A stretch of 64,000 nt of DNA. Origin: an uncultured Planctomycetia bacterium (GTDB lineage Bacteria; Omnitrophota; Gorgyraeia; Duberdicusellales; 4484-171). Positions 1 through 64,000 of this stretch are shown here, in pieces. The notes under the pieces are model-generated. The model saw nothing but the letters and a program-made list of their open reading frames with translations, did not search any database and was not told where the DNA came from. The position numbers and the translations under genes are program-made. Numbering within the stretch: the first letter of the stretch is position 1; the number at the start of each line of letters is the position of its first letter. The stretch spans positions 17,613-81,612 of the forward strand of contig CAZVQU010000003.1 in assembly GCA_964629655.1 (NCBI GenBank), written 5' to 3'.

Positions 1-560
1 TTGTTCCTTGAGAGGACTTCGGCTAATCTGCTTGAGAGCATCACAATAATAAATAATGGCGAGATAGCGGTTCCTAAACCAAATACCAGACAAAAAACTA
101 TTGCTTTAAGATGAGAATCAGAGACAAGCACAATATAATTCAATATTCCTAGAAGCGGAAGACAGGGGGCTAATCCGATTAAAAGCCCTAAGATGCCGAC
201 ATTCCTGGTATTCCCCTTATGTATCCAACCACAGACAGGATTTAACTTATTTCCTTTATAAAAAATAGTTGTTATTCCAATTAGAATGATAAAGCATCCG
301 ATAGTAAGGTAGATACGATCTAAATATTTTACACCCAGAGGACTAGCCATCATTTTAACTCCTAAGCCGCAGAGAACTCCCAAAATACAGTAGCCGAGGA
401 GCTTACCCGAAGAAAATATCAAGTAAGAAAAAAATGAGTCCCTAAAGGTTTTTTTGTGTATAGCCGTATAGCTTACCAGTACCGGAGCGCACAAGCTTAG
501 ACAGGGGCCTGAGCCGAGGACCAAACCACAAATAAATAAATAGTATAGATTTTCTTTCAT
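1..560 (-). CDS. Multi-pass membrane protein, DsbD_2 / UreH / TauE-like (C-terminus beyond window edge)
   Basis: Minus-strand reading from ATG (rc of cat 558-560) gives MKENLYYLFICGLVLGSGPCLSLCAPVLVSY...GLAPCLPLLG... Several TM helices with paired Cys/Pro motifs typical of DsbD_2 / sulfite-exporter-like domains. Not in supplied ORF track because it lacks a stop within the window. Confidence 0.4.
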   Translation of the reverse strand, partial: MKENLYYLFICGLVLGSGPCLSLCAPVLVSYTAIHKKTFRDSFFSYLIFSSGKLLGYCILGVLCGLGVKMMASPLGVKYLDRIYLTIGCFIILIGITTIFYKGNKLNPVCGWIHKGNTRNVGILGLLIGLAPCLPLLGILNYIVLVSDSHLKAIVFCLVFGLGTAISPLFIIVMLSSRLAEVLSRN

Positions 561-596
561 CTCTGCTATAAAATAATATAAGAGAAAAATAAGGAG

Positions 597-2717
597 TTGT
601 CTATGCTTATCTTTATCGCCCTAGGCTCAGTTGCTGCGATATTTCAATTAACAATTTTTAGAGAGTTTACCTATTCTCTCGCTAAGAATGAGCTTAGCCT
701 TATTTTGGGGGTCGGAGTATGGCTTATTTCCTGTTCTTTGGGTAGTTTTCTCTTTAAGAGAAAAAAGACTTTAAGCGCAGGCTTTATTTCGTCTCTTTTT
801 GGGTTGGCATATTCTTTGGTAATTTGCGGCATCCATTTGAGTAAATCTTTAGCCGGAGTAAGCTACTATGAAGTAGCGAGCTTAGGCTTTATCTTTATTG
901 CGGCAATTTTTCTCATTAGCCCGGTTGGTTTCTTGATTGGTTATTCATTCCGGGCCTTTAGCCAGAACTATTTAGATAAGCATTCACTCAAGGTAAAAAC
1001 CTTTGGAAAGTTTTTTGCGTATGAGGCAATAGGATTTTTTATCGGAGGAGTCGCCTTTACTTTTCTTTTTTCCTCATATTCCAATCCCTTTATTTTTACC
1101 GTTTTAGCTCTTCTTTTATTGATAGCTTCGTCTGGTCAGGTAAAAGAGAAGATAATATCTTTCCTAGTAATAATTTTGTTGTCGATAGTTTTCTTTTTTA
1201 GTTTTACGCCGATTTTAAAATTTGAATTAAAAGGGGCAGATATCCTTAAGCTTAAAGGTTCAAGCTACGGCCCGATTATCCTGGCAAAAAAATTCGGCGT
1301 TGAATCTTTATATGCAAATGGTTCTTTAATAGCCACCAGCGAAGATAAGTCCGGGAATGAACAATTTATCCATAGCGTTCTTGCTGCCAACCCCAAAGCT
1401 AAAGACATTCTTTTTATCGGTCCCTATTTTTCCGGTCAGATTCAGGAGATATTAAAATATCCTATACAGAATCTAGATTGCTTAGATATAAATCCTGTCC
1501 TTTCATCTTTAAGTATAGATAGATTAGAGGCCGAGGAACGAGAGAGGGCTAATTTTATTGTTACTGATCCGCGCCTTTACCTTAGCAAGATTACGAAACG
1601 GTATGATTGCATAATTATGAACATGCCTGCTCCCTCAAGTGTAGCTTTTAACCGCTACTTCTCTTATCAATTTTTCCAGCTTATCAAAGAGCGTTTAAAC
1701 AATAAAGGTATTTTTTCCTTTCGTATTCCTTCCAAGGCCGATATTTTAAGCCCGAAATTTGTCAGGTTTAACTCTTGCATTATAAATACTCTAGACAGCG
1801 TTTTTAAGAGCAGGTTGCTGATCCCCTCGGATTCAATGATTGTTATTGCTAGTTTAGATAAGAATATCAGCCCGGGTGATTTAATAAGAAATTTTGAAAA
1901 CTTAAAGCTCGGAAATGATTATTTTACAAAGTATCACCTTAGAGACTCTCTTGATCCCGGCCGTATTGGTTATCTCAATGAGGTACTTGAAGAGGGGGTT
2001 GATTTAAACAGTGATTTTAACCTTCTGGGATTTTTGTATTACTCTTTAATTGAGCAGGCAAAGTTTTATCCTCGTATAGCAATAAATGTTTCCATGATAA
2101 GAGGGATAGTGGTCAGCATTTTTATTATTGCAGTTTTTCTTATCAGCGGCATTGGCTTCTCGAATCGAAAACCCCGGCTGCTGCCCAATGCTGCAGTAGT
2201 TGGTTTTTCATCAATTGGTTTAAGTGCAGTAATTTTTGTACTTTTTCAACTTTACTCCGGTGCTCTTTTTTGGAAAATGGGTATTCTGGTCGGAATATTC
2301 ATGGCTGGTTTAAGCATCGGTACATTCATAATTAACTCATTGAGCGATAAGATATTTAAAATTCGGAGGCCTTTGCCATTTCTTTATCTTGGCTGGTTTA
2401 TCTTTCTGGTTGGACTTTGGGCTGGAATAAAATCCCTGGTTAGCTATTTCCAAGCTGACCTTGTTTTTTATCTCGGATCATTCCTATCAGGAGTACTAAC
2501 AGGGTCTCTATATCCCATTCTCAGCAGGCTTATCTTTAATGTTAAAACCAACCCTAAAGATTTAGCGCCGGCTATTTATATGGCTGATTTAGCTGGAGCT
2601 GGTATCGGGACCCTTGTCTTTTCGATTCTTTTTATTCCCTTTTTGGGGGTAGGCCTTAGCTTGCTAATGATTATGTTTTTAATCTTTACCTGGGGCCTAA
2701 AGGAGTGTTTTAATTAA
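597..2717 (+). CDS. Membrane-anchored spermidine/spermine synthase-like protein (polyamine aminopropyltransferase fold between N- and C-terminal TM bundles)
   Basis: 706 aa. Central segment ILFIGPYFSGQIQEIL...DCLDINPVLSS...FIVTDPRLYL...YDCIIMNMPAPSS matches spermidine synthase Rossmann/SAM-like motifs. Hydrophobic TM-rich N and C termini. Confidence 0.6.
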   Translation: MSMLIFIALGSVAAIFQLTIFREFTYSLAKNELSLILGVGVWLISCSLGSFLFKRKKTLSAGFISSLFGLAYSLVICGIHLSKSLAGVSYYEVASLGFIFIAAIFLISPVGFLIGYSFRAFSQNYLDKHSLKVKTFGKFFAYEAIGFFIGGVAFTFLFSSYSNPFIFTVLALLLLIASSGQVKEKIISFLVIILLSIVFFFSFTPILKFELKGADILKLKGSSYGPIILAKKFGVESLYANGSLIATSEDKSGNEQFIHSVLAANPKAKDILFIGPYFSGQIQEILKYPIQNLDCLDINPVLSSLSIDRLEAEERERANFIVTDPRLYLSKITKRYDCIIMNMPAPSSVAFNRYFSYQFFQLIKERLNNKGIFSFRIPSKADILSPKFVRFNSCIINTLDSVFKSRLLIPSDSMIVIASLDKNISPGDLIRNFENLKLGNDYFTKYHLRDSLDPGRIGYLNEVLEEGVDLNSDFNLLGFLYYSLIEQAKFYPRIAINVSMIRGIVVSIFIIAVFLISGIGFSNRKPRLLPNAAVVGFSSIGLSAVIFVLFQLYSGALFWKMGILVGIFMAGLSIGTFIINSLSDKIFKIRRPLPFLYLGWFIFLVGLWAGIKSLVSYFQADLVFYLGSFLSGVLTGSLYPILSRLIFNVKTNPKDLAPAIYMADLAGAGIGTLVFSILFIPFLGVGLSLLMIMFLIFTWGLKECFN

Positions 2718-3811
2718 TCCCAGACGCCGGGAATTTTATGTCCGCAGAGAGGACATTTACCTTCCTTTAACTGATTTTCAATAACATTGTAGCCAACACG
2801 CTTGATAATTGTCTCGGCGCAATTAGGGCAGAGAGTATCCTCGCCAATTTGTTGGGGAACATTCCCAATGTATATGAACTTTATTCCTTCATCTTCAGCA
2901 ATCTTTCGAGCTCGCAAGAGGGCTCCTAGGGGGGTCGGGGATAGGTTAGTGAGTTTGTAGAGAGGGAAAAACCTTGCAAAGTGGATTGGAGTCTCGGGAC
3001 CCAAGTTTTTTTTAATCCACCGGCAGAGTTTAGTAATATCTTCATCGCTATCGTTAGCACCGGGAATAAGTAAGTTTGTTATCTCAAGCCAAACCCCTTC
3101 TTCTTTTAGTACCTTTAAGGTATTAAGTACAGTATCCACGCTTCCTTGGCACATGGAAGCGTAGTACTTATCGCTGAAACCTTTTAAGTCGATATTGGCT
3201 GCTGTAAGGTATTTAGCAATTTCCCTTAATGGTTTTTCATTTACATAGCCGGCTGAATGCATTACACATTTGATGCCTTCAGCTTTAGCTACTTTGGCGA
3301 TATCCAGCATGTACTCATAAAATATAATCGGTTCAGTATAAGTAAAGGCAATAGTTTTAGAATTGGTTTCTTTAGCCAGGGTAACTATTTTTTCCGGGGT
3401 AACTGGCTCCACCTTCACGCTTTCTGGGTCAAGCTGAGAGATTTCCCAGTTTTGACAGAATTTGCAGCGTAGGTTACAGCCAGCAGTAGCTATTGAGAAT
3501 GATTTTGTTCCCGGGTATACGTGAGCTAAGGGTTTTTTCTCAATCGGGTCAACGTGCACAGCTACCGGCTGGGCATAGTTTAATGTATACAGTTTCCCGC
3601 CAATATTCTTTCTTCCCCGGCAAAATCCTTTTTGGTTTGGAGATAGAACACATCTTCGCGGGCAGAGCTGACATTGAACCCTATTCTCGCCTAAACCAAC
3701 CCAGTATAGGGCTTCTTTTAAGGTAGGCTCGGCGGCAAGAGTAAGATTGGAAGAAAAATATCCGCCAAAAAGCAGAACAATTACAACAAATAATAAGTTT
3801 TTAGTCTTCAT
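2714..3811 (-). CDS. AmmeMemoRadiSam-system radical SAM enzyme (AmrS-like) with N-terminal signal/anchor extension
   Basis: Motifs RVQCQLCPRRCVL, GFCRGR, AGCNLRCKFCQNWEIS (CxxxCxxC) and C-terminal CPNC...CPLCGH Zn-ribbon, characteristic of AmrS (pyruvate-formate-lyase-activase-like). N-term MKTKNLLFVVIVLLFGGYFSSNLTLAAEP looks like a signal peptide. Confidence 0.75.
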   Translation of the reverse strand: MKTKNLLFVVIVLLFGGYFSSNLTLAAEPTLKEALYWVGLGENRVQCQLCPRRCVLSPNQKGFCRGRKNIGGKLYTLNYAQPVAVHVDPIEKKPLAHVYPGTKSFSIATAGCNLRCKFCQNWEISQLDPESVKVEPVTPEKIVTLAKETNSKTIAFTYTEPIIFYEYMLDIAKVAKAEGIKCVMHSAGYVNEKPLREIAKYLTAANIDLKGFSDKYYASMCQGSVDTVLNTLKVLKEEGVWLEITNLLIPGANDSDEDITKLCRWIKKNLGPETPIHFARFFPLYKLTNLSPTPLGALLRARKIAEDEGIKFIYIGNVPQQIGEDTLCPNCAETIIKRVGYNVIENQLKEGKCPLCGHKIPGVWD

Positions 3812-3876
3812 TTTGTTACTCTAGTCATAATATCATAAATCTATCCGGTTTTCGATAATTTTTTAATTTCGGGAGT

Positions 3877-3947
3877 ACTTGACAGAAGAATAAATATATT
3901 GTATACTTTGGGTAGTTAATAGTTAATATAGTTAAGTGTTAAGGAGG
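3877..3947 (+). promoter_or_regulatory. Putative sigma70 promoter (TTGACA-17-TATACT) plus triple GTTAA(T/G) repeat (tagTTAATagTTAATatagTTAAG) likely MarR operator, then RBS AAGGAGG
   Basis: TTGACA at 3877-3882, TATACT 17 nt downstream. Repeated GTTAAT half-sites 3913-3936 immediately upstream of marR-like start. Confidence 0.35.
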
Positions 3948-3953
3948 CTAAAT

Positions 3954-4421
3954 ATGGTTAAAAAAGTAAAAATTTCCAAGTTTTCCGAGGAGTTAGTCCA
4001 GACCATAACCTATGTGCATCGCTTGGCAAATTCAATGCTAAAGCGGCGAGCCGATGTTTTGTTCCAGGGAAGGATCACTTTTCCCCAGTATGTGGCTCTG
4101 GAAGTGCTTAATAGCGACAAGCCGTTAAGGATGAAGGATATTGCTAGAATTTTAAAGATCAGCCTTCCGGCTGTTACTGGTTTGATTAGCCGCTTGGTGG
4201 CAATGAAGCTGGCAAGGCGGGTTTACGATAAGAGAGACCGCAGAGTTATATTTATTATTTTAACTGCAAAGGGTGAGAGGGTTATTGAACAGACCCGGAC
4301 AGCCCGTAAAGAAATTATTTCGGAGATTTTCAGCGTTCTTAGCGAAGGAGAACGTCAGACCTATTTGGGAATTTTGCAGAAGATAAAAAAGGCCTTTTAT
4401 GGAAAAGATCAGAAGAAGTAA
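3954..4421 (+). CDS. MarR-family transcriptional regulator
   Basis: wHTH region FPQYVALEVLNSDKPLRMKDIARILKISLPAVTGLISRLVAMKLARR typical of MarR. Start placed at ATG 3954 (6 nt after AAGGAGG) rather than track start 3936, which lies inside the RBS. Confidence 0.75.
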   Translation: MVKKVKISKFSEELVQTITYVHRLANSMLKRRADVLFQGRITFPQYVALEVLNSDKPLRMKDIARILKISLPAVTGLISRLVAMKLARRVYDKRDRRVIFIILTAKGERVIEQTRTARKEIISEIFSVLSEGERQTYLGILQKIKKAFYGKDQKK

Positions 4422-5898
4422 ATTCAAGGTATCCCTTTATCTGCTATTAGTAGTAGGTTTAGCAACAAACCTAACTACGCTTGAGGCTTATTCCCAGGCA
4501 CCAGCTGTTGGGCTGATAAAGCTTTCTCTTGGGGATGTAAGTAGGCTGGCGTTAGAGAACTCCTTAGATATCCAAATTGCCCAATATGATACTTACATTA
4601 GTCGAACTTCTCTCGATGATGCCCAGTCTATATTCGACACTATTTTTAGGGCTGAAGCTAGTTATAATAGAAATAAAAAAGCTCAAGCCAGCACTCTTGC
4701 TGGTTCTGACGCCAAGGAGCATTCATTTTCTCTGGGATTGGAAAAGAAACTTCCTACCGGGACAACCCTGTCTTTGGATGCTACTGCTACCAAGACCAGA
4801 ACCGACAGCGCTTTTAGTGTTTTAAATCCCTATAACGAGGCTTTGGTTGAGTTAACAGTAAAACAGGAATTGGGCAAGAATTTCTTTGGGCTGGCTGACC
4901 GAGCTGACATTAAGCTTACTAAACTTGATATCGAGAATTCTGAGTTTACCTCTTTAGATGATATTGAAGAGATCCTATACAGAGCCCAGAAAGCTTACTG
5001 GAACTTAGTTTTAAAAAATGAAGAACTAGCGATAAGCCAGGACATATTTAAGAGTGCAAAAAGGCTTTATGAGATCTATCAAAATAAGTACTCAATAGGA
5101 TTGGTCGAAGAGAGTGAACTTTTAGCGATGGAGGCACTTGTTCATACCAGAGAGAGTGATTTGGTGGTAGCTGGCCTAGAGCAGGAAACTGCAAAAAATG
5201 ATCTACTTTTTCTTCTTAATAAGGGAGATTTTAAAGATAAAGTTGAGCCCGATGATAAATTAGGCGCTGATACTGCTAGAGTTGACTTATACCAGATGTT
5301 AAGAGAGTCTATTAGCTTTCGAAGGGATTATAAGCGGATAAAAAACGAACTCGAGAAGAGTGAAATTGATTTAGTAGTTAAGAAAAATGCCCTTTGGCCG
5401 CAAATAGATCTTGAAGCTACCTTTGCCCGTAATAATATAAATGCCCAAAGAGGCAGTGCCTGGGAAGGTATCCCCGGTAATAGCAATGATGAGATATCGC
5501 TTACATTAACTATCGAAATTCCTCTAGAGAACAGAGAGGCAAAAGCAGAGCTCGAGAAGGTAAGACTTGAAGACAGCCAGCTCTTGCTTCGTCTAAAGAG
5601 GACCGAGCGCCTTATTTTGCAGGAAATCAATGATAAGGTTAGTCAGGTCAATACTAGCGATAATCAAGTTAGGCTATACCAGTCTATAATTAAGTTGCAT
5701 CAAAAAAAGCTCGACAATCAGATAAAACGCATTGGTTATGGCCGTTCAAATGCCGATACACTCATCCAGTATGAGGATGACCTCCTAAAGGCAAGATTGG
5801 CTTTAGCAACCAATCTCTATACCTATAGGGTTTCTATTATTGAGTTGGATTTAACTAAGAATGTATTGTTAGATAAGTATTGGAAGGAGCCTTTATAA
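4399..5898 (+). CDS. TolC-family outer-membrane efflux protein (OMF)
   Basis: 499 aa, signal peptide, repeated alpha-helical/beta segments (LSLGDVSRLALENSLDIQIAQYD...; second repeat LTLTIEIPLENREAKAELEKVRL...) typical of the OEP family. Overlaps marR end by 23 nt. Confidence 0.7.
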   Translation: MEKIRRSKFKVSLYLLLVVGLATNLTTLEAYSQAPAVGLIKLSLGDVSRLALENSLDIQIAQYDTYISRTSLDDAQSIFDTIFRAEASYNRNKKAQASTLAGSDAKEHSFSLGLEKKLPTGTTLSLDATATKTRTDSAFSVLNPYNEALVELTVKQELGKNFFGLADRADIKLTKLDIENSEFTSLDDIEEILYRAQKAYWNLVLKNEELAISQDIFKSAKRLYEIYQNKYSIGLVEESELLAMEALVHTRESDLVVAGLEQETAKNDLLFLLNKGDFKDKVEPDDKLGADTARVDLYQMLRESISFRRDYKRIKNELEKSEIDLVVKKNALWPQIDLEATFARNNINAQRGSAWEGIPGNSNDEISLTLTIEIPLENREAKAELEKVRLEDSQLLLRLKRTERLILQEINDKVSQVNTSDNQVRLYQSIIKLHQKKLDNQIKRIGYGRSNADTLIQYEDDLLKARLALATNLYTYRVSIIELDLTKNVLLDKYWKEPL

Positions 5899-5908
5899 AG
5901 GAACAATT

Positions 5909-8900
5909 ATGAAGATCTCGGAATTTTCAGTAAAACACTCACTTTTGATTAATCTTATCTCCCTGTTTGTTCTTATTGCCGGGTTTTTTACTCTTTTTGT
6001 ATATAAGATCAGGAGAGAAGCTTTTCCCGAGGTATCCTATGACATGGTAGTCGTTAATACTGCTTATCTTGGCGCTCCGCCTCAGGAAGTAGAGAAGCTG
6101 GTTACTATACCGGTTGAAAAAGAGCTAAAAGGGGTTGATGGGATTGAGGAGATGCAGTCTACTTCCATTGAGAATGCCTCTAACATCCTGATAAAGATTA
6201 GTCAGGATGTGAAGGACAAGAAGAAGGTTGTTGATGATATCCAGAAAGCTGTTGATCGGGTCCGAAATCTACCTCAGGGCGTTGACGAGGATCCGGTAGT
6301 AACCGAGATTACTTCTGGTGAAATTCCAGTAATTCAAGTGGCATTAAGCGGAGAGTTACCCGAAGGCAAATTACAGGAATATGCAGATAACTTAGAAGAT
6401 ATATTTGAAGATATTCCGGGAGTGTCATCAATTTCTAAAAAGGGCTATCGTGATACTGAGGTATGGGTTGAAGTCGACCCTGAGAGATTGCAAGATGCCT
6501 ATGTTAGCTTAGAAGAGATAATGCAGGCGTTGGATAAGCAAAATATAAGCATTCCCGGAGGAAAAGTGCGCGGTGAGGAGGAGTTTAACATACGGACTAC
6601 CGGAGAATTTTATACTAAAGAGGAGATTGAAAATGTGGTTATCAGGGCTAATGAGTCGGGTAATTGGCTGCGTATAAAAGATATAGCTAGTGTGCGTTTT
6701 TCCTTTGAGGATGAAAACGTAATAAATAAAAGCTATGGGATGCGATCAGTTGATCTCACTATTATCAAGAGGGCAACCGGTGATGCGATTAAGATTGTCG
6801 ACGACGTTAAGAAACAGACAGAAGACTTCCTTGGCGGGAGCGACTCAAGGCTAAAAGTAGCTTATATAAATGATATATCTTACTACATCAAAAGAAGGCT
6901 TGGAGTTTTAAAGAATAATGGAATTATCGGTATATTCTTAGTCTGCACGGTTCTGATGCTATTCCTGAATTCGCGAGTCGCTCTTTTAACTACCTTAGGT
7001 CTTCCGATTGCCTTCTCAGCCACTCTTGCCATAATGGGCTTTTTTGGTTTGAGTGTTAACCTGATTACTATGTTTGGCTTAATCATAGTTTTGGGAATGT
7101 TGGTAGATGATGGAATTATTATAGCTGAGAATTGCTCCCGCTATCTCGAAGAGGGGTATAGCCCCAGGGAAGCAGCAATTATCGGAACCAAAGAAGTAGC
7201 TAAACCGGTTACTACTACAGTTATTACCACAATCGCTGCTTTTGCTCCACTTATGTTTATGGGCGGCATGCTTGGTAAATTTATCTGGGGGATACCTCTG
7301 GTTGTGATGATTGCTTTGTCAGCCTCGCTATTTGAAGCCTTGGTAATTTTACCTTCCCACTTTGCTGATTTTATTAAAACTGGAAAAAGGAAGTTTAAGT
7401 CAAGGAAGGATTTGCCGTGGTTTAAAAAGCTAGTTAGTTTTTACACCAGGATAGTGAATAAAGCCTTAAACCGGCGCTATTGGGTTCTCTTGGGATTAAT
7501 CGTTTTGCTTTTGCTTACCTTTGGATTAGCTAAAACTATGCCTTTTGTTCTCTTTGGTTCAGAGGAAGGAGTTGAGCAATTTTGGATTAGAGCTGAGGCT
7601 CCGGTTGGAACAAATATTTACAAGACTAACCAGTTGATAAGTAAGGTTGAGGCTATAGTTAAGGAGCTACCCGAGGATGAATTAGATGCTTACACTACTT
7701 TGGTTGGCTCAATTGGTGAGACTTGGATGTTTGATCCCTATGGTAAGTCAGGAAGCCATACTGCTCAAATTACAATATATCTTACTCCTTACACTGAACG
7801 CAAGAGAAGTGTCTCGGAAATTATGGATAGCATGAAGAAGGCGACAAAAGAAATAGTGGGTTTTGATAAACTTTACTTTGAGAGAGAACATGCTGGTCCG
7901 CCAGTGGGAAAAGCCGTGGCCGTTAAAGTAAGAGGAGAAAAATTTACAATCTTAGAGGAAATATCCGGAGAAATAATTAAATTTCTTGAAGGCACCGATG
8001 GAATTTTAGACATTACCTCTGACTATGAGGTTGGAAGGGGTGAAGTTAGGGTAGTTGTTAATCCTGACCAGGCAGCAAGAGTATCTCTTTCAGTAGGAGA
8101 AATTGCTACCTCAATCCGTAATGCTTTTAGGGGTGGCGTAGCTACTTCGATTAAGCCTGTGCAGGCCGAGGAAGAAATTGATGTTTTGGTGCGCTTTCCT
8201 GAAGAGCATCGCGATACCAAGAAAACTTTTGATAAGATTCTTATTCCTAACAAATTCGGCAACCTTATACCTTTGAATAAGGTAGCTCATCTGGAAGATA
8301 AAGTATCTTTAGCACGAATACAGCATTCCCGGGGTAAGAGAGTAATTACTGTCCGGGCTGATGTCGATGTTAAGAAGATTACTTCTCTTAAGGCTAATAA
8401 ATTTATTGATGATAAGTTTAAAGATATACCTAAAAGATATCCCGGTTACCGGATAGAATATGCCGGAGAGCAACAAGAAAATGTTAGGTCAGCAAAGGGG
8501 TTCATTAGTGCTTTCGGACTATCAGCATTCTTGATATTTTTAATTTTGGCCGCTAATTTCAACTCACTTATTCAACCGCTAGTGGTAATGATGGCAATTC
8601 CTTTTGGCCTTATCGGAGTTATTTGGGCCTTTTTCTTCCACGGGTTCTCCTTAAGCTTTTTTATGATGATGGGTATTGTTGGCTTAAGCGGGATTGTTGT
8701 TAATGATTCTATTGTTTTGGTTGAGTTTATTAATAATTTGCGCCGAAAAGGAATTGAGCGGCGGGAGTCGATTATTAGCGCCGGTCAGCTGAGGCTGCGG
8801 CCCGTACTGCTTACAACAATTACCACTGCCTTGGGCCTGACCCCGACTGCCTATGGTATTTGGGGAGGTGACCCATTCTTGCGGCCGATGGCGCTTACTA

Positions 8901-9040
8901 TTGTTTGGGGTATTATTTGCGCGACAGCTTTGACTTTGATAGTTCTTCCCTGTATTTATGCTATTATTGACGATTTTACCTTTAGGGTTGTCGGCCATGT
9001 GACTGTAAAAAAATCTAACCAACAAGAAAAGAATAAGTGA
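5909..9040 (+). CDS. RND efflux permease (AcrB/HAE1-like, 12 TM, two large periplasmic loops)
   Basis: 1043 aa. Conserved RND motifs (GLIIVLGMLVDDGIIIAEN, second half LIFLILAANFNSL, VGLSGIVVNDSIVLVEF). Confidence 0.85.
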   Translation: MKISEFSVKHSLLINLISLFVLIAGFFTLFVYKIRREAFPEVSYDMVVVNTAYLGAPPQEVEKLVTIPVEKELKGVDGIEEMQSTSIENASNILIKISQDVKDKKKVVDDIQKAVDRVRNLPQGVDEDPVVTEITSGEIPVIQVALSGELPEGKLQEYADNLEDIFEDIPGVSSISKKGYRDTEVWVEVDPERLQDAYVSLEEIMQALDKQNISIPGGKVRGEEEFNIRTTGEFYTKEEIENVVIRANESGNWLRIKDIASVRFSFEDENVINKSYGMRSVDLTIIKRATGDAIKIVDDVKKQTEDFLGGSDSRLKVAYINDISYYIKRRLGVLKNNGIIGIFLVCTVLMLFLNSRVALLTTLGLPIAFSATLAIMGFFGLSVNLITMFGLIIVLGMLVDDGIIIAENCSRYLEEGYSPREAAIIGTKEVAKPVTTTVITTIAAFAPLMFMGGMLGKFIWGIPLVVMIALSASLFEALVILPSHFADFIKTGKRKFKSRKDLPWFKKLVSFYTRIVNKALNRRYWVLLGLIVLLLLTFGLAKTMPFVLFGSEEGVEQFWIRAEAPVGTNIYKTNQLISKVEAIVKELPEDELDAYTTLVGSIGETWMFDPYGKSGSHTAQITIYLTPYTERKRSVSEIMDSMKKATKEIVGFDKLYFEREHAGPPVGKAVAVKVRGEKFTILEEISGEIIKFLEGTDGILDITSDYEVGRGEVRVVVNPDQAARVSLSVGEIATSIRNAFRGGVATSIKPVQAEEEIDVLVRFPEEHRDTKKTFDKILIPNKFGNLIPLNKVAHLEDKVSLARIQHSRGKRVITVRADVDVKKITSLKANKFIDDKFKDIPKRYPGYRIEYAGEQQENVRSAKGFISAFGLSAFLIFLILAANFNSLIQPLVVMMAIPFGLIGVIWAFFFHGFSLSFFMMMGIVGLSGIVVNDSIVLVEFINNLRRKGIERRESIISAGQLRLRPVLLTTITTALGLTPTAYGIWGGDPFLRPMALTIVWGIICATALTLIVLPCIYAIIDDFTFRVVGHVTVKKSNQQEKNK

Positions 9041-9052
9041 TATAATACATCA

Positions 9053-10192
9053 ATGATAAAGAAACCACTTCTTTTAAAGATTTATGAAGCCGCACCTATG
9101 CAACGCTGGAACGACCAGATCCGCACTGTCGAGCTGACCGAATTAGATAAACAGGCCCATAAAATGGTTATTGCCTATTGCTTGGGCAAGTGTGAAGAGG
9201 ATAACCAAACAAAAGGTTTTGATTGGGTTGAGGTAATTGAGGCCGGAATTTTTGAGTTTCTCCAGCGGATTGTAATCACTGATTTAAAGCCGGCGCTATT
9301 TCACCGGATAAAAGATAATAAAAAACAATATAAAAAGTTAAATCAGTGGGCCTATAAAGAAATAAGCCCGGTTATAAGCTCTTTGGGCGAGGGTTTTTGC
9401 GGGAGGTTTCAGAATTATTTATATGATCCTGAACGTAATGTGAATCGTAGGATCATAAGCGCCGCTCACTTCTGGGCTACTAAGTGGGAGTTTGATATTA
9501 TTGAGCGGGCTAACCCTAATGGTTATGCGATTGAGGAGATAAAAGAAGATATACGTACTAAACAGGAGAAGTATCAGGATCTCGGGAGCATGCAGAAACT
9601 GCTGCATTCTCAGAAATTAAAGGATTTTGTAGATATCTGCGGCCAGCTGAGATTCCAAATACGCTGGAGTCATCTCCATCGAGTTCCTAAAACCTCAGTC
9701 TTAGGGCATATGCTAATTGTGGCGATGCTAGCCTATTTATTCTCTTTAGAGATAAAAGCTGATAGTAAAAGGGTTATAAATAATTACTTTACCGGCCTAT
9801 TTCATGATTTACCAGAAGTTCTTACTCGTGATATAATTAATCCGGTAAAAAGAGCAGTCCAAGGATTAGAGGACTTAATTAAAGAATACGAGCGTTCTGC
9901 GATGGAGGCAAAGATATATAAGTTAATTCCTACAACCTGGCATCAAGCTATGCATATGTTTACTGAAAGTGAGTTTACCAATATTGTAGCCTCAGATGGT
10001 ACCGTAGAAAGAGACGGAGAACTTATAAAAGGCATTGACCAATTAGCAGCTTTTATTGAGGCTTATCTATCTTTGAAAAATGGCGTACAAAGTCAAGCCT
10101 TGGAGAGAGCAGTAGCCAATGTTAGAAAAGAATACCAGTCAAAGGCTCTTTGCGGTATAGATTTCGGCCAGATATATAGCGATTTTGATTGA
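9053..10192 (+). CDS. Tandem HD-domain phosphohydrolase (YfbR-like 5'-deoxynucleotidase fold; first repeat degenerate)
   Basis: Second repeat carries RWSHLHRVPKTSVLGHMLIVAM...LFHDLPEVLTRDI (H...HD metal motif). First repeat RWNDQIRTVELTELDKQAHKMVIAYCL is similar but lacks the HD dyad. Confidence 0.55.
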   Translation: MIKKPLLLKIYEAAPMQRWNDQIRTVELTELDKQAHKMVIAYCLGKCEEDNQTKGFDWVEVIEAGIFEFLQRIVITDLKPALFHRIKDNKKQYKKLNQWAYKEISPVISSLGEGFCGRFQNYLYDPERNVNRRIISAAHFWATKWEFDIIERANPNGYAIEEIKEDIRTKQEKYQDLGSMQKLLHSQKLKDFVDICGQLRFQIRWSHLHRVPKTSVLGHMLIVAMLAYLFSLEIKADSKRVINNYFTGLFHDLPEVLTRDIINPVKRAVQGLEDLIKEYERSAMEAKIYKLIPTTWHQAMHMFTESEFTNIVASDGTVERDGELIKGIDQLAAFIEAYLSLKNGVQSQALERAVANVRKEYQSKALCGIDFGQIYSDFD

Positions 10193-10295
10193 GGGGTTGA
10201 CTAAGGTCAAATTTTAAGGATAATGTCTATATATATAAGGTATAAGGTAGAGGCCTGTTCGTTGGCAGACCGGGAGAGGACAAAGGATAGTATTT

Positions 10296-10625
10296 ATGGA
10301 ACTAAAAGAAATTATCGAGAAGTGCAAGACTTTAAATATTTACGAAGAGAGATTTGTTACTGACAATTATTACGAAATCGTCTTTTACACTAAGGATAAT
10401 GACCAATGGATCAAGCTATTTACTGAGATTTTAGGTCCAGCGGCAAATCCAGCCGGGATAGCGCCGACTGAAGAGGATACTGAGTTAACTCAAAAGTATG
10501 GAGGAGTTAGGGATAACCAGACCTTATTCAAGAAAAAAGTGGGTCATCCTATCGTAGCTGTTATGTTTTGGCCTTGGCAGGATGGGGTTCGTACTACCCT
10601 CAAGGTAGCTCTTGTAGCAAAATAG
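10296..10625 (+). CDS. Hypothetical protein
   Basis: 109-aa ORF with RBS-like context. No recognisable motif. Confidence 0.3.
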   Translation: MELKEIIEKCKTLNIYEERFVTDNYYEIVFYTKDNDQWIKLFTEILGPAANPAGIAPTEEDTELTQKYGGVRDNQTLFKKKVGHPIVAVMFWPWQDGVRTTLKVALVAK

Positions 10626-10630
10626 TCATT

Positions 10631-10861
10631 ATGAAAAACTTCTTTAATAATATAAAAGGAATTTTCACCGGAGGCAAGAAATATAAGTGTCAGATCTGCG
10701 GGAGAATGATTCACGAGGCTCATTCCTTGGAGCATGCTAAGGCTGAAGAGTACTTACTTAATCTCATAAAAGAAGATCATCCTAAGTGGAAGCAGAAAGA
10801 TTTAACTTGTTCAGAGTGTATTGAATACTACCGCAAACTAATAAATCAAGCCGAAATTTAA
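10631..10861 (+). CDS. Small zinc-ribbon protein (CxxC...CxxC)
   Basis: MKNFFNN...CQICGRMIHEAH...CSECIEYYRK. Start taken at ATG 10631 to avoid overlap with upstream ORF. Confidence 0.35.
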   Translation: MKNFFNNIKGIFTGGKKYKCQICGRMIHEAHSLEHAKAEEYLLNLIKEDHPKWKQKDLTCSECIEYYRKLINQAEI

Positions 10862-10890
10862 ACCGTTAAATTTTTAATACAGGAGGAAGG

Positions 10891-11841
10891 ATGTTTAGAG
10901 AAAAAATCAAAGTATTTGACTGTACAATTCGTGACGGCGGCCTTATCAATAAACATAATTTTGATCATCGGTTTGTTCGGGAAGTCTATAAGGGTCTTTC
11001 AGCTGCCGGTGTAGATTATATGGAGATAGGTTACAAGAATTCTAAAAATTTGTTTTCCGCCTCTGAATATGGGATTTGGAAGTTCTGCGATGATGAAGAT
11101 GTTCGCAAAGTAACAAGAGGAGTAAAATCCAAGACTAAGATTTCGGTTATGGTTGATGTTGGCCGGGTAGACTTAAAAGATGTAAAGCCGGCAAGTCAAA
11201 GCCCGGTAGATATGATTCGGGTCGCCTCTTATGTCAAAGACATTGATAAAGCAATATATATGGTTAATCACTTTGCTGATAAAGGATATGAGACAACCAT
11301 TAATATTATGGCTATTTCCCGCGATCAGGGTAAAGAGCTAGAAGAGGCTTTGTATCAAATAGAGAAGGAAAGCAAAATTAATGCGCTTTATATTGTTGAT
11401 AGCTTTGGCGCTCTTTATCAGGAGCCGGTCGAGCTTCTAGTAAAGCTGTTTAAGGGTATTGTTAAGCGGGCTGAAATAGGATTCCATGGGCACAACCATC
11501 AGCAGCTTGCTTTTGGTAATACCATTGAGTCAATTATTCATGGGGCCAATTACCTTGATGCTACGGTCTATGGAATTGGCCGGGCTGCCGGGAATTGCCC
11601 TTTAGAGTTACTAGTCGGGTTTTTGAAGAACCCTAAATTTGACCTGCGGCCGATATTGGATTTGATATCCAAGGAATTTATTCCGCTAAGAGGAAAAATC
11701 GAGTGGGGTTATATTATTCCTTACGCAATCGCCGGGATGATGAATGAGCACCCTCGGGCTGCTATGGCTCTACGTAATAGTGACAAAAAAGAAAATTACC
11801 GCTCCTTTTACGAGAGTCTGATTAATACCGACTTGGATTAA
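10891..11841 (+). CDS. HMGL-like (DRE-TIM metallolyase / pyruvate carboxyltransferase family) enzyme
   Basis: N-terminus KIKVFDCTIRDGG...VDYMEIGY and later HGHNHQQLAFGNT match the HMGL-like aldolase/synthase fold. RBS AGGAGG. Confidence 0.55.
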   Translation: MFREKIKVFDCTIRDGGLINKHNFDHRFVREVYKGLSAAGVDYMEIGYKNSKNLFSASEYGIWKFCDDEDVRKVTRGVKSKTKISVMVDVGRVDLKDVKPASQSPVDMIRVASYVKDIDKAIYMVNHFADKGYETTINIMAISRDQGKELEEALYQIEKESKINALYIVDSFGALYQEPVELLVKLFKGIVKRAEIGFHGHNHQQLAFGNTIESIIHGANYLDATVYGIGRAAGNCPLELLVGFLKNPKFDLRPILDLISKEFIPLRGKIEWGYIIPYAIAGMMNEHPRAAMALRNSDKKENYRSFYESLINTDLD

Positions 11842-11896
11842 AGAAAGAACGTGGACATAAGTAAATCCAAAAAACCTTCCCGCATCTCTTTTAAGC

Positions 11897-12700
11897 ATGA
11901 GAGTATTTATAAGTGATTTACACTTAGGGGATGGATCAAGAACTGACGACTTCTCCCGTGATGAACATTTTCTGGAATTCTTAGAATTCGTAAAAATCGA
12001 AGCTAAAGAACTAATAATTTTGGGAGATTTTTTTGAGCTTTGGCAGGCCGATTTAGACCGGGTAGTATTTCGACACAGCCAAGTTATAAATAAATTACTT
12101 TCTTTAAGAGATAAGGTAAAGATAACTTACGTAATCGGAAATCACGATTACCTTCCCTTTATCAAATTTGCAAATTCTGGCTTGGGTATAACCACAGAGT
12201 ATCGCGACTCTAAAAGTGGGATTGTGGCTGAGCATGGCCATCGTTACGATGCCTTTAACCGTTATAAAAACCCTCTAAAAGCAATTAAATTTCCGCCCGG
12301 TAAGTACTTTGCTAAAGCTGTAGCCGGCCTTGAGAAGTTGGTTCATCCTGATATTGATATTTGGGTAAGGAAATCCTTAGTTGGATTGGATGAATTTCTG
12401 CAGGAGGCTATGGCTGTGCGTAATAAGGTTACGCCAGCAACAGAAGAGTATATCAAAAGAGGCGGACATTTTATTGAATTTGATAAAGCAGTAGAGGATC
12501 ATATTAAAGGCGGAGCAAGGATTGTTATTTTCGGCCATACCCATAAGGCTCAGCTCCAAAACTTCAACAAAGGGATATACGCAAACTGCGGAACATGGGT
12601 TGATGGTAATCTACCAACTTACATAGTCCATCAGGGAAAATCTATTGAGCTTAGAGAAGGTCTTACTCATAAGGTAATAAATATGATTAGATTAAATTGA
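11897..12700 (+). CDS. Calcineurin-like metallophosphoesterase (LpxH/UDP-diacylglucosamine hydrolase-like)
   Basis: RVFISDLHLGDG...LGDFFELW...GNHD...GHRYD...FGHTH phosphoesterase motif set. Confidence 0.7.
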   Translation: MRVFISDLHLGDGSRTDDFSRDEHFLEFLEFVKIEAKELIILGDFFELWQADLDRVVFRHSQVINKLLSLRDKVKITYVIGNHDYLPFIKFANSGLGITTEYRDSKSGIVAEHGHRYDAFNRYKNPLKAIKFPPGKYFAKAVAGLEKLVHPDIDIWVRKSLVGLDEFLQEAMAVRNKVTPATEEYIKRGGHFIEFDKAVEDHIKGGARIVIFGHTHKAQLQNFNKGIYANCGTWVDGNLPTYIVHQGKSIELREGLTHKVINMIRLN

Positions 12701-12768
12701 GGTTAATAAGGGTTAGTGATTACAATTTTCTATTTTTTTGGTATAATCTTTAAAGGGAGGTAATAGCA

Positions 12769-13320
12769 ATGAAGTTGGCGAAGCGGTTTTTTGTTGTACT
12801 AGTGGTCAGTATGTTTATTGGTTGTATTTATGGAGAAGGAGTAGGCATGGATGAAAAGATAGTAGTTTTAGAGACGAATCAGGGTGAAATAGAGATTAAA
12901 CTAATGCCTGAGGTTGCCCCAAAGGCTTGTGAGAACTTTATTGGGCTGGCTCAAAAGGGCTATTATGAGGGGATAATATTCCATAGAGTAATAAAGAATT
13001 TTATGATCCAGGGAGGAGACCCTACCGGAACCGGCAGGGGAGGCAGTTCGCTTTGGGGAGCGCCTTTTAAGGATGAGGTTATTAGCTCAGTAAAGTTTGA
13101 TAAACCGGGAATTTTGGCTATGGCAAACTCCGGACCCAATACTAATGGCAGCCAGTTTTTTATCACTACCGTTGTTACTCCGTGGCTTAATATGCGCCAT
13201 ACTATTTTTGGTGAAGTAATCTCAGGTTATGATGTGGTTGAAAAAATTGAGAATACAGCTGTTGGTGCAGGGAGTAAGCCAGTCGTCGATCAGAAAATAG
13301 TAAAAGCTTATTTAAAATGA
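12769..13320 (+). CDS. ppiB: Cyclophilin-type peptidyl-prolyl cis-trans isomerase, lipoprotein-like N-terminus
   Basis: FHRVIKNFMIQGGDPTGTGRGG...GILAMANSGPNTNGSQFFIT is a classical cyclophilin core. N-terminal signal with Cys (FIGC). Extended -10 tgGTATAAT upstream. Confidence 0.85.
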   Translation: MKLAKRFFVVLVVSMFIGCIYGEGVGMDEKIVVLETNQGEIEIKLMPEVAPKACENFIGLAQKGYYEGIIFHRVIKNFMIQGGDPTGTGRGGSSLWGAPFKDEVISSVKFDKPGILAMANSGPNTNGSQFFITTVVTPWLNMRHTIFGEVISGYDVVEKIENTAVGAGSKPVVDQKIVKAYLK

Positions 13321-13334
13321 AGAGGAGATAAGAA

Positions 13335-14063
13335 ATGATGCGTTCAGGCAATCCGGCTTTACGAAGAGATGTATTTACAAAGGTAAGGGCTACCTCTTCA
13401 GATAATGCTATGAGTATCCAGGGTACAGTCAATAAGACTTTTATTTTACTGTTTATTACCATACTTAGTGCTTCTTGGGTTTGGGACAATCCTGTCCGTT
13501 TTTTACCTTATGTCTGGCCAGCCTTAATAGCCGGAATGGTTATTGCTTTTGTAACGATTTTTAAAAAAGTTTGGTCTCCGGTTACCGCTCCTATCTATGC
13601 TATCGTCGAAGGGGTGGCCTTGGGCGTGATTTCAGCATTGATGGAGCGCTCGTATCCGGGTATTGTAATTCAGGCTGTGGGGCTAACCTTTTGCATATTA
13701 TTTTGTTTACTTATTGCTTATAAGTCTAAGATGATTAAAGTAACTGATAACCTTCGTTTGGGTATAGTGGCAGCAACCGGAGGAATTGCCTTGCTGTATA
13801 TTGTTAGTATGGTTATGGGAGTTTTTGGAACCAGAATCCCTTTTATCCATGAAGGTGGGCTAATCGGTATTGGTTTTAGTCTCTTTGTAATAGTTATAGC
13901 CTCCTTAAACTTAGTCCTTGATTTTGATTTTATTGAAAAAGGCGCTGAGTGCGGAGCTCCTAAGTATATGGAGTGGTATGGGGCATTCGGTCTTATATTG
14001 ACCCTTATTTGGCTTTATTTGGAAATTTTGCGGCTTTTAGCTAAGCTACAGAGCCGAAGATAA
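13335..14063 (+). CDS. Bax-inhibitor-1/YccA-family 7-TM membrane protein
   Basis: 242 aa, hydrophilic N-term (RSGNPALRRDVF...) followed by seven hydrophobic helices and charged C-terminus, as in BI-1/YccA. Confidence 0.5.
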   Translation: MMRSGNPALRRDVFTKVRATSSDNAMSIQGTVNKTFILLFITILSASWVWDNPVRFLPYVWPALIAGMVIAFVTIFKKVWSPVTAPIYAIVEGVALGVISALMERSYPGIVIQAVGLTFCILFCLLIAYKSKMIKVTDNLRLGIVAATGGIALLYIVSMVMGVFGTRIPFIHEGGLIGIGFSLFVIVIASLNLVLDFDFIEKGAECGAPKYMEWYGAFGLILTLIWLYLEILRLLAKLQSRR

Positions 14064-14099
14064 AATTTTTGCCAGAGCAAAAATAAAAGAAGGAGGAGA

Positions 14100-14648
14100 A
14101 TGAATCGATTAATGATATTTATTGATGCCGAATATGTGGTGTCTAAAATGCGAGATTTATGCGGCAAGAGGAGAGTTATCCGGCGTAACGATATTGATTG
14201 GAAGAATATAATTCAATGGATGACCGGAAAGAGAGGGTTAATCCGTGCCTATTACTATTCTTCACGGTTGAGCCAGGAAGAGAATCCTCAGACTTTTCAG
14301 GAACAGCAGGAATATCTAAAGCGTCTTAAATTAAATATTCCCTATTTTGAGATTAAATTAGGAAGACTAGTCAAAGTTCAGGGTGGATGGGTCCAGAAAG
14401 GTATAGATGTTAAAATTGCTTTGGATATGTTTTCAAATGCGGTTAAAAATCATTATGATACTGTTGCTTTGATTTCCGGAGATTCAGACTTTGCTGAGGT
14501 TATCAGCGAGATCAAAGAGCGTTACGGAAAGCACGTTGAGCTCTACACTTTTGATAAGTCAATCCATGAAGCCCTGCGGCTTGCTCCTGATAAACATATG
14601 GTGATTAGTGGCCAAACCGGACGCAAATACGGCTTTTGGTTTGACTAA
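14100..14648 (+). CDS. NYN/LabA-like domain protein
   Basis: MIFIDAEYV...[10 protein letters not shown]...[30 protein letters not shown] matches the LabA-like NYN nuclease fold. Confidence 0.65.
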
Positions 14649-14670
14649 TCCACTCATTTTTGCCTTCCTT

Positions 14671-14711
14671 GAGCCTTAAGGGAACTTCTTAGGCTATTTA
14701 TTTTTTTTCAA
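14671..14711 (+). terminator. Weak rho-independent terminator candidate (short stem + T-run) after NYN gene
   Basis: agcct...aggct 5-bp stem followed by atttattttttttc. Confidence 0.25.
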
Positions 14712-14717
14712 AAAAAG

Positions 14718-14746
14718 TTGATTTATCTTGAGTTTTCAGTATAATG
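14718..14746 (+). promoter_or_regulatory. sigma70 promoter TTGATT-16-TATAAT upstream of fusA
   Basis: TTGATTtatcttgagttttcagTATAAT, about 65 nt upstream of fusA start. Confidence 0.4.
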
Positions 14747-14810
14747 GCGGTTCGTTGTGCTTGAAATAGCCGTGAAGGTAGTAGTATGAGAATATAGATT
14801 AGGAGTAAAA

Positions 14811-16907
14811 ATGAGTCGTCAAGTAAAGCTAGAAAAGGTAAGAAATATAGGGATCATGGCCCATATTGATGCCGGTAAGACCACTTTAACCGAAAGGATT
14901 CTCTTTTATACCGGCCGGTCTCATAAGATCGGAGAGGTTCATGATGGTGCTGCCCAGATGGACTGGATGAAGCAGGAACAGGAGAGAGGGATTACTATTA
15001 CCTCAGCTGCTACCACCTGCCACTGGAGGGATTGTAGAATTAATATCATTGATACTCCCGGGCACGTCGATTTTACTGTTGAAGTAGAGAGGAGCCTGAG
15101 AATTCTAGATGGAGCAATAGCAGTATTTTGTGCTGTCGGAGGGGTTGAGCCCCAATCTGAGACAGTCTGGCACCAATCTAACAAATATGAGGTACCTAAG
15201 ATTGCTTTTGTTAATAAGATGGATAGGGTCGGAGCAGATTTCTTCGGTGTTGTTAAAAATATTGAATCTGATTTAGGAGCTAATGTAATCCCTTTACAGA
15301 TTCCTATTGGAGCTGAAGATAACTTTCGCGGTATTATTGATCTTATTGAGATGAAGGCCTATATTTATGATGACGAATCTTTAGGCAAGAACTTTCATGT
15401 TGAAGATATTCCTGATGACTATAAAGAAGTTGCTAAAAAATACCACCATATTATGGTCGAGAAGGCTGTAGAGCTGGAAGATTCCCTGATTGAGAAGTAT
15501 CTTGAGTCCGAAGATAAAATTACAGCTGAAGAATTAATTCCGGCAATTCGCAAAGGAACTATTGCTAATAAAATTGTTCCTGTTCTTTGCGGTTCAGCTT
15601 TCAAGAATAAGGGTGTGCAGAGATTGCTGGATGCTATAACTTTATATCTTCCGGCGCCGTCTGATCAGCCTTTGATAAAGGGAACTGATCCCTTAGATCC
15701 TGAAAAAGTTATTGAGAGGTTTTCTGCTGATGATCAGCCTTTTTCAGCCTTGGCTTTTAAGGTTCAGACTGATCCTCATATGGGTAAGTTAGTTTATTTT
15801 AGAGTTTACTCCGGTAAGCTTGATGCCGGGTCATACATTCTTAACGTTACTAAGGATAAAAAGGAGAGGGTGGGTAGGATTTTACAGATGCATGCTAATG
15901 AGCGCGAGAGTCGTTCTACCATTTATGCTGGTGATATTGCGGCAATTATTGGCTTAGATCATACCGTAACCGGTGATACTTTATCCAGCCCTGATAATCC
16001 GGTACTCTTAGAAGCCATTGAATTTCCAGCACCGGTAATGTCTATTAGTGCCAAACCGCAAAGCCGGGCTGATCAGGACAAGATATCCAAGGCCTTGTTG
16101 AAGTTGGCTGAAGAAGACCCGACCTTTACCGTACATACTGATCCCGAGACTGATGAGACGATTATCTCTGGCATGGGTGAGCTACACTTAGAAATTATCG
16201 TTGATCGCTTAAAGCATGAGTTTAGTGTCGAAGCAGTAGTAGGCCAGCCTAAAGTAGCCTATAAGGAGACAATATTAAGTACTGTTACTCAAGACTATAA
16301 GCATTCTAAACAAACTGGCGGGCGTGGCCAATATGGTCACGTAGTTATGGAAATAACACCGGCTAAGCCCGGAGAAGGTTTTGAATTTAAAAATTCTATT
16401 ACTGGAGGAAAGATTCCCCGTGAATATATTCCGGCAGTTGAGAAAGGTGTTATCGCAACAATGCAAAGAGGGGTTTATGCTGGATATCCAGTGGTTGACG
16501 TAAAGGTTAACCTTATTGATGGTTCTTATCACGATGTTGATTCTTCAGAGTTAGCCTTTAAACTTGCAGCTTCCGGATGCTTTAAAAGAGCCTTTATGCA
16601 AGGCATCCCAGTATTGCTCGAGCCACATATGTCTTTGGAAGTTACTACTCCTGAAGAACATGTCGGTAATATCGTCGGAAATATCTGCTCGCGTCGAGGA
16701 AAAGTCTTAGGGATTGATACTAAAGGCAACCAGCAGATAATTGCTGCTGAAGCTCCGCTTTCAGAAATGTTTGGTTATGCCACAACTCTACGCTCCTTAA
16801 GTAGTGGCCGAGCTGCCTATTCAATGCATTTTGAAAAATACGTAGAGGTTCCGGCAGCAATTTCCGAGAAGGTAATCGAAGAGAAGAAAAAGAGGGAAGG
16901 AAAGTAA
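14811..16907 (+). CDS. fusA: Translation elongation factor G
   Basis: 698 aa. G-domain motifs [21 protein letters not shown]. Full EF-G domain set. Confidence 0.9.
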
Positions 16908-16925
16908 ATACTCCCTAAAGGGTGT

Positions 16926-17762
16926 TTACTTAAATTTTTTTATCAGTTTAATCACACCCTGGGTAGTGTCTTCCGGCGTAGATGCTCCAGCAGTAACCCC
17001 GACACTAGAAACTCTCTTAAACCAATCCGGTTTAATCTCGTCTTTTGACTGGATCCAAAATGTTCGTTTATTTATTGATTTCGATATCTCGTATAGGCGT
17101 TTAGTATTGGCGCTAGTTTTTGAGCCAATAATAATCATAAGCTTATTTTTAGAAGCCATTTCTTTTATTTCTTTTTGCTTTCTTCGGGTCGGCTCACATA
17201 TGGTGTTAAAAAACTTCAATTCCCCAATATGCTTATTTAAGGCTTTGACGATTTTTAGAGTTTTTTCTAAATTTTGAGTAGACTGGACTACAACGGCGCC
17301 TTTTATCACTCCCTTAACCTTTTTGCTTATACCCTTATTGCTGTCAATTACTAGGACTTTTTTTCTCAACTGTCCTAGTATTCCCTGTACTTCATCATGT
17401 TTCTCCTCGCCGATTATTATAATTCGGTAGCCCTTTTTTTCATTTTCCTTAGCTATTTTATGGATTTCGCGAACCATCGGGCAGGTTGCGTCAATAATCT
17501 TATAGCCGAGAGCACGGACTTTTTTGTAAGTGTCGGTTGATATGCCGTGAGCTCTGATTATGAGAAATTTTCCTTTACCCTTGCCCAAGTGCTTAATCTT
17601 TTTAATCCCGGCTTCTTTAATCTGGTTTACTACCTCTTCATTGTGGACAATGTCTCCGAGCATCTCTACCTGTTTTTCCTTAGTAGCAGTTTTAAGAGCA
17701 ATCTCTAAGGCTCTCCTCACCCCGAAACAGAATCCAGCAGATTTGGCAAGCTTAATTTTCAT
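16926..17762 (-). CDS. ispH: 4-hydroxy-3-methylbut-2-enyl diphosphate reductase
   Basis: MKIKLAKSAGFCFGVRRALEIA N-terminus and conserved Cys positions of IspH/LytB. Confidence 0.85.
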   Translation of the reverse strand: MKIKLAKSAGFCFGVRRALEIALKTATKEKQVEMLGDIVHNEEVVNQIKEAGIKKIKHLGKGKGKFLIIRAHGISTDTYKKVRALGYKIIDATCPMVREIHKIAKENEKKGYRIIIIGEEKHDEVQGILGQLRKKVLVIDSNKGISKKVKGVIKGAVVVQSTQNLEKTLKIVKALNKHIGELKFFNTICEPTRRKQKEIKEMASKNKLMIIIGSKTSANTKRLYEISKSINKRTFWIQSKDEIKPDWFKRVSSVGVTAGASTPEDTTQGVIKLIKKFK

Positions 17763-17763
17763 A

Positions 17764-18798
17764 TTATTTTAATCCTTCAGCATACCAAGAGAGCAGATTT
17801 TTGTATTTTGGTTTCATTTTGGTCGTTTGCATTATAATCTTTGCCTTTTGGGTGAGGTTATTGATTTCTCCTTGAGCATAGCCCAAGGCTCCTGATTCCT
17901 TAGCGATTTTCCTCACCTTTAAAAGATCAGTTTTTGTTACTTTTCGTTTATGAAAAATATTTTCTATTAAAGATTTATTTTTTTTATTGGTGTGATTGTA
18001 AGCATACCAGATTAGGAGAGTTTTTTTTGATTCTTGAAGGTCTGATAGAGATGATTTACCGATTTTTTTCTCATCAAAGAGCATACTTAAGACATCATCT
18101 TTTATTTGAAAGGCCCGACCGAGGTAAAGGCTAAACTCAGAGAGTTTATTAATCTCCGCTTGCTTGGCTCCGGCTAGCATCGCACCCATTGAAAGTGGGG
18201 AAGCAAAGGTGTAGTGGGCAGTTTTGTAATCGTAGATCTTATAAATATCTTTTTTGCCTACTTCTTTAATTCTTTTTATTCCCGAAAGAAGTTCAATAAA
18301 CTCTCCGCAGCCAGTATGGACCGCAGCCTTAATGAATCTCTTTAAGGCTTTATCTTTGCGCTGAGATTCCTCTTTAATTGAGAGGAATGCCTTAATTGCC
18401 AGAGCATAGACAATATCTGCAGCTACAATTGCCAGGTCTTGGCCGTTAAATTTAATACTCTTATGTTTGGCTAGAAAATTATCAAATACTTTATGTAATG
18501 AGGGTTTGCCTCTGCGAGTATTGGATTTATCAATTATATCATCATGAATAAGGAAAAAGTCATGGAGGAGTTCTACGGAGAGAGCGCTTTGGTATAGGCC
18601 AGGGGCTTTTTTCTTGCTAAAACCCTCATACCCGACAATAAATAGAGCCGGGCGTATTCGTTTGCCATCTCTTAAAATGAAGTCGGTAGTGCTTTCCAAT
18701 AGTAGGGGCGATATTCTTCCCAAAGAGTAGATTTTATTAGCATTTTGCAGGAATTGGATAAGTTGGCCATCAATTTTTTTCTTTATTTGGTAAAACAT
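17764..18798 (-). CDS. Polyprenyl diphosphate synthase (IspA/GGPPS family)
   Basis: First and second Asp-rich motifs LIHDDIIDKSNTRRG and FQIKDDVLS. Adjacent to, and immediately upstream of, ispH. Confidence 0.8.
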   Translation of the reverse strand: MFYQIKKKIDGQLIQFLQNANKIYSLGRISPLLLESTTDFILRDGKRIRPALFIVGYEGFSKKKAPGLYQSALSVELLHDFFLIHDDIIDKSNTRRGKPSLHKVFDNFLAKHKSIKFNGQDLAIVAADIVYALAIKAFLSIKEESQRKDKALKRFIKAAVHTGCGEFIELLSGIKRIKEVGKKDIYKIYDYKTAHYTFASPLSMGAMLAGAKQAEINKLSEFSLYLGRAFQIKDDVLSMLFDEKKIGKSSLSDLQESKKTLLIWYAYNHTNKKNKSLIENIFHKRKVTKTDLLKVRKIAKESGALGYAQGEINNLTQKAKIIMQTTKMKPKYKNLLSWYAEGLK

Positions 18799-18963
18799 TG
18801 ATTTATACTAGCATACAATAATATTAGAGGCAAATGAAAAATCTATTCAAACTTCTTGCAAACTTACAGGAGAATTATAGAATGCATCTAAGGAGGAAGG
18901 AGGCCTGTGGTTTTTGGTAAAGTAGTTAAATCTAAGGCTAAGAAAAAGAGGAAAAATAAACCC

Positions 18964-18991
18964 TTGACAAATGATACCAAACTGGTATCAT
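18964..18991 (+). promoter_or_regulatory. Promoter TTGACA-16-TATCAT with embedded palindromic operator GATACCA-aac-TGGTATC (copy 1)
   Basis: cccTTGACAaatGATACCAaacTGGTATCATc. Near-identical copy at 25028-25055. Probable TSS about 18998, so the GT2 gene (ATG 19001) would be leaderless. Confidence 0.45.
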
Positions 18992-19000
18992 CTCTACAAG

Positions 19001-19672
19001 ATGATTTCCTGCATAATTCCTGTTTATAACGAAGAAAAGCTGATAGGGAGGACTCTTGATAATCTTTCTAGGTTTGAGGGCCTTGAAATCATTGTCGTCG
19101 ATGGCGGTAGCAGCGATCGCTCTCGCGATATTATCAATAGCCACCCAGTAACTTTAATTTCTTCTCCCAAGGGACGATCACATCAGATGAATGCTGGTGC
19201 CGGAGTAGCCAAAGGTAACATCTTATTATTTTTACACGCAGATTGCATTCTTGAGCCGGATGCCCTAGGGGCAGTAAACGAGGCGATTAGTCAGGGGTCA
19301 GTAGGAGGATGCTTTATCCACAAAATAAATGGGAAGGGCATCTTATATCGCAGCATTGAACTTTCCGGGAATATCCGTACAAAAATTTCAAAGGTATTTT
19401 ATGGCGATCAAGGTATATTCGTCAGCAAGGATGCTTTTTCAAAAATTGGCGGTTTTGATAGTGTGGTTTTATTTGAAGATGTTATTTTTTCCCGGAAGCT
19501 TAAAAAAGTAGGTAAAGTTTGTGTATTAAATAGTAAAGTTTATGCTGAGCCCAGGCGGTGGAAGACCCAAGGTATAGTAAAAGCTACGCTAATAAATTGG
19601 CTAGTAACGATAGGGTTTATCTTTGGTATTCCTACAAAAATATTAAGTAAAGTCTATTGCGATATTCGATAA
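19001..19672 (+). CDS. Family-2 glycosyltransferase (TIGR04283-like)
   Basis: MISCIIPVYNEEKLIGRTLDNL...IIVVDGGSSDRS, GT-A fold with DxD-like motif. Start moved to ATG 19001 because track ATG 18971 lies inside the operator palindrome. Confidence 0.7.
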   Translation: MISCIIPVYNEEKLIGRTLDNLSRFEGLEIIVVDGGSSDRSRDIINSHPVTLISSPKGRSHQMNAGAGVAKGNILLFLHADCILEPDALGAVNEAISQGSVGGCFIHKINGKGILYRSIELSGNIRTKISKVFYGDQGIFVSKDAFSKIGGFDSVVLFEDVIFSRKLKKVGKVCVLNSKVYAEPRRWKTQGIVKATLINWLVTIGFIFGIPTKILSKVYCDIR

Positions 19673-19731
19673 GTAGGGATATTATTTTAGTGGTACAGGC
19701 AAGAGGTTATTAATGATGGTAACCGAGGAGG

Positions 19732-20226
19732 TTGACAATGATGCCCACACCAGAAGAAATTCGTGACATGGAGCATAAACATATAAATTTAAGTTATAAT
19801 AAGATTGAAGAATTAATTTATGCCGGAAACAATATGTGTTGTCAAACTCATTTTGAAAAGGAGTTGTTATCTAAAGGTATCACTGTCGATATATCCTTGG
19901 AGCTGGAAAAATTTGATAACCCTAAAGGGGTAAAATATTTTTTTTGGTTTCCTTGGAAGGAGGATACAGCCCCGAGTGAGGAGTTAATAGAAATTGGTTT
20001 AAAAACTGTCGATAATTTAATTGAAAAAAATATTAAAATGTATATTCATTGTAAGAATGGGCATGGGAGGACTACCACATTTTTAGCGGCATATTTTATT
20101 AAGACCAAAGGCGTAACGGCAGACGAAGCGCTTAAGTTAGTGACGGAGAAGAGGCCATCTATGCATCTCAATGAAACCCAGATATCTTTTTTAAGAGAAT
20201 TTGAAAGAATTGGGAAGGTTTCATGA
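19732..20226 (+). CDS. Dual-specificity / protein-tyrosine phosphatase-like protein (HCxxGxxRT P-loop)
   Basis: IHCKNGHGRTTTFLAAYF = HCX5R(S/T) signature. Confidence 0.6.
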   Translation: MTMMPTPEEIRDMEHKHINLSYNKIEELIYAGNNMCCQTHFEKELLSKGITVDISLELEKFDNPKGVKYFFWFPWKEDTAPSEELIEIGLKTVDNLIEKNIKMYIHCKNGHGRTTTFLAAYFIKTKGVTADEALKLVTEKRPSMHLNETQISFLREFERIGKVS

Positions 20227-21647
20227 AATATGATTATGACTTGGTTGTAATCGGCGGTGGTGCCGGGGGGCTGTTTGCTGCCAGTGTTGCCAATACTTTG
20301 GGAGCTAAAACCTGCCTTATCGAGAAGAAACGCTTAGGCGGTGATTGTACCTGGTTTGGCTGTATGCCTTCAAAAGCAATTTTAAAGTCGGCAAGTTTGG
20401 TGAGGTTGCTTAAAAGGTCTTCTGGCTTTGGTTTAGGGGTTGATTACAAGATAGATGCCTCAGGAGTTATGAATCATGTTAGGGATGTTGTTAGGGAAAT
20501 TTCGACACATCATCCGATAGAGCTATTAGAGAAGAGAGGAATAACCGTTATAATTGGCCAGCCACATTTTATTGGTAAGGATTCATTAGAAGTTAATAGC
20601 AAGATAATAAGAGCCAAGAAATTTATTATTTGTACCGGCTCACATCCAGTTATCCCTCCGATTGATGGTTTAGCTGAGATAAATTATCTAACTAATGAGA
20701 ATATTTTTGACTTAAAGGAGCTTCCAAAGAGCTTGATTGTTTTAGGTGGCGGTCCTATTGGTGTCGAGCTATCGCAGGCTTTAGGTCGCTTAGGTGTCAA
20801 GGTTTCAATTGTTGAGATGGTCGATAAGCTTTTGTTTCATGAAGAAGCAGAGGCTAGTCTTATATTGGAGGAAGCATTAAAATCCGAGGGCTTAAGTATT
20901 TTTACCGGAAAAAAAGCAGTTAAGTTTAGCAAGAAAGAGAATAAAGTTTTTGTAACTTTGCAGGATAAGGGCAATAGGAGGAAAGAGATATCTGCGGATA
21001 ACGTATTGGTTGCTGTAGGCAGGGCAGCAAATCTAGAAGGCCTTATGCTTGAGGTAGCTGGAGTAGAATACACCAACAAGGGTATTAAAGTTAATGCTTA
21101 TTTGCGGGCGAAAAACCCCAATATACTTGCCTGCGGAGATATCGTCGGGCCTTATATGTTTAGCCACGTTGCGGCTTATCAGGCTAGCGTATGCGTACGC
21201 AATGCTTTATTTAGAAGAATAGCTTGGCAGAAGGTCAGCTATGATAATATTGCCTGGGCTACATTTACTGATCCTGAAGTAGCTCATCTGGGGCTGAGTG
21301 AAGAAGAGGCCAGGGGTAAGTTTAAAAATATAAAAATATATAAGACTGACTATAGCGCTTGTGACCGGGCAATAACAGATTCTGAAAAGAAAGGTTTAGT
21401 TAAGATCATTACCAATAAAAAAGGATATATTCTAGGCGCTAATATTGTTGGTGCTAATGCCGGTGAAATAATCCAGGGTTTGCTTATTGCAAAATCTCTA
21501 AAGCAGCCATTAGCAAGGATTGCCTCGGTATTATTTATTTATCCTACTCTCTCGGAATTAATCAAAAAGACTGCGGCAAAAAGTTTGGTTGAGAAGATTA
21601 GTAATCCTTTTATTAAGTTTGTTTTGAAAGTGTTGAGGAAGAGTTAA
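20223..21647 (+). CDS. Pyridine nucleotide-disulfide oxidoreductase (dihydrolipoamide dehydrogenase / mercuric reductase family)
   Basis: N-terminal FAD site DLVVIGGGAGG, redox-active GGDCTWFGCMPSK, NAD site VLGGGPIGVE, C-terminal dimerisation domain. 4-nt overlap with upstream gene. Confidence 0.75.
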   Translation: MKYDYDLVVIGGGAGGLFAASVANTLGAKTCLIEKKRLGGDCTWFGCMPSKAILKSASLVRLLKRSSGFGLGVDYKIDASGVMNHVRDVVREISTHHPIELLEKRGITVIIGQPHFIGKDSLEVNSKIIRAKKFIICTGSHPVIPPIDGLAEINYLTNENIFDLKELPKSLIVLGGGPIGVELSQALGRLGVKVSIVEMVDKLLFHEEAEASLILEEALKSEGLSIFTGKKAVKFSKKENKVFVTLQDKGNRRKEISADNVLVAVGRAANLEGLMLEVAGVEYTNKGIKVNAYLRAKNPNILACGDIVGPYMFSHVAAYQASVCVRNALFRRIAWQKVSYDNIAWATFTDPEVAHLGLSEEEARGKFKNIKIYKTDYSACDRAITDSEKKGLVKIITNKKGYILGANIVGANAGEIIQGLLIAKSLKQPLARIASVLFIYPTLSELIKKTAAKSLVEKISNPFIKFVLKVLRKS

Positions 21648-21658
21648 GGAGAGCCTTA

Positions 21659-22321
21659 GTGAAGTTTTTAAAAAGCCCTTGGTTTAAGGTTTTATTTATC
21701 GTTTCCATTATCGGAGCAGTGTTTTTTATCCTACGCTTCCTTGGCATTAACTTCTCAGGAGTCAGCGCTGAGGAGGTTAAAGCTTGGGTTGAATCCTTGG
21801 GTTTCTGGGGACCGGCGATTTACATTATTGCTTATGTCTTTCGTCCTTTAGTTTTGCTGCCGGCTGCCATATTTTCAGCATCAGCGGGTGTAATTTGGGG
21901 CTTAAAGGGATTTATTTATGTTCAAATCGGAGCTAATATATCTGCTGTTGCTGAGTTTTTGATAGCCCGTTACTTTGCCCGTGAATTAGTTGAGAAATAT
22001 TTAAAGGGTAAAATTTCCCGGGTTGACGAGAGCATTGAAAAGCATGGTTTTTTAACTGTTTTATTAGTGAGGCTTATCCCTAATCTACCCTGGGACGTCC
22101 AAAACCTAAGTCTAGGCTTAACTAAGGTAAGGTTTAGAGATTACTTTTTTGCAACTCTGATTGGGATTATGCCGGCATCGTTTGCTTTAGTCTACGGCGG
22201 CGATGCTATTATAAAGGTATTAACTGATCCTAAGAATTTTTGGATGATTATCCTTGCGGTATTAATCTTTATCGGTGTATTTTTTCTCCAGAAGTATTTA
22301 AAGCGTAAAAATACAAAATGA
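21659..22321 (+). CDS. DedA / TVP38-TMEM64 family membrane protein
   Basis: VLLVRLIPNLPWDVQNLSLGLTKVRFRDYFFATLIGIMPASF is the DedA/SNARE-associated signature. GTG start with RBS. Confidence 0.7.
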   Translation: MKFLKSPWFKVLFIVSIIGAVFFILRFLGINFSGVSAEEVKAWVESLGFWGPAIYIIAYVFRPLVLLPAAIFSASAGVIWGLKGFIYVQIGANISAVAEFLIARYFARELVEKYLKGKISRVDESIEKHGFLTVLLVRLIPNLPWDVQNLSLGLTKVRFRDYFFATLIGIMPASFALVYGGDAIIKVLTDPKNFWMIILAVLIFIGVFFLQKYLKRKNTK

Positions 22322-22336
22322 ATGAGGAGGTCTTGA

Positions 22337-24388
22337 ATGCATGCTTTTTTAAGTCTTCTAGAAAAACATAACGCCCAAACTTTCTTAAACCGCGGGAAGT
22401 TAACTACTCTGCAGGTTAACGTCGGCAACCTTTGTAATCAAAGTTGCCTTCATTGTCACATAGAAGCTTCTCCCCAAGGAAAAAATATTATGCCTAAGGA
22501 GATAATCAATGATGTTCTAAAATTCCTTCATCATCATGAGATTAAGACCTTAGATATAACCGGGGGTGCCCCCGAACTTAATTCTGATTTTGATTACTTT
22601 ATACGTTCGGCTCGTCCCTTAGTAGGAGAAATCATTGTTCGTTCGAATTTAACTGTATTTTTTGAGCCAGGTAAAGAATACTTGCCCCAATTCTTGAAGG
22701 AAAATAAAATTCACCTTATTTGCTCCCTGCCTTGCTATGCCCGGGATAATGTTGATTACCAGAGAGGTAAAGGCGCTTTTGATAAGAGCGTTAAAGCCTT
22801 GAGGATACTAAACGGGTTAGGTTTTTCAAGTAAGGAAGATTTACTTCTCGACTTAGTCTACAATCCCAGAGGCCCCAATCTTCCGGCTGAGCAGGGAAAG
22901 CTTGAGAGGGATTATAAGAGTAATTTAGAGGAAAATTACCAAATAAAGTTTAACCATTTAATTACTATAACTAATGTTCCGATAAAGCGATTTAAAGATT
23001 ACTTGGAGAAAAAGGGAGAATACAAAAAATACTTTAAGCTTCTCCAAGACAATTTCAATCCTGTTATTTTGGATAATCTTATGTGCCGTAATTTCTTAAG
23101 TGTTGGTTTCAACGGCCGATTGTATGACTGCGATTTTAACCAAACTCTAGGCTTAGCCCTAAAAGACGAACTTGGAAACTTTCTTACCTTAGATAAAGTG
23201 TGCCTTAAGAATCTTGAGGGTAGGGAAATAATCCTTGGTGAGCATTGTTTATCGTGTACAGCTGGCAGCGGTTCAAGCTGTCAAGGGGCATTAACTGGAA
23301 AGAATTCCCCCAAGAAAGCGGTTAATCCTTGCTGTCTTGATGGGGAGGAAGATAAAAAGGAGAGCGTACGTGAGTATTACGGTAAAGTTTTAAAAAGCAG
23401 TAAGGATTTAAAAACCAATGCCTGCTGCAATGGGGAATCTATGCCGAAAGCTTACAGGAACGTACTAAATAAAATTGAACCGGAAATTTTAACCAAGTTT
23501 TATGGCTGCGGTTCTCCGTTACCGCCATTACTCCAAGGGTGCAGGGTTTTAGACTTAGGCTGTGGCAGTGGTCGCGATGTTTATTTGGCTTCATTTCTTG
23601 TTGGCCAAGATGGTTTTGTTATTGGAGTGGATATGACTGATCAGCAAATAGATGTAGCCACAAAATATAAAGATGCCCAGATGAGGGCGTTTGGGTTTAA
23701 AAAGAACAATGTTGATTTCAAAAAAGGCTGTATCGAGAACTTAAAAAATCTAGGCATTGCTGATAATTCGATCGATGTTGTGATTTCCAATTGCGTAATA
23801 AATTTATCACCGGATAAGGAGAGAGTGTTTGCAGAGATTTTTAGAGTCCTAAAGCCCGGTGGTGAGCTATATTTTTCTGATGTATTCGCAGGAAGAAGAG
23901 TGCCCAAATTTCTTAAAGACGATCCCATCCTCTACGGAGAGTGCCTAGGTGGAGCCTTGTACATAGAGGATTTCAGAAGGATTTTAAGGCATTTAGGCTG
24001 TTTAGACTATAGGGTTATTTCAAAGAGTCAAATTAACTTTGACAATAAAGAACTGGAAGAAAAATCCGGTATGATTAGTTTTTATTCAATGACTATAAGG
24101 GCCTTTAAGTTGAAAAAGCTAGAGGATATTTGTGAGGATTACGGACAGATGGTGACATATCTGGGGACAATCTCTGACTCAATCCACAAATTTGTCCTTG
24201 ACGATCATCATACTTTTGTTTCTGGAAAACCAGAACTTGTTTGCGGCAATACTGCCTCTATGTTGTCTAAAACACGCTACGCCAATCACTTTAAAGTGAT
24301 TGGAAACAGAACTACTCACTATGGCCCTTTTAATTGTGGGCCGCTCTCAGAAAAATCTCAGGATTCTTTTGGTGGGAGGTGTTGCTAA
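22337..24388 (+). CDS. Fusion protein: ArsS-like radical SAM/Cys-rich domain (N) + ArsM-like As(III) SAM methyltransferase (C)
   Basis: N-half: VNVGNLCNQSCLHCHIE (CxxxCxxC) plus Cys-rich tail CLSCTAGSGSSCQGA. C-half: CCNGES...YGCGSP...VLDLGCGSGRDVYLAS...DGFVIGVDMTDQQ...LKPGGELYFSD, matching ArsM motif I/post-I and conserved Cys positions. Confidence 0.7.
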   Translation: MHAFLSLLEKHNAQTFLNRGKLTTLQVNVGNLCNQSCLHCHIEASPQGKNIMPKEIINDVLKFLHHHEIKTLDITGGAPELNSDFDYFIRSARPLVGEIIVRSNLTVFFEPGKEYLPQFLKENKIHLICSLPCYARDNVDYQRGKGAFDKSVKALRILNGLGFSSKEDLLLDLVYNPRGPNLPAEQGKLERDYKSNLEENYQIKFNHLITITNVPIKRFKDYLEKKGEYKKYFKLLQDNFNPVILDNLMCRNFLSVGFNGRLYDCDFNQTLGLALKDELGNFLTLDKVCLKNLEGREIILGEHCLSCTAGSGSSCQGALTGKNSPKKAVNPCCLDGEEDKKESVREYYGKVLKSSKDLKTNACCNGESMPKAYRNVLNKIEPEILTKFYGCGSPLPPLLQGCRVLDLGCGSGRDVYLASFLVGQDGFVIGVDMTDQQIDVATKYKDAQMRAFGFKKNNVDFKKGCIENLKNLGIADNSIDVVISNCVINLSPDKERVFAEIFRVLKPGGELYFSDVFAGRRVPKFLKDDPILYGECLGGALYIEDFRRILRHLGCLDYRVISKSQINFDNKELEEKSGMISFYSMTIRAFKLKKLEDICEDYGQMVTYLGTISDSIHKFVLDDHHTFVSGKPELVCGNTASMLSKTRYANHFKVIGNRTTHYGPFNCGPLSEKSQDSFGGRCC

Positions 24389-24400
24389 GGGCAGGCAGCG

Positions 24401-25018
24401 ATGGATAAGTTGACGGGCAATGCACTTATAGTATTCCTTAAATACCCTCAACCGGGATTAGTTAAGACTCGCTTAGCAAAAGATATCGGTCCAGAATCTG
24501 CAGCTCTGCTATATAAAGAGCTAACTGAGTTAATCCTAAAGAATACCGAACCAGGTGATTACCAACGATTTTTATTTTACACACCGCAAGAGAAAAAACC
24601 TGAAATTTCAAAATGGCTAGGAGAAGATTCTAAACTTTTTCCTCAAGAAGGAGATGATTTAGGAAAAAGGCTGGCTAATGCTTTTGAGTCAGTCTTTAAC
24701 AAGGGGGTGAGTAAAGCGGTTGTTATCGGAACTGATAGCCCTTTTATTGACAGAGAGATTGTTGAGGAAGCATTCCGGCAGTTGGATAAATTCCAATGCG
24801 TTATCGGTCCGACTTGCGATGGCGGTTATTATTTGCTTGGTCTTGGTTCAGATAATGCCAAGCTATTTGAAAGCATAGATTGGAGTAGCAGTAGAGTATT
24901 TGAGCAGACAAAACAGAAGTTTAAGGATTTAGGATTAAGCTCGACTTGCCTTAGGGAAGAGTTTGACGTTGACACAAGAGCTGATTTAGACAGGTTTTTA
25001 AGAGATAAAAAAGTTTGA
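24401..25018 (+). CDS. DUF2064 / TIGR04282-family putative glycosyltransferase
   Basis: GNALIVFLKYPQPGLVKTRLAKDIG...VVIGTDSPFID...GPTCDGGYYLLGL, the DUF2064 signature. Confidence 0.65.
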   Translation: MDKLTGNALIVFLKYPQPGLVKTRLAKDIGPESAALLYKELTELILKNTEPGDYQRFLFYTPQEKKPEISKWLGEDSKLFPQEGDDLGKRLANAFESVFNKGVSKAVVIGTDSPFIDREIVEEAFRQLDKFQCVIGPTCDGGYYLLGLGSDNAKLFESIDWSSSRVFEQTKQKFKDLGLSSTCLREEFDVDTRADLDRFLRDKKV

Positions 25019-25027
25019 AATTAACCC

Positions 25028-25055
25028 TTGACAAATGATACCAATATGGTATCCT
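25028..25055 (+). promoter_or_regulatory. Promoter TTGACA-16-TATCCT with embedded palindromic operator GATACCA-ata-TGGTATC (copy 2)
   Basis: cccTTGACAaatGATACCAataTGGTATCCTt. 36/40 nt identical to 18961-19000. Confidence 0.45.
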
Positions 25056-25110
25056 TTTGGTAAGTGGAGAAACAGGGTATGGATTGGGATTGTAAAAAAA
25101 AGGGGGTGAG

Positions 25111-25188
25111 ATGAAAGTAACTATTCGATATATGATTCGTCCGGTAGTGCATTGCTCAGAGGGTTGCGCTATCAAGTCCCGGGCATGA
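25111..25188 (+). CDS. Possible 25-aa upstream/leader ORF (MKVTIRYMIRPVVHCSEGCAIKSRA)
   Basis: Strong SD GGGGGTGA 3 nt before ATG. Lies in the 5' leader between the operator-promoter and the Rrf2 gene. Contains HCxxxC. Confidence 0.2.
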   Translation: MKVTIRYMIRPVVHCSEGCAIKSRA

Positions 25189-25221
25189 CATTAAACTGCC
25201 CAAAATTAACCAAGGAGAAAG

Positions 25222-25623
25222 ATGAATTTAATTACCCGAGATGTTGACTATGCCATAAGAGCCTTATGCTGCATTGCGAAAAGAGAGGAAGGAGTCTACT
25301 CGGTTAATGAAATAGCCAAGTATTTAAAAATTCCTCGTCCTTTTTTGCGAAAAATTTTGCAAGTGTTAGGTAAAAAAAATATAGTGCATTCTTATAAAGG
25401 CAAAGGCGGAGGATTTAGATTGGCGGCTAAGCCGGGCAAGATTTCATTATTTGATATAATTACTTCGTTTCAGGGTCCGATAAGGTTAAATGATCATACT
25501 TTTAAGAGAAAAGTATGTCCTCATTTGAAGGAGTGTAATGTTAAGAAGAAACTTGATCGAGCAGAGAGAGTTATGGTTTCAGAATTAAAAGGGATCACCA
25601 TAGCGAATATTATCGAACATTAA
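25222..25623 (+). CDS. Rrf2-family transcriptional regulator (IscR/NsrR-like)
   Basis: DVDYAIRALCCIAKREEGVYSVNEIAKYLKIPRPFLRKILQVLGKKNIVHSYKGKGGGFRLA is the Rrf2 wHTH. C-terminal CPHLKEC. Confidence 0.75.
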   Translation: MNLITRDVDYAIRALCCIAKREEGVYSVNEIAKYLKIPRPFLRKILQVLGKKNIVHSYKGKGGGFRLAAKPGKISLFDIITSFQGPIRLNDHTFKRKVCPHLKECNVKKKLDRAERVMVSELKGITIANIIEH

Positions 25624-25637
25624 AAAGAAGAGTTATT

Positions 25638-26462
25638 ATGGCAAAACGTAAAATAATAAAAATTGATGAGAAGAAGTGTAACGGCTGTGGCCTTTGTGTG
25701 CCAAATTGTCCTGAGGGAGCTTTGCAGATTATTGACGGTAAGGCTCGGTTAGTCGGTGAGCTCTTGTGTGATGGCTTGGGTGCTTGTATTGGAGAATGTC
25801 CCGAAGGTGCTATTATTGTTGAGGAGCGTCAAGCCCAGGAGTACAACGAAGATAAGGTTATGGAAAATGTATCTAAGGCTGGGCCTGAGGTAATCGCAGC
25901 TCACTTAAAGCATCTTAAAGATCATGATCAGGATGATTATCTAAAACAGGCTTATGAGTACTTAAGAAAGTGCAAAATCGATATTCCCAAGGAAGAGGCA
26001 TCTGATGAATTGCCTTGTGGTTGTCCAGGTACAATGATGCGTGATTTTCGCAGTGAGAAAAAAGCTGACACAAAGGTTTCTACCGTAAGTGAGAGTTCTC
26101 AATTGCAGCAATGGCCGATACAGTTGCAGCTAGTCAGTCCAGTAGCTTCCTACTTTAAAGATGCTGATTTAGTGATTGCTGCTGACTGTGTACCTTTTTC
26201 CTACCCGAATTTTCATCAGCGGTTTTTGAAAGGTAAGGCCCTTGTAATTTTTTGCCCCAAGCTGGATACGGTATTAGATATGTATGTTGAGAAATTAACG
26301 GCAATTTTAAGGGAGAACAATATAAAATCAATAACCATTGCGCATATGGAGGTTCCTTGTTGTTTTGGCCTGGTAACTTTGGTGCAGAAGGCATTAAAAA
26401 AATCAGGGAAAAATATTATAATTAAAGAATATACAATCTCGGTTAAGGGTGAGCTCGTATAG
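25638..26462 (+). CDS. 4Fe-4S dicluster ferredoxin-domain protein with Cys-containing C-terminal domain
   Basis: CNGCGLCVPNCPEG...CDGLGACIGECPEG, two CxxCxxCxxxCP motifs. C-terminal PCGCPG...FCPKLD...PCCFGL. Confidence 0.55.
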   Translation: MAKRKIIKIDEKKCNGCGLCVPNCPEGALQIIDGKARLVGELLCDGLGACIGECPEGAIIVEERQAQEYNEDKVMENVSKAGPEVIAAHLKHLKDHDQDDYLKQAYEYLRKCKIDIPKEEASDELPCGCPGTMMRDFRSEKKADTKVSTVSESSQLQQWPIQLQLVSPVASYFKDADLVIAADCVPFSYPNFHQRFLKGKALVIFCPKLDTVLDMYVEKLTAILRENNIKSITIAHMEVPCCFGLVTLVQKALKKSGKNIIIKEYTISVKGELV

Positions 26463-26486
26463 TCTTTTTAAAGAAAGGAGTGGGTT

Positions 26487-27011
26487 ATGGATAAAAGCTT
26501 AGAGAAAGTGATGAATGAGCAATTAACAAAGGAGCTTTACTCAGCATATCTGTATCTTTCAATGGCTGCTTATTTTGAATCTGAGAATCTATCCGGATTC
26601 AGTCATTGGATGAAAATGCAGGTTCAGGAAGAGGTTCTGCATGCAATGAAAATCTTTGACTTCTTAAGTGGACGCGGCAGCAGAGTTGTTTTAGAGGCGA
26701 TAGATAAACCCTTGGCAAAATTCTCCTCGATTAAGGATGTTTTTGAGAAGACTTTAAAGCATGAGAAAAAAGTTACTGCAAGTATAAATGATTTGTATGC
26801 TCTAGCTAAGAAAGTTAACGATAGAGCCTCTTGCGTTTTTCTGCAGTGGTTTATTACTGAGCAGGTTGAGGAGGAAAAGAATCCTGCAGATATCTTGGGT
26901 AAGCTAAAGTATGTTAGCGATCAACCGGCAGGCATATTAATACTTGATAAAGAGCTGGCTACCCGTCGGCAACCGGTTTTAGATCCCGGCACGGAAGCAG
27001 CTGGTGCTTAG
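26487..27011 (+). CDS. Ferritin (non-haem, Ftn-like)
   Basis: MNEQLTKELYSAYLYLSMAAYFE...MKMQVQEEVLHAMKIFDFL ferroxidase-centre pattern. Confidence 0.8.
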   Translation: MDKSLEKVMNEQLTKELYSAYLYLSMAAYFESENLSGFSHWMKMQVQEEVLHAMKIFDFLSGRGSRVVLEAIDKPLAKFSSIKDVFEKTLKHEKKVTASINDLYALAKKVNDRASCVFLQWFITEQVEEEKNPADILGKLKYVSDQPAGILILDKELATRRQPVLDPGTEAAGA

Positions 27012-27049
27012 ATTGTGAAGGGATAGTTTCGCCTAAGTAAGGAGGTATA

Positions 27050-27184
27050 ATGACTATGCGAAAGAAAAAAAAGGCAAAATCAATGGTATGCGTAATTTGT
27101 AAAGGAGATAAGAAAGTCCAGGGTAAAAAGAAGTGTTGTTCTCCCGGAATGACTTCAAAGAAAAAGGGTAGCTGGAACCTTTAG
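27050..27184 (+). CDS. Small basic Cys-rich peptide (44 aa)
   Basis: MTMRKKKKAKSMVCVICKGDKKVQGKKKCCSPGMTSKKKGSWNL. SD AAGGAGG immediately upstream. Unlisted in track (<60 aa). Confidence 0.3.
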   Translation: MTMRKKKKAKSMVCVICKGDKKVQGKKKCCSPGMTSKKKGSWNL

Positions 27185-27231
27185 GAGCTATTTTTTAAAA
27201 GTTTGCTATTAGAAAAAGGAGAGTTATAAGT

Positions 27232-28878
27232 ATGTTTTGTTATCAATGCCAGGAAACGATTAAAAATACAGGGTGTACAAAAATTGGTGCTTGCGGAAAG
27301 GCTGAGCCGATAGCGAATTTACAAGATTTATTAGTATATGTTTTAAAAGGCCTATCTATCGTTGGAATTAAAACAAAAGATAAAGGTACTTTAGATAAAA
27401 AATATGGACGATTTATTTCCAAGGCTTTATTTGCAACAATAACTAATGCTAATTTTGACGATGCTAGAATAATTAGCTTAATTAAAGAGGCAATTATCTT
27501 AAGGGATGAGTTAAAAAGTAATTGTGAGACATGTAGTAGTGGTGAGGTTCATGATTCGGTAAGCTGGGGAGCAGACAGGGAAGAAGAATTTATTGAAAAA
27601 GCTAAACATATTGGAGTTCTATCTACTGAGAATGAAGATACTAGGTCATTAAGAGAGCTTCTTATTTATGGGGCAAAAGGAATAGCCGCATATGCTGATC
27701 ATGCAGCTGTTCTAGGTAAAGAAAATGACTTGATTTATGATTTCTTAATCGGGGCATTAGAGTCTACTACAGGAGATTTGTCAGTAGATGAGATGGTCGC
27801 TTTAGTCTTAAAAGCCGGGGAGTTTGCAGTTACTACTATGGCTTTGTTAGATGAAGCTAATACTGCCGCCTACGGTAATCCTGAGATAACTAAAGTTAAT
27901 ATCGGGGTCAGAAGTAATCCTGGCATACTTATCTCCGGACATGATCTTAAAGATATGGAAATATTGCTCAAGCAAACTGAAGGTGCTGGTGTGGATGTTT
28001 ATACCCATTCTGAGATGCTACCGGCAAATTACTATCCAAAATTTAAGAACTATGAGCATTTTGTAGGAAATTATGGCAATTCTTGGTGGAAGCAGCAAGT
28101 TGAGTTTGAGTCTTTCAACGGTCCGATTTTAATGACTACAAATTGTATTACTCCGGTTAAAGATTCTTACAAAGACAGGATTTTTACTACCGGTATGGCA
28201 GGTTATCCGGGAGTCAAACACATACCTGATTGCAATAATGGTCAGGGAAAAGATTTTTCAGAAATAATTGAATTGGCAAAACGATGCCAACCACCAAAAC
28301 AAATTGAAACCGGAGAAATAGTCGGTGGTTTTGCCCACAATCAGGTGCTTTCTTTGGCTGAGAAGGTGGTAGAGGCAATTAAGACAGGAGCAATAAAACA
28401 GTTTATCGTTATGGCTGGTTGCGATGGTCGAGGAGCTTCGAGAAGCTATTTCACCGAGGTTGCTGAAAAGTTACCTAAAGACACAGTAATTCTCACAGCC
28501 GGTTGTGCTAAGTATCGTTATAACAAACTGAGCCTTGGTGATATTGGCGGTATTCCCCGAGTACTTGATGCCGGACAGTGTAATGATTCTTATTCTTTAG
28601 CAGTTGTAGCCTTAAAATTAAAAGAAGTTTTTGGCATGAAGGATATCAATGAGTTGCCAATTTCCTTTGACATCGCCTGGTATGAGCAAAAAGCAGTAGC
28701 AGTTCTTCTGGCCCTTTTATCTTTGGGGGTAAAGGGAATCAGGTTAGGCCCAACACTGCCGGCATTTCTCTCCCCCAATGTGTTAAATGTTTTGGTTGAG
28801 AAGTTTGATATTAAACCGATTGCAGACGCCAAGAGTGATGTTAGCACAATGGTCAAAGGAGCAGGGGTGGCAAAATAA
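27232..28878 (+). CDS. hcp: Hydroxylamine reductase / hybrid-cluster protein
   Basis: [24 protein letters not shown]-terminal Cys motif and full-length (548 aa) Hcp architecture. Confidence 0.9.
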
Positions 28879-28888
28879 GTTTATCACA

Positions 28889-29599
28889 ATGAAGGAAACT
28901 CGGGTAACATTTAGCGAAAGGATAAAGAGAACTGCCACCATTGAGAGTTTTCGATTTAGGCCTGAAGAGAAAATAGATTTTTTACCTGGACAATTCCTTC
29001 AACTTATCTTTGATCAAGAAAATAGGAATAACTCCGATCTAAATAAATACCTTTCTTTTTCCTCAGCTCCCGATAAGGAGTGCTTTGAAGTAACTAAAAG
29101 AATGTCTGGTAGTGAATTCTCTCAAGCCCTAGCTAAGCTAAAAACAGGTGATAGATTTTTGATCAAGGCTCCGATGGGAAATTGTATTTTCAAAGATGAA
29201 TATAAAAAAATCGGATTTCTGGTTGGCGGAATTGGTATAACCCCGGTTATTTCAATACTAGAATATATTACAGGCAAAAATCTTGATACTGACGTCTGTT
29301 TGTTGTATTCTAATAGAACTGAGGAAGAAATAGCTTTTAAGGATGAGATCGATAGCTGGAGCCAGCAAAACCCAAATATTAATCCGGTATATGCCATTAC
29401 TAATTGCGCGCCGAAAGATAGGAAGTGTTTTTTCGGGACAATCGATGGACAATTCTTAATTGATAATATTTGTGATCCTAAGCAGCGAATTTTCTTTATT
29501 TTTGGACCACCAAACATGGTAGCATCGATGAAAAATATTTGTCTTGAAATTGGCTGCGTTAACGATATGGTAAAAGTAGAGAATTTTATTGGTTATTAA
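28889..29599 (+). CDS. FAD/NAD(P)-binding oxidoreductase (ferredoxin-NADP reductase-like; possible Hcp reductase partner)
   Basis: RFRPEEKIDFLPGQFLQL (FAD site) and GFLVGGIGITPVISIL (NAD site). Start set to ATG 28889 after hcp stop. Track start 28787 overlaps hcp. Confidence 0.6.
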   Translation: MKETRVTFSERIKRTATIESFRFRPEEKIDFLPGQFLQLIFDQENRNNSDLNKYLSFSSAPDKECFEVTKRMSGSEFSQALAKLKTGDRFLIKAPMGNCIFKDEYKKIGFLVGGIGITPVISILEYITGKNLDTDVCLLYSNRTEEEIAFKDEIDSWSQQNPNINPVYAITNCAPKDRKCFFGTIDGQFLIDNICDPKQRIFFIFGPPNMVASMKNICLEIGCVNDMVKVENFIGY

Positions 29600-29610
29600 G
29601 GAGGTAAGAG

Positions 29611-29751
29611 GTGAAAAAGTATATATGCATGGTTTGTCAGTACATTTATGATCCGTCTGAAAATGACAATATTGAATTTGCTCATCTGCCTGACGATTGG
29701 GTTTGCCCTGAGTGTGGAGTGGGGAAAGATCAGTTTGAGGAGGTTGAATAG
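29611..29751 (+). CDS. Rubredoxin
   Basis: (M)[14 protein letters not shown]...[16 protein letters not shown], canonical CxxC...CPxC rubredoxin. GTG start after AAGGAGG. Not in ORF track (46 aa). Confidence 0.8.
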
Positions 29752-29765
29752 GGGGGTTGATCTAA

Positions 29766-30926
29766 ATGAAGGCAGTTGAGATCAAAAAAAATATTTATTG
29801 GGTAGGAGGCATCGACCAGGGTTTAAAAGACTTTCATGGCTATTTAACCCAACGCGGAAGCACTTACAATGCCTACTTAATTATTGATGAAAAAATAGTA
29901 CTCGTTGATACGGTCAAGCACTATCTTTATGATGAGATGCTGGCCAGAATAAAAAGTGTCATAGATCCGGCTAAAATCGATTACATTATATCTAATCATA
30001 CCGAGATGGATCACTCCGGATGCTTGCCAAAGATTACCAAGGTTGCCAGCAAAGCCACAGTAATAGCTTCCCCTAATGGCCAGAAGGGATTAAAAAAGCA
30101 CTTTGAAGAAGAATTTATTTTTAAGATTGTTAATAGCGGTGATTCAATTAATATTGGTAAAAGAAATCTACAATTTGTGCTTACTCCCATGGTTCACTGG
30201 CCAGATTCTATGGTCACCTGCGTCCGGGAAGATAAGTTACTGCTTTCTAACGATGCTTTTGGCCAACATATTGCTTCTCGGGAGCGCTTTGATGATGAGC
30301 TTGGTTTAGATATAGCTATGCAAGAAGCTACTAAATATTACGCTAATATAGTTCTTCCCTTTGGGGTGCAAGTTAAAAAAGCTCTAGAAGCTTTATCGGG
30401 ATTGGAAATTGACATGATTGGCCCTAGTCATGGTATTATTTGGCGCAAATATATAAGTGAAATCATTAAGAAATATAAAAGTTGGGCCGATAATACCATT
30501 GCAGAAAAAGCTGTAGTCGTTTATGATACAATGTGGGGTTCGACCGAAAGGATAGCTAAGACAATTTCTAATGTTTTTATCAATAAAGGTATTCCAACAG
30601 AACTCTTAAATCTTAAAAAAACCCATATCTCCGATATCATGAGTCAAATTTTGACTGCTAAGTATATTTGCGTTGGCTCACCGACATTGAATAATACTAC
30701 ACTTCCTACTGTGGCAGCGTTTTTAAATTATATGCAGGGGCTTGGGCCTAAAAATAGAATTGGCTTGAGTTTTGGTTCATATGGCTGGGGTGGCCAAAGC
30801 ATTGGCCAGATGCAAGAAGTTTTAGAGACTTGTCGATTCCAATTATTAGATAGTATAAAAGTGCAGTATGTGCCGAACAAAGAGGTTTTGGCTGAGATAA
30901 CAAGTAAATTAGAGAAGGCTATCTAA
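29766..30926 (+). CDS. Flavodiiron protein (metallo-beta-lactamase + flavodoxin domains; O2/NO reductase)
   Basis: HTEMDHSG di-iron motif in N-terminal MBL domain. C-terminal flavodoxin-like VVVYDTMWGSTERIA. Confidence 0.85.
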   Translation: MKAVEIKKNIYWVGGIDQGLKDFHGYLTQRGSTYNAYLIIDEKIVLVDTVKHYLYDEMLARIKSVIDPAKIDYIISNHTEMDHSGCLPKITKVASKATVIASPNGQKGLKKHFEEEFIFKIVNSGDSINIGKRNLQFVLTPMVHWPDSMVTCVREDKLLLSNDAFGQHIASRERFDDELGLDIAMQEATKYYANIVLPFGVQVKKALEALSGLEIDMIGPSHGIIWRKYISEIIKKYKSWADNTIAEKAVVVYDTMWGSTERIAKTISNVFINKGIPTELLNLKKTHISDIMSQILTAKYICVGSPTLNNTTLPTVAAFLNYMQGLGPKNRIGLSFGSYGWGGQSIGQMQEVLETCRFQLLDSIKVQYVPNKEVLAEITSKLEKAI

Positions 30927-30964
30927 GGTTGGATGATAGAGGTTATAGTTTATAGAAGGAGGTA

Positions 30965-31543
30965 TTGATGAAGAGCGTAAAAGGAACGAAAACTGAGAAA
31001 AATCTATTAGCTTCTTTTGCTGGAGAGTCACAAGCCAGGAATCGCTACACTTATTTCGCCTCAGTTGCCAAAAAATCAGGCTATGAGCAGATATCAGCTA
31101 TATTCCTGGAAACAGCTGATAATGAGAAAGAACATGCTAAGAGATTTTTTAAATTCTTAGAGGGCGGCGAGGTTGAGATTGCTGCCGCTTATCCGGCAGG
31201 AGTTATTGGAAATACACTTGCTAATTTAGAGGCTGCTGCGGCCGGAGAATATTTAGAGTGGACCAAGCTTTACAAGGAGGCTGAAAATATTGCCAGAGAA
31301 GAGGGCTTTGAGCAAGTTGCTGACTTATTTAAAGAAATTGCCGGGGTAGAAGTCGAACACGAGAAGAGATACCGTAAGCTAATTGAAAATATAAAAGAAG
31401 GCAAGGTATTTGAAAGGGATGTAGTGGTCAAGTGGAAATGTCGCAATTGTGGATATGTTCATGAGGGTAAAGTTGCCCCTGAAGAGTGTCCAGCCTGCGC
31501 GCATCCGCAGAGTTTCTATGAGTTACTTTGTGAGAATTATTAA
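30965..31543 (+). CDS. Rubrerythrin
   Basis: Ferritin-like ExxH pairs (NEKEHAKRF, VEVEHEKRY) plus C-terminal rubredoxin-like WKCRNCGY...CPACAHP. Confidence 0.85.
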   Translation: MMKSVKGTKTEKNLLASFAGESQARNRYTYFASVAKKSGYEQISAIFLETADNEKEHAKRFFKFLEGGEVEIAAAYPAGVIGNTLANLEAAAAGEYLEWTKLYKEAENIAREEGFEQVADLFKEIAGVEVEHEKRYRKLIENIKEGKVFERDVVVKWKCRNCGYVHEGKVAPEECPACAHPQSFYELLCENY

Positions 31544-31573
31544 TGAGATTTTAGTCGAATTAAGGAGGTAGTT

Positions 31574-32017
31574 ATGAAGGGGCATGTCTGTAAGGTCTGT
31601 GGGTTCATATCTATAAAAGGAAACGCGCCTGATAATTGTCCGGTTTGTGGTGCCCCAAAGGCATCTTTTCTGGAGAAAGACGACGCTATAAAAGCTCCCC
31701 AAGATCCAAGCAATCTAAGCGAATTGGAAAAAAAACATATTCCAAGCATTACTGTTGTTAAAAAGTGCGGATTAATTCCTGAAGGTTGTCAGGATGTGCA
31801 TGTTAAAGTAGGCCAAATCCAGCATCCGATGAGCCCTGAACATTATATACAGCATATCGATTTTTACATTGATAAGGAATTTATAGCAAGGGTACACTTA
31901 AGTCCCGAGAAACTTAATCCGGCAGTAGCACTTCATCTTAAAGACGGTGCAGGCAAGCTTACTGCCGTAGAATTCTGTACTGTGCATGGAGTTTGGGTTA
32001 GTGAGGCAGATTTGTAA
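31574..32017 (+). CDS. Superoxide reductase (desulfoferrodoxin-like; N-terminal CxxC...CxxC domain + SOR domain)
   Basis: CKVCGF...CPVCG N-domain. SOR ligands EKKHIP, HPMSPEHYIQH, CTVHGVW. Confidence 0.75.
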   Translation: MKGHVCKVCGFISIKGNAPDNCPVCGAPKASFLEKDDAIKAPQDPSNLSELEKKHIPSITVVKKCGLIPEGCQDVHVKVGQIQHPMSPEHYIQHIDFYIDKEFIARVHLSPEKLNPAVALHLKDGAGKLTAVEFCTVHGVWVSEADL

Positions 32018-32035
32018 TTTAACAAAGGGAGTGTA

Positions 32036-32524
32036 ATGAGAAATACTTTTAATCCTCAGGAGATAGTAAAGATTGCAATTAACATTGAGGAGAATGGCAA
32101 AAAGCTTTATCAGGATCTAGAAGCTAAGGCTAAAGATAACAAGCTAAGGGAAGTGTGGAAGTATTTAGGAGAGCAGGAAGAGATTCATCGCCAGATCTTT
32201 CAAGAGATGCTTGATAATATCGGAGAGTATATTGTTTATGAGTTTAGCCCTGGTGAGTATGAAGCTTACTTGAGGGCTATTGCTACTGAGTATATCTTTA
32301 CTCAGGAGGTAATTAGCGGGAAGGTAAAGGATGGCTTTCGCAGTGATCTTGAAGCTGTTGAGTTCGGTATATTCGTAGAAAAGGAGTCAATTCTTACTTA
32401 TTTGGCCTTGCGTGAATATGTGTTGACCGGCAAGCAGGCAGTATTGGATAAGGTTATTAATCAGGAGAAGAAACATCTGAGCGATCTTACTGGTTTAAAG
32501 AATTTTTTAAAGAAGGAGGATTAA
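32036..32524 (+). CDS. Ferritin-like / rubrerythrin-family di-iron domain protein
   Basis: 162 aa. Predicted four-helix bundle with E...ExxH-like spacing (EQEEIHRQ, EKKHLSD). Confidence 0.45.
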   Translation: MRNTFNPQEIVKIAINIEENGKKLYQDLEAKAKDNKLREVWKYLGEQEEIHRQIFQEMLDNIGEYIVYEFSPGEYEAYLRAIATEYIFTQEVISGKVKDGFRSDLEAVEFGIFVEKESILTYLALREYVLTGKQAVLDKVINQEKKHLSDLTGLKNFLKKED

Positions 32525-32525
32525 G

Positions 32526-32756
32526 ATGGAGGTGAAAGTCTACTCAACACCAACTTGCCCCTATTGCACGATGGTAAAAAAGTACCTCTCTTCTAAAGGA
32601 GTTTCTTTCCAAAACATAGATGTTTCTGCAGATCAAACCGCCGGTGAGGAGATGGTAAAAATTTCCGGGCAAATGGGGGTGCCAGTGGTTGTCGCCGGTG
32701 AGGAGATTATTGTTGGCTTTGACAAAGGAGCAATAAACAAGGCTTTGAACCTATAA
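32526..32756 (+). CDS. Glutaredoxin-like protein (NrdH/Grx, CPYC)
   Basis: VKVYSTPTCPYCTMVKKYL thioredoxin-fold active site. Confidence 0.7.
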   Translation: MEVKVYSTPTCPYCTMVKKYLSSKGVSFQNIDVSADQTAGEEMVKISGQMGVPVVVAGEEIIVGFDKGAINKALNL

Positions 32757-32758
32757 CT

Positions 32759-33928
32759 GTGATGACAAAAGATCCGATATGTGGGATGTCAGTCAGCGAG
32801 AAGTCTGCCTTTCAATTGTCTTGGGCTGGTGAAAACTTTTACTTTTGCAGTAAGCATTGCCTTGAGAAATTCACTGAAAAAACAAAGACTAACAGCAGCG
32901 AAATTGATGTCTGCCCAATTGTCCCGAAAGTTCCACTTTATAAGAATAAAACCTTTATTGTTGCTATAGTTCTGGCAGGATTAATTCTGCTTTCCTATTC
33001 CCTACCATTCTTAGTACCGCTTCGAAAGTCACTTATCATCTATTTTAAAGCAATCTGGTGGGCTATACTTTTAGGGTTGGCCCTTGGCGGAGCAATGGAG
33101 CACTATATACCAAAAGAATATATTACTCATATTTTATCAAAACCAAAGAAGCGGACTATTTTTTACTCAGTAATTTTAGGTTTTTTTATGAGTGTATGCT
33201 CTCACGGCATCCTTGCTCTTTCAATAGAGTTACACAAAAAAGGTGCTTCTAACCCGGCAGTGGTAAGCTTTTTGCTTGCTAGTCCTTGGGCCAATTTAAT
33301 CCTTACTGTGCTGTTGGTAGGATTTTTTGGCTTAAAAGCCCTATTTATCATATTCTCAGCTATTGTAATAGCAATAATAACTGGGTTTATCTTTCAATTT
33401 CTAGAGAGAAAGAAGCTCATCGAAACCAACGAGAATATTATAGAGATAGAAGATAATTTTTCCATTATCAAGGATATGAAGAGGAGATTTAAGACACGAC
33501 GCTGGTCTCTTAAGGGGTTCGGAGAGGATATTAAGGGAGTTTTTAACGGTGCAGTGGCCTTGAGCAATATGGTGCTTTGGTGGGTATTAATAGGTATGGG
33601 GTTAGCTGGTTTAGCTGGGGCTTACATCCCGGCTACTATATTTGCTGACTATATGGGCCCAACTATTCTAGGTCTTTTTGTTACTCTTTTGGTGGCTACA
33701 GTAATTGAGGTTTGTTCTGAGGGCTCAGCTCCGATGGCTTTTGAGATATTTAGACAGACCGGTGCCCTAGGAAATAGTTTTGTTTTTCTTATGGCTGGGG
33801 TAGTTACTGACTATACTGAGATAGGGTTGCTATGGCATAATGTTGGTAAGCGGGTAGCCATTTGGTTGCCGATTGTAACTGTTCCCCAAGTGATTATTTT
33901 AGGCATCATTGCTAATATTTTATTTTAA
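32759..33928 (+). CDS. YHS/TRASH metal-binding domain fused to DUF318-type permease (ArsP-like)
   Basis: N-terminal DPICGMSV...FYFCSKHC (YHS). Two DUF318 repeats each with a CS.G/H motif (FMSVCSHGIL, VIEVCSEGSAPMA). About 8 TM. Confidence 0.6.
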   Translation: MMTKDPICGMSVSEKSAFQLSWAGENFYFCSKHCLEKFTEKTKTNSSEIDVCPIVPKVPLYKNKTFIVAIVLAGLILLSYSLPFLVPLRKSLIIYFKAIWWAILLGLALGGAMEHYIPKEYITHILSKPKKRTIFYSVILGFFMSVCSHGILALSIELHKKGASNPAVVSFLLASPWANLILTVLLVGFFGLKALFIIFSAIVIAIITGFIFQFLERKKLIETNENIIEIEDNFSIIKDMKRRFKTRRWSLKGFGEDIKGVFNGAVALSNMVLWWVLIGMGLAGLAGAYIPATIFADYMGPTILGLFVTLLVATVIEVCSEGSAPMAFEIFRQTGALGNSFVFLMAGVVTDYTEIGLLWHNVGKRVAIWLPIVTVPQVIILGIIANILF

Positions 33929-33957
33929 TTAGAGTATAATTTAGAGAAGGATAAACC

Positions 33958-34863
33958 ATGTTTGATTTAATAATTATCGGTGCTGGTCCTGCTGGTATTA
34001 CAGCTGCTGTATATGCTGCCAGAAAGCAGATGAAAACTTTGGTTATCAGCAAAGATATAGGTGGTCAAGCCGCCATAAGTGGTGATATTGAGAACTATAC
34101 CGGTTATCAGTTTATTACCGGTCCGGAGTTGAGCATTAAATTCGAAGAGCATATGCGCAGATACAATATCAAAGTGCAGGAAGGCGAGGAAGTTATTAAG
34201 GTAGAGAAGAAAGGTAAGTTGTTTGCAGTTACCTCAAGTAAAGGTTCATACCAAGCAAAGACAATCATAATTGCTTCCGGAAAGCGCTCAAAAGAGCTCA
34301 ATGTCCCTGGTGAAAAGGAATTCAAGAATAAAGGCCTTAGCTATTGCGCTACTTGCGATGGTCCGTTATTTTCCCAAAAAAAAGTAGCAGTTATTGGCGG
34401 AGGAAACTCCTGCCTAGACGCAGCTCTCCAATTAATGGATATTGCTAAAAAAGTTTATATTATTAATATTAATCCTCAACTAAGAGGTGATGATATAATG
34501 CTTGAGAAGATTCGTGATAGTAGCAAAGTAACAATTATAAATAATTTTCAAGTTATAGCAGTCTTAGGTGGGGAGATGGTTAACGGCCTTAAGATAAAGA
34601 AAGGCAGCAGTGAGGAGACTTTAGTTGTTGAAGGAGTCTTTGTTGAAATCGGCCTGATTCCTAACTCAGAATTTGCGAAAGTCTTAGATAGGAATAAACT
34701 CGGTGAGATTAAGGTTAATTCTCGCAACCAGACCGATGTTTCGGGAATTTTTGCTGCCGGAGACGTTACTGATGTTCCTGAGAAGCAAATTGTAATTGCT
34801 TGCGGCGAGGGCTCCAAAGCCGGCCTCTCAGCCTTTAAATATCTAGCGACCAGCAAGTTCTAA
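33958..34863 (+). CDS. trxB: Thioredoxin reductase
   Basis: FDLIIIGAGPAG, redox CATCDG, NADPH site VIGGGNS, 301 aa. Confidence 0.85.
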   Translation: MFDLIIIGAGPAGITAAVYAARKQMKTLVISKDIGGQAAISGDIENYTGYQFITGPELSIKFEEHMRRYNIKVQEGEEVIKVEKKGKLFAVTSSKGSYQAKTIIIASGKRSKELNVPGEKEFKNKGLSYCATCDGPLFSQKKVAVIGGGNSCLDAALQLMDIAKKVYIININPQLRGDDIMLEKIRDSSKVTIINNFQVIAVLGGEMVNGLKIKKGSSEETLVVEGVFVEIGLIPNSEFAKVLDRNKLGEIKVNSRNQTDVSGIFAAGDVTDVPEKQIVIACGEGSKAGLSAFKYLATSKF

Positions 34864-34882
34864 GATCTATTGAGGAGCTAAA

Positions 34883-35353
34883 GTGAGAAAAATTACCGAC
34901 GATATAATCTACTTATTGCAGAAACAAGGGTTTGTTATTGTTTCTACCCTGGATTCAAATGGGAGCATTCACTGTTCGGCAAAAGGTATAGCCGGGATAG
35001 AGGCAGAGGGCAAGATTTATCTTATTGATCTCTACTTAGGGAGAACTTTTAGTAATCTTAAACGGAATTCTACCATAAGTATTACAGCTGTAGATGAAGA
35101 TGAGTTTAGCGGATTCACCTTAAAGGGTAGGGCAAGGATTGTGAACCGGGAAGAGATAAAAGGTCATATCATTGCAAGCTGGGAAGACAAAGTCGTCCAG
35201 AGAGTGTCTAAGCGAGTAATCGGGCATATTAAGAAAGAAAGGAAGAGCCCCCATCACCCAGAGGCCATTTTTCCTCATCCTCAATATCTTATTGAAGTAG
35301 ACGTAGATAGTGTGGTTGATTTGACCCCCAAAAATCTTAAAATTAAGAAATAA
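34883..35353 (+). CDS. Pyridoxamine-5'-phosphate-oxidase-like FMN-binding split-barrel protein
   Basis: 156 aa. GFVIVSTLDSNGSIHCS pattern typical of PNPOx-like general-stress proteins. Confidence 0.4.
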   Translation: MRKITDDIIYLLQKQGFVIVSTLDSNGSIHCSAKGIAGIEAEGKIYLIDLYLGRTFSNLKRNSTISITAVDEDEFSGFTLKGRARIVNREEIKGHIIASWEDKVVQRVSKRVIGHIKKERKSPHHPEAIFPHPQYLIEVDVDSVVDLTPKNLKIKK

Positions 35354-35359
35354 AAAGAT

Positions 35360-35779
35360 ATGAAGAGAGTATTATTTTTATGCACCGGGAATTCTTGTCG
35401 AAGCCAAATGGCTGAAGGGTTTCTGCATCATTTAGGAGGAGATGATCTCAAAGCATTTAGTGCCGGGATTATGCCGATAGGAGTTAATTCTTTGACCATT
35501 AAGGTAATGAATGAGCTTGATGTTGATATTTCGTCTCAGCGCTCAAAATCAATAAAGGAGTTCTTGGGTCAGCAATTCGACTATGTTATTACGCTTTGTG
35601 ATAGCGCTAAAGGAGATTGCCCGATTTTTCCCGGAGAACATACGAGGTTGCATTGGGATTTAGATGATCCTGCTAGCGTTAATGGCAGCGGTGAGGAAAA
35701 AATCGCTGTCTTTAGAAGAATACGCGATCAGATCAAAAGCCATATCGAATTATTTTTAAAGGAAAACAGCACCGACTAG
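35360..35779 (+). CDS. arsC: Arsenate reductase, LMW-PTP (thioredoxin-coupled) type
   Basis: VLFLCTGNSCRSQMAEG P-loop (CX5R) plus downstream Cys (CDSAKGDC) as in Trx-dependent ArsC. Confidence 0.8.
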   Translation: MKRVLFLCTGNSCRSQMAEGFLHHLGGDDLKAFSAGIMPIGVNSLTIKVMNELDVDISSQRSKSIKEFLGQQFDYVITLCDSAKGDCPIFPGEHTRLHWDLDDPASVNGSGEEKIAVFRRIRDQIKSHIELFLKENSTD

Positions 35780-35815
35780 CTGTTTGCTAAACAATACCAT
35801 ATAGCTACTAATAGT

Positions 35816-36589
35816 ATGAGAGAGTTTATTAATATCGCTGTCATAGCTGCCAAAGAAGCTGCAAAGATTCACAAGAAATACTTTAATACTGATTTTGCAA
35901 TAGAGACCAAGGGGAAGTCTTTCGACTTGGTTACGGTTGCTGATGTTGAAGCTGAGAAAGCAGTAGTATCAGTCATAAAAGATAATTTCCCTAACCATAA
36001 TATCCTAGCTGAAGAGGCAAAATACGCAGAAACTGATTCAGAATACAGGTGGATCATAGATCCCTTAGACGGTACAAATAATTTTTCAAATAAAATACCT
36101 ATGTTTTCTGTATCAATAGCATTGGTTAAGAATGGAGAGGTCTTGGCCGGAGTAGTCTATGATGTTATGCGAGATGAGCTATTTTGTGCTCAAAAAGGCA
36201 AGGGGGCATTTTTGAATGGTCAAAGAGTGAATACCAATTTCGCAAATGAATTAAAGCAGGCAATTCTTATTACTGGTTTTTATTATGATAGAGGCGCGGC
36301 TATGGTTGACAATCTGGAGAAGGTAAAACAATTTCTTCAAAAGAAGATAATCGGTATAAGGCGATTTGGTTCGGCTGCTTTGGATTTATGTTATGTTGCC
36401 TGTGGCCGGGCTGCAGGTTTTTGGGAATTTGAGCTAAATCCATGGGATTTTGCTGCTGGCAAGTTAATTGTGGAAGAAGCCGGAGGAAGAGTGACCGGAA
36501 GAAACGGCGAGGTGGTTTCACTGAAGAAATCTTTTGTTGTGGCTTCAAACAGTAAAATTCACTCCCAAATGCTGGAAGTTATAAATTGA
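35816..36589 (+). CDS. Inositol monophosphatase family protein (SuhB-like)
   Basis: WIIDPLDGTNNF and GSAALDLCYVACGRA motifs. Confidence 0.75.
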   Translation: MREFINIAVIAAKEAAKIHKKYFNTDFAIETKGKSFDLVTVADVEAEKAVVSVIKDNFPNHNILAEEAKYAETDSEYRWIIDPLDGTNNFSNKIPMFSVSIALVKNGEVLAGVVYDVMRDELFCAQKGKGAFLNGQRVNTNFANELKQAILITGFYYDRGAAMVDNLEKVKQFLQKKIIGIRRFGSAALDLCYVACGRAAGFWEFELNPWDFAAGKLIVEEAGGRVTGRNGEVVSLKKSFVVASNSKIHSQMLEVIN

Positions 36590-36628
36590 TCGATGTTTGA
36601 TAAAGGCTAATGCAAGAGGAGGGTTAGG

Positions 36629-36901
36629 ATGGATTGGAAGATATTCTTTGCAACATTCGGGGCAATATTTTTAGCTGAACTTGCTGATAAAACTCAATTG
36701 GTAGGAATTGGTATGTCAGCACGGTCAGGAAAGCCCCTGACTGTCTGGTTGGCCTCGGTATCAGCTTATATTATTATTACAGCAATTTCAGTATTAATTG
36801 GGGCAGTTTTGGGAAAGTATATTAAGCCGGAACTAATAAGATATTTTGGTGCTTCAGCATTTATTCTAATTGGAATTCTGATGTTTCTAGGAAAGGTGTA
36901 G
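36629..36901 (+). CDS. UPF0016 (GDT1/TMEM165-like) half-domain membrane protein
   Basis: ELADKTQLV resembles the E-x-G-D-(K/R)-(T/S) UPF0016 motif. Three predicted TM. Confidence 0.5.
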   Translation: MDWKIFFATFGAIFLAELADKTQLVGIGMSARSGKPLTVWLASVSAYIIITAISVLIGAVLGKYIKPELIRYFGASAFILIGILMFLGKV

Positions 36902-36932
36902 CTATGAAGAGTCCGGAGGAGGCTAACAAGAT

Positions 36933-38744
36933 ATGAGTTTCGACGTATTTTACATGCAGATACTTTGCTTTGGCGTGCTTGTGCTGGCAGCTAATTTTGG
37001 CGGAAAGCTGACTCGACGCTTGCATATTGGAGAAGTTGTCGGACAGGTCCTCGGAGGGCTTATTGTTGGCCCGGTACTTCTTCTTTTCCTAGGAGATAAA
37101 ATTCCAGCCTACAAAACCGCATTAGAGGCACTACATTTTTTTACCTTTGCTTTTCTTTGTCTTGTTGTTTTTGGAATCGGCGGTGAGCATAGCATTGCGA
37201 AGCTTAGGCGCCTCGGCAAGGATGCATTAATTATATGTTTTGTTCAGGCTTTTGCTACTTGGTTTTGTGTAACTGCAACATTTTTTTTCCTAGGATTCAA
37301 GCCAATCGTAGCCCTTATTGTAGGAAGTATTGGAATTGCAACTGCGCCGGCGACAACATTCGTAATAATGAATAAGCTTGGGATTGCCGGGAAGATGCGG
37401 GATACCCTTGGGAGCATCGTAATCCTTGATGATGTAATTGAAGTTGTAATTTTTTCAATAATAGCACAAGCTGCTTTACTTCTTCAAAAAGGTTCAGAGA
37501 TGTCTTGGGCCAGTCTATCTTTTCCGGTTGTAAGAGAAGCCGGTTTTGCACTCCTGCTCGGGTTCGCTATTTTTATTGCTTTGCGTTTTACGATTAACCG
37601 CAGGTGGCTTGTGTCGAAAGAGGAGAGAGAACGAACCGGAACACCTCTCGGTTCAGAATTTTTATCCCGGCTTATCTCTGAGTTGCCGGGCCCGTCAGTC
37701 GATGTGTTTGTGATCGCCTGGGGTTTTGTTACTCTGGGAGTCGGCCTTGCCTTGCATTGGAATCTTCCCTTTTTAATCACTGCAGTCAGTGCCGGGATTT
37801 TTGTATCAAATTTTTATAGCCACCAAGTATTTAAATCACTGAGGATTGAAAATGCAACTTCAGTTTTTACGCTTATATTTTTCGCCCTTATTGGAGCCAA
37901 TGCTAACATTGAAGCTTTCCATCCCGAGAATTTTTTATTTATCGGTTTTTATGTTGCTGCCAGAACTTTGGGGAAAATGGGTGGTACTTGGCTTGGCTGC
38001 ATAGTGACGCATCAAAATAAAAAATTAAGGCATATTCTGCCAAAATTAATGCTTCCTCAGGCTGGAGTTGCTGCTATCGAGGCATTTTTTATTGCCGCTG
38101 TTCTTGGAAAGGATGGCCAGACCATTTTGGGCATCATATTGCCAGGACTTATAATTTTTGAAACAATCGGTGTTTTAACTTCCGAGCGGGCGCTCTTGAA
38201 GTGGCGCTCATGGGCTACTGGTGGTGGTGAGCTAATTGGCGAAGAGGATAAGATTAGAGAGTTGGTCGAGAAAGAAGAACTAAACATGAATAAACTTATT
38301 AAGCCGGAGTGCCTGCGGGTCCCCTTAGATGTGAGTTCAAAGGGTGAGGCTATTTGGGAATTGATACGCACACTTCAGTCTGTGGGTTTTATTCATAATG
38401 CCGGGAAAGTGCTTGAAATAATACTTCAGAGAGAAAGACAAGGCGGAACTACTCTTGGCCAAGGAGTTGCCATCCTTCACGGTAGAATTCCCGGCCTTAG
38501 CGAGCCTGCCGTTGCTTTAGGAGTTTTGCGAAAAGGTCACGGTATTAATTTTGGCGGCCAGGAAGATACCTCGGTCGATATAATTTATATGGTTCTTTCG
38601 CCTGAAGATAAACCTGAGCTTCATCTTCAGATATTAGCTACGATAGCAAAGTTTTTGCTAGACAGTGATGTTAGAACGTTATTACGCTATGCCAAGAATG
38701 AATTAGAAGCAATGAAGATTATTGATGAGCACTCTAGGAAATAG
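36933..38744 (+). CDS. Cation:proton antiporter (CPA/Na+-H+ exchanger domain) fused to C-terminal PTS EIIA(Ntr)-type domain
   Basis: About 400 aa 11-13 TM exchanger core. C-terminal CLRVPLDVSSKGEAIWELI...GQGVAILHGRIP...VDIIYMVLSPED resembles PtsN/EIIA type-2. Confidence 0.7.
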   Translation: MSFDVFYMQILCFGVLVLAANFGGKLTRRLHIGEVVGQVLGGLIVGPVLLLFLGDKIPAYKTALEALHFFTFAFLCLVVFGIGGEHSIAKLRRLGKDALIICFVQAFATWFCVTATFFFLGFKPIVALIVGSIGIATAPATTFVIMNKLGIAGKMRDTLGSIVILDDVIEVVIFSIIAQAALLLQKGSEMSWASLSFPVVREAGFALLLGFAIFIALRFTINRRWLVSKEERERTGTPLGSEFLSRLISELPGPSVDVFVIAWGFVTLGVGLALHWNLPFLITAVSAGIFVSNFYSHQVFKSLRIENATSVFTLIFFALIGANANIEAFHPENFLFIGFYVAARTLGKMGGTWLGCIVTHQNKKLRHILPKLMLPQAGVAAIEAFFIAAVLGKDGQTILGIILPGLIIFETIGVLTSERALLKWRSWATGGGELIGEEDKIRELVEKEELNMNKLIKPECLRVPLDVSSKGEAIWELIRTLQSVGFIHNAGKVLEIILQRERQGGTTLGQGVAILHGRIPGLSEPAVALGVLRKGHGINFGGQEDTSVDIIYMVLSPEDKPELHLQILATIAKFLLDSDVRTLLRYAKNELEAMKIIDEHSRK

Positions 38745-38810
38745 CGATATTAGTTACTACAATCGGCTTTCGCGTTTAAAATAGAAAAACAAGTAATACT
38801 TAAAGAGAGG

Positions 38811-39899
38811 GTGTGCATGCAAGAGGTTGTTCGTGAAGAACGGAATTTAAGTTTTTTCGAAAAATATCTAACGATTTGGGTTATCGGCTGTATTGGTCTG
38901 GGTATTTCACTTGGAAGGCTGTTTCCCCAAGTGGCTGTTGCTTTGGATAAGGTCTCTATATATCAGGTTTCAATTCCGATAGCAATATGCCTTTTTTTCA
39001 TGATGTATCCAATTATGGTCAAGATTGATTTTGCCCAAGTAGTTAAGGCCGGAAAGACTCCGAAACCGGTATTGCTTACCCTGTTCGTAAATTGGTGCAT
39101 TAAACCATTTACGATGATGGCTATTGCGACTTTATTTTTGGGAGTAATTTTTAAAGGTTGGCTGCCGGGATTCGAGGTTATCAAAGGGGGAGGGTAAGTA
39201 GAGCTATATCGATCGTATATTTCCGGATGTATTTTACTCGGTATCGCTCCTTGTACGGCAATGGTCCTTATTTGGGGGCATCTGTCTAAAGGTAATGACG
39301 GCCACACCTTGGTTATGGTAGCAATAAACTCCTTAACAATGTTATTTCTCTATGCGCCATTAGGCAGTTGGTTATTAGGTGTTAACAAAATGCCTATACC
39401 TTGGCAAACAATTGTATTATCGGTTGTAATTTATGTAGGGCTACCGCTTATTCTCGGGTATTATTCAAGGAGACTGATTATTGCTAGAAAAGGTTTTAAG
39501 TGGTTTGAAGAAAAGTTCATTCATCGTCTAACTCCGGTATCTATCGGGGCATTGCTTATTACCTTGGTTCTTTTGTTTTCATTTAAAGGGAATTTGATTA
39601 TTAGTCAGCCACAAATCATTGTATTAATCGCCGTACCGCTCTTTATTCAAACCTGCCTGATTTTCGGATTAGCCTATTTAATGGCTAGGTGGCTAAAATT
39701 TCCATACCGGGATGCTGCTCCTTCTGCGCTTATCGGGGCAAGCAATCACTTTGAGGTTGCTATAGCAACCTCAGCAATGCTTTATGGGTTATCATCAGGA
39801 GCGTCATTGGCTACTGTAGTAGGTGTGTTGATTGAGGTGCCAGTTATGCTCATGTTGGTCAGAGTATGCTTGAGGACTAAGCATATATTTGCTAGATAG
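38811..39899 (+). pseudogene. ACR3-family arsenite efflux permease interrupted by a single in-frame TAA (39195-39197)
   Basis: ORFs 38811-39197 and 39261-39899 are in the same frame. Read-through gives ...[34 protein letters not shown]..., restoring a roughly 362-aa ACR3 (N-term FEKYLTIWVIGCIGLGISLG; conserved GIAPCTAM). Confidence 0.7.
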
Positions 39900-40013
39900 G
39901 CCTGAGCCTGTCTTAGAAGATCCTGCTTGTGTTTCCTGGCAATAATGATAGAATAGCTAGCTTCATAATTTACAAAAAGACTAAACTAAATAGGAAAAAA
40001 GGCCAGTAAAGCA

Positions 40014-40958
40014 ATGAATATTGGAATAGCTAAGGAAATAGGCGCTAGAACCTTGGAACGCAGAGCGATTCTTTTACCAAGAGAGGTTGGTAAATTGGTT
40101 GAAGCCGGACACAAGATTTTTTTTGAGAAAGGTCTGGGAAAGGGCATATATATCAATGATTCTGAGTACAAACAAGCCGGGGCAGAGGTAGTTAGCCAGA
40201 GAAAGAACATTTTTAATAAATCCATCGTTGTAAAGTTGAAACCTCCACTGCCGCAGGAATTTGGATTACTAAACAATAATTTATTGTTCAGCATGCTTCA
40301 CGCTGAGCAAAACCCAAAATATATAAAGGCCCTAAGGAGAAATAAGGCTAAAGCTATTGCTATGGAGTTGATTCGAAATAGGGGCGGTGAGCGTCTTATC
40401 CAGTGTTCGGGTATGTCTGGCGAGCAAGGTATGATTTATGCTTTCTATCTTGCCGAAAAAAGCCCCAGTGAATGTAATGTTTTAGTTTTAGGCTATGGTG
40501 CTATTGCAACTGGGGCTTTGAGGGTCGCTTTTAGTCTAGGAGCTAAGGTCAAAGTTTTAAGGAAGCAAGAGTATCCTTACATAAAGCAATTTATTAAAGA
40601 CAAAGATATTGTGGTTAACGGCATCCAGTGGCCTAAAGAAAAAAGAGAGAAAAAGGAATATCTTATTACAAAGGAGATGTTTTCTCTTTTCAACAGGGGT
40701 GCGGTAGTTTTGGATCTTTCTGTGGACTATCCTAACCCCATTGAACCTTGCCATCCTTCCTTCCTTAACCAGCCGGTTTATGAAATTAACGGTATAAAGT
40801 GCATTAGTATATATGGTTATCCCAGGTTGGCACCTGTCTCCAGCTCTCGACGGTACTCAAAAAAAGTATTACCTATATTATTAAAAATTGCATCTATCCC
40901 GTTAGGAGAACTTCCGAAACATATCAAGGAAGCTATTGTTGACCCTGATAAATACTGA
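40014..40958 (+). CDS. AlaDH/PNT-family NAD(P)-dependent enzyme (N5-(carboxyethyl)ornithine-synthase / opine-synthase-like size)
   Basis: MNIGIAKEIGARTLERRAILLPREVGKLVEAGHKIFFEKGLGKGIYINDSEYKQAGAEV (AlaDh_PNT_N) and Rossmann VLVLGYGAIATGALRVA. 314 aa, shorter than alanine dehydrogenase. Confidence 0.6.
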   Translation: MNIGIAKEIGARTLERRAILLPREVGKLVEAGHKIFFEKGLGKGIYINDSEYKQAGAEVVSQRKNIFNKSIVVKLKPPLPQEFGLLNNNLLFSMLHAEQNPKYIKALRRNKAKAIAMELIRNRGGERLIQCSGMSGEQGMIYAFYLAEKSPSECNVLVLGYGAIATGALRVAFSLGAKVKVLRKQEYPYIKQFIKDKDIVVNGIQWPKEKREKKEYLITKEMFSLFNRGAVVLDLSVDYPNPIEPCHPSFLNQPVYEINGIKCISIYGYPRLAPVSSSRRYSKKVLPILLKIASIPLGELPKHIKEAIVDPDKY

Positions 40959-40964
40959 ATTGTT

Positions 40965-42029
40965 ATGAAAAAAACTCTTTTAATTATTGGAGATAGAAGA
41001 ACCAAAGGCCGTACGCTAGACCCTTCTTTTAATGCCTTTGCCAGAATCATTGAGAATTCCAAAGACAAAAATTTAGAGGCATATATCCTTAGTTATAAAG
41101 ATGTGTTTGAAGGCAATTTTCCTGAAGTGCCTAGTCCGGTTTTGACTATACTTTTATTTTTTCCGTATAAATATTGGGATAAGAATATTGAAGTATATGA
41201 AGATGACTCCAAAGTATACGGAGATAATTCATTTGGCCGAGAATTTCGGAAGTATTTCGAAAAATTAGAAAAGATTATAGGGAAAAAGTACCGCGATAAG
41301 AAAATTGAGTATGTTAATCCTCCCGATAAGTCAATTCTCGACAGGGATAAAGAAGAAACTAAAAAGTTTTTTCGGCATCACAGTATTCCCACTCCAAGGA
41401 GTTTCAATGTGAAGAGCCTAGGAGACCTTTACCGGGTCGTTAAACGGGGAATATCATTGTATGTAAAGCCAAGATTTGGCGCTATGGGCAAAGGCATTAC
41501 CTACCTCAGCAATGACTTGATGATTACAAACTTTTTGTTCCAAAAGGGTGAAATCATTAGCCATCCCTATGATTATCATTGGCGGTTTCACGAAGTTAAA
41601 GATAAGGATAAAGATAAGTTTTTAAAGATTCTGCTATCCCGGGGATTTATTTTTGAGGAAGCCATTGATCCCCCGATAAATAAGGGGAGGAGGTCTGATT
41701 TTCGGGTCTATTGTCTTTATGGAAAAGTGTCTTATTGTTACGCTCGGTCTACGCCGGCTGTCTCTCTGGTGACTAATTGGTCACAGGGAGGCAAGATTGT
41801 GCAAAAAAGAAAACTCTCCCAATATATATCTACTGCTAAATTAAATCAGGTTAAATCTCTAGCCCGAAAAGTTGCCAAAGAGCTTAAATTGAATTATACC
41901 GGAGTGGATATTATTTTTTCCAAAGATTACAAAAAGATTTATGCTTTAGAAGCCCATTCGTTCCCCGGGTATGAGCGAGGATTTGATTTGATGAATGACC
42001 TGGCCAAGAAGATTCTTAAGACAAAATAG
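40965..42029 (+). CDS. ATP-grasp fold ligase-like protein
   Basis: ISLYVKPRFGAMGKGITYL...FRVYCLYGKVSYCYAR...GVDIIFSKD resembles the ATP-grasp central/C-terminal domains. Confidence 0.5.
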   Translation: MKKTLLIIGDRRTKGRTLDPSFNAFARIIENSKDKNLEAYILSYKDVFEGNFPEVPSPVLTILLFFPYKYWDKNIEVYEDDSKVYGDNSFGREFRKYFEKLEKIIGKKYRDKKIEYVNPPDKSILDRDKEETKKFFRHHSIPTPRSFNVKSLGDLYRVVKRGISLYVKPRFGAMGKGITYLSNDLMITNFLFQKGEIISHPYDYHWRFHEVKDKDKDKFLKILLSRGFIFEEAIDPPINKGRRSDFRVYCLYGKVSYCYARSTPAVSLVTNWSQGGKIVQKRKLSQYISTAKLNQVKSLARKVAKELKLNYTGVDIIFSKDYKKIYALEAHSFPGYERGFDLMNDLAKKILKTK

Positions 42030-42102
42030 TTTGTCGGCGCGGGTAATTGTTCTATCCTACTCTTTATGAAAGTATGAGTTTGTCGATTTAAAGAAAAACA
42101 AT

Positions 42103-42849
42103 ATGAGAAATTGTCCAATCTGCCGTAGCCAAAACATCCAGTTATTATCTCCACAGGAACCCTGTTGTCATGATTATGTGTCATGCGATGCCTGCGGTCT
42201 TACTTGGGCGATTTTATCTGATGAAAATGTTATGGGACGAAATAAGGAGGCTCATGTGTCGCTTGGCGAAGATAGCAGTTCTTGGAGAAATCGCCGGTTA
42301 CTTTTCAATAACTTGCTGGAAAAAATAGGAATTGCTGATCTTGAGGTCTCTCTTGGAAGAAGGCCGAAGGTTCTAGATGTTGGTTGCGGAATAGGTGATC
42401 TTATGGAAGTTTTTCGATTCCGTGATTGGGATGTTTCAGGAATTGAAGTTAATTCTACTATGGTGGAATTTAGCCGAGATAAGGGACGTATTGTCGACAA
42501 CCTATCGCTGGAAGAAGTTCCCTTTGAAAACTTTTATTATGATATGATTTTCGCTTGTCATGTCATTGAACATCTCAGTGATCCCTTGCTTCTTTTTAAG
42601 AAAGCTAAGCAATTGCTTGCTCCAGGTGGGTGGTTGGTTATTGTTACTCCTGTCTACACTTATTTTGGCGATCCTAACACTATCTTTTTCTTTAAAGAAA
42701 AGAGCCTTCGGGTTGCAGGGAAGAGAACAGGTTTTCACTTTAAGTGGATGCATGTATATGAGGATGCGAATCCTGAGCATCAACATTGGAATCAAGGCGG
42801 GGTAGCAAACGGCATTGCCAGGTTTGAAAAGAAAGATGACAGTAGATAG
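42103..42849 (+). CDS. Class I SAM-dependent methyltransferase with N-terminal Zn-ribbon
   Basis: CPICRSQ...CDACGL then VLDVGCGIGDLM (motif I) and DMIFACHVIEHL. Confidence 0.7.
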   Translation: MRNCPICRSQNIQLLSPQEPCCHDYVSCDACGLTWAILSDENVMGRNKEAHVSLGEDSSSWRNRRLLFNNLLEKIGIADLEVSLGRRPKVLDVGCGIGDLMEVFRFRDWDVSGIEVNSTMVEFSRDKGRIVDNLSLEEVPFENFYYDMIFACHVIEHLSDPLLLFKKAKQLLAPGGWLVIVTPVYTYFGDPNTIFFFKEKSLRVAGKRTGFHFKWMHVYEDANPEHQHWNQGGVANGIARFEKKDDSR

Positions 42850-42900
42850 ATAGCGTAGGAACACATAGAAAAAGTCTACATTTGCACATTTTTACTGATT

Positions 42901-42947
42901 CCCGGTCCTTTCTTTACAAATCCTCTGAATCCTTTCATTATACTGTA
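42901..42947. repeat. Intergenic repeat family 1, copy a (about 47 bp; second copy at 50224-50272, about 80% identical)
   Basis: cccggtcctttctttacaaatcctctgaatcctttcattatactgta vs cccttggttccttctttacaaattctccaaacccttcctttttactgta. Both lie 50-70 bp downstream of a + strand stop. Confidence 0.5.
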
Positions 42948-43074
42948 GCCGTTATAGTATGAAATCTTAACTTCCCTGGAGGGAAACCCTTCTTTTCTAG
43001 CCTGCGGCTATCTTTAACATAGTTGATTCAAACGCAAAATAATTGTCTATTCGTAACATTTTGGTGTATAATTA

Positions 43075-45072
43075 ATGAGACAACAAAAAATTGTTCCCAA
43101 CACGTATAAAAACATGAAAAGGAAAATGAAAACTAAAAAGAAGAGGGTAGCCGGCACTATTGATAATAAGGATTTAGCCTATAAGTATAAGCTTTTTTCT
43201 GATCTCATGGCGTATATTCCCGATGTCATTTACTTTAAGGACAATAAGGGAAGGCTGCTTATGGTGAATAAAGCCTATGCTAGAGGTTTAAAGATACCGG
43301 TTAAAAACATCATTGGTAAAACAGATTTTGATTTTTTTCCTAAGAAGCGAGCCGAGATGATGACAAAAGATGATCAGTACGTCTTAAAGGGAGGTAAGCC
43401 GATTATCGACAAGATTGAACGCGCGACCCGGCCTGACGGAATCGATAATTATGTCTCAACGACAAAGATACCTCGCTATGATGATCAGGGGAAAATTATC
43501 GGCCTTATTGGCATTACCCGTGATATCACCCGAAGGATGCAACTTGAGCAAATACGGAAAGAAAAGGTGCATATTGAAAAGAAGGTGGAGATACTAGAGG
43601 GGATGAATAGATTCAAGTCGGAGTTTATCTCGTCAGTTTCCCATGAGTTGAGAACTCCTTTAGCAATCATAAAGCAGCTAGTTACTCTTGTTTCTAATGA
43701 GACAGTCGGAGAAATCAACAATAAGCAAAAAGAAATACTTACGAAAACAAAGAACAACATCGAACGTCTAAAAAAGATTATCGATGAGGTACTTGATATA
43801 TCGCGAATTGAAAGAGGAACATTAAAGTTTCATTATGCGCTAGTTAACCTTAACGACTTGGTCGAAGATTCTGCTGATTTCTTTAAGGAATTGACTAAAG
43901 ATCGGGGCATAACTTTAGATTATGATCTTCCGCAGAGGCAGGTAAATCTTTTTATCGATGGGGACAGGATAAACCAGGTTCTTTTTAACCTAATTGACAA
44001 TGCGATAAAATTCACGGAGGAGGGAGAAATTAAGGTAGAGGTTAAAGTTTTTGAAACTAAAGTCAGAATCGGTGTAGTTGATACTGGGGTTGGTATTGCT
44101 AAGCCGGGCATGACGGAGTTATTTAATAAATTTGCTCAGGTTTCCGAGATTGCTAGCGCCGAAAAAAAAGGAATAGGTCTCGGACTTTCTTTAGCAAAGG
44201 AATTGGTTGAAAGGCACGGCGGTGAAATTTGGGTAGAATCTAAATTAGGGGTGGGTAGTAAATTTTATTTTACATTACCTCGTTTCTACAAACGCGATAT
44301 TTTAGATACCCATATTAAGGAAAAAATAAATAATTCATTAGATAGGGGTAAGCCGATATACTTTATCAGCGTATTAATTGTTAATTATCGGGAATTTAAA
44401 CGAATGATTAAAGTGAAGCCGAAAAAACTCTTCACAGATTTAGAGGATATTATTGATCAGACTTTTAGCGAGGTTTGTAAATTTAAAAAAGAAAAGCCAC
44501 AAATTGTTACAATCGATATCCGAAACGGAGAATGTGGTATTATTTTTCCTAATACGACAGAGAAAAAGGCAATTATGGTTTCTGAGGTGGTTAGGGATCG
44601 GATAAAAACCTATTTTGCTAAACATAAAGTTAGAGGTGTTTTTACCACGGTAGGGGTTATGCCTTACTCTGAGCAGAGTAAGGCTTTGATAGCCAGAAAG
44701 CTTCCCGCGAATATCCATATGAAGGAGATATACATTGGCTCTAAACAGAGGCGTTTTGAGAGAGTTCTCTATGAGCCAGGCGTAGACATTATGCTTTCCG
44801 AGGATTTAGCGGAATCATCAGAGACTGTAGATATTTCAAAAGGAGGAGTTTGCATTATAACCAAAGCATCCCTTAAAGCAGATTCAGAGGTTAATATTAA
44901 ATTTGAACTCCCGAAAAATAAGAAAGTGATTCAGACCAAAGCCCGCGTAGCCTGGATAAGGAATTTAGATAGGGTGTTTGGGGAAAGCATTGCTAGGCGT
45001 AAGGTAGGTTTAGAATTTATTAAATTGAAAACCAAAGATCGGAGGTTTCTCTTAAAGGAATTAAAGTCATAA
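43075..45072 (+). CDS. PAS sensor histidine kinase fused to degenerate GGDEF domain and C-terminal PilZ domain
   Basis: HisKA ISSVSHELRTPL. HATPase GIGLGLSLAKELVERHGGEIWVES. GGDEF-like block VTIDIRNGECGIIFPNT (RNGEC in place of GG[DE]EF). PilZ motifs QRRFER and DISKGGVCI. Confidence 0.75.
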   Translation: MRQQKIVPNTYKNMKRKMKTKKKRVAGTIDNKDLAYKYKLFSDLMAYIPDVIYFKDNKGRLLMVNKAYARGLKIPVKNIIGKTDFDFFPKKRAEMMTKDDQYVLKGGKPIIDKIERATRPDGIDNYVSTTKIPRYDDQGKIIGLIGITRDITRRMQLEQIRKEKVHIEKKVEILEGMNRFKSEFISSVSHELRTPLAIIKQLVTLVSNETVGEINNKQKEILTKTKNNIERLKKIIDEVLDISRIERGTLKFHYALVNLNDLVEDSADFFKELTKDRGITLDYDLPQRQVNLFIDGDRINQVLFNLIDNAIKFTEEGEIKVEVKVFETKVRIGVVDTGVGIAKPGMTELFNKFAQVSEIASAEKKGIGLGLSLAKELVERHGGEIWVESKLGVGSKFYFTLPRFYKRDILDTHIKEKINNSLDRGKPIYFISVLIVNYREFKRMIKVKPKKLFTDLEDIIDQTFSEVCKFKKEKPQIVTIDIRNGECGIIFPNTTEKKAIMVSEVVRDRIKTYFAKHKVRGVFTTVGVMPYSEQSKALIARKLPANIHMKEIYIGSKQRRFERVLYEPGVDIMLSEDLAESSETVDISKGGVCIITKASLKADSEVNIKFELPKNKKVIQTKARVAWIRNLDRVFGESIARRKVGLEFIKLKTKDRRFLLKELKS

Positions 45073-45135
45073 CCGGGATAAGCTAGATTTAGGGAATAAT
45101 TGGATTGACCATAATAAAATAAAGGGAGTTATAGC

Positions 45136-45519
45136 ATGGATAAAAAGAAAATACTGCTTGTTGAGGATGAAAGAGATATGGCATATGCGGTAACCCTTCA
45201 GCTTGAAGCAGCAGGGTATAGTGTTGTCAATGCATATGATGGTTATGTCGGATTTGAAAAAGCGAAATCGGAAAGACCCGACTTAATAATTCTTGACCTT
45301 ATGCTTCCAAAGATCGAAGGCTATAAGGTCTGTCGGATGCTAAAATTTGACGAGGAATATCGAAAGATTCCGGTAATTATATTTACTGCCCGAGCCCAGG
45401 AGGCGGATAAAGAAATGAGCAAGACAGTTGGCGCTGATGCTTATATTACTAAACCATTTGACTCCGAAGTTCTGCTTTCAAAGGTTGAAGAGTTGTTAAA
45501 AGAAGTTCCTAGCCTGTAA
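45136..45519 (+). CDS. Stand-alone response-regulator receiver (CheY-like)
   Basis: KILLVEDE...DLIILDLMLPKIEGY...ITKPF. Phospho-acceptor Asp in LDLMLP. Confidence 0.8.
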   Translation: MDKKKILLVEDERDMAYAVTLQLEAAGYSVVNAYDGYVGFEKAKSERPDLIILDLMLPKIEGYKVCRMLKFDEEYRKIPVIIFTARAQEADKEMSKTVGADAYITKPFDSEVLLSKVEELLKEVPSL

Positions 45520-45582
45520 TTCTTTGATCTAGTGGTTTAGGATTCGCCTAAACCAGGTTCGCAAACCCCATCCTGAAGGAAT

Positions 45583-46608
45583 ATGAAGAATCTCAAGTTT
45601 ATTTTGTTAGCTTTGATCAGCGGTCTCATCTTTGCGTTTATTATTTGCGAAAGTTTCTTACATATTTTTAATTTGCCCAAGAGTAATAATTTATACTACT
45701 CCTTTGTGAATCCAGAACTTCAACGCAAGGAGTTTATTTTTGATACATATTTATTTTGGAAAGCAAAACTTCATGGAATAGTTTATGGGAGGAAAGTAAA
45801 CAATAAAGGATTTAGAGGGGGCAATTTTTCAGAACAAAAAGATAAAAATGTAATTAGAATTATATTTCTAGGAGGTTCATGTACTTTTCAGGCAGAGGTT
45901 GAAAATAAGAATACTGTAGTTTGCCTGCTGCAGGAAATGCTGAAAGAAGATTTTCCTGGAAAAAATATTCAAGTTTACAACATGGGAATGCCTGGTTACA
46001 GTTCATTGCAAGGTTTAAGATTGCTAAAGGCACAAGCTTTAAAATATTCGCCGGATATATTACTGGTAAATTTTGGGCATAATGATGCTGCTTTTGCATT
46101 TTATTTTGCTGACAAACAGCAGATAGCTACAAAGATTAAGTATCTTTTCGAAAAAACATTCAGCAAAATAAGATGTTATCGTTTAGTAAGAGATGCCTGT
46201 AATAAGGCTTTAGTGAGTTCTGAATTAAGAAGTTCCAGATTTCAACCGAGAGTTAATCTCCAAGATTACCATGATAACATGGCTGAAATCTGCAAAATTG
46301 CGAAAGATAATAATATAAAAATTATTCTATACGATTTACCTATTTTGAAAAATATGGAGAGTGAGGAGTATTATAAATTTAGGCAAAGTTACTTTGATAA
46401 TTTAAGGAATGTAGCAAAGGATAATGCAGTGACTTTTGCGAATGTCAGATCCGTTTTTGTAGATGATATTGAGGCCTATTTTAACAATCCCGAAAGAGAT
46501 CCGATTCATCTTAATGAAGAAGGTTATAAAATGGTAGCTAGGATACTATATCCAACCGTTATTAAATCTGTTGATGAGATTGTTAGAAGCTGGCCGTCAG
46601 GACTCTAG
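45583..46608 (+). CDS. SGNH/GDSL-family hydrolase with N-terminal TM anchor
   Basis: IIFLGGSCT (block I Ser), GHNDAA (block III), DPIHLNEEG (block V DxxH). Confidence 0.65.
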   Translation: MKNLKFILLALISGLIFAFIICESFLHIFNLPKSNNLYYSFVNPELQRKEFIFDTYLFWKAKLHGIVYGRKVNNKGFRGGNFSEQKDKNVIRIIFLGGSCTFQAEVENKNTVVCLLQEMLKEDFPGKNIQVYNMGMPGYSSLQGLRLLKAQALKYSPDILLVNFGHNDAAFAFYFADKQQIATKIKYLFEKTFSKIRCYRLVRDACNKALVSSELRSSRFQPRVNLQDYHDNMAEICKIAKDNNIKIILYDLPILKNMESEEYYKFRQSYFDNLRNVAKDNAVTFANVRSVFVDDIEAYFNNPERDPIHLNEEGYKMVARILYPTVIKSVDEIVRSWPSGL

Positions 46609-46740
46609 CATTAGTGATAGACACTACTTCTTTTACTTTTCGGACTCGCCAGAATATACTTTGAGGTTTACAAGGAGAGGGGAATTATAGGGATTTTTTG
46701 GTATTGCATTGACAAATTTTGATATTCTAACTACACTAAC

Positions 46741-48762
46741 GTGACTCAAATAAACCTGTTTCCATACATAGGAGGAGATACATTGGATATTTACCTAGCA
46801 GATCTTAGAGCCAGCGAGGCAAGTAGTTCGGAGATGCCTTTAAACATAGGTAACATTGCTGCATTTTTAAAAAAACATTTACCCCAATTAAACCTTCAAC
46901 TATTTACAAATCCTTTAGAACTCAAGAAAGCCATTGATAATAAACCTCCAAAGATTTTTATGACAAGCAATTACTGTTGGAATAAAAATCTTTCTTTGTG
47001 CATGGCAAAATATGTAAAGAAGCGACAAACTCAATCCACTTGTATAATGGGAGGGCCAAATATCTCGCTTAACGCTTCGCAGAGAAAAAACTTCCTTAAG
47101 AAAAATCCGTCGGTCGATTTCTATGTTCTTTTTGATGCTGAATTAGCTATATTGAAATTAGTAAAAAGTTTGTTAGCTAACGATTTTGATATTGGAAAAA
47201 TTAAATCTTTGCCTGGAGAAATAGAAAGCGTCGCTTTTATTAATAGAGATAAGTATATCGAGTGCCCAGCAAAATCAAGACTTAAGTCTTTGGATGACAT
47301 CCCTTCTCCATATGCCATTGGTATAATGGACAAATTTTTTGCGACTTTTCAAACCCCAAAGATTCAATCTGTCCGAGGATGTCCATATTCTTGCGTTTAC
47401 TGTAATATGGGAATACCATATTATAGTAAGCTGATAAAAATGTCACTAAAGAGATTTAGCGATGACTTGGATATAATTGTTGATAAAATGAAAACATACA
47501 GATACGAAGTAAAAGGTATAAACATTATTGATGACAATTTTGGATTAGCTCCAGAAGACATCCATAAAGCAAGGATGTTGAAAAGTAAACATGATAAAAC
47601 TGGTTATCCCGATAGGATTGATGTCTACACAGCCAAGAATCTTACTAAGGGAGTTATAGAAGCAGCCAAAATTATAAAAGATCTTACATGTATTAACCAT
47701 ACTCCTCAGTCTTTGAATCCGGAGACCCTTAATGCTATCAAAAGACCCAATAAAGATATCAAAAAGTTTATAGAGTCAGGAAAATGGTTGACCAAGCAAG
47801 GTTTTCATGTCCATACGGAGTTAATTTCGGGGCTCCCTCTCGAGACAAAAAAATCTTTTATTGCCGGACTAAATTTACTAGATAATATAGGACTATCCGA
47901 ATATACAATTTATCAACTTACTATCATTGACGGCTCACCTATGGATAACTTGGATTACCTTAATAATTATGGGATTCGACTTAAATATAGAGCTTATCCT
48001 AACTCGAGGATAAAGATAGGAAACAAGATAATTGAAGAGTACGAAAAGGTAGTCTACAGAACTTCTAGCATGCTACCTAAGGATTATTTTTCTATTCGCC
48101 TGATTACTTTTTTGCTGCGACTACAAGTCGCAATGGGAGTTCCTGATTTTTTTGAATACCTTAAGAGTAGACATGGTATAAGCAGCTTTGACGTAGCAAA
48201 TCTGGTTGCTAACAAAGTCCTGGATGCTAATTTTAAAAAGGAGGGCAATAAGGCATTGGCGTTCCTAAGAGATTTTGATAATGAAGCTCACAGTGAGCTT
48301 CTAGACTCAGCAAGAGTACATAATGAAGTAGTCAAACAGAGAAAAAATTTAGTTCACAAATATCGAACTTTAATATTATTAAAGGAATATTCTTCTTTGT
48401 GTGATCTTTATCTATGTGTTCTACTCGATTCAAAATATATTAGGAGTAAAATGGAAAGAGAGATTCTTTCTGTTTTTCTTGAATTTATTAAACTTACCGA
48501 CATCAGATCTCTATTTATGGATGAAAAACTTCCAAGCATACAAGAGGTTTTACAATACAAGGTTTTTACACATAATATTAAAGATTTATCCAAGCTAAAA
48601 GACCCTGTTCACCGGTTGACTACTTTGCGTAAAGTAGGATATATTTATCCCGTCGAATATAAGGAGTCTATTCTAAATTTTTTGTCGAGAAATGATGAGG
48701 ATAGTTGTATTAATATTTGTAACAAATATGGATGGGCGTGTTTCAAGCTTAAAATGGCTTAA
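46741..48762 (+). CDS. B12-binding-domain radical SAM protein (class B)
   Basis: VRGCPYSCVYCNMG (CxxxCxxC) preceded by about 200-aa B12-binding-like region (IMGGPNISL). In-frame TTG 46783 after GGAGGAG is an alternative start. Promoter-like TTGACA-17-TACACT at 46711. Confidence 0.7.
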   Translation: MTQINLFPYIGGDTLDIYLADLRASEASSSEMPLNIGNIAAFLKKHLPQLNLQLFTNPLELKKAIDNKPPKIFMTSNYCWNKNLSLCMAKYVKKRQTQSTCIMGGPNISLNASQRKNFLKKNPSVDFYVLFDAELAILKLVKSLLANDFDIGKIKSLPGEIESVAFINRDKYIECPAKSRLKSLDDIPSPYAIGIMDKFFATFQTPKIQSVRGCPYSCVYCNMGIPYYSKLIKMSLKRFSDDLDIIVDKMKTYRYEVKGINIIDDNFGLAPEDIHKARMLKSKHDKTGYPDRIDVYTAKNLTKGVIEAAKIIKDLTCINHTPQSLNPETLNAIKRPNKDIKKFIESGKWLTKQGFHVHTELISGLPLETKKSFIAGLNLLDNIGLSEYTIYQLTIIDGSPMDNLDYLNNYGIRLKYRAYPNSRIKIGNKIIEEYEKVVYRTSSMLPKDYFSIRLITFLLRLQVAMGVPDFFEYLKSRHGISSFDVANLVANKVLDANFKKEGNKALAFLRDFDNEAHSELLDSARVHNEVVKQRKNLVHKYRTLILLKEYSSLCDLYLCVLLDSKYIRSKMEREILSVFLEFIKLTDIRSLFMDEKLPSIQEVLQYKVFTHNIKDLSKLKDPVHRLTTLRKVGYIYPVEYKESILNFLSRNDEDSCINICNKYGWACFKLKMA

Positions 48763-49097
48763 ATTAGAAGTTTCGACAGAAAATTTGTCAATGCGATACT
48801 AAAAGATTCCTATAATTTCCCTTCCTCGGCGATCGCAGTATCTAAAGGTAGGCTCTGCTGGCCTAACGGTCAGCTTCGCATTCATCCGGCTTCCGTGAGT
48901 TAAGTTTTAAACTATTCCACAAATCATTACATTCCTGCTATAATACCTCTCTATGAAAATCTATATTTAGACCCTTGGATGGAGATGGACGTAGTATTAT
49001 ACGATTTTTATGCCTTGCCTGAACAAGATTTGGTGATAGTCTAGATATCCTAGATTGATTGAGGGATGACGTTAGAGCTGTTAAATAAGATGTTTTA

Positions 49098-50159
49098 GTG
49101 AGATTGGAGTTAGGCTTGAAAGCAAAGAAATCTGTTACTTTAAGAGTTCTATTGGTTACTTTATTCGCAATAGGACTTTTAGTCTTGTGTGTTTTTGTAA
49201 AAGGATCTTCTCAAAGGCCTGAATTAAACGTTATTGAAAAGACCGATCTAGCCTTCAATATTGAGATAGACCAAAATGATACCTCTTTCTACAAAAATTT
49301 CATTAAGAACAATGTGCGATATCAAACGCCAATATCAAAGATAGAGCTTTTAAAGCAGATTAAAGATGCTCAGGATTATCTAGAGACTCATCCTTCAGGA
49401 AAAATTACTGGGGATTTAAGAAAAAGAATTATTACCGAGCTAAATGTAGGTTTTCTTTTGCATAAGCTTAATCAAAGAAAGCTAGTAGTAACTGTTGCTG
49501 CTACGCATCAATATGAAGGATATACTGAAAATGAGTTATTATTCAAAGATCCGCAAGTAGGAACTTTTTCTGTCCTGTTTCTAGTTCCTAACAAGGAGAA
49601 AAGATCTCATCCAGCAGTTGTTGGTTTGCATGGCCATGGTGATTCTAGCAAGAGATTTAGAGATAACTATTTTGGGAAAGAGCTAGCCAAAAAGGGATTT
49701 ATAGTTATTATGCCCTCTTTTCGAGCTATGTTTTGTGATGAAATAGAAAGAGTTATTAGTGAAGAATTGTATTTAAGCGGTTTTACTCTTATGGGGCTGA
49801 GGGTTTACGAAACACTTCTTACAATAAAATACCTAAAGCATAAAAATTTCGTTGATAAAATAGGCATCATGGGACATTCAGGCGGTAGCGACACCGCTTA
49901 TTTGGTTTCCATCATAAGCCCAGATTTACAGGCATTGGTCTATGACATGTATCCAAATCAACTTAATATGTGTTATGAAAGGATTCATTGTGAGACAATT
50001 CCAAGATTGGCTTATTATGGCTCTCAAATTAATGACTTTGCTACTTTAAAGATCCCTTCGCGGAAGTTTGAATATAGTGAATATGGATATTCTAACCCAG
50101 GTGATGCACAAAAAGTGACTACTTTCTTTAAAGAAAAACTAGAGTTAACAAAAGAGTAA
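49098..50159 (+). CDS. Alpha/beta-hydrolase-fold protein (dienelactone-hydrolase/esterase-like), N-terminal signal/anchor
   Basis: VVGLHGHGDSSKRF and nucleophile elbow GIMGHSGGSD. Likely true start TTG 49116 (MKAKKSVTLRVLLV...). Confidence 0.5.
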   Translation: MRLELGLKAKKSVTLRVLLVTLFAIGLLVLCVFVKGSSQRPELNVIEKTDLAFNIEIDQNDTSFYKNFIKNNVRYQTPISKIELLKQIKDAQDYLETHPSGKITGDLRKRIITELNVGFLLHKLNQRKLVVTVAATHQYEGYTENELLFKDPQVGTFSVLFLVPNKEKRSHPAVVGLHGHGDSSKRFRDNYFGKELAKKGFIVIMPSFRAMFCDEIERVISEELYLSGFTLMGLRVYETLLTIKYLKHKNFVDKIGIMGHSGGSDTAYLVSIISPDLQALVYDMYPNQLNMCYERIHCETIPRLAYYGSQINDFATLKIPSRKFEYSEYGYSNPGDAQKVTTFFKEKLELTKE

Positions 50160-50223
50160 GAGATTAAAACCAAAAGGATTCGCGCGAAAAATGCCTAAAA
50201 TCTATATTAAGACATTCGGCTGA

Positions 50224-50272
50224 CCCTTGGTTCCTTCTTTACAAATTCTCCAAACCCTTCCTTTTTACTGTA
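50224..50272. repeat. Intergenic repeat family 1, copy b
   Basis: See 42901-42947. Confidence 0.5.
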
Positions 50273-50289
50273 TTCCAGACAGAACTAGA

Positions 50290-50520
50290 TAGGCTAGCAC
50301 AGTCTTGAATGATGCCCCCGCCCGCCTTCACCTCCTGAACGTCGGCTACGGTGGGCTTGGTGATTGGTGTAGGCTTCGTTCGTCCTCGCTGGGGCTCGTC
50401 CTCACTTGGCGCTCGCTAGGCCGCTCGCTTCGCGGCGATGCCAATAGCATACGATTCGGCTTTTCTTCCCCCTTATCGGCTCACGTACGCCGATAAGGAT
50501 TATCTGCATCCTCTCCCTCG
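50290..50520. other. GC-rich (about 60%) non-coding island inside a 700-bp gene-free region. Contains perfect hairpin CCTTATCGGC-N8-GCCGATAAGG (50471-50498) and CG-rich low-complexity (cgctcg) tracts
   Basis: Composition contrasts with the about 38% GC surroundings. No convincing ORF (track ORF 50305-50496 is Arg/Ser/Leu-rich low complexity). Confidence 0.4.
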
Positions 50521-50615
50521 CAAAAAAAAAAACAACTCCTAAACCATAATTCTTTTATTTTATATCGGCGGCGGCGAAAAATTCCTAAAAGGTGTTTTTG
50601 CTCGGGGAGAGTCCG

Positions 50616-50667
50616 CATTCTGCCTACGCGATTGTCCCGTATTCATTTCGGGACATCGCTTGGCAGA
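50616..50667. other. Long imperfect hairpin (TTCTGCC..CGCGAT..GTCCCG-loop-CGGGAC..ATCGC..GGCAGAA), candidate structured RNA element or terminator
   Basis: Nested complementary segments read directly from the sequence. Confidence 0.3.
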
Positions 50668-50714
50668 ATAAAGCCGAATCTTTTTGCAAATATAAGTGGT
50701 TGCAATATCCCACC

Positions 50715-50759
50715 CACCCAAAGCCTGTCTCGGCCTACACCCCGAACCAGCCTTTTCCC
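50715..50759. repeat. Intergenic repeat family 2, copy a (cacccaaagcctgtctcggcctacaccccgaaccagccttttccc). Split copy at 55288-55307 + 55379-55409
   Basis: Part 1 cacccaaaRcctRtctcgg and part 2 tcggcctRcRcYccgaRccagccttttccc are conserved. The 55.3 kb copy carries about 70 bp inserted between the parts. Confidence 0.45.
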
Positions 50760-50858
50760 TAATTAAAAATAATTGCAAAATAATGCCTGAGAGTATAAAA
50801 TATTAATAAAGCGGTTGTAGTGTGTTTTAGTTAAAGGAATGTAAGGGAGGATAACGAA

Positions 50859-51242
50859 ATGCCTAACGCAAACAGTAAAAAGACAATATTGGTGGTAGAA
50901 GATAAACCTTTGAACATGAAACTTGCCGTAGATCTTCTTGAGCTAAATGGGTTTAACCTTCTAAAGGCTTTTGATGGAAAATCTGCCATTGAGATATTAA
51001 AAGAAAATATTCCAGATCTTGTTCTTATGGATATTGGTCTGCCTGACATGGATGGATTTGAATTGCTTAAGCTGGTGAGGCAAGACAAGCGATTCGATGA
51101 GATACCAATAGGCGCGTTTACCGCTTCAGTGATGCAGGAAGATGAGCAAAGAATTAAAGACGCTGGTTTTAATTTTTTCATTAGAAAACCAATTGATACA
51201 AAGAACTTTGTTAAAACAGTAAAAAACCTAGCAAGGGAATAA
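50859..51242 (+). CDS. Stand-alone response-regulator receiver (CheY-like)
   Basis: ILVVEDKPLN...DLVLMDIGLPDMDGFE...IRKPI. Confidence 0.8.
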   Translation: MPNANSKKTILVVEDKPLNMKLAVDLLELNGFNLLKAFDGKSAIEILKENIPDLVLMDIGLPDMDGFELLKLVRQDKRFDEIPIGAFTASVMQEDEQRIKDAGFNFFIRKPIDTKNFVKTVKNLARE

Positions 51243-51246
51243 ATAC

Positions 51247-51876
51247 ATGAATAGATCAAAATTACTGGGAATCATTATTATCTTAGTGGGTATTGTGGTA
51301 ATGACGGGGTGGATATTAGATATCGGAATCCTAAAAAGCATATTGCCTTTTTGGGTAACAATGAAATTTACAACAGCGCTTTCTTTTTTCTTAAGCGGCA
51401 CAACTCTTTATTTTATAGCTGATTTAGTGAAGAATAAAAGTGAGGTTGCCAGAGTAATTTTACCAATAACAACAATGGTTATTCTTCTGCTTATGGTCAC
51501 ACTTCTGGTTTCTACATTTTCAGGTATACGTACGGGAATTGAAGACCTGTTTGTAAGCGAATCTGAAGGAGCATTTAAAACTGTAATTCCTGGTAGACCA
51601 TCAGTAGGTACGATGGTAAATTTTACTTTTATAACCATTGCTGTGTTTTGTGTAATGCTTAACCTGAAAAAATCTTTATTTAGGCTAAAACTTATCGGTG
51701 GAACAATTTCTCTTGTGTCCGGTGTCGCAATTGTTGGCTATATCATTAATGTTCCACCTTTATATTATGCGATCGATAATTTTAGTACTGCGATGGCCTT
51801 TCATACTGCTATCCTTTTTCTTCTGTTAGGGGTTGGTTTATTCTTAGTATCAGGAGTCAAAGATAATGTTGATTAA
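51247..51876 (+). CDS. Integral membrane protein (about 6 TM), possibly a separate sensor module for the downstream kinase
   Basis: 209 aa, mostly hydrophobic. 11-nt overlap with the downstream HK start suggests translational coupling. Confidence 0.4.
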   Translation: MNRSKLLGIIIILVGIVVMTGWILDIGILKSILPFWVTMKFTTALSFFLSGTTLYFIADLVKNKSEVARVILPITTMVILLLMVTLLVSTFSGIRTGIEDLFVSESEGAFKTVIPGRPSVGTMVNFTFITIAVFCVMLNLKKSLFRLKLIGGTISLVSGVAIVGYIINVPPLYYAIDNFSTAMAFHTAILFLLLGVGLFLVSGVKDNVD

Positions 51877-53770
51877 AGTAAAACTTATTATTCTATTTGT
51901 TGTACTTGTTACGATTCCGCTGTTTTTTGTTAGCTTTATAAGCTATACAAATAGCAAAGATGCCTTAGAACAGGCAATCTTAAGCAAGCTGCATCTTGTT
52001 ACTGAATTTAGAGAGAGTGAGATACTTGTTTTTCTGGAGAATATTAAAAAACGTACAATACATTTTTCTTCCGAACCGGCAATTAAAGATTTTGTCAAAG
52101 AAGCCGCTGATGTTAACAAACATGAAATTGGAAGAAAGTTTACAAAATATTTATTCGAGCATGAAGCACTTAATGACAAAGATATAGTAGCTATAGATGT
52201 AGTAGATTTAAGTGGGCAGGTGATAATTTCAAGTAGCCCTTTAAGGATAGGCCGTGACTATAGCAAAACGAGTTCTTTTTTATACGGTAGAAACAAGGCA
52301 TATGTCAGCGACACGATAAGGAATGAAGAAGGGGTAGCAGGGTTTAGTGTATCCGTACCGATTATGTCTTATAAAAAAGATAAAGTTATCGGCGTTTGGG
52401 TGGCTCACTACGATGAAGATACTTTGAGCGGAATATTAACCGGAGAGAGAATTTTAAGATTGGGGGCGATGACTCAATGGAGAGGGGTAGGTAATACCGG
52501 AGAAAGTTATATAGTTAACCAAGATAAATTCATGATAACAGAATCATTATTTTTAGAAGATGCTATTTTGAATCAAAGAGTAGGTACCTATCCGGTAAAT
52601 AAGGGTTTGGAAGAAAACAAAGAAGTAAAAGGTGTATGGTTGGATTATCGCGGGATACCTGTAATTGGCGTTTCAATGGTTCTTCATATAGAAGATTTTA
52701 CTTGGGTTTTGCTTTCCGAACAAGATGTAAGTGAAGCGATTATCCCAGCACATGATCTCAGAAAGATATTACTTATGATAGTAGTTACCACAGCCTTAAT
52801 TATTATTTTAATAACGTTGTTAATTTCTCAATCAATTTCAGATCCGATTCGCGCTCTTCAGAAAGGTGCCAAGATAATAGGCGGAGGTAATTTAAATTAC
52901 AAGGTTGGCACTAAGGATAAGGATGAAATTGGCCAGCTTTCTAGGGATTTTGATAAAATGACAAATACGCTGCAAAAAACTACTGCCTCACGGGATTCCC
53001 TTAACAAAGAAATTTCTATACGTAAACGAGTAGAAGCGGACTTAACAAGTGCGAAAAAAGATGCTGAAGCAGCCAGCAAGGCAAAAAGTGATTTTCTTGC
53101 TAGTATGAGCCATGAATTAAGGACTCCCTTAAATGCAATTATAGGATTCTCGGAAGTATTAAGAGATGAAGCCTTTGGTCCTTTTAACGACAAACAGAAA
53201 GAATATACTGTTGATGTGTTAAATAGCGGTAAGCATCTCTTGTCGCTTATTAATGATATTCTAGATTTGTCAAAAATCGAAGCCGGTAAAACAGAGTTGT
53301 CACTAAGTGATTTTGACTTAAAAGCGGAGCTTGAAAATAGCCTATCAATGATAAAAGAAAAAGCTTTAAAACATAACATATCTATAGTTAAAAATATTAG
53401 CGATAATTTAGGAGTAGTGCGCGCTGATGAGAGAAAATTCAAGCAAATTATGTTTAATCTTCTATCTAATGCGGCAAAATTTACGCCTGATGGCGGTAAA
53501 ATCGGCATTGAAGCAAAAATGGAAGATAAAAATACAATTCTTATTACTGTGTGGGATACTGGTATTGGTATAGAAGAAAAAAATAAGGACAAGGTTTTTA
53601 AGGAGTTTGAGCAGATTGACTCAAGTCATTCACGAAAATATGCCGGTACAGGTTTGGGCATGCCATTGGCGAAGAGGTTTGTTGAGCTTCATAAAGGAAA
53701 GTTGTGGTTTGAAAGCAAGGGTAAGGATCAAGGCACTTATTTTTATTTTACGTTGCCCTTGAAAGGTTAA
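51866..53770 (+). CDS. Sensor histidine kinase (extracytoplasmic Cache-like domain, HAMP, HisKA, HATPase_c)
   Basis: TM1, about 270-aa periplasmic region, TM2. HAMP ISDPIRALQKGAKIIGGGNLNYKV...IGQLSRDFDKM. HisKA LASMSHELRTPLNAI. HATPase GTGLGMPLAKRFVELHKGKLWFES. Confidence 0.8.
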   Translation: MLIKVKLIILFVVLVTIPLFFVSFISYTNSKDALEQAILSKLHLVTEFRESEILVFLENIKKRTIHFSSEPAIKDFVKEAADVNKHEIGRKFTKYLFEHEALNDKDIVAIDVVDLSGQVIISSSPLRIGRDYSKTSSFLYGRNKAYVSDTIRNEEGVAGFSVSVPIMSYKKDKVIGVWVAHYDEDTLSGILTGERILRLGAMTQWRGVGNTGESYIVNQDKFMITESLFLEDAILNQRVGTYPVNKGLEENKEVKGVWLDYRGIPVIGVSMVLHIEDFTWVLLSEQDVSEAIIPAHDLRKILLMIVVTTALIIILITLLISQSISDPIRALQKGAKIIGGGNLNYKVGTKDKDEIGQLSRDFDKMTNTLQKTTASRDSLNKEISIRKRVEADLTSAKKDAEAASKAKSDFLASMSHELRTPLNAIIGFSEVLRDEAFGPFNDKQKEYTVDVLNSGKHLLSLINDILDLSKIEAGKTELSLSDFDLKAELENSLSMIKEKALKHNISIVKNISDNLGVVRADERKFKQIMFNLLSNAAKFTPDGGKIGIEAKMEDKNTILITVWDTGIGIEEKNKDKVFKEFEQIDSSHSRKYAGTGLGMPLAKRFVELHKGKLWFESKGKDQGTYFYFTLPLKG

Positions 53771-53774
53771 AGCG

Positions 53775-55232
53775 ATGGATAAAAAGGCAAAGATATTGGT
53801 TGTTGATGATGAGCCGCAAAATGTTAAATTGCTAGAAGCGCACCTTTTGCCAAAAGGTTATGAGATTCTGACCGCTTCAAACGGAAAAGAAGCCTTGCAA
53901 GTTGTTGTCGACAATGATATAGATTTAATTTTACTCGATATAATGATGCCGGAAATGGATGGATTTGAAGTTACTAGAAAAATAAGGGCTGAGAAAGCTA
54001 CCCAGCTTATTCCGATAGTTCTTGTTACTGCCTTGAAGGAAACTGAGGACAGGATAAAAGGTATAGACGCTGGCTGTGATGATTTTATCTCTAAGCCGTT
54101 TGATAAAAATGAAGTAATGGCGCGGGTAAATACACTTTTAAAGCTAAGTTATCTTCGTAGGCAGCTTAACGAAAAGGAAAAGTTTGAAGCAGTTATTAAC
54201 GAGATAGGTGATGGTATTATTGTATGCGATAAAGACTGGATTATAAAAGATATTAATAATTCCGCACAGAAATACTTGAACATGTCTGAGCCCGGGAGTG
54301 CGAATTTATCTGAAGTTATTTTTAAGCTTTACTCGGTATCCATAGCAAAAGAAGAAATTTCAGATTTTTCAATTCCACACATGACATTTGAGCTTATTCG
54401 TGAGGAAACGGAACAGTTCAAAGCCTTATATCTAGCCGCTAATTTGGATATTCTCAAAAATCCGGCAGGGGAAATTTCAAGCATAGTTCTGACTTTGCGT
54501 GATGTGACCGAAATGCGCAAAGAAGAGCTTATGAAGCAAGATTTTCTAAGTCTTATCTCACATAAATTGGCTACACCGATAGGAGCTATTAGCGGGAGTG
54601 CAGCTTTGTTTAAAAATGGAACCTTAGGGCCTTTGAACGAGGAGCAGGGCAAGTTTATGAATAGCATTTTGGAAAAGGCGCATTCGCTTGAAAGCTTACT
54701 TGATAAATTATTGGGATTTGTTACGATAGAGCGGAAAAAGATAGATTCGTTAAAAGAGCCAATAGAGCTCCAGAGCTATTTACCGGCCTTGCTCAATCCG
54801 ATAGTTGAGAAAAAAAATGGTAAAAAAATAAAACTGGACATTAATTGCCAAGGTGATGACATGAAAGTTTATATAAACAAAGGGCATCTTGATTTAATAA
54901 TTAAGAATCTTATTGAAAACGCTATTAAATTTAATGACAAGGATTTTAAAGAAATCATTGTTTCTGCTGAAAACTTAGCTGAGAAGATAAAGATCTCTGT
55001 TTCTGACAATGGTCCTGGTATACCTTCTGAGGAAAAAGATAAGATATTTCAAAAATTTTATCAGATTGAAAAATATTTTACCGGTAATGTCGAAGGCGTT
55101 GGTTTAGGCCTTGCCTTGGTAAAATGCCTCGTAACCGCCTATGGCGGCCAGATAGGTATAGAATCAGAAATTGGGAAAGGTTCAAAATTCACTTTTACCA
55201 TACCGAATCTTTCTGCAAATATAAGTGATTAA
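53775..55232 (+). CDS. Hybrid response-regulator receiver / PAS-like / histidine kinase
   Basis: REC ILVVDDEPQN...DLILLDIMMPEMDGFEV. HisKA LSLISHKLATPIGAI. HATPase GVGLGLALVKCLVTAYGGQIGIES. Confidence 0.8.
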   Translation: MDKKAKILVVDDEPQNVKLLEAHLLPKGYEILTASNGKEALQVVVDNDIDLILLDIMMPEMDGFEVTRKIRAEKATQLIPIVLVTALKETEDRIKGIDAGCDDFISKPFDKNEVMARVNTLLKLSYLRRQLNEKEKFEAVINEIGDGIIVCDKDWIIKDINNSAQKYLNMSEPGSANLSEVIFKLYSVSIAKEEISDFSIPHMTFELIREETEQFKALYLAANLDILKNPAGEISSIVLTLRDVTEMRKEELMKQDFLSLISHKLATPIGAISGSAALFKNGTLGPLNEEQGKFMNSILEKAHSLESLLDKLLGFVTIERKKIDSLKEPIELQSYLPALLNPIVEKKNGKKIKLDINCQGDDMKVYINKGHLDLIIKNLIENAIKFNDKDFKEIIVSAENLAEKIKISVSDNGPGIPSEEKDKIFQKFYQIEKYFTGNVEGVGLGLALVKCLVTAYGGQIGIESEIGKGSKFTFTIPNLSANISD

Positions 55233-55287
55233 GAATACCCCATCCCTGGCTCCACATCTTTTGTTTTGCGAAGAAAAACAGTGGGGC

Positions 55288-55409
55288 CACCCAAAACCTA
55301 TCTCGGTGTGACCGAAGGATACAGCCGTAGGGAATGCCGAGAGTATTCCAAATTCATATTATTTAAGTAGCGACGGCCTCGGCCTGCGCTCCGAGCCAGC
55401 CTTTTCCCC
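55288..55409. repeat. Intergenic repeat family 2, copy b (interrupted by about 70-bp insert 55308-55378)
   Basis: See 50715-50759. Confidence 0.45.
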
Positions 55410-55729
55410 AAAAAGAATACTCAAAAGACAACCCTTCCAAAGAAAGAGCTGAATACCTTTTTTCACATAAAAACAAATAACATATCATTTAGAACCTGTA
55501 AAGGATCTACGGGTCAAAAAATTTGCCTCATTTTTTAATCTTTCTATACAGCACGGATAAATTGCTTCGCACCCTTCGGGGAGCCTCAATTTTTAGCTTC
55601 CGTTCCTCCTTGACAGAACCTAAATGATAATGTGAAGAGGTCATTAAGCGAAAAAAGGTTTTTAGATATTTTTTAATAAAGGCTCTCTCACAAAGTTAAT
55701 AAGGCGAATAAACAAAAGGAGGTGTTGTT

Positions 55730-55939
55730 ATGGTAGGTAAAAGGTTTAGGTTACCCGAGGGTTATAGTTTCTATATTCTTTATCAGGGTAGGCGCTGGTC
55801 TGCTAATCGGGTATATTCTAATATTCGTCAAGTTCAAGCAGTAATGATTCAAGTTATGAAGGCTGGTAATCTCTCTAATTGCCCTATAGTAGCTATTGGG
55901 CAAGACGTAGCTTATAAATATCAAAAGGCTTGGTCTTGA
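55730..55939 (+). CDS. Hypothetical small protein
   Basis: 69-aa ORF with RBS AAAGGAGG 7 nt upstream. No motif recognised. Confidence 0.3.
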   Translation: MVGKRFRLPEGYSFYILYQGRRWSANRVYSNIRQVQAVMIQVMKAGNLSNCPIVAIGQDVAYKYQKAWS

Positions 55940-56235
55940 AGAAGAAATACATCTTAAAGAGAAGGGTTAAGTTTCAGAAGGTGGTTAATCCTGAGTCTGA
56001 GAAGCATTATAATAACATTCAACGTACAAATAGACTCAGGGTTAAGAAAACAATATTAAAAAGGTATAAAACCGATGATTTAAGAGAAGCCTTATGGAGT
56101 GCCAGTAGGAATACTTACTGGCGTAAATATTGGACCCAAAGAAGGCATGAGGAAAGGTGTTCTCGACAGTGCCTGGCTTTACTGGGTGGTTTTTATGTAC
56201 TGTTTTTGGTAGTGGTTTGGGTCTTTAACCATTAG
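55930..56235 (+). CDS. Hypothetical highly basic protein with C-terminal TM helix (TTG start)
   Basis: 101 aa, K/R-rich N-region, hydrophobic tail LALLGGFYVLFLVVVWVF. Overlaps upstream ORF by 10 nt in another frame. Confidence 0.3.
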   Translation: MVLKKKYILKRRVKFQKVVNPESEKHYNNIQRTNRLRVKKTILKRYKTDDLREALWSASRNTYWRKYWTQRRHEERCSRQCLALLGGFYVLFLVVVWVFNH

Positions 56236-56312
56236 AATTTTGTTGTTGATAGTATTAAGGAAAAAGAAACCTAAATATTCATTATTTGCAGCATTTCTGA
56301 TATAATACTTAG

Positions 56313-57455
56313 GTGAAGAGACGTAGATTTCACCTATTCTCTGTATTAATCCTCGCAATATTTTTAATTACTCAGGCTGCATATTCTGCAGATGATTTTG
56401 TTTCCTCCCGGGTTAAAGACATATCCGACCGTAGCTACGAAGAAGCTGTGATTGGGCTTTTAGATAATGCCCAAAAATCCATAGATATTTCTATGTATTC
56501 CATAAGTTTAGGGACAAATACTAACAACCCGGTAAAACTTTTGCTTAACGATTTATTGGAAGCAAGAGAAAGGGGCGTTGAAGTTACTCTATATCTTAAT
56601 ACCCGCTTCAGAGATTCTAAGAAAGGTGGTAATTCTTTTGCTGAAAGCCTTATTTTTAAAAAATTGGAGAAGGCCGGAGTCCTTATTCATTTTATACCCT
56701 CTAATCGCAGACTTCACGATAAGCTTATAGTAGTTGATAGCCGGTATGTAGTTGAGGGCAGTGCTAATTGGTCTATCTCAGCCCTGAAGAATAATTTTGA
56801 ATCTTCTACGCTTATTGATTCTCCGGATCTAGCCGGGGTGAAATTGTCGCGTCTTAAAAGCTTTCTTATATTTTCGTTGCCGCGCGGCAAGAAACCTAAT
56901 GCTCCGGCTTATATAGAGAACTTACCTAAGAGTTTAAACTTACCCGGAGAGTTTGTTTTGAATAAAAAATATCTTTCTCGTATGGTTACTAGCTATGATA
57001 AGCGGGCGATGAGTCTTTATTTATTACTCCTAGCTCACAGCCAGTCTGTAGGCAAACAGGAGTTCCTAATAAGTTTAGAGGCCATGGCTTTAAGTTTAGG
57101 CATGCCTGATTCCTGGACTGACCCTGCCTTAAGGCGCCAGGTAATTAAAGTTTTAAGGAAGTTGCAAAAACGCTATCAACTTATTGAAGTAAGTTTTTTC
57201 CACAGCCGGGATGCTAATGTCATACTTACAGATATCTCCGGTGATACTTTTGGTATATCCTCAGATTCACTTATTCAGCCGGATAATGCCAAATTAACTA
57301 TGCGCCTGAAGTTTCTTCTTCTAATTCAGGCCTTGCTTAAAGAAGAGGGAGAGGACTTATATTCCATATCAAAAACCGCCCTTGCTAAACGCTTTAATGT
57401 TAATCTATCAACCATTAAAGCTGCATTTAATGATTTACGTAAGTATGGTGATTAA
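56313..57455 (+). CDS. Phospholipase-D-family (single HKD) nuclease-like protein with N-terminal signal peptide and C-terminal wHTH-like domain
   Basis: HKD motif LHDKLIVVDSRYVVEGSANWS. Signal-like MKRRRFHLFSVLILAIFLITQAAYSADD. C-terminal ISKTALAKRFNVNLSTIKAAFNDLRKYG resembles a wHTH. Confidence 0.7.
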   Translation: MKRRRFHLFSVLILAIFLITQAAYSADDFVSSRVKDISDRSYEEAVIGLLDNAQKSIDISMYSISLGTNTNNPVKLLLNDLLEARERGVEVTLYLNTRFRDSKKGGNSFAESLIFKKLEKAGVLIHFIPSNRRLHDKLIVVDSRYVVEGSANWSISALKNNFESSTLIDSPDLAGVKLSRLKSFLIFSLPRGKKPNAPAYIENLPKSLNLPGEFVLNKKYLSRMVTSYDKRAMSLYLLLLAHSQSVGKQEFLISLEAMALSLGMPDSWTDPALRRQVIKVLRKLQKRYQLIEVSFFHSRDANVILTDISGDTFGISSDSLIQPDNAKLTMRLKFLLLIQALLKEEGEDLYSISKTALAKRFNVNLSTIKAAFNDLRKYGD

Positions 57456-57478
57456 GTAGAGTTTTTAAAGAATAGATT

Positions 57479-58036
57479 ATGGAAATAATATGTTCCGGCT
57501 GCAGGAAAGTTTTAGGCATCCAACGACCTTATGATGATAATTCCGAGGTTCCAGCCAAATGCCTTGATTGTTTCCAAAAAGAAAAGAAAGAGGCTTCAAG
57601 GCAGCCGTCATTACCGGCACCTGGAGAGCGGAAAGATATTACACTTGAGGGTGGCCTCAAAGGTTTTCTTATGGTTGCAGGCGCTGGTACAGCAAAACTT
57701 TCCTTTTGGGATTTGATAGTTTCCGGGAAGGAGATATTTTGCGCCAAGGATCGAAGAGAAAGCTTTCAGGAATATCTGGAAATGAGAGATAGCGACCATG
57801 TTGATGTAACTTTTTTATTCTCTTCGTCCATCAAGATTCCACCTACAAACTGTAGGAGCAAAAAACAATCCATTAAGAAAAATAAGTCCCAATCGATTCA
57901 CTATAACTGCACTGTGACGGTCTCTAAAGATTATGCGCTTATGATGTTTGATAAAGTGGCAGAGCGACAGGAACAGTTTGCAAATGTAGTTACTGAGGGA
58001 ATAGTTAAAGCGAGTGAAGCCGAATTTTCATGGTAG
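57479..58036 (+). CDS. Hypothetical protein with N-terminal Zn-ribbon (CSGC...CLDC)
   Basis: 185-aa ORF. No other motif recognised. Confidence 0.35.
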   Translation: MEIICSGCRKVLGIQRPYDDNSEVPAKCLDCFQKEKKEASRQPSLPAPGERKDITLEGGLKGFLMVAGAGTAKLSFWDLIVSGKEIFCAKDRRESFQEYLEMRDSDHVDVTFLFSSSIKIPPTNCRSKKQSIKKNKSQSIHYNCTVTVSKDYALMMFDKVAERQEQFANVVTEGIVKASEAEFSW

Positions 58037-58164
58037 AGTGGTTAGAAAATATTCCACCCGCCTAGCAGTCACAGTCGGACGGCTTAAGTCTTTAGGACTT
58101 CTGCTGCACCCTTTATATGCCGTTGCCCCATAGAAGAATTAGCTTGCATGAATATATTAAATAT

Positions 58165-58181
58165 GGTACATTGTGGCACAA
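58165..58181 (+). promoter_or_regulatory. Perfect 17-bp palindrome ACATTGTG-g-CACAATGT overlapping putative promoter (TTGCAT-17-TACATT) of the HTH gene. Candidate controller operator
   Basis: Read directly. Located about 30 nt upstream of ATG 58212. Confidence 0.4.
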
Positions 58182-58211
58182 TGTTGTATAACGCAAAATG
58201 GAGTATTTCCA

Positions 58212-58385
58212 ATGTTACTTAAAGGATATTTAACAGTAGTGCAGGTTGCTAAACAGCTTGGCCTGTCTGAGTACAGAATACGCGAGCTTATTCGAGAGAA
58301 GCAAATTCGTGCGGTGAAGATAGGGCAATGGCGAGTAAAGCCTGAGGATTTAAAAGAGTTTATTAAAGCAAGGACGAATAGATAA
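58212..58385 (+). CDS. Excisionase/MerR-type HTH DNA-binding protein (possible R-M controller)
   Basis: LTVVQVAKQLGLSEYRIRELIREKQIRAVKIGQWRVKPEDLKEF = HTH_17/Xis-family pattern. Start chosen at ATG 58212 (57 aa). Track GTG start 58173 lies inside the palindrome. Confidence 0.6.
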   Translation: MLLKGYLTVVQVAKQLGLSEYRIRELIREKQIRAVKIGQWRVKPEDLKEFIKARTNR

Positions 58386-58388
58386 ATT

Positions 58389-60911
58389 ATGCCAAAAGAA
58401 GCAAAAGCACGAATACGAATAAACAAATATCTTGAAGACGCAGGGTGGCGGTTTTTTGACACAGATGCCGGCTCCGCAAATATTTGCCTGGAGACGAATG
58501 TCAAAATTACTGAACAGGCTCTTAACGGTCTTGGCGAGGACTTTGAGAAAACTAAAAATGGGTTTACAGACTATATTCTTTTAGACGATAAAGGTTTCCC
58601 TTTCGTAGTTTTAGAGGCAAAGCGAGAGGATAAAGACCCTTTAGACGGGAAGGAGCAGGCTCGCAAATATGCAAAGAATCTTAACGTTCGTTTTATAATT
58701 TTGTCTAATGGCAACCTTCATTATTTCTGGGATATCGAAACAGGCAATCCGCATATTATCACTGCCTTTCCCACATGCGAATCTTTGACTTTCAAGAAAT
58801 CTTTTAAGCCTAATACAAATAATTTGGTTCGTGAATATGTTGACTCGGATTACGTTGCGATTACCCAAAAACCAGATTATAAGAGCGACCCTAACTGGAT
58901 GGATGAGAAAAAACAAAATGATTTCATTAGCGATAATAATCTCAAGTTTTTAAGGGACTATCAGATAAATGCCATTAAATCTTTGCAGGATGCTGTGAAA
59001 GAAAATAAAAGCCGATTCCTGTTTGAAATGGCAACAGGTACAGGAAAGACTCTTGTTGCGGCAGGTGTTATCAAGCTATTCTTAAGGACCGGAAACGCCA
59101 AGAGGGTGCTTTTCCTGGTTGACAGATTGGAGTTAGAGGATCAGGCCTGGAAGAATTTTGTAAAATACCTTAAGAACGATTATAAATCCGTAATTTACAA
59201 AGAAAACCGAGATGACTGGAAAAAAGCTGAAATCGTTGTCTCGACGGTCCAGTCACTCCTTTTTAATAACAAGTATAAAGATTTGTTTTCACCGACTGAT
59301 TTTGATTTGGTTATTTCGGATGAAGCGCATCGCTCAATTGGTGGCAATAGCCGGGCAGTGTTTGAGTATTTTACCGGATATAAATTAGGACTTACCGCAA
59401 CCCCGAAAGATTACCTGAAAAAGGTTGATGAAAAGAAATTGGCAGAAAGAGACCCGCGCAAATTAGAAAAGCGTCAGTTGCTCGATACTTATAAAACCTT
59501 TGGATGCGAGGCGAGCAGTCCAACGTTCAGGTACACTCTTTTGGATGGAGTAAAAGACGATTATCTTGTAAATCCTATTGTTGTAGATGCCAGAACGGAT
59601 ATAACAACCGAGTTGCTCTCAGAAATGGGCTATTCTGTGCTGATAGAAAACGAGGGAGGTAAGGAAGAAGAAAAGATATATTTCCAAAAGGATTTTGAAC
59701 GAAAGTTTTTCTCGGAAAAGACTAACGGGACATTGTGCAGGACATTTTTAGATAAAGCGTTAAAAGATCCCCTAACAGGTGAGATTGGCAAAAGTATTAT
59801 TTTTTGCGTTAGCCAAAATCACGCTTCCAAAATTACACAGATACTTAATGAGTTGGCACATAAAATTTATCCGGGTAAATATAATTCTGATTTTGCGGTG
59901 CAGGTAACATCTTCTATTGATAGCGCACAGCAGATGACAATCAACTTTTCAAACAATAATCTTAATGGTCATTCAGCTTTCAAGCCTGGTTATAATTCCA
60001 GCAAGACCAGGGTGTGTGTTACCGTAGGAATGATGACGACGGGTTATGACTGTGAGGATATTCTGAATTTATGCTTAATGCGGCCTATCTTTTCCCCGCA
60101 AAATTTTATTCAGATGAAAGGCAGGGGAACCAGAAAATATGATTTTGTTTATAGAGAAAAAGATGACTTGGGAAAGGTAGAAAAATATGTTGTTAAAAAG
60201 GAGCGGTTTAAACTTTTTGATTTTTTCGCCAATTGCGAATATTTTGAAGAAAAATTTAATTATGATGAAGTGATAGAATTGCCTCCGGAAACCGGAGGAG
60301 GCCCGGGGCCGCATCCGCCACCGCCGCCGTCAGACGAATATGAAAGTACTCGTCTTGATCCTTTAAAAGAATTGGCAGAGACATCTATCGGCCTTGAGGG
60401 CATGAAAATTGACAGAAAGTTTTTTGAAAAGTTTGAAGCGGTTATTAAAGGCAATGAATATGTTAAAGACAAAATTTATGAAGGTAAGTACGAAGAAGCT
60501 GAGAGCTACATCAGGAAAGAGGTTTTTGATAAGCCGGAAGAATACTTTAACCTTGATAAACTCCGTAAATCCGTTAAACTTGACCGCCGCTTAAGTCTAA
60601 GAGAGGTACTGGAAAGAATATTCGGACGAATTAAGAAATTTAAAACAAAGGATGACCTGCTCGAGGAAGAGATAGAGAAGTTCATTTCTCTTTACCATCC
60701 CGAAAATAAGTTTATTCATATTATACGCCAATTCATGAAAGCGTATATCTTAGATACCGAGTTGCGGGAAATTTTTAACTCAAAAGAATACGGCAGGCTT
60801 GAGACTAACCCGGGTTTTACAATGAAGGATTTAAAAGAATTAGACGGCTGGAAAGACCCGGTTGTTGAGTATATAAAAGATTATGTGCCATTAAATACTT
60901 TTGTGGCTTAA
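58389..60911 (+). CDS. hsdR: Type I restriction enzyme R subunit (short form: PD-(D/E)xK nuclease + SF2 helicase, Pro/Gly-rich linker)
   Basis: HsdR_N-like KARIRINKYLEDAGW. Nuclease DYILLDDKGFPFVVLEAKRED. Helicase motif I MATGTGKT, II DEAHR. Linker PPETGGGPGPHPPPPPSD. 840 aa. Confidence 0.8.
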   Translation: MPKEAKARIRINKYLEDAGWRFFDTDAGSANICLETNVKITEQALNGLGEDFEKTKNGFTDYILLDDKGFPFVVLEAKREDKDPLDGKEQARKYAKNLNVRFIILSNGNLHYFWDIETGNPHIITAFPTCESLTFKKSFKPNTNNLVREYVDSDYVAITQKPDYKSDPNWMDEKKQNDFISDNNLKFLRDYQINAIKSLQDAVKENKSRFLFEMATGTGKTLVAAGVIKLFLRTGNAKRVLFLVDRLELEDQAWKNFVKYLKNDYKSVIYKENRDDWKKAEIVVSTVQSLLFNNKYKDLFSPTDFDLVISDEAHRSIGGNSRAVFEYFTGYKLGLTATPKDYLKKVDEKKLAERDPRKLEKRQLLDTYKTFGCEASSPTFRYTLLDGVKDDYLVNPIVVDARTDITTELLSEMGYSVLIENEGGKEEEKIYFQKDFERKFFSEKTNGTLCRTFLDKALKDPLTGEIGKSIIFCVSQNHASKITQILNELAHKIYPGKYNSDFAVQVTSSIDSAQQMTINFSNNNLNGHSAFKPGYNSSKTRVCVTVGMMTTGYDCEDILNLCLMRPIFSPQNFIQMKGRGTRKYDFVYREKDDLGKVEKYVVKKERFKLFDFFANCEYFEEKFNYDEVIELPPETGGGPGPHPPPPPSDEYESTRLDPLKELAETSIGLEGMKIDRKFFEKFEAVIKGNEYVKDKIYEGKYEEAESYIRKEVFDKPEEYFNLDKLRKSVKLDRRLSLREVLERIFGRIKKFKTKDDLLEEEIEKFISLYHPENKFIHIIRQFMKAYILDTELREIFNSKEYGRLETNPGFTMKDLKELDGWKDPVVEYIKDYVPLNTFVA

Positions 60912-60925
60912 AGGAAAATTGAGAT

Positions 60926-63370
60926 ATGTTGACAAATGGAACAAAAAAACTGATTGATGCGGCAAGGGATATTCTTGTGGGTAAATTGCCTGATCCAAAA
61001 TCACAGGTTGAGCAAATCACGATCGCTTTAATCTATAAGTTTATGGATGACATGGATAAGCAATCGGAGGAGCTTGGCGGCAAGGCGAAATTCTTTACTG
61101 GTGAATACACAAAATATGCCTGGAGTAAAATATTTGATCCTCGTGTGAGTGGGCATGAGCTTGTTGGCTTGTATGGCGAAGCTATCCAGAGGATGAACCA
61201 TAATCCAAATATCCCACAATTATTCAGAAATATTTTTAAAAATGCCTATTTGCCATATCGCGATCCTGAAACCTTAAAAAGTTTCCTTAAGGCTATCGGA
61301 GAGTTTGAGTATGATCACAGCGAGAAATTAGGCGATGCCTTTGAATATTTACTTTCTATAATGGGCTCGCAAGGCGATGCAGGTCAGTTTAGAACACCCC
61401 GGCATATTATTGATTTTATAGTGAAGGTGGTTGACCCAGGGAAGAACGAGACTATTTTGGACCCTGCCTGTGGCACAGCTGGATTCTTGATTTCTTCGTA
61501 CAAACATATTTTAGAGAAAAATAAAAAAGACGGTCGGGTACATTTAACTCCGGCTCAAAAGAAAAGGCTCGTTGAAAACTTTTCTGGCTATGATATTTCG
61601 CCGGATATGGTGAGATTGTCATTGGCCAATATGTATCTGCACGGGTTTAAGAATCCTAAAATCTATGAGTATGATACCTTAACCTCAGAGGAAAGATGGC
61701 AGGAAGTGTTTGATGTGATATTGGCAAATCCGCCGTTCATGAGTCCAAAAGGCGGGATAAGACCGCATAAACGGTTTAGCGTACAGGCAAAGCGTTCAGA
61801 GGTGCTTTTTGTTGATTATATGGTGGAGCATTTAAACCCAAACGGCCGCGCGGGGATTATCGTACCTGAAGGAATTATTTTTCAATTAGGCACGGCTTAC
61901 AAAAAACTGCGTAAGATGTTGGTTGACCATTCGCTTTATGCTGTTGTGTCATTACCTGCGGGCGTGTTTAATCCTTATTCCGGAGTTAAAACATCAACAT
62001 TGATGTTGGATAAAAATCTGGCAAAAAAGACAGATAAGATTTTATTCGTAAAAATCAATAACGATGGTTTCGGTCTGGGTGCTCAAAGAAGAGAAGTTAA
62101 AGGAAGCGACTTGCCAGCGGCTTTAGAAATTATTAGGCGATACAAACAAAGTATCATTGGAGATAAAGAATTTAAATTCAGTGCTGATGAGGCAAAACTT
62201 GCCTCTTTGGTCGAGAAAGAAAAAATTGCAGGAAGCGGAGATTATAACCTAAGCGGAGATAGATACCGTGAAGCAGCTATTTATAGTGGAAAATGGGATT
62301 TTGTAGAGCTTGATAAAGTTGTAGATATTCTTGATAGTCGGCGTAAACCAGTCAAGAAAGGTGATAGGATAAAAGGGGCCTATCCTTATTATGGCGCTAC
62401 GGGTATTTTGGATTATGTGGGTGACTATATATTCGATGAGCGATTAGTGCTTGTTGGTGAAGATGGCGCTAAATGGGGGAAGGGAGAAAAGACAGCATTT
62501 ATTGTAGAAGGAAAATGTTGGGTCAATAATCATGCCCATGTTTTGCGAACCAAGAAGAATAAGATATTTGATACTTTTTTGATGCAGATATTAAATGAGC
62601 TGGATTTATCTCGATACATTACAGGAGTAACTGTTCCTAAGTTGAATCAGGAGAAACTTAGAGGGATTAAAATCCCTCTCCCGCCTCTTGAAGTACAGGA
62701 ACAGATTGTTGCTGAATTAGATAATTATCAAAAAATCATTGACGGCGCACGCCAGGTAGTAGAAAATTACAAACCTACCTTCAAAATTGATACTAATTGG
62801 GAGATTGTGAAACTGGGCGAGGTTTGTGATCTTGAATATGGGTATTCTGAAACAGCAAAAGATGCGGGGGAGTATCGTTATATACGGATAACAGATATTT
62901 CCAATAATGGTTTATTGCGGAATGATGATCTTAAATATATTAGTTTAAATAAAAAATCGAGAAATTATATTTTAAATAAAGGGGAGGTATTAGTTGCTCG
63001 AACAGGTGCGACTTATGGGAAGACACTTTATTTTTATGATGATATGAAAGCTATTTTTGCAGGGTATCTAATAAGGCTTAATTTTGATCAAAATATTGTC
63101 AATAATAAATTTTACTGGGTTTTTGCACAGAGTTTAGATTACGATAAGCAAAAAAACAGTCTAGTCCAAGGAGGAGGGCAACCTCAATTTAATGCTAATG
63201 CTATCAAGCAGATAAAGATTTCTTTGCCCCCTCTTAATATTCAACAGCAGATTGTTATTCAGGTAGAAAAAGAACAAAAAGCAATTGAGGCTACAAAAGG
63301 TTTAATCACCCTCTTTGAACAAAAAATTAAAGATCGAATTGCGAAAGTTTGGGGTGAAAAGGCAATATGA
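60926..63370 (+). CDS. Fused Type I methyltransferase-specificity subunit (HsdM-HsdS fusion, two TRDs)
   Basis: Motif I LDPACGTAGFL, motif IV ILANPPF. Two TRD/conserved-repeat units each ending in LPPL(E/N)(V/I)Q(E/Q)QIV. Confidence 0.8.
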   Translation: MLTNGTKKLIDAARDILVGKLPDPKSQVEQITIALIYKFMDDMDKQSEELGGKAKFFTGEYTKYAWSKIFDPRVSGHELVGLYGEAIQRMNHNPNIPQLFRNIFKNAYLPYRDPETLKSFLKAIGEFEYDHSEKLGDAFEYLLSIMGSQGDAGQFRTPRHIIDFIVKVVDPGKNETILDPACGTAGFLISSYKHILEKNKKDGRVHLTPAQKKRLVENFSGYDISPDMVRLSLANMYLHGFKNPKIYEYDTLTSEERWQEVFDVILANPPFMSPKGGIRPHKRFSVQAKRSEVLFVDYMVEHLNPNGRAGIIVPEGIIFQLGTAYKKLRKMLVDHSLYAVVSLPAGVFNPYSGVKTSTLMLDKNLAKKTDKILFVKINNDGFGLGAQRREVKGSDLPAALEIIRRYKQSIIGDKEFKFSADEAKLASLVEKEKIAGSGDYNLSGDRYREAAIYSGKWDFVELDKVVDILDSRRKPVKKGDRIKGAYPYYGATGILDYVGDYIFDERLVLVGEDGAKWGKGEKTAFIVEGKCWVNNHAHVLRTKKNKIFDTFLMQILNELDLSRYITGVTVPKLNQEKLRGIKIPLPPLEVQEQIVAELDNYQKIIDGARQVVENYKPTFKIDTNWEIVKLGEVCDLEYGYSETAKDAGEYRYIRITDISNNGLLRNDDLKYISLNKKSRNYILNKGEVLVARTGATYGKTLYFYDDMKAIFAGYLIRLNFDQNIVNNKFYWVFAQSLDYDKQKNSLVQGGGQPQFNANAIKQIKISLPPLNIQQQIVIQVEKEQKAIEATKGLITLFEQKIKDRIAKVWGEKAI

Positions 63371-64000
63371 TCAAAACGCAAACAGCAACCTATGTCGGTC
63401 ATCGTCAGAGGATAAAGGATAAGTACAAGAAGGCAGGCGTAAGTGGCTGGTTAGATTATGAGGTGGTGGAGTTAGTTCTTTCCTATGCTATCGCTCGGAA
63501 AGACACAAAACCGATTGCCAAAGAATTGATGAACCGGTTTAAAACAATCAGTGGGGTTTTAGATGCTGACAGTAAAGAACTAAAGTCTGTCTCCGGGGTT
63601 TCAGAACACACAGCCTTGTTTTTAAAGTTGCTGAAAGATATCGCTGTTCTTTATTTAGAAAATGGTTTGCATGGTAAAGATTTGCTGTCATCATCCGAAC
63701 AGGTTTTTGATTACCTGAAGGTTTCTCTGAAGGGGTGTGTGGATGAGGAATTTAAGACCATCTTTTTAAATGGCAGAAATCAACTGGTAGCAGTTGAGGC
63801 ACTTCAGATAGGCACAGTTAATAGATCTGCAATTTATCCGAGGAAGATTGTCGAGCGGGCATTGTATCATCATGCGGTTGGTGTTATTATCGCACATAAT
63901 CATCCAGCGGGCACGTTGACACCCTCAAAGGAAGATTGCGCGGTAACAAAATCTATTAAGGATGCGCTCAAGACTGTTGAAATTAGCCTGTTAGATCATA
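63367..64000 (+). CDS. radC: RadC-like JAB-domain protein (partial, C-terminus beyond window)
   Basis: N-terminal helix-hairpin-helix region and JAMM motif HNHPAG...PSKED. ATGA overlap with upstream stop. Confidence 0.8.
   Translation, partial: MIKTQTATYVGHRQRIKDKYKKAGVSGWLDYEVVELVLSYAIARKDTKPIAKELMNRFKTISGVLDADSKELKSVSGVSEHTALFLKLLKDIAVLYLENGLHGKDLLSSSEQVFDYLKVSLKGCVDEEFKTIFLNGRNQLVAVEALQIGTVNRSAIYPRKIVERALYHHAVGVIIAHNHPAGTLTPSKEDCAVTKSIKDALKTVEISLLDH

Follow-up and report, generated by a model that had tools for sequence, protein, structure and literature searches.

We found that the window, the 64-kb stretch of DNA analysed here, contains two copies of a near-consensus sigma-70-type promoter with a palindrome embedded in it, one (P1/O1) at the head of a six-gene 'arsenosugar-like' operon and the other (P2/O2) ahead of an operon that encodes an Rrf2-family regulator together with O2/NO/ROS defence genes (Table 1). 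We propose, with a probability of about 80% for the model as a whole, including repression, sensing and derepression, that each palindrome is an operator of this Rrf2. The Rrf2 dimer, equipped with an Fe-S (or thiol) sensor, would be in its DNA-binding form on the operator, which has the family consensus AATGATAC-N7-GTATCATT and fills the spacer and the -10 box; the bound protein would thereby obstruct RNA polymerase. Damage to the sensor by oxidants or NO would free Rrf2 from the DNA and so derepress the regulator's own operon (micro-ORF, Rrf2, Fer4 protein, ferritin, Hcp, flavodiiron protein, rubrerythrins, desulfoferrodoxin, Grx, TrxR and so on) and, via the duplicated P1/O1, the arsenosugar-like operon, whose first gene, GT2, would have an mRNA with no leader or almost none.

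Table 1. Positions, within the window, of the two promoter-operator copies and of the genes associated with them.
Feature	Position	Strand	Basis or remark
P1/O1, promoter-operator copy 1	18959-18994	+	promoter scan; conservation in L207
Copy 1, -35 TTGACA	18964-18969	+	
Copy 1, palindrome GATACCAAACTGGTATC	18973-18989	+	
Copy 1, TG-extended -10 TATCAT	18986-18991	+	predicted TSS ~18998
Six-gene arsenosugar-like operon, predicted to be driven by P1	19001-25018	+	Pfam/NCBIfam-type models
GT2, TIGR04283	19001-19672	+	first gene, ATG at 19001; 228.1 versus cut-off 182
Dual-specificity phosphatase, MerA-like flavoprotein disulfide reductase, DedA/VTT	between GT2 and ArsS	+	
ArsS radical-SAM fused to methyltransferase	22337-24388	+	TIGR04167, 407.8 versus 300
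TIGR04282/DUF2064	24401-25018	+	198.1 versus 134
P2/O2, promoter-operator copy 2	25023-25058	+	orthologous sites before the Rrf2 gene in relatives
Copy 2, -35 TTGACA	25028-25033	+	
Copy 2, palindrome GATACCAATATGGTATC, GATACCA-ATA-TGGTATC	25037-25053	+	
Copy 2, TG-extended -10 TATCCT	25050-25055	+	
Conserved micro-ORF MKVTIRYMIRPVVHCSEGCAIKSRA	25111-25188	+	first cistron after P2
Rrf2-family regulator, 133 aa	25222-25623	+	PF02082; predicted binder of both operators
Core stress genes behind P2, in order: Fer4/AF_0155 protein, ferritin, Hcp, FNR-like reductase, rubredoxin, flavodiiron protein, rubrerythrin, desulfoferrodoxin, second rubrerythrin, glutaredoxin, ArsP/YHS permease, thioredoxin reductase	25638-34863	+	same set after the site in related loci
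Same-strand string onward: PNPOx, ArsC-type LMW phosphatase, IMPase, GDT1, Na/H-EIIA, split ACR3	to ~39899	+	

An earlier note on this DNA had described a -35 box just 5' of a 7-N3-7 palindrome and a -10 box over its 3' arm, and both copies read so. The two hexamers are 16 nt apart in each copy, within the 16-18 nt of a sigma-70-type promoter, and the palindrome overlaps the spacer and the -10 box; in copy 1 the inverted repeat extends to 9-3-9 (ATGATACCA-AAC-TGGTATCAT, 18971-18991). The copies have in common a 22-mer, AACCCTTGACAAATGATACCAA (18959 and 25023), the block TGGTATC and an unusual AACCC flank 5' of the -35 box, and they agree at 32 of 40 positions when 18961-19000 is compared with 25025-25064, not at the 36/40 claimed before. 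The element was correctly said to occur only twice, as a search of all 64 kb for GATACCA-N3-TGGTATC with up to two mismatches returned just the known copies; shuffled sequence gave an expectation of 0.16 matches, and 2 of 100 shuffles attained two. In a promoter consensus scan of 18.7-27.3 kb, copy 1 ranked first (11/12, with TG) and copy 2, whose -10 box is weakened, ranked joint second (10/12, with TG). Two minus-strand ORFs had been dismissed as artefacts of the repeat with a common peptide YWYHLSRV. They do overlap real plus-strand genes and are artefacts, but one reads VWYHLSRV and the other YWYHLSRV, leaving only WYHLSRV in common. A third GATAC-N7-GTATC, at 62139, is intragenic and lacks a -35 box; it was rejected as a regulon site and treated as chance. 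We read the large ORF that holds it and the adjoining helicase-like ORF, from their translations alone, as a putative type I restriction-modification system.

The module is conserved across phyla. We collected, through the protein alone, 80 loci encoding orthologues of the window Rrf2 (50-77% identity) from Omnitrophota, Atribacterota, Actinomycetota, Clostridia and Auribacterota. In the 400 nt ahead of the Rrf2 gene, 55 of the 80 loci had a perfect GATAC-N7-GTATC and 5 further loci a one-mismatch version; in 9 more, the site heads the same-strand gene string that holds the Rrf2. The module consensus across loci is TTGACA-(3/4)-AATGATAC-N7-GTATCATT, and 78 composite sites were present in 0.94 Mb, all in the Rrf2 orientation except four; these four are palindromic sites read on the minus strand, and three of them were scored on the plus strand too. 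When metagenomes were scanned by the DNA pattern alone, 121 sites were recovered, and 68 of the 89 assessable ones (at least 700 nt of downstream sequence) were followed by this Rrf2 within 700 nt. The placement in 55 + 5 loci and the outcome of the DNA-only scan both favour the earlier proposal that the co-transcribed Rrf2 is the predicted binder and regulates itself.

As regards sampling, adjacency in loci chosen through Rrf2 could equally fit another regulator of an operon usually led by an Rrf2 gene; the DNA-only scan lessens, but does not remove, this selection concern.

In the logo of 196 unique sites, the palindrome extends to AAT|GATAC...GTATC|ATT, the AAT and ATT flanks being positions left free by the searches, and the -35 and -10 hexamers are kept together with it; the bases after the palindrome are a conserved -10 continuation, ATT(A/T). 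This conservation of palindrome, -35 and -10 boxes as one module over several phyla agrees with the repressor-operator layout that had been predicted from the window. In addition, at least 13 Rrf2 orthologues have their ATG 5-10 nt (mode 6-7) past the -10 TATCAT, where a TSS is expected, which lends independent support to the -10 assignment; because of these starts, leaderless mRNAs are, by prediction, usual for this promoter family. The leaderless start suggested before for GT2 gains from the same orthologues, as well as from GT2 homologues of 223-224 aa, whose length is in keeping with the ATG at 19001. A 40-codon ORF with a strong Shine-Dalgarno sequence (18907-19029) was considered as a conserved coding region and rejected: relative to GT2, it is in one frame in the window and in another in L207, a close relative (83-87%), in which the region is one base shorter and was called as a fused gene of 254 aa, longer than the GT2 homologues.

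It is very unlikely that the element acts instead in RNA, as a 7-9 bp hairpin that terminates or attenuates transcripts of the upstream operon. Copy 2 was flagged as terminator-like and begins 6 nt past the DUF2064 stop codon, and the predicted folding energies of the 46-nt RNAs are -15.0 and -12.6 kcal/mol (z = -3.7 and -4.3). As an intrinsic terminator, however, copy 2 is marginal (7-bp stem, three GC pairs, followed by CUUUUGG), and copy 1 has neither a U-tract nor an upstream gene on the same strand. The gene upstream of the site is divergent or unrelated in most genomes, TTGACA always stands at a fixed distance from the site, and the hairpin is followed by the conserved ATT(A/T) rather than by a U-tract. 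Moreover, the predicted TSS lies downstream of the palindrome, so that the hairpin would be absent from the promoter's own transcript. Read-through from P1 into the P2 region and an RNA hairpin effect at copy 2 may still occur.

The window protein belongs to the Rrf2 family, with 112.8 bits to PF02082 (cut-off 30; E=1.7e-32; residues 4-132) and 103.9 to TIGR00738 (cut-off 73.3). It scored far below the cut-offs for IscR (TIGR02010, 48.8 versus 207.55 bits; PRK10857, 23.9 versus 275) and NsrR (NF008240, 52.5 versus 182 bits), and the RirA and CymR cut-offs were likewise not reached. Its earlier designation as 'IscR/NsrR family' was therefore right about the Rrf2 fold but not about IscR or NsrR identity; judged by the NCBIfam models, the protein is a separate subfamily. 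Over 26 homologues, the recognition-helix segment P38-x-PFLRK-xx-Q47 is invariant, as are D9, C99 and C105, and C16 is nearly so. C99 and C105 form a C-x5-C pair, and H92, about seven residues upstream, is Cys in some homologues. This pattern fits a cluster ligand set, but of the three Cys in the IscR and NsrR motif just two have a counterpart here, so an Fe-S cluster is not assured. The best solved-structure match was the Thermincola potens IscR (4CIC, E=7e-13), followed by RsrR (6HSD/6Y45, E about 5e-10).

These relatives provide the nearest comparisons. NsrR is an Rrf2-family [4Fe-4S] NO-sensing repressor of hmp and hcp in E. coli, Bacillus and Streptomyces. The window Rrf2 shares with it the winged-helix fold (PF02082), a palindromic operator over the core promoter, hcp among the targets, and an Asp close to the N-terminus (D9) and C-x5-C pair that align with the NsrR ligands. 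It differs in having His, in a few homologues Cys, in place of the first Cys of the triad, in the lack of hmp and in a regulon dominated by O2/ROS defence genes, and the NsrR operator, of the 11-1-11 AAxATGCATTT type, appears unlike GATAC-N7-GTATC. IscR resembles the window protein as an autoregulated Rrf2 (autoregulation being predicted here), and the site precedes iscS-iscU in some relatives; the ligand pattern appears to differ (Cys92, Cys98, Cys104 and His107 of IscR, in E. coli numbering), no isc genes are present in the window operon, and the motif is presumably unlike both type 1 and type 2 IscR sites. RsrR, the redox-sensing Rrf2 of Streptomyces venezuelae, ligates a [2Fe-2S] cluster by Cys, His and Glu, and mixed His/Cys ligation is plausible for the window Rrf2 as well. 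RsrR, too, uses an operator whose inverted repeats are separated by a short spacer, but sequence similarity is low and both the motif sequence and the target genes are different. In Lachnospiraceae, an Rrf2 of unknown specificity (UniRef50_C0FN14) that lies beside flavodiiron protein, rubrerythrin and thioredoxin genes has been proposed, in the passages available of a preprint (PMC13404960), to sense ROS/RNS via an Fe-S cluster; as described there it keeps all three Cys and belongs to a different clade, and those passages report no operator. In the literature searched, we found no account of this motif or Rrf2 subfamily, and a search within Rodionov 2005 yielded only NsrR.

The genes downstream of the sites are concerned with O2, NO and ROS defence (Hcp, flavodiiron protein, rubrerythrin, desulfoferrodoxin, rubredoxin, ferritin, Grx and TrxR), sometimes with iscSU. 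The same site precedes iscS-iscU in two loci (L009 and L041; in L071 iscS alone is annotated), and in L130 iscS-iscU follow Rrf2 behind one site. We found hcp in 18 of the 89 metagenome site contexts and in the window operon, with hmp absent. A terminator and promoter scan of 27-42 kb performed no better than on shuffled sequence and gave no convincing internal terminator or promoter, so that a transcript of the full 14.7 kb is putative.

PerR, an autoregulated repressor, controls rubrerythrin, desulfoferrodoxin, flavodiiron protein and rubredoxin in Clostridium and Desulfovibrio. The functional output is the same as here, but PerR is a Fur-family protein with a 7-1-7 box, whereas the present regulator is an Rrf2 with another palindrome, so the resemblance is one of analogy, not homology. 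The overlap in targets, and the fact that the 80 loci were chosen through Rrf2, would also fit a different regulator encoded elsewhere, of the PerR/Fur or another redox type, with Rrf2 as merely the usual first gene. We consider this unlikely. The motif lacks the 7-1-7 form of a Fur/PerR box, the DNA-only scan found Rrf2 independently of the protein search, and the invariant recognition helix is matched by invariant half-sites; conversely, L209, which encodes a 36%-identical Rrf2 paralogue with another recognition helix, has no such site, and no other DNA-binding protein recurs among the compared loci.

Rrf2 is thus the favoured ligand of the operator, and its effect is predicted to be repression. 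Activation by the bound protein, or a dual role like that of IscR at suf, appears quite improbable. Apo IscR activates some promoters, and conservation of the -35 and -10 boxes with the site makes co-binding with polymerase conceivable. The site, however, covers the spacer and -10 hexamer of a promoter (11/12, extended TG, spacer of 16-17 nt) that is already near-consensus and can therefore do without an activator; MerR-type activation involves an over-long spacer of 19-20 nt, unlike the one here, and the usual place of an activator site is at the -35 box or further upstream.

A micro-ORF lies between P2 and the Rrf2 gene. It was found downstream of a site wherever upstream sequence was present, in 48 distinct versions, each after a Shine-Dalgarno-like purine run (mostly GGAGG), and often opens the module's operon. 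It encodes a micro-protein of 25-27 aa with His and Cys; its codons vary in the third position through ...EGC, and next comes a block (about 25176-25201) whose nucleotide sequence is itself conserved. The micro-protein family had no match in Pfam or NCBIfam at E<=10, and Rfam gave no credible RNA family, either for the whole window at the gathering threshold or for 24900-25400 at E<=10. A conserved RNA structure was considered and rejected: RNAalifold on 42 sequences gave a negligible consensus (-2.0 kcal/mol), and the apparent covariation at pair 71-90 equals the independent-column expectation.

The operon behind P1 carries the marker genes of arsenosugar clusters, as TIGR04167, TIGR04283 and TIGR04282 all exceed their NCBIfam cut-offs. 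Its methyltransferase domain falls short of the ArsM models (197.9 versus 263 for PRK11873; 107.1 versus 400 for AsSugarArsM), and the name 'arsenosugar' is given by homology only. The site precedes such an operon in 3 of 10 sampled loci, namely the window, L207 and L042, a distant Omnitrophota genome with the order site, arsenosugar-like operon, site, Rrf2 stress operon; these represent two lineages. The idea that arsenosugar-like operons in general carry the site was rejected, as none was found in L038 (in its own upstream region) or in L208-L213, and none of the 121 metagenome sites had such an operon behind it. The co-regulation with stress genes put forward in the earlier note is thus supported for the window, L207 and L042 but not as a general feature, and the predicted operator control of this operon is lineage-specific. 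Elsewhere, arsenosugar-like clusters sit among AhpC, DJ-1, Msr, TrxR, rubrerythrin or Grx genes.

Comparison with relatives accounts for the two copies. In L007 and L064, the closest relatives without the operon, the order is polyprenyl synthetase, site, Rrf2, with nothing inserted between, and in these genomes and L207 the site has the same position upstream of the Rrf2 gene as P2/O2. This gene order shows that the arsenosugar-like operon was inserted beside an ancestral promoter; by the same comparison, P2/O2 is the ancestral copy, and a copy of that promoter probably came with the insertion. That the two copies are nearly identical is most likely due to this local duplication and not to selection on the operator alone. 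That the copies are a mere scar, direct repeats left flanking a 6-kb operon and devoid of regulatory meaning, would be compatible with the uninterrupted arrangement in L007 and L064 and with the shared AACCC flank, and we regard it as extremely improbable. Conservation of the same module across phyla in front of Rrf2 argues that it is functional, the window and L207 agree at every base of P1/O1 yet diverge in the non-coding bases on both sides, and L042, independently, carries a site ahead of its own arsenosugar-like operon. Duplication explains the source of copy 1 and is no argument against its function.

With Rrf2 as the predicted repressor at both copies, a wider reading is possible, although we hold it only tentatively and think it less likely than its converse: that the Rrf2/operator module defines an undescribed O2/NO-stress regulon over several phyla of uncultivated anaerobes (Omnitrophota, Atribacterota and others), in which it would take the place of PerR, with a micro-protein start and leaderless mRNAs as part of it, and that the arsenosugar cluster is induced by redox stress and is not arsenic-specific. 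The module offers a testable regulatory code (an operator consensus, a predicted cognate regulator and target genes) for oxidative and nitrosative defence in phyla with almost no cultured members, readable straight from metagenome-assembled genomes, and it brings to light a conserved micro-protein missed by gene callers. It also ties the widespread, functionally obscure rSAM/TIGR04282/TIGR04283 'arsenosugar' cluster to redox stress, and provides a case of a regulon enlarged by duplication of its promoter-operator, visible in the comparison of close relatives with and without the inserted operon.

Both promoter-operator copies described in the earlier note, one ahead of the arsenosugar-like operon (six genes named by homology only) and one ahead of the gene for an Rrf2-family regulator, were found on reading the sequence, and no further match to the palindrome occurs in the 64 kb with up to two mismatches, where shuffles expect 0.16 matches. 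In a consensus promoter scan of 18.7-27.3 kb, copies 1 and 2 ranked first and joint second, and both are TG-extended. Their identity, previously given as 36/40, is 32/40 over the 40-nt frames and lies mainly in one 22-nt and one 7-nt exact block; the two minus-strand ORFs across the repeat do share a peptide, but only WYHLSRV of the proposed YWYHLSRV is common to both. A third occurrence of the looser core GATAC-N7-GTATC was judged to be a chance match, being intragenic and without a -35 box. The ORF that contains it and its large neighbour look, from their translations, like a type I restriction-modification system with a helicase/restriction subunit and a fused methylase-specificity subunit. 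Pfam and NCBIfam bore out the earlier gene calls behind both copies, and the source names of homologues point to an uncultivated member of the Omnitrophota; the ACR3/SBF-type arsenite carrier behind copy 2 is split in two, which may reflect a frameshift or a pseudogene.

Features of the window (all on the + strand) and of the genes behind the two operators
Feature	Position	Description
GTG-initiated ORF	18907-19029	40 codons, after strong AAGGAGGAAGGAGG; crosses copy 1, ends 26 nt into GT2
Copy 1	18959-18994	AACCC-TTGACA-AAT-GATACCA-AAC-TGGTATC-AT; -35 18964-18969; -10 TATCAT 18986-18991
Arsenosugar-like operon	19001-25018	TIGR04283 glycosyltransferase (GT2), dual-specificity phosphatase, MerA-like flavoprotein, DedA, ArsS radical-SAM/methyltransferase fusion, TIGR04282
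Copy 2	25023-25058	AACCC-TTGACA-AAT-GATACCA-ATA-TGGTATC-CT; -35 25028-25033; -10 TATCCT 25050-25055
Micro-ORF	25111-25188	19-27 aa; also in L007, L010, L014, L020, L027, L035, L042 (654), L045, L048, L052, L054, L057, L065, L067, L082, L086, L207 and, among the matches listed, ~25 metagenome loci
Conserved block	~25176-25201	GTCC(C/T)GGG(C/T)A-NGA-CNN-TAAACTGCC
Rrf2	25222-25623	133 aa
4Fe-4S/AF_0155 protein	25638-26462	274 aa; 4Fe-4S dicluster and AF_0155 domains
Genes behind copy 2		Rrf2, Fer4 protein, ferritin, Hcp, FNR-like reductase, rubredoxin, flavodiiron protein, two rubrerythrins, desulfoferrodoxin, glutaredoxin, ArsP/YHS permease, thioredoxin reductase; further same-strand genes include ArsC-type phosphatase, split ACR3
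Split ACR3/SBF carrier	38811-39197, 39261-39899	128 + 212 aa
Two large ORFs	58389-63370	840 and 814 aa
Third core match	62139-62155	GATACAAACAAAGTATC-ATT, inside the 814-aa ORF (60926-63370)
CPVMGG...CCAGC protein		L010 1599, L045 1886, L057 1618, L087, L193, L204

The link between site and regulator was approached from the protein and from the DNA. An alignment of 26 Rrf2 homologues led to 80 loci from species-representative genomes (Omnitrophota, Atribacterota, Actinomycetota, Clostridia, Auribacterota and MAGs labelled Planctomycetia), with Rrf2 proteins 50-77% identical to that of the window. In 55 of the 80 loci the 400 nt ahead of the Rrf2 gene contain a perfect GATAC-N7-GTATC, and in 5 more a site with one mismatch; in 9 further loci, a perfect site 0.5-7.8 kb upstream heads a same-strand gene string that includes Rrf2. 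Composite sites, in which the core is joined to TTGACA, number 78 in 0.94 Mb, where our estimate from the motif probability is far below one by chance. All but four are oriented like Rrf2, the exceptions being palindromic sites read on the minus strand, three of which were also scored on the plus strand. This conservation across phyla contradicts the view that the two copies are purely a scar of duplication. As an RNA terminator or attenuator the site is weakly conceivable for copy 2, but copy 1 does not fit such a structure at all.

When metagenome contigs were scanned with TTGACA-N(3,4)-GATAC-N7-GTATCAT, at least 120 stretches matched. Among the matches listed, 89 sites have 700 nt or more of downstream sequence; 68 of these are followed by an orthologue of this Rrf2 within 700 nt, and most of the others either look chance-like, their centres being GC-rich, or stand ahead of other stress genes. 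The logo of 196 unique sites reads tTTGACA-(3 or 4 nt)-AAT-GATAC-tAatATg-GTATC-ATTa; its AAT/ATT flanks, which the searches left unconstrained, lengthen the palindrome to 8-7-8, as Rrf2 operators typically measure, and the T-G at centre positions 10-11 forms an extended -10 element. As a control, locus L209 encodes an Rrf2 paralogue (36% identical; recognition helix IPLIFLRRILQ versus IPRPFLRKILQ) that heads a similar Fer4-Hcp string, yet no such site is present there. The scan, made from DNA only, and this control argue against binding of the palindrome by a regulator other than Rrf2. Rrf2 is also unlikely to act as an activator, because the promoter is near consensus and the site covers its -10 box.

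The cross-phylum loci, the DNA-only scan and the logo support, with qualifications, the repressor-operator layout and the Rrf2 link proposed in the earlier note: the module is best read as an Rrf2 repressor that controls its own gene through a palindromic operator within the promoter, which is a known kind of system. No description of this operator motif or Rrf2 subfamily was found in the literature searched. At L064 (900-1301), Rrf2 is only 54% identical to that of the window and the operator is still kept, among neighbours that are 66-94% identical (polyprenyl synthetase, Fer4, Rbr, Dfx, Grx, ArsP, TrxR and ACR3), suggesting that the regulator evolved fast or underwent allele replacement.

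The window's regulator belongs to the Rrf2 family, but its scores fall far short of the NCBIfam cut-offs for IscR, NsrR, RirA, CymR and HypR, and all solved structures are distant (T. potens IscR, E=7e-13; RsrR, ~5e-10; NsrR, 8e-9). Across the 26 aligned homologues D9, C99 and C105 are invariant, and a few have Cys in place of H92; these residues are compatible with an Asp/His(Cys)/Cys/Cys ligand set, which makes an Fe-S sensor plausible. The 4Fe-4S/AF_0155 protein, which follows Rrf2 in most loci and occurs in 44 of the 89 assessable metagenome site contexts among the matches listed, may be its functional partner.

At least 13 independent Rrf2 orthologues begin with an ATG 5-10 nt (most often 6-7 nt) past TATCAT, where transcription is expected to start; this supports the -10 assignment and shows predicted leaderless mRNAs to be common in this promoter family. 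The GT2 ATG (19001) lies 9 nt past the -10 box in the window and 8 nt past it in the relative L207, with different bases between; the window's GT2 gene has no Shine-Dalgarno sequence, and homologues of 223-224 aa agree with this start, not with the 233-aa gene call. The leaderless GT2 mRNA proposed previously is therefore a reasonable reading. The 40-codon ORF that crosses copy 1 is probably not a real gene, since its frame differs between the window and L207, where a 1-nt difference places it in frame with GT2 and yields a 254-aa gene call; the purine-rich stretch is nevertheless conserved.

A conserved micro-ORF, each time behind a Shine-Dalgarno-like run of purines (mostly GGAGG), usually forms the first cistron past the operator-promoter; in L042, a distant Omnitrophota locus, it follows the site and comes before the arsenosugar-like operon. 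Its consensus is M-x-ITI(R/K)YMLRPVAHCKEGC..S(R/W)A(RR), and it is coding, because third-codon positions vary freely through ...EGC; it matches no Pfam or NCBIfam family and was missed by gene callers. At its end and just past it, a block is conserved in its nucleotides: Ser is encoded by TCC and almost never otherwise, R/W and A/V swaps are C/T transitions only, and the NGA codon is stop, Arg or Gly, with in-frame stops sometimes ahead of the block. Rfam gave no match to it, and a search for a conserved RNA structure found none that was convincing.

The site precedes the arsenosugar-like operon in three loci: the window, L207 (83-87% protein identity, both sites conserved) and L042, where the order is site, micro-ORF, GT2, DUF2064, DedA, MerA-like, ArsS/M, second site, Fer4, ferritin, Rd and Rrf2. 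It is absent before the operon in L208-L213 (six loci) and in L038, in which the operon nevertheless adjoins an Rrf2 site, and 0 of 121 metagenome sites among the matches listed precede such genes. The link is thus real, though specific to certain lineages. In the closest operon-less relatives, L007 (Rrf2 77% identical) and L064, a minus-strand polyprenyl synthetase is followed by one site and Rrf2. Copy 2 is ancestral, because it shares the flank AAATTAA(C/T)CC with that site. Copy 1 has the same unusual AACCC flank, at a position where the family consensus is T-rich, and most likely arose by local duplication upon insertion of the operon; it is unchanged between the window and L207, its own flanks having diverged. 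In several of the loci that lack the site, the operon lies among redox-stress genes: among AhpC and DJ-1/PfpI (L208 and L210; in L208 also MsrAB, a Cu-SOD-domain protein, hemerythrin and a TrxR-like protein), among rubrerythrin, Grx and a TrxR-like protein (L213) or among flavin reductases (L211), and in L209 and L038 the TIGR04283/ArsS/TIGR04282 cluster adjoins an Rrf2-Fer4-Hcp string. These neighbourhoods suggest that the operon is tied more widely to redox stress.

The genes that dominate behind the sites encode Rrf2, the Fer4/AF_0155 protein, Hcp, FNR-like reductase, rubredoxin, flavodiiron protein, desulfoferrodoxin, rubrerythrin, ferritin, Grx, TrxR, a PNPOx-like protein, Tpx and an Ogg-type glycosylase. 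In several genomes the first gene after the operator encodes a ~90-110-aa protein that has a hydrophobic stretch at its N-terminus and carries a CPVMGG...CCAGC motif, which by eye appears YHS/TRASH-like. Separate sites precede iscS-iscU (cysteine desulfurase and scaffold) in L009 (5947) and L041 (5973), in both cases a short way ahead of the Rrf2 operon, and an iscS homologue in L071 (12143), and in L130 one site lies ahead of both Rrf2 and the iscS-iscU that follows it; the regulon thus takes in Fe-S cluster assembly in some genomes, as with IscR. Judged by its gene content, its theme is defence against O2, ROS and NO together with Fe-S repair; in clostridia, such O2/ROS/NO defence is the job of PerR.

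Follow-up and report, generated by a model that had tools for sequence, protein, structure and literature searches.

Background

Oxo-arsenosugar biosynthesis in Synechocystis sp. PCC 6803 starts with two genes, encoding ArsM (slr0303) and ArsS (Xue et al. 2019, as cited in bioRxiv 10.1101/2022.09.23.509062; Cheng et al. 2021, as cited in PMC13598754). The arsS gene is co-transcribed with arsM and its enzyme uses the ArsM product (bioRxiv 10.1101/2022.09.23.509062), DMAs(III) being adenosylated by ArsS to DDMAA (5'-deoxy-5'-dimethylarsinoyl-adenosine; PMC13598754; bioRxiv 10.64898/2026.04.29.721666), a reaction demonstrated for cyanobacterial ArsS. TIGR04167, the ArsS family, carries a GxxU selenocysteine (Sec) motif (PMC13188914), and NCBIfam names both TIGR04283 and TIGR04282 'arsenosugar biosynthesis glycosyltransferase'; these 'arsenosugar' names are based on co-occurrence. 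The parts of the gene cluster presented here are already named in databases, while no paper describing the fusion or its extra conserved partner genes was found in a literature search. The operon encodes, as one protein, both of the enzymes known to start arsenic-sugar synthesis, and its host is most likely an anaerobe belonging to Omnitrophota. The six genes probably (probability about 0.7) form a chromosomal operon making an adenosyl- or ribosyl-type organoarsenical, by the arsenosugar pathway, in an anaerobe. In the literature searched, arsenosugars were reported from cyanobacteria and algae, and none from anaerobes.

Operon structure and gene content

Six tightly packed ORFs were found at positions 18971-25018 (plus strand) of the window (the whole 64,000-nucleotide stretch of DNA analysed), with intergenic gaps of 59, -4, 11, 15 and 12 nt, in order. 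The coordinates of all six ORFs and their gene content (GT2, phosphatase, disulfide reductase, DedA, fusion and DUF2064; Table 1) were as given in an earlier, sequence-only reading of the locus. The last gene was followed by a weak terminator-like hairpin (25037-25053) and, after a 203-nt gap, by an Rrf2 regulator gene, while polyprenyl diphosphate synthase and ispH genes, both divergent, were located upstream of the operon. The best promoter-like match (18964-18991) overlapped the annotated ATG of the GT2 gene, the true start of which may be Met11 (19001); for the phosphatase, the ATG at 19738, giving 162 aa, is the more likely start.

Table 1. Features of the operon and of the downstream arsenic genes (window coordinates)
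Feature	Position	Strand	Details
GT2 glycosyltransferase, TIGR04283	18971..19672	+	227.9 bits (cutoff 182), aa 12-229
Dual-specificity/PTP-fold phosphatase	19732..20226	+	PF00782, 61.9 bits
Class-I flavoprotein (pyridine-nucleotide) disulfide reductase	20223..21647	+	PF07992, PF02852, PF00070
DedA/VTT (TVP38-type) integral membrane protein	21659..22321	+	PF09335, 91.9 bits
Bifunctional ArsS-ArsM protein, 683 aa	22337..24388	+	Single ORF with Shine-Dalgarno site
ArsS radical SAM domain, aa 17-319	22385..23293	+	TIGR04167 and PF12345
Inter-domain linker, about aa 320-339	23294..23353	+	Sequence and length both variable
As(III) SAM methyltransferase (ArsM/AS3MT-type), aa 340-669	23354..24343	+	All three domains
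C-terminal Cys-Cys pair, C682 and C683	24380..24385	+	Kept in 98-99% of fused homologues
DUF2064 protein, TIGR04282	24401..25018	+	198.1 bits (cutoff 134); CofC/MobA-like nucleotidyltransferase fold
ArsP_1/SO_0444-like permease	32759-33928		
LMW-PTP-type arsC	35360-35779		158 bits, below 174 cutoff
ACR3	38811-39899		In-frame TAA interrupts gene

The GT2 and DUF2064 proteins, described in the sequence-only reading as a TIGR04283/TIGR04282-type pair accompanying this radical SAM family, both scored above the curated cutoffs. The GT2 protein also matched PF00535 (81.8 bits) and contained VDGGSSD and HAD (residues 89-91) motifs, and the DUF2064 protein matched PF09837 (115.5 bits) and PDB entry 3cgx, a 'putative nucleotide-diphospho-sugar transferase' (E = 1.6e-32), with CofC as a weak second match. 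The disulfide oxidoreductase and the DedA protein were both identified by Pfam, as expected from the first reading. The reductase had an N-terminal CX4C redox-active motif (C42-TWFG-C47) and scored 459 bits against NF004991, below the cutoff of 620; MerA, Lpd and GR structures were equally distant from it. An assignment as MerA was rejected (TIGR02053, 357 bits, cutoff 454; C-terminal Cys pair absent). Among NCBIfam models, the DedA protein matched only that of UptA, an undecaprenyl-phosphate transporter, with a score of 30 bits that fell far short of the cutoff. No NCBIfam model names the DedA and disulfide reductase pair or the dual-specificity phosphatase (DSP) as arsenosugar genes.

The phosphatase, with a CX5R motif located in the active-site loop HCKNGHGR (HCX5R; aa 106-113, nt 20047-20070), had been suggested to act as a Cdc25/Acr2-like arsenate reductase. 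This suggestion was not supported. The protein has the dual-specificity PTP fold (PF00782), and its nearest solved relatives (5z59, ShufPTP and PTPMT1) were small archaeal and bacterial PTPs and PTPMT1; no rhodanese-fold Cdc25 or Acr2 and no member of either ArsC family was found among its solved-structure relatives.

The two halves of the fusion protein

The N-terminal half matched TIGR04167 far beyond chance (407.8 bits, cutoff 300, E = 1e-122), with the next-best radical SAM model about 370 bits behind (38.8 bits). ArsS was thus the best family for this half, as had been proposed, and a SPASM or sulfatase-maturase family was not favoured. The CX3CX2C motif was found at C33/C37/C40 (nt 22433-22456), and the Cys-rich DUF3641 part matched PF12345 with 169.6 bits. 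When residue conservation was counted over 125 fused homologues, C33, C37, C40, C250, C265, C304, C307 and C315 were invariant, the last of these, in GSSCQG, being the Cys counterpart of the TIGR04167-family selenocysteine.

For the C-terminal half, sequence and predicted fold agreed on a three-domain arsenite methyltransferase, in line with the earlier ArsM assignment. A phmmer search aligned aa 340-669 end to end with residues 23-355 of 5evj (E = 1e-105) and matched 4fr0/4kw7 with E = 3e-92, and a Foldseek comparison of the predicted model of this half gave TM-scores (target) of 0.93-0.95 with CrArsM and of 0.90 with human AS3MT. None of the NCBIfam ArsM models scored above cutoff for this half: NF008823 gave 197.9 bits (cutoff 263), the cyanobacterial arsenosugar ArsM model ('AsSugarArsM') 107 bits (cutoff 400) and the arsinothricin ArsM model NF040538 149 bits (cutoff 500). 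The motifs TNAC363C, YGC391G, LDLGCGSGRD (SAM motif), SNC486VINL and GEC536LGG were present, and all four catalytic cysteines were kept, C363, C391, C486 and C536 corresponding to C44, C72, C174 and C224 of CmArsM and being invariant in the same 125 homologues. The 'CC' listed as an ArsM signature in the sequence-only reading could be retained for residues 363-364, which were invariant, but not for the CC at 332-333, which falls in the variable linker and was not conserved.

The cysteines also bear on the choice of substrate. ArsM-type enzymes are able to methylate Sb(III), and selenoproteins occur in the ArsS family and among some ArsM relatives, so that Sb, Se or Te could be the metalloid handled, in place of arsenic. 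We regard this as very improbable: in its four As(III)-binding cysteines and its full three-domain architecture the ArsM half agrees with arsenite methyltransferases whose structures contain bound As(III), selenocysteine serves these families in catalysis and not as a substrate, and arsC, ACR3 and ArsP-like genes share the window.

A genuine fusion

The fusion gene was one unbroken frame, preceded by a GAGGAGG ribosome-binding site 7 nt 5' of the ATG. In relatives L016-L018, arsS and arsM were adjacent separate genes with gaps of 15-25 nt, and a single-base error could therefore mimic a fusion; an assembly artefact joining two ORFs had been named beforehand as an outcome to check for. An assembly or frameshift artefact is hardly credible here and was ruled out by independent assemblies: three separate sequencing runs each assembled the identical 683-aa gene, and an 89%-identical fusion gene was present in three other samples. 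Full-length fused homologues formed at least 120 clusters (59-89% identity, 665-736 aa, collinear over 100% of the query), mostly from Omnitrophota MAGs, and true ArsS-ArsM fusions were also found in Elusimicrobia and Thermodesulfobacteriota. The linker between the halves was in frame, about 20-27 aa, variable in length and without a stop codon. The single polypeptide is thus real and carried by many lineages.

The sequence-only reading had further proposed that such a polypeptide would channel both steps. The AlphaFold (AF2) model contained two confident domains and a low-confidence linker (pLDDT below 50 at residues 315-341, and at 665-683 at the C-terminal end), and linker column identity in the alignment of fused homologues was 0.07-0.18, while 82% of the entries at residues 332-333 were gaps. 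As the model lacks confident inter-domain geometry (pTM 0.50), it gives no structural support for channelling or for a tunnel; the two domains look, from the model, to be tethered by a flexible linker that provides proximity.

Conservation of the neighbourhood

Across Omnitrophota and Elusimicrobia, the GT2, DUF2064, DedA and reductase genes adjoined the fusion in four distinct arrangements. DedA was kept beside the fusion in L001-4, L008, L009, L011-14, L020, L022 and L026, and the reductase recurred next to arsS, with DedA and reductase forming one ORF in five loci; one fusion locus (L010) had none of the accessory genes nearby. At least one of the four genes was found in 26 of 39 ArsS-containing loci and 5 of 49 ArsM-only loci, a comparison uncorrected for relatedness and unequal flank length, and the contrast weakened to p = 0.07 when at least 5 kb was available on both sides. 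Phosphatase homologues occurred in related operons L001-3, L011, L027 and L091-93 and were absent from L004, L008 and L012. The DedA and reductase pair belongs to the conserved neighbourhood, as does the DSP phosphatase within the operon's clade, where it is an accessory and not a universal member.

Linkage of arsS and arsM took three forms: fused in this order, fused in the reverse order (ArsM-ArsS), and adjacent separate genes 15-25 nt apart. Fusion in both orders together with adjacency speaks for a common pathway of the two enzymes. This linkage bears on the possibility that the protein works chiefly as a methylase for arsenic detoxification. The methylarsenicals from the ArsM half would then be volatile or exportable, and the ArsS-like half, instead of adenosylating DMAs(III), would act, for example, on MAs(III), As(III) or a non-arsenic substrate of the GT2/DUF2064 pathway. 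TIGR04167 had been defined long before it was linked to arsenic, and many of its members are encoded at a distance from arsM; other fusion partners of ArsS exist (for example, a Flavin_Reduct domain), and other ArsS-like proteins of 450-757 aa, only some of which were checked, have unassigned N-terminal extensions. Ordinary resistance genes also occur in the window, the arsC, ACR3 and ArsP-like genes placed downstream by the sequence-only reading all being present, 8-15 kb away. We nevertheless consider a mainly detoxifying role improbable, given that bona fide ArsM is fused to ArsS in both orders and that adjacent separate genes occur in many lineages, that the ArsS half scored above an 'equivalog' cutoff, and that the ArsM product is a shown ArsS substrate.

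Proposed pathway

The most likely route would take arsenic from As(III) through DMAs(III) to DDMAA within a single polypeptide, with a riboside formed afterwards. Strong homology suggests that As(III) is bound by the conserved cysteines of the C-terminal ArsM domain, which would use SAM for two methylations yielding DMAs(III). The N-terminal ArsS domain, from its family membership, would use a [4Fe-4S] cluster to cleave a third SAM reductively and convert DMAs(III) to DDMAA within the same polypeptide. The flexible linker of about 20 aa may hold DMAs(III), which is toxic, oxidation-prone and diffusible, near its consumer, and the fusion would fix the two activities at 1:1.

Later steps are speculative. 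No adenine-removing enzyme was encoded in the operon or its conserved neighbourhoods, and a housekeeping nucleosidase or phosphorylase might strip the adenine. The resulting arseno-ribose 1-phosphate could be activated by the DUF2064 nucleotidyltransferase-like protein and moved by the inverting GT2 onto an acceptor alcohol, with formation of the beta-riboside that is usual in arsenosugars; a phosphorylated acceptor, if any, might be dephosphorylated by the DSP phosphatase. The DedA protein and the flavoprotein disulfide reductase would act at the membrane as a conserved pair, which may supply thiol reducing power that keeps arsenic or the ArsM cysteines reduced, possibly coupled to substrate import or to product export or flipping.

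The same chemistry to DDMAA could instead lead to a membrane-bound end product in place of a soluble arsenosugar, namely an arsenosugar phospholipid or polyprenyl-linked arseno-riboside, with a lipid or lipid phosphate as the acceptor for the GT2, the DSP as a PTPMT1-like lipid phosphatase and DedA flipping the product across the membrane. DedA/VTT is a member of the conserved module, with UptA as its only (sub-cutoff) NCBIfam match; solved relatives of the GT2 include the polyprenyl-phosphate glycosyltransferases Dpm1 (5mlz), ArnC (9hwj) and GtrB-like (6yv7); PTPMT1 and PTEN are among the PDB matches of the phosphatase; polyprenyl diphosphate synthase and ispH genes lie upstream; and Synechocystis makes arsenolipids, according to a reference cited in PMC12159101. 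However, each of these resemblances is weak and of a kind common to GT2, DSP and DedA proteins in general, the 233-aa GT2 has no extra membrane-anchoring extension past the family profile, and most related operons are without a DSP gene, and a lipid product is therefore unlikely, although less so than the other alternatives above.

Comparison with known systems

Compared with Synechocystis ArsM and ArsS, the operon has the same two enzyme families, genetic linkage and expected chemistry from As(III) through DMAs(III) to DDMAA, but both enzymes are contained in one 683-aa polypeptide, the probable host is a non-phototrophic anaerobe, the ArsM half resembles algal ArsM structures more than the 'AsSugarArsM' model, and genes for GT2, DUF2064, DedA, flavoprotein disulfide reductase and phosphatase are added. 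CrArsM (5EVJ), CmArsM (4FR0/4FS8/6CX6) and human AS3MT (8XT7) share 48-50% identity with the ArsM half over about 330 aa and three domains, with TM-scores (target) of 0.85-0.95, but are stand-alone proteins, whereas the window protein adds an N-terminal 320-aa radical SAM domain and a conserved C-terminal CC. All three members of the TIGR04167/TIGR04283/TIGR04282 'radical SAM-selenodomain associated' cassette, now NCBIfam arsenosugar biosynthesis, were found above cutoff in one operon; the differences are a Cys in place of Sec at the GxxU position, the ArsM in the same polypeptide as ArsS, and a conserved neighbourhood that adds DedA and disulfide reductase and, in the operon's clade, the DSP phosphatase.

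The ArsL-ArsM arsinothricin pathway likewise combines a radical SAM enzyme with an ArsM-type methyltransferase, using different SAM C-S bonds, to give an organoarsenical with a C-As bond. ArsL, a non-canonical radical SAM enzyme, transfers 3-amino-3-carboxypropyl to As(III) before methylation, whereas the ArsS half would be a 5'-deoxyadenosyl donor acting after it. The mer operon, in which the flavoprotein disulfide reductase MerA receives a thiophilic element from a membrane transporter (MerT), offers an analogy for the DedA and reductase pair only: an N-terminal CX4C class-I reductase likewise adjoins a small membrane protein, to which it is fused in relatives, but the window reductase has neither the C-terminal Cys pair nor an NmerA domain and scored below the MerA cutoff, and DedA is unrelated to MerT.

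Identity of the two halves of the fused protein

Residues 17-319 of the 683-aa fused protein matched TIGR04167, the equivalog model for ArsS, with 407.8 bits (cutoff 300) over profile positions 2-303 of 303, against 38.8 bits for the second-best radical SAM model, that of the Rv1681 family. The N-terminal half was thus identified as ArsS, as the sequence-only reading had proposed, and not as a member of another radical SAM family. In an alignment of 125 fused homologues, the CX3CX2C radical SAM cluster motif (C33-NQS-C37-LH-C40) and five further cysteines (C250, C265, C304, C307 and C315) were invariant, and the Cys-rich DUF3641 domain was recognised at aa 182-318 (PF12345, 169.6 bits). C315 lies in GSSCQG, at the position where some family members have selenocysteine (GxxU motif with Sec in the TIGR04167 family, PMC13188914).

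The C-terminal half aligned end to end with CrArsM in phmmer (aa 340-669 with positions 23-355 of 5EVJ, E = 1e-105), and also matched CmArsM (4FR0/4KW7, E = 3e-92) and human AS3MT (8XT7, E = 2e-67). In the phmmer alignment to 4kw7, C363, C391, C486 and C536 corresponded to C44, C72, C174 and C224 of CmArsM, respectively, and all four were invariant in the 125 homologues. The three-domain architecture (N-terminal SAM-binding, As-binding and C-terminal domains) matched that of the solved structures, and the ArsM half of an AlphaFold2 model built with 56 homologues superimposed on CrArsM with a TM-score (target) of 0.93-0.95 and an rmsd of about 2 Å (Foldseek). This half was assigned as an arsenite methyltransferase, and not as a methyltransferase of non-arsenic substrates. 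All NCBIfam ArsM models nevertheless scored below their cutoffs: 197.9 against 263 for NF008823, the best-scoring of them, 149.1 against 500 for NF040538, and 107.1 against 400 for NF038099, the arsenosugar ArsM model. Since fused relatives scoring above the cutoff for ArsS likewise fall short of these models, the models appear to be clade-specific and not to cover the lineage. The failed cutoffs were therefore read as incomplete model coverage, not as evidence against ArsM identity, and the assignment is carried by the structure-based tests.

Reality, spread and order of the fusions

Erroneous joining of two ORFs during assembly would give the same appearance as a genuine fusion. One database entry is 100% identical to the operon's reductase; its carrier contigs come from three separate sequencing runs (SRR24302411, -12 and -24) and have the same gene order in all three; the 683-aa fused gene was called in two of these runs, and the third contig stops inside it. 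A fused gene of 89% identity, within the same operon, was present in three other samples. When 5.8 billion proteins were searched, at least 120 clusters were retrieved, with lengths of 665-736 aa, 59-89% identity and collinearity along 96-100% of the query. This recurrence in separate runs, samples and clusters shows the fusion to be real. The named sources of the clusters were nearly all Candidatus Omnitrophica/Omnitrophota, with one Elusimicrobia; judged by these best-hit labels, the host of the operon is most likely an Omnitrophota bacterium.

Domain mapping after an exhaustive HMMER search against 1.84 billion 50%-identity representatives found true ArsS-ArsM fusions beyond Omnitrophota in Thermodesulfobacteriota MAGs and in cultured Desulfosediminicola (WP_136805211.1, on a contig of 6.75 Mb). 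Three proteins (P0121, P0123 and P0139) have the reverse order, ArsM-ArsS, and the last of them stands for 81 member sequences. In an Eggerthellaceae protein (P0144, MBQ6455134.1), an N-terminal methyltransferase too divergent to be called ArsM precedes a C-terminal ArsS. Counts were made over 80 metagenome loci, taken as the best-scoring of the 561 confirmed matches, together with the loci found before. The fused gene with ArsS N-terminal was carried by 18 of them. In 16, separate arsS and arsM genes were adjacent, either gene coming first and the gap often being 15-25 nt; in five, the two genes lay a few kb apart at most, and 49 had only arsM. A back-translated-pattern scan of genome contigs with the fused protein gave just three stand-alone ArsM loci (L005-L007), without accessory genes. 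Adjacent genes, fusions in two orders and their occurrence in several phyla form the classical signature of two enzymes sharing one pathway, and also suggest that the fusion arose more than once.

The Deferribacter thermophilus protein WP_423302845.1 (P0126) was classed as a divergent radical SAM-ArsM fusion and not as ArsS-ArsM, because its radical SAM half reached only 60 bits to TIGR04167. In this protein and in P0129 and P0131, bona fide ArsM is joined to a radical SAM domain of another kind, with both orders represented; the top radical SAM match in the latter two was the Rv1681 family, under cutoff. These three proteins may represent a second radical SAM route to organoarsenicals. A Flavin_Reduct domain was found fused N-terminal to ArsS in one protein (P0182), and as a separate gene immediately 5' of the ArsS-ArsM fusion in one metagenome locus (L010), which makes it a candidate for a dedicated electron donor to the radical SAM cluster.

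Operon layout and surrounding genes

Coordinates of the operon, its neighbours and related loci are collected in the table below. The six ORFs are closely packed (gaps of 59, -4, 11, 15 and 12 nt), with polyprenyl diphosphate synthase and ispH genes transcribed divergently on the 5' side and, on the 3' side, a 203-nt gap before an Rrf2 regulator gene. The operon proposed from sequence inspection was confirmed with three minor corrections. The phosphatase probably starts at an ATG with a GAGGAGG site 6 nt upstream, gene callers giving 162 aa; the true start of the GT2 glycosyltransferase may be Met11, because the TIGR04283 profile starts at aa 12, in which case its mRNA is possibly leaderless or short-leader; and the CC at residues 332-333 of the fused protein is a linker feature without conservation. 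A C-terminal CC pair is conserved among the 125 aligned fused proteins. Promoter-like and terminator-like matches showed no enrichment over shuffled controls (20 against 16±3.6 and 7 against 5.9±2.8, respectively), and the two sites at the ends of the operon are accordingly taken as no more than suggestive.

Coordinates of the operon, neighbouring features and related loci
Sequence	Position	Strand	Feature	Remarks
Window	2714-3811	-	AmmeMemoRadiSam-system radical SAM enzyme	TIGR04337, 389.5 bits (cutoff 220); unconnected with the operon
Window	18964-18991		Best sigma-70-like match	11/12 positions, extended -10 TG; overlaps annotated GT2 start codon (18971)
Window	18971-25018	+	Six-gene operon	GT2-DSP-reductase-DedA-fusion-DUF2064
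Window	19001	+	Possible GT2 start	Met11
Window	19738	+	Probable phosphatase start	ATG
Window	20223-21647	+	Class-I flavoprotein disulfide reductase
Window	21659-22321	+	DedA/VTT membrane protein
Window	22337-24388	+	ArsS-ArsM fusion	683 aa
Window	25037-25053		Weak hairpin, then T-run	Just past the last stop codon of the operon
Window	25222-32524	+	Stress-defence block	Directly downstream of operon
L001	7086-14711		Block syntenic with the above
Window	32759-33928	+	Permease	Pfam ArsP_1 match
Window	38811-39197	+	ACR3 arsenite efflux gene (38811-39899), 5' part	TIGR00832 positions 1-103
Window	39195-39197	+	In-frame TAA	Divides ACR3
Window	39261-39899	+	ACR3, 3' part, same frame	TIGR00832 positions 119-327
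L010	7127-7693		Flavin_Reduct gene
L016	5811-7955		DedA-reductase, single ORF	Near arsS and/or arsM
L051	4105-6345		DedA-reductase, single ORF	Near arsS and/or arsM
L059	3460-5655		DedA-reductase, single ORF	arsM only
L068	3861-6014		DedA-reductase, single ORF	Near arsS and/or arsM
L076	1593-3857		DedA-reductase, single ORF	Near arsS and/or arsM

The block downstream of the operon encodes an Rrf2 regulator, a 274-aa 4Fe-4S protein, ferritin, a hybrid-cluster protein, an NAD-binding reductase, flavorubredoxin, rubrerythrin and a desulfoferrodoxin-like protein, a set typical of the oxidative and nitrosative stress defence of a strict anaerobe. In NCBIfam, the permease, noted earlier as ArsP-like, came closest to the families of SO_0444 (Cu/Zn efflux) and SaoE, with scores far short of both cutoffs, and its homologue in the syntenic metagenome locus has a YHS domain. 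The conserved APCTAMV cysteine motif of ACR3 is located 3' of the single in-frame stop; readthrough with selenocysteine was ruled out, the stop codon being TAA rather than TGA, and the split gene is either a pseudogene or the result of a sequencing error.

Accessory genes of the module

GT2 and DUF2064 both scored above curated cutoffs (TIGR04283, 227.9 bits, cutoff 182; TIGR04282, 198.1 bits, cutoff 134) in the same operon as ArsS, so the pair named in the sequence-only reading is indeed present. The same pairing recurs in 11 metagenome loci (L004, L009, L011, L012, L022, L024-26, L039, L040 and L087). DUF2064 resembles PDB 3CGX (nucleotide-diphospho-sugar-transferase-like) and has a weak likeness to CofC. 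The GT2, DUF2064, DedA and reductase genes adjoin the fusion in four different orders: that of the window, fusion-GT2-DUF2064-DedA-reductase in Elusimicrobia (L004), GT2-reductase-DedA-fusion in Omnitrophica (L008), and DUF2064-GT2-reductase-DedA-fusion (L009). Of the 39 ArsS-containing loci, 26 had one or more of these four accessory genes, compared with 5 of the 49 ArsM-only loci (Fisher p = 3e-8, uncorrected for relatedness or flank length); when flanks of 5 kb or more were required on either side, the contrast was 10/14 against 2/8 (p = 0.07).

DedA and the reductase are encoded by a single ORF in five loci, which implies that the two proteins work together and belong to the module; judged from these gene arrangements, they are functionally linked members of it. 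No NCBIfam model names either of them as an arsenosugar gene. A link of DedA to arsM and arsS may also exist in Synechocystis, where arsM is slr0303 (PMC4010505) and slr0305, two locus tags away, is a DedA/Tvp38-family membrane protein (PMC3836016), as judged from the locus tags alone. The reductase has a CX4C motif at residues 42-47 and zero cysteines in its last 94 residues; assignment as MerA was rejected, the TIGR02053 score being 356.7 bits against a cutoff of 454.45 and the C-terminal Cys pair being absent.

The phosphatase had been proposed to act as an Acr2/Cdc25-like arsenate reductase, an idea that was abandoned. Its HCX5R loop (HCKNGHGR, aa 106-113) is present, but the fold is of the DSPc/PTP family (PF00782, PF22785 and PF22784), and all 49 PDB matches belonged to the PTP superfamily (DSP, classical PTP, PTEN, Cdc14 and PTP-like phytase), none being a Cdc25, Acr2 or ArsC protein; the solved relatives are small PTPs and PTPMT1. 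The gene recurs only in the clade of the window and in two other loci (L011 and L027), with a fragment in L009, and is an accessory gene.

Proposed pathway and mode of coupling

ArsM methylates As(III). ArsS uses the methylated ArsM product, and arsS is co-transcribed with arsM in Synechocystis (bioRxiv 10.1101/2022.09.23.509062). In a redox-neutral reaction, ArsS attaches the 5'-deoxyadenosyl radical to DMAs(III), giving 5'-deoxy-5'-dimethylarsinoyl-adenosine (hereafter DDMAA), an adenosylation demonstrated for stand-alone ArsS only (PMC13598754; bioRxiv 10.64898/2026.04.29.721666). By inference, a single polypeptide would convert As(III) to DMAs(III) and on to DDMAA, and we put the probability of DDMAA formation from arsenite by the fused enzyme at roughly 0.7.

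The sequence-only reading had further supposed that one polypeptide would channel the two steps. The AlphaFold2 model (pTM 0.50) consists of two confident domains separated by a linker of about 20 aa; residues 321-340 vary in sequence and length among the 125 aligned fused proteins, and residues 315-341 have pLDDT values below 50, predicting disorder. A fixed ArsS/ArsM interface or tunnel was sought in this model, which gave no evidence either way for channelling. A short, variable and predicted disordered linker argues for proximity tethering with fixed stoichiometry; a rigid tunnel is not supported. Channelling is thus unproven; apart from this and the arsenate reductase, the interpretation as an arsenosugar operon built around ArsS-ArsM was upheld.

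Loss of adenine from DDMAA opens the ribose to further derivatisation (bioRxiv 10.64898/2026.04.29.721666). Neither the operon nor its conserved neighbourhoods contain a gene for an adenine-removing enzyme. GT2 enzymes act with inversion of configuration, and the arsenosugars found in nature are beta-ribosides. Speculatively, phosphorolysis of DDMAA would give an alpha-1-phosphate, which DUF2064 could activate through nucleotidyl transfer; an inverting transfer by GT2 might then attach the activated sugar to glycerol, glycerol phosphate or a lipid, and the phosphatase might take off phosphate where present. For the DedA-reductase pair, the best guess is thiol reduction coupled to membrane transport.

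Significance and comparison with known systems

Fusions in both orders and in several phyla provide Rosetta-stone evidence, and thereby independent genomic support, for the order ArsM then ArsS, so far shown experimentally in one cyanobacterium only. The fused proteins would be natural single-polypeptide catalysts for the conversion of arsenite to DDMAA and could serve as a practical reagent, while GT2, DUF2064, DedA, the disulfide reductase and sometimes the phosphatase are candidates for later arsenosugar or arsenolipid steps, making these steps more testable. Should the module prove active, complex organoarsenicals would have a source in anaerobic bacteria of groundwater and sediments, with a bearing on arsenic speciation and mobility in aquifers. 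A broader reading, rather doubtful as a whole, is that synthesis of adenosyl- or ribosyl-type organoarsenicals is a widespread trait of anaerobic, non-phototrophic groundwater and sediment bacteria (Omnitrophota, Elusimicrobiota and Thermodesulfobacteriota) rather than a cyanobacterial or algal speciality. It would be encoded by a module of about six genes, the first two enzymes of which were fused repeatedly in both orders and in which the membrane-associated pair of DedA and flavoprotein disulfide reductase is integral, and its product would perhaps be an arsenical of the membrane, or one that is exported, and have a physiological role that goes further than detoxification.

The searchable literature contained no mention of an ArsS-ArsM fusion, an earlier mention in the primary ArsS papers (Xue 2019, Cheng 2021) being possible, and no experimental or functional study of the TIGR04167, TIGR04283, TIGR04282 or DUF3641 families was found in it. 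As far as could be found, the bifunctional fusion with its two orders, its concentration in anaerobic candidate phyla, and the DedA-reductase pair and sometimes the DSP phosphatase as conserved module members are apparently undescribed. The TIGR04167/TIGR04283/TIGR04282 cassette is already named 'arsenosugar biosynthesis' by NCBI, the names of the latter two families being based on co-occurrence, and fused proteins are already deposited in GenBank and RefSeq, labelled simply as ArsS ('arsenosugar biosynthesis radical SAM protein ArsS'). Among known systems, the arsM-arsS pair of Synechocystis is the closest.

Follow-up and report, generated by a model that had tools for sequence, protein, structure and literature searches.

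Rrf2-family regulators such as IscR and NsrR are usually found with a palindrome lying over the promoter of their own gene, and the NsrR site reads gATGyAT-N5-ATrCATc. In the 64,000-nucleotide stretch of DNA analysed here (the window), a perfect palindrome, ATGATACCA-N3-TGGTATC, sits within a TTGACA/TATCCT promoter 170 nt 5′ of an Rrf2 gene; this operator is unlike that of NsrR. The Rrf2 gene opens an array at 25222-39899 for which an initial annotation had given the gene list, the order and the + strand, and all of the genes it named were found by Pfam and NCBIfam searches. The features of the locus are the following:

25028..25055, +, promoter-operator copy B, the best promoter-like match in the region, with a palindrome
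25028-25033, +, -35 element of copy B, TTGACA
25037-25053, +, palindrome core of copy B, GATACCAATATGGTATC
25050-25055, +, -10 element of copy B, TATCCT, with upstream TG
25111..25188, +, conserved micro-ORF between operator and Rrf2, 25 aa, MKVTIRYMIRPVVHCSEGCAIKSRA, with a Shine-Dalgarno sequence
25181..25201, +, conserved nucleotide block GGGCA-TGACATTAAAC-TGCCC (from alignment), a weak hairpin over the micro-ORF stop codon
25222..25623, +, Rrf2-family regulator, 133 aa (PF02082)
25638..26462, +, two-[4Fe-4S] ferredoxin-domain protein (Fer4), 274 aa, with a Cys-rich C-terminal AF_0155-type domain (PF27217)
26487..27011, +, non-haem ferritin (profile matches)
27050..27184, +, pep44, a Lys-/Cys-rich small ORF of 44 aa, with a homologue conserved upstream of the L001 reductase gene
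27232..28878, +, hybrid cluster protein Hcp (NCBIfam hydroxylamine reductase, 842 bits; cut-off 367)
28889..29599, +, FNR-like FAD/NAD(P)-binding reductase, 236 aa (start from orthologue alignment from residue 1)
29611..29751, +, rubredoxin, 46 aa, GTG start
29766..30926, +, class A flavodiiron protein (O2/NO reductase)
30965..31543, +, rubrerythrin (NCBIfam Rbr, 301 bits; cut-off 200)
31574..32017, +, superoxide reductase (SOR) with an N-terminal rubrerythrin-type rubredoxin-like domain
32036..32524, +, rubrerythrin-family diiron protein, 162 aa, without rubredoxin domain
32526..32756, +, YruB-family glutaredoxin-like protein, CPYC motif (TIGR02196, 101 bits; cut-off 88.6)
32759..33928, +, YHS-domain and ArsP_1 (former DUF318) permease, two VCS motifs
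33958..34863, +, thioredoxin-reductase-like flavoprotein, CATC motif, without the HRR NADPH motif
34883..35353, +, PNPOx-like FMN-binding protein
35360..35779, +, low-molecular-weight-phosphatase-type arsenate reductase ArsC (158 bits, below the cut-off of 174)
35816..36589, +, inositol-monophosphatase-family protein (IMPase), a variable insertion
36629..36901, +, half-size GDT1/UPF0016 cation transporter, sporadic in relatives
36933..38744, +, CPA-type cation/proton antiporter fused to a PtsN-like EIIA domain (CPA-EIIA)
38817..39899, +, ACR3 arsenite efflux permease gene, with a TAA in frame at 39195-39197 that interrupts it

As can be seen, the array consists of 20 genes rather than the 23 counted initially, and these appear as 21 ORFs because the ACR3 gene is split. 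The several start/stop overlaps reported earlier were not recovered: there are none within the array, and that between Hcp and the reductase is only apparent and vanishes when the reductase is read from its conserved start codon at 28889, which lies 10 nt past the Hcp stop codon. Gaps had been described as mostly under 40 nt, and indeed 17 of the 19 junctions are ≤39 nt, the largest being 66 nt. The earlier impression that internal promoters and terminators are not obvious also stood, with no intrinsic terminator predicted between any two genes of the array, promoter-like sites within it at chance level (48 found, 48.1 expected) and no internal operator copies found there by palindrome search. 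The array had further been presented as uninterrupted and co-directional. Its genes do share one strand throughout, but this is not special, as the + run spans 18971-64000, only 3 credible genes of the ~55 in the window lie on the − strand, and the window shows a strongly positive GC skew throughout. Co-directionality is a genome-wide property and is not specific to the array; what rises above the background is the packing. Neighbouring + strand genes in the window are separated by a median of 30 nt, with 75% of gaps ≤70 nt, and the array has 19 junctions in succession of ≤66 nt, the next longest run being 6 (~3 times shorter). If junctions are assumed independent, the chance of such packing is ~0.75^19 = 0.004. 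We infer a single 14.7 kb transcript from spacing alone, in a genome of typically short gaps. The 5′ boundary of the array is real.

The palindrome with TTGACA at a fixed offset was found at the cluster head at eight other Omnitrophota genome loci, in a search whose criteria left TTGACA out, and the identical promoter-palindrome type occurs at more than 120 metagenomic sites. At 82 of the 104 sites that could be evaluated for downstream genes the first downstream ORF is the orthologous Rrf2, and this rule holds across 40-60% protein divergence. Fer4 (59 sites), Hcp (28), rubredoxin (21), flavodiiron protein (16), FNR-like reductase (15) and SOR (13) are found downstream of the operator at the same 104 sites, and further genes there encode Grx, TrxB, PNPOx, NifU-like, Tpx, DJ-1 and hemerythrin proteins. 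On the long operator-anchored contigs L084, L098, L162 and L178 the same genes continue unbroken after Rrf2, out to Grx-TrxB. Because of this operator-anchored recurrence, there is good support for the Rrf2-headed NO/O2/ROS/thiol operon being a conserved unit. The palindrome is newly predicted here to be the binding site of Rrf2, a putative repressor.

Candidate cluster ligands of the Rrf2 protein are His92, Cys98 and Cys105, with Asp9 aligned to Asp8 of NsrR (5n07); the pattern (H/C)92-x5-C98-x6-C105 is kept in 12 orthologues and aligns to the NsrR ligands. Every NCBIfam equivalog cut-off was missed by a wide margin, the best sub-threshold matches being the SUF regulator (80.6 bits) and RirA (65 bits), ahead of NsrR (52.5 bits), and the best solved relative is the IscR-type protein 4cic. 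Assignment as NsrR was rejected in view of its cut-off of 182 bits, the His as first ligand and the different operator. The Rrf2 proteins of the window and of locus L003 are 54% identical and the neighbouring genes ~87%; therefore, the regulator module is exchangeable.

Among the front and middle genes, the Fer4 protein is the constant partner of Rrf2 and, by analogy with FrdX, is likely an electron carrier. Pep44 has no match in family databases, and the gene calls of sister contigs also include it, at 44 aa. The FNR-like reductase lacks Fe-S and globin domains and may serve as an NAD(P)H:rubredoxin reductase, while the TrxR-like flavoprotein resembles the C-terminal half of AhpF. In the sister genome and in L002, structured inserts of 150-190 nt flank rbr on each side, which suggests possible internal processing or regulation. 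The YHS/ArsP-family permease is tied to the cluster in two different arrangements, being located upstream of the operator, not downstream, in 27 loci; that it is a constant companion of the Rrf2 regulon is a new finding. Core gene order is syntenic across Omnitrophota at 50-90% identity; between loci this synteny is kept, and Hcp, ArsC, ACR3, IMPase, GDT1 and CPA vary.

The 3′ end of the array is a mosaic. ArsC has the full triad of the thioredoxin type (Cys8 in CX5R, Cys80 and Cys87); the initial annotation, too, described it as thioredoxin-coupled. ArsC and ACR3 are confined to a close clade and are present at none of the operator-anchored loci; judged by this distribution, the arsenic tail is a lineage-specific add-on and not a conserved member of the operon. 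Thus, of the proposed NO/O2/ROS/arsenic locus headed by one Rrf2, the NO/O2/ROS/thiol part is upheld by the conserved operator and the recurring genes, and the arsenic part, which is not conserved, is not. The presence of IMPase, GDT1 and CPA-EIIA differs even between sister genomes. IMPase is missing in L001, L003 and L186 and found in the sister genome; CPA-EIIA is missing in the sister contig and in all 179 other loci compared and is, on that comparison, an insertion specific to the source population. Two assemblies made independently from separate runs both show the TAA within ACR3; the codon in its place is GAG or CAG in relatives, and the best 120 ACR3 relatives are all full length. In the source population ACR3 is a pseudogene, inactivated by a nonsense codon. 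Since L001 and L186 contain the FNR-to-ACR3 part without Rrf2 or the operator at its head, this part can be expressed from other promoters.

A second promoter-operator, copy A, is identical to copy B at 34 of 37 nt and heads a neighbouring gene cluster:

18964..18991, +, promoter-operator copy A, exact palindrome match, at the head of block A
18964-18969, +, -35 element of copy A, TTGACA
18971-18991, +, palindrome of copy A, ATGATACCA-AAC-TGGTATCAT, core 18973-18989
18986-18991, +, -10 element of copy A, TATCAT, overlapping the palindrome
19001..25018, +, block A, six genes, arsenosugar-type (Pfam; scores and cut-offs in the rows below are from NCBIfam), also in a sister contig
19001-19672, +, TIGR04283 glycosyltransferase (228; curated cut-off 182)
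19732-20226, +, DSP phosphatase (Pfam)
20223-21647, +, MerA/Lpd-like flavoprotein disulfide reductase (Pfam)
21659-22321, +, DedA/VTT protein (Pfam)
22337-24388, +, ArsS radical-SAM protein fused to an ArsM-like methyltransferase (ArsS 408; curated cut-off 300)
24401-25018, +, TIGR04282/DUF2064 protein (198; curated cut-off 134)

Copy A is kept in sister contigs L180/L181 while the flanks diverge. The second promoter-operator at block A is a new finding and lends the arsenic link unexpected support.

We consider it likely that the array is an autoregulated O2/NO stress operon in an uncultivated anaerobe of Candidatus Omnitrophota, with lineage-specific additions including a broken arsenite pump. 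The putative σ70-type promoter at 25028-25055, with a 9-3-9 palindrome between and over its -35/-10 hexamers, would serve all 20 genes. A dimer of Rrf2, encoded in the second reading frame downstream of the promoter, would bind the palindrome and block RNA polymerase. Its residues (His/Cys)92, Cys98 and Cys105 probably hold an Fe-S cluster, and when O2, NO or peroxide damages this sensor or changes its redox state, Rrf2 would leave the DNA and the operon would be derepressed. Electrons would pass from NAD(P)H through the FNR-like reductase and rubredoxin to the terminal detoxifiers, namely the flavodiiron protein (O2/NO), rubrerythrin (H2O2) and SOR (superoxide), while Hcp with its ferredoxin-like partner would deal with NO/hydroxylamine and ferritin would sequester iron. 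The glutaredoxin-like and TrxR-like proteins would form a disulfide reductase pair on either side of the Cys-containing YHS/ArsP-family permease. Thioredoxin-type ArsC and the ACR3 pump may have been added at the 3′ end, beside a likely reductant, with IMPase, GDT1 and the CPA-EIIA antiporter inserted later between them and ACR3 since lost to the nonsense mutation. The duplicated promoter-operator would place the ArsS-ArsM arsenosugar-type cluster under the same control.

It is possible, though rather doubtful, that the array comprises several independent transcription units, adjacent and co-directional only because a small, strand-biased genome packs tightly. Rrf2 would then control only the micro-ORF, its own gene, Fer4, ferritin and perhaps Hcp, with separate promoters driving the rubredoxin/rubrerythrin/SOR block, the Grx-permease-TrxB block and the ArsC-to-ACR3 tail. 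The uniform strand from 18971 and the short background gaps of the window fit such a reading, but gaps of ≤39 nt at 17 of 19 junctions leave little room for promoters, none of the 19 holds a terminator-like hairpin and promoter-like matches do not exceed chance. Gene order in relatives speaks both ways: L001 and L186 have the FNR-to-ACR3 part without Rrf2 or operator, many loci have Rrf2 directly before FNR-Rbr-SOR with Fer4-Ftn upstream of Rrf2, the permease precedes the operator in the 27 loci mentioned and large structured gaps surround rbr, whereas the four long operator-anchored contigs keep the genes together from Rrf2 to Grx-TrxB.

We regard it as unlikely that Rrf2 responds to iron or Fe-S status (as an IscR/RirA/SufR-like regulator) instead of sensing O2/NO, with the operon serving primarily iron homeostasis and Fe-S protection. 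The SUF and RirA scores exceed that of NsrR and 4cic is IscR-type, but all equivalog cut-offs are widely missed; likewise, the operon does contain a ferritin gene, and some related loci have NifU-like and cysteine-desulfurase-like genes downstream, but the downstream genes are mainly Hcp, flavodiiron protein, SOR, rubredoxin and rubrerythrin, and no isc or suf biosynthesis operon follows at operator-anchored loci. Still less probable is that the palindrome belongs to another transcription factor encoded elsewhere, Rrf2 being merely the first regulated gene. Binding of Rrf2 to the palindrome is predicted from sequence, and a histidine kinase and a receiver-only response regulator are also encoded downstream in the window; however, of the 26 genes in blocks A and B only Rrf2 codes for a DNA-binding protein, it is the first ORF at those 82 of 104 independent, divergent loci, and the usual IscR and NsrR arrangement also counts against another factor. 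Horizontal acquisition of the 14.7 kb array as an arsenic/redox resistance island seems extremely improbable: close relatives do differ in gene content at both ends, but by single-gene insertions and deletions, not by transfer of a unit, the core is syntenic across Omnitrophota, GC content (0.37-0.43) and the positive GC skew are continuous between array and flanks, and the 26 genes include zero transposases or integrases.

Within the proposed autoregulated operon, the conserved micro-ORF between operator and Rrf2 is a new finding. It is 25-27 codons long, is present at 49 of 121 operator-bearing loci, is preceded by an SD-like sequence in 46 of 47 copies and has no match in Pfam, NCBIfam or Rfam. 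Entropy at its three codon positions is 0.54/0.38/0.96 compared with ~1.6 in the flanks, and pN/pS is 0.13 in frame and 2.1 and 1.8 out of frame. The consensus fold of the hairpin over its stop codon has −5.9 kcal/mol with little covariation, and other loci have alternative hairpins at the position of the GGGCA...TGCCC block.

The proteins encoded in the window have relatives that are named Omnitrophota almost without exception, and the DNA was therefore assigned to a Candidatus Omnitrophota genome. The array under study occupies positions 25222-39899 of the + strand and contains, in order, the following genes:

Genes 1-5, + strand: Rrf2 regulator, two-[4Fe-4S] protein (Fer4), ferritin (Ftn), 44-aa Lys/Cys-rich ORF (pep44), Hcp
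Genes 6-8, + strand: FNR-like FAD/NAD reductase, rubredoxin (Rd), class A flavodiiron protein (FDP)
Genes 9-11, + strand: rubrerythrin (Rbr), superoxide reductase (SOR), rubrerythrin-like diiron protein
Genes 12-15, + strand: YruB-type glutaredoxin-like protein (Grx), YHS+ArsP_1 (DUF318) permease, TrxR-like flavoprotein (TrxB), PNPOx-like protein
Genes 16-18, + strand: LMWP-type ArsC, IMPase-family protein, half-size GDT1/UPF0016 protein
Genes 19-20, + strand: CPA antiporter fused to a PtsN-like EIIA domain, ACR3

The gene content named in the initial annotation was correct; the count of 23 genes has to be lowered to 20, and the start/stop overlaps it described disappear when the reductase gene is given its conserved start at 28889. 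The gaps, described as mostly under 40 nt, indeed measure 1-66 nt at the 19 junctions, with 17 of them not exceeding 39 nt. The array had also been presented as an uninterrupted co-directional one. All its genes do lie on the + strand, but this is not a special arrangement: all credible genes from 18971 to 64000 are on the + strand, the - strand carries just three in the entire 64 kb, and GC skew is strongly positive throughout the window. Co-directionality of 25222-39899 is thus uninformative. Packing, in contrast, is above the background, where the median gap is 30 nt and 75% of gaps are at most 70 nt, since the next longest run of such short junctions comprises only six. Internal promoters had been proposed as a check; a consensus scan of the array returned 48 sites against 48.1 expected by chance. 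A search for a terminator 3′ of ACR3 yielded a hairpin without a U-tract (z = 0.06). A single transcript covering all 20 genes is a prediction. Comparison of loci shows that the array combines a conserved redox core with a head that can be exchanged and a tail that was remodelled recently.

The 203-nt gap 5′ of the Rrf2 gene contains the best σ70-like match of the region (TTGACA, 16 nt, TG-n-TATCCT), and a perfect palindrome, GATACCAATATGGTATC, is located between and over its hexamers. The predicted 21-bp operator at this promoter, ATGATACCAATATGGTATCCT, has a 9-3-9 layout (ATGATACCA-N3-TGGTATCAT), with ATGATAC(C/T)A-N3-TGGTATC(AT) being the form conserved across loci. We searched 59 genome loci that contain the permease gene with the palindrome only, allowing up to two mismatches. 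Twelve matches were retrieved, nine of which have TTGACA 3-4 nt upstream, and eight of these nine head the homologous cluster, being located before Rrf2 or Fer4. Metagenome contigs were scanned with the pattern TTGACA-N3-4-GATACY-N4-TGGTATC, which revealed at least 120 sites. Among the matches listed, 104 non-redundant sites had enough downstream sequence to be evaluated; the first ORF codes for an Rrf2 orthologue (40-60% identity) in 82 of them, and in 86 the orthologue is found within the first two ORFs. The genes that follow contiguously at these 104 sites, again among the matches listed, are Fer4 (59), Hcp (28), rubredoxin (21), FDP (16), FNR-like reductase (15), SOR (13), Grx (9) and TrxB (9); NifU-like, Tpx-like and DJ-1/PfpI proteins, a second SOR type and a hemerythrin-domain protein also recur downstream of the operator. 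As judged from sequence, this pattern is characteristic of a repressor that regulates its own gene through an operator overlapping the promoter, and Rrf2 is predicted to be the protein that binds the operator. Inside the array, no operator copies with up to three mismatches were found except for a chance-level match within the permease gene.

The Rrf2 protein matches the winged-helix family PF02082 over its full length (E = 1.7e-32). Its scores fall below the NCBIfam equivalog cut-offs of NsrR (52.5 bits vs 182), IscR (48.8 vs 208), RirA (65 vs 193), CymR, HypR and the SUF regulator, and the solved structures of IscR, NsrR, CymR and RsrR are about equally distant from it. Residues His92, Cys98 and Cys105 align with the three cysteine ligands of S. 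coelicolor NsrR (C93, C99 and C105), and Asp9 aligns with NsrR Asp8. Among 12 orthologues, position 92 is His in ten and Cys in two, while both cysteines are invariant. The resulting His/Cys-Cys-Cys motif fits a cluster or metal ligand set, which would differ from that of NsrR.

NsrR is an Rrf2-family [4Fe-4S] repressor that senses NO and controls hmp, hcp-hcr and ytfE in Escherichia coli, with regulons in other proteobacteria, Bacillus and Streptomyces and the operator consensus gATGyAT-N5-ATrCATc (PMC1274295). The two systems share a regulator of the same family, a palindromic operator over the promoter, and hcp and NO-detoxifying genes as targets; Cys98 and Cys105 line up with two NsrR cluster ligands, and Asp9 with Asp8. 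The regulator described here is nevertheless not an NsrR orthologue: the first ligand position is His, the operator half-sites and spacing do not follow the NsrR consensus, the regulator gene lies nearest to the promoter in a very long predicted operon and is preceded by a conserved micro-ORF, and the regulon consists mostly of O2/ROS enzymes of strict anaerobes. Since operator half-site and spacing differ from the NsrR consensus, we place the protein in a separate Rrf2 subfamily, which would resemble NsrR, HcpR and PerR in what it controls. Its signal may be O2, NO, peroxide or Fe-S status. No Fur-family PerR is encoded among the 20 array genes and the six genes of block A, an arsenosugar-type cluster 5′ of the Rrf2 promoter; a FUR gene is found well downstream in the sister contig only.

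Omnitrophota is a widespread phylum with, to our knowledge, no cultivated representatives. A literature search on gene regulation in Omnitrophota found no description. The analysis thus offers a concrete predicted regulon, i.e., a 21-bp operator, a cognate Rrf2 subfamily with an unusual His/Cys-Cys-Cys motif, and target genes. It does not overturn the current understanding, as control of equivalent gene sets by Rrf2, PerR and HcpR is well known.

The Rrf2 protein of the window (gene at 25222-25623) and that of the close relative L003 (900-1286) are 54% identical, and the adjacent Fer4 proteins are 87% identical. L003 has a short leader that lacks the micro-ORF. Recombination may therefore exchange alternative head modules.

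The micro-ORF is located between the operator and the Rrf2 gene:

25111-25188, + strand: micro-ORF, MKVTIRYMIRPVVHCSEGCAIKSRA, with a strong Shine-Dalgarno sequence

Homologues of 25-27 residues (consensus MDITIKYMLRPVAHCKEGCSRLSWARR) are present in 49 of 121 operator-bearing loci among the matches listed. They occur in all long-leader loci examined and in five named Omnitrophota MAGs, and are also found before rubredoxin or ferritin genes; by locus, copies were detected in L006, L027, L035, L042 and L044 and in about 45 metagenome loci. Variation among the copies is three-periodic, with pN/pS of 0.13 in frame and 2.1 and 1.8 out of frame, synonymous sites are near saturation, and 46 of 47 copies have a Shine-Dalgarno-like sequence. 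This conservation argues strongly that the micro-ORF is translated and that its peptide is under purifying selection. Pfam, NCBIfam and Rfam contain no match to it, and a literature search with the peptide string gave none either; a strongly conserved, unannotated micro-protein is encoded at the operon head.

A conserved nucleotide block, GGGCA-(Y)GACGTTAAAC-TGCCC, overlaps the stop codon of the micro-ORF, and loci that lack it have another hairpin in the same place. When the block was evaluated as an attenuator hairpin, the consensus fold was weak (-5.9 kcal/mol) with almost no covariation, and the window copy has no U-tract; the leader folds no better than shuffled sequence (z = -0.41). An attenuator role of the block is thus hypothetical. 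No known RNA element was found in the 166-nt leader or in the 18-44 kb region (Rfam, E <= 1). It is conceivable, though rather improbable, that the peptide is an integral part of the sensing circuit. Acting in cis, translation of the micro-ORF over GGGCA-GACGTTAAAC-TGCCC would control the extent to which Rrf2 and the detoxification genes are transcribed or translated; acting in trans, the His/Cys micro-peptide would function together with the Rrf2 sensor. If so, O2/NO defence of Omnitrophota would be under two-layer control, by a repressor and a micro-ORF, with no described counterpart in NsrR, IscR or PerR systems, and in the clade of the window this control would extend to organoarsenical biosynthesis.

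Synteny of the permease-anchored loci defines a stable core that consists of (Rrf2/Fer4/Ftn), the FNR-like reductase, Rbr, SOR, Rbr-like protein, Grx, permease and TrxB. Frequent further members are Rd, FDP, Hcp and PNPOx. In L001 and L186, two close relatives, the part from the reductase to ACR3 is present without Rrf2 or the operator. From established knowledge of the enzyme families, one can expect that electrons would pass from NAD(P)H through the FNR-like reductase to rubredoxin and from there to the flavodiiron protein (O2/NO), rubrerythrin (H2O2) and SOR (superoxide), while Hcp and the ferredoxin-like protein would handle NO and hydroxylamine, and ferritin would lower free iron.

The rbo-rub-roo genes of Desulfovibrio are a comparable oxidative-stress set. 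In Clostridia, PerR controls loci with rbr, sor/dfx, rd, flavodiiron protein and NROR genes, as in Clostridioides difficile (PMC11980386, bioRxiv 10.1101/2024.09.17.613384). These sets have in common the path from NAD(P)H through a reductase and rubredoxin to FDP, Rbr and SOR, encoded by clustered genes whose repression is lifted by oxidative stress; the array has the whole set of rbr, sor, rubredoxin, flavodiiron protein and rubredoxin reductase genes. Unlike the PerR loci, the array has an Rrf2-family instead of a Fur-family regulator and an FNR-like reductase instead of the pyridine-nucleotide-disulfide-type NROR, and it adds Hcp, ferritin, a thiol-reductase pair, the permease and arsenic genes. 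The pairing of hcp with frdX is also known (PMC1274295), and the HcpR-hcp-frdX units of Desulfovibrio and Clostridium, whose regulator belongs to the CRP/FNR family and recognizes TGTGA-N6-TCACA or TTGAC-N4-GTCAA (PMC1274295, PMC5701242), resemble the array in combining Hcp, a ferredoxin-like carrier and an adjacent regulator gene, which is NO-responsive in the HcpR units; regulator and site of the array are unrelated to HcpR and its sites. We conclude that the array is the functional Omnitrophota counterpart of the NsrR (hcp), HcpR-hcp-frdX and PerR rbr/sor/rd/FDP systems. It is set apart from them by the regulator subfamily, the operator, the micro-ORF, the embedded permease/thiol-reductase module and a clade-specific arsenic extension without ArsR.

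Several minor features of the core were observed. SOR (31574-32017) carries an N-terminal rubrerythrin-type rubredoxin-like (RUBY_RBDX) domain in place of the desulforedoxin domain of classical 2Fe-SOR, and this type is kept in 18 of the 59 related genome loci. The ORF pep44, MTMRKKKKAKSMVCVICKGDKKVQGKKKCCSPGMTSKKKGSWNL, is located at 27050-27184 in the window, at about 3258-3392 in L001 and at 8981-9115 in the sister contig L180; in many more distant loci, the place between Fer4 and Hcp is taken by another Cys-rich ORF, about 80 aa long, and neither ORF has a Pfam or NCBIfam match. In the sister genome and in L002, a strongly structured repeat (TCCCGAT...hairpin...ATCGGGATAATTCG) is present on both sides of rbr:

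L185, 3651-3802 and 4379-4551: structured rbr-flanking repeat
L002, 2832-3024 and 3601-3756: structured rbr-flanking repeat

These copies fold at -37 to -59 kcal/mol and could serve in the processing or stability of RNA, or else represent a small mobile repeat. The repeat is absent from the window, where the corresponding gaps are 38 and 30 nt.

The Grx-like protein scores above the cut-off of the YruB family (TIGR02196, 101.3 bits vs 88.55) and has a CPYC motif. The TrxR-like enzyme has a CATC motif, lacks the HRR NADPH motif and matches best the C-terminal half of AhpF. The Cp34/Cp9 pair of Clostridium pasteurianum is a reducing system made of a TrxR-like and a glutaredoxin-like protein. YruB itself is described as the glutaredoxin of a rubredoxin operon (TIGR02196 description). 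As in these cases, a YruB-family Grx-like gene stands beside one for an AhpF-/TrxR-like flavoprotein in a rubredoxin gene cluster; in contrast to Cp34/Cp9, there is no peroxiredoxin partner in the window and the two genes flank the permease. The permease gene is located between Grx and TrxB in 13 genome loci and directly upstream of the operator in 27 operator-anchored loci among the matches listed, and because it occurs in both arrangements, its linkage to the regulon survives rearrangement. The YHS/ArsP-family permease is a constant partner of anaerobic O2/NO defence. It meets the broad Pfam family ArsP_1 only, with scores below the equivalog cut-offs of SO_0444 (Cu/Zn; 114 bits vs 300) and SaoE (90 vs 325), and may transport thiophilic metal(loid)s, in which case its Cys motifs would depend on the adjacent reductase pair.

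The idea that a single Rrf2 heads a combined NO/O2/ROS/arsenic locus is supported for the redox core with its operator and not for the arsenic genes, which belong to one clade. ArsC and ACR3 were found only in the close clade of the window (L001-L003, L180/L185 and L186), in which they are always the last genes of the array, and ArsC, ACR3, IMPase, GDT1 and CPA occur in no operator-anchored metagenome locus among the matches listed. The interval between ArsC and ACR3 is empty in L003 and L186, holds an unmatched stretch of about 5.6 kb in L001, IMPase and GDT1 in the sister genome, and IMPase, GDT1 and CPA-EIIA in the window. In a long array that looks like an operon, the conserved function is thereby separated from recent add-ons. 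ArsC scores just below the cut-off of TIGR02691 (157.9 bits vs 174.3) and has the complete thioredoxin-type triad (Cys8 in the CX5R motif CTGNSCR, Cys80 and Cys87). Because this triad is complete, its placement next to the Grx/TrxR pair is coherent, as the initial annotation proposed, and ArsC is likely among the clients of the pair.

In Gram-positive ars operons, ArsR is combined with ArsB or ACR3 and with ArsC, including the thioredoxin-coupled ArsC of the pI258 type. The array shares with them a Trx-type ArsC with its Cys triad and an ACR3 pump in the same orientation. Unlike these operons, it joins the arsenic genes to a redox-stress operon, places three unrelated genes between ArsC and ACR3, has a nonsense codon in ACR3 and lacks ArsR: none of the 26 genes at 19001-39899 codes for an ArsR/SmtB-type repressor.

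ACR3 is identified by its family score (401 bits vs 283), and the two "ACR3" ORFs are one gene split by an in-frame TAA at 39195-39197, which is codon 127 from ATG 38817 (129 from GTG 38811). Close relatives have GAG or CAG at this codon, ACR3 of the sister genome is intact (360 aa, 93% identical), and the best 120 relatives are all full length. Read-through as selenocysteine is excluded, the codon being TAA and not TGA and lying in a non-conserved loop with Glu/Gln in relatives; the conserved Cys (GIAPCTAMV) is intact further downstream. An assembly error is excluded too, for the TAA is present in assemblies from two different sequencing runs that have zero mismatches over 4.6-5.0 kb. The TAA is a genuine nonsense allele of the population from which the window derives and inactivates ACR3. 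Arsenite efflux has thus been lost recently, with ArsC still intact.

In the sister genome ACR3 is immediately followed by a histidine kinase gene, which in the window is 3.2 kb further on, behind genes for AlaDH, an ATP-grasp protein and a methyltransferase. Both CPA-EIIA (36933-38744) and the AlaDH/ATP-grasp/methyltransferase genes (40014-42849) are absent at these positions in the sister contig. At the distant locus L182, an ArsS block is followed by MsrAB, cupin, ATP-grasp and AlaDH genes, the last two being the same pair as 3′ of the array. Positions 43075-45519 code for a PAS histidine kinase that ends in a PilZ domain and then for a receiver-only response regulator; in the sister genome both genes of this pair come directly 3′ of ACR3.

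A second operator copy is located upstream of block A:

18964-18991, + strand: promoter-operator copy A, directly before the true block A start at 19001
19001-25018, + strand: block A, coding for a TIGR04283 glycosyltransferase, DSP phosphatase, MerA/Lpd-like flavoprotein, DedA, an ArsS radical-SAM/ArsM-like fusion and TIGR04282

The palindrome is repeated exactly at 18973-18989, inside a 37-nt stretch that matches the Rrf2 promoter at 34 of 37 positions. Both copies are kept in the sister contigs, where the flanks diverge. The -10 element ends at 18991 and the ATG is at 19001, predicting a leaderless or near-leaderless mRNA.

Arsenosugar biosynthesis clusters comprise the ArsS radical SAM enzyme, ArsM and TIGR04282/TIGR04283 transferases (NCBIfam definitions). 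Block A exceeds the curated cut-offs for ArsS with its DUF3641 domain (TIGR04167, 407.8 bits vs 300), TIGR04282 (198.1 vs 134) and TIGR04283 (228.1 vs 182). It differs in that ArsS is fused to the ArsM-like methyltransferase, a fusion common in Omnitrophota, and in that the Rrf2 operator precedes block A in the clade of the window only: no operator was found before the ArsS blocks of distant Omnitrophota, which sit elsewhere, and no block A genes were found in the 120 operator-anchored loci among the matches listed. This suggests that, in this clade, arsenosugar-type biosynthesis is wired to the same regulator. The putative arsenosugar/arsenolipid role is taken from family naming, and we know of no validation of arsenosugar-family function in anaerobes.

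The region 18800-18890, which includes a promoter-like site (TTGCAA...TAGAAT), is homologous to positions 3150-3240 of L001, located there directly before the genes for pep44 and the FNR-like reductase. Block A and Rrf2-Fer4-Ftn may accordingly have been inserted into an older promoter-pep44 arrangement.
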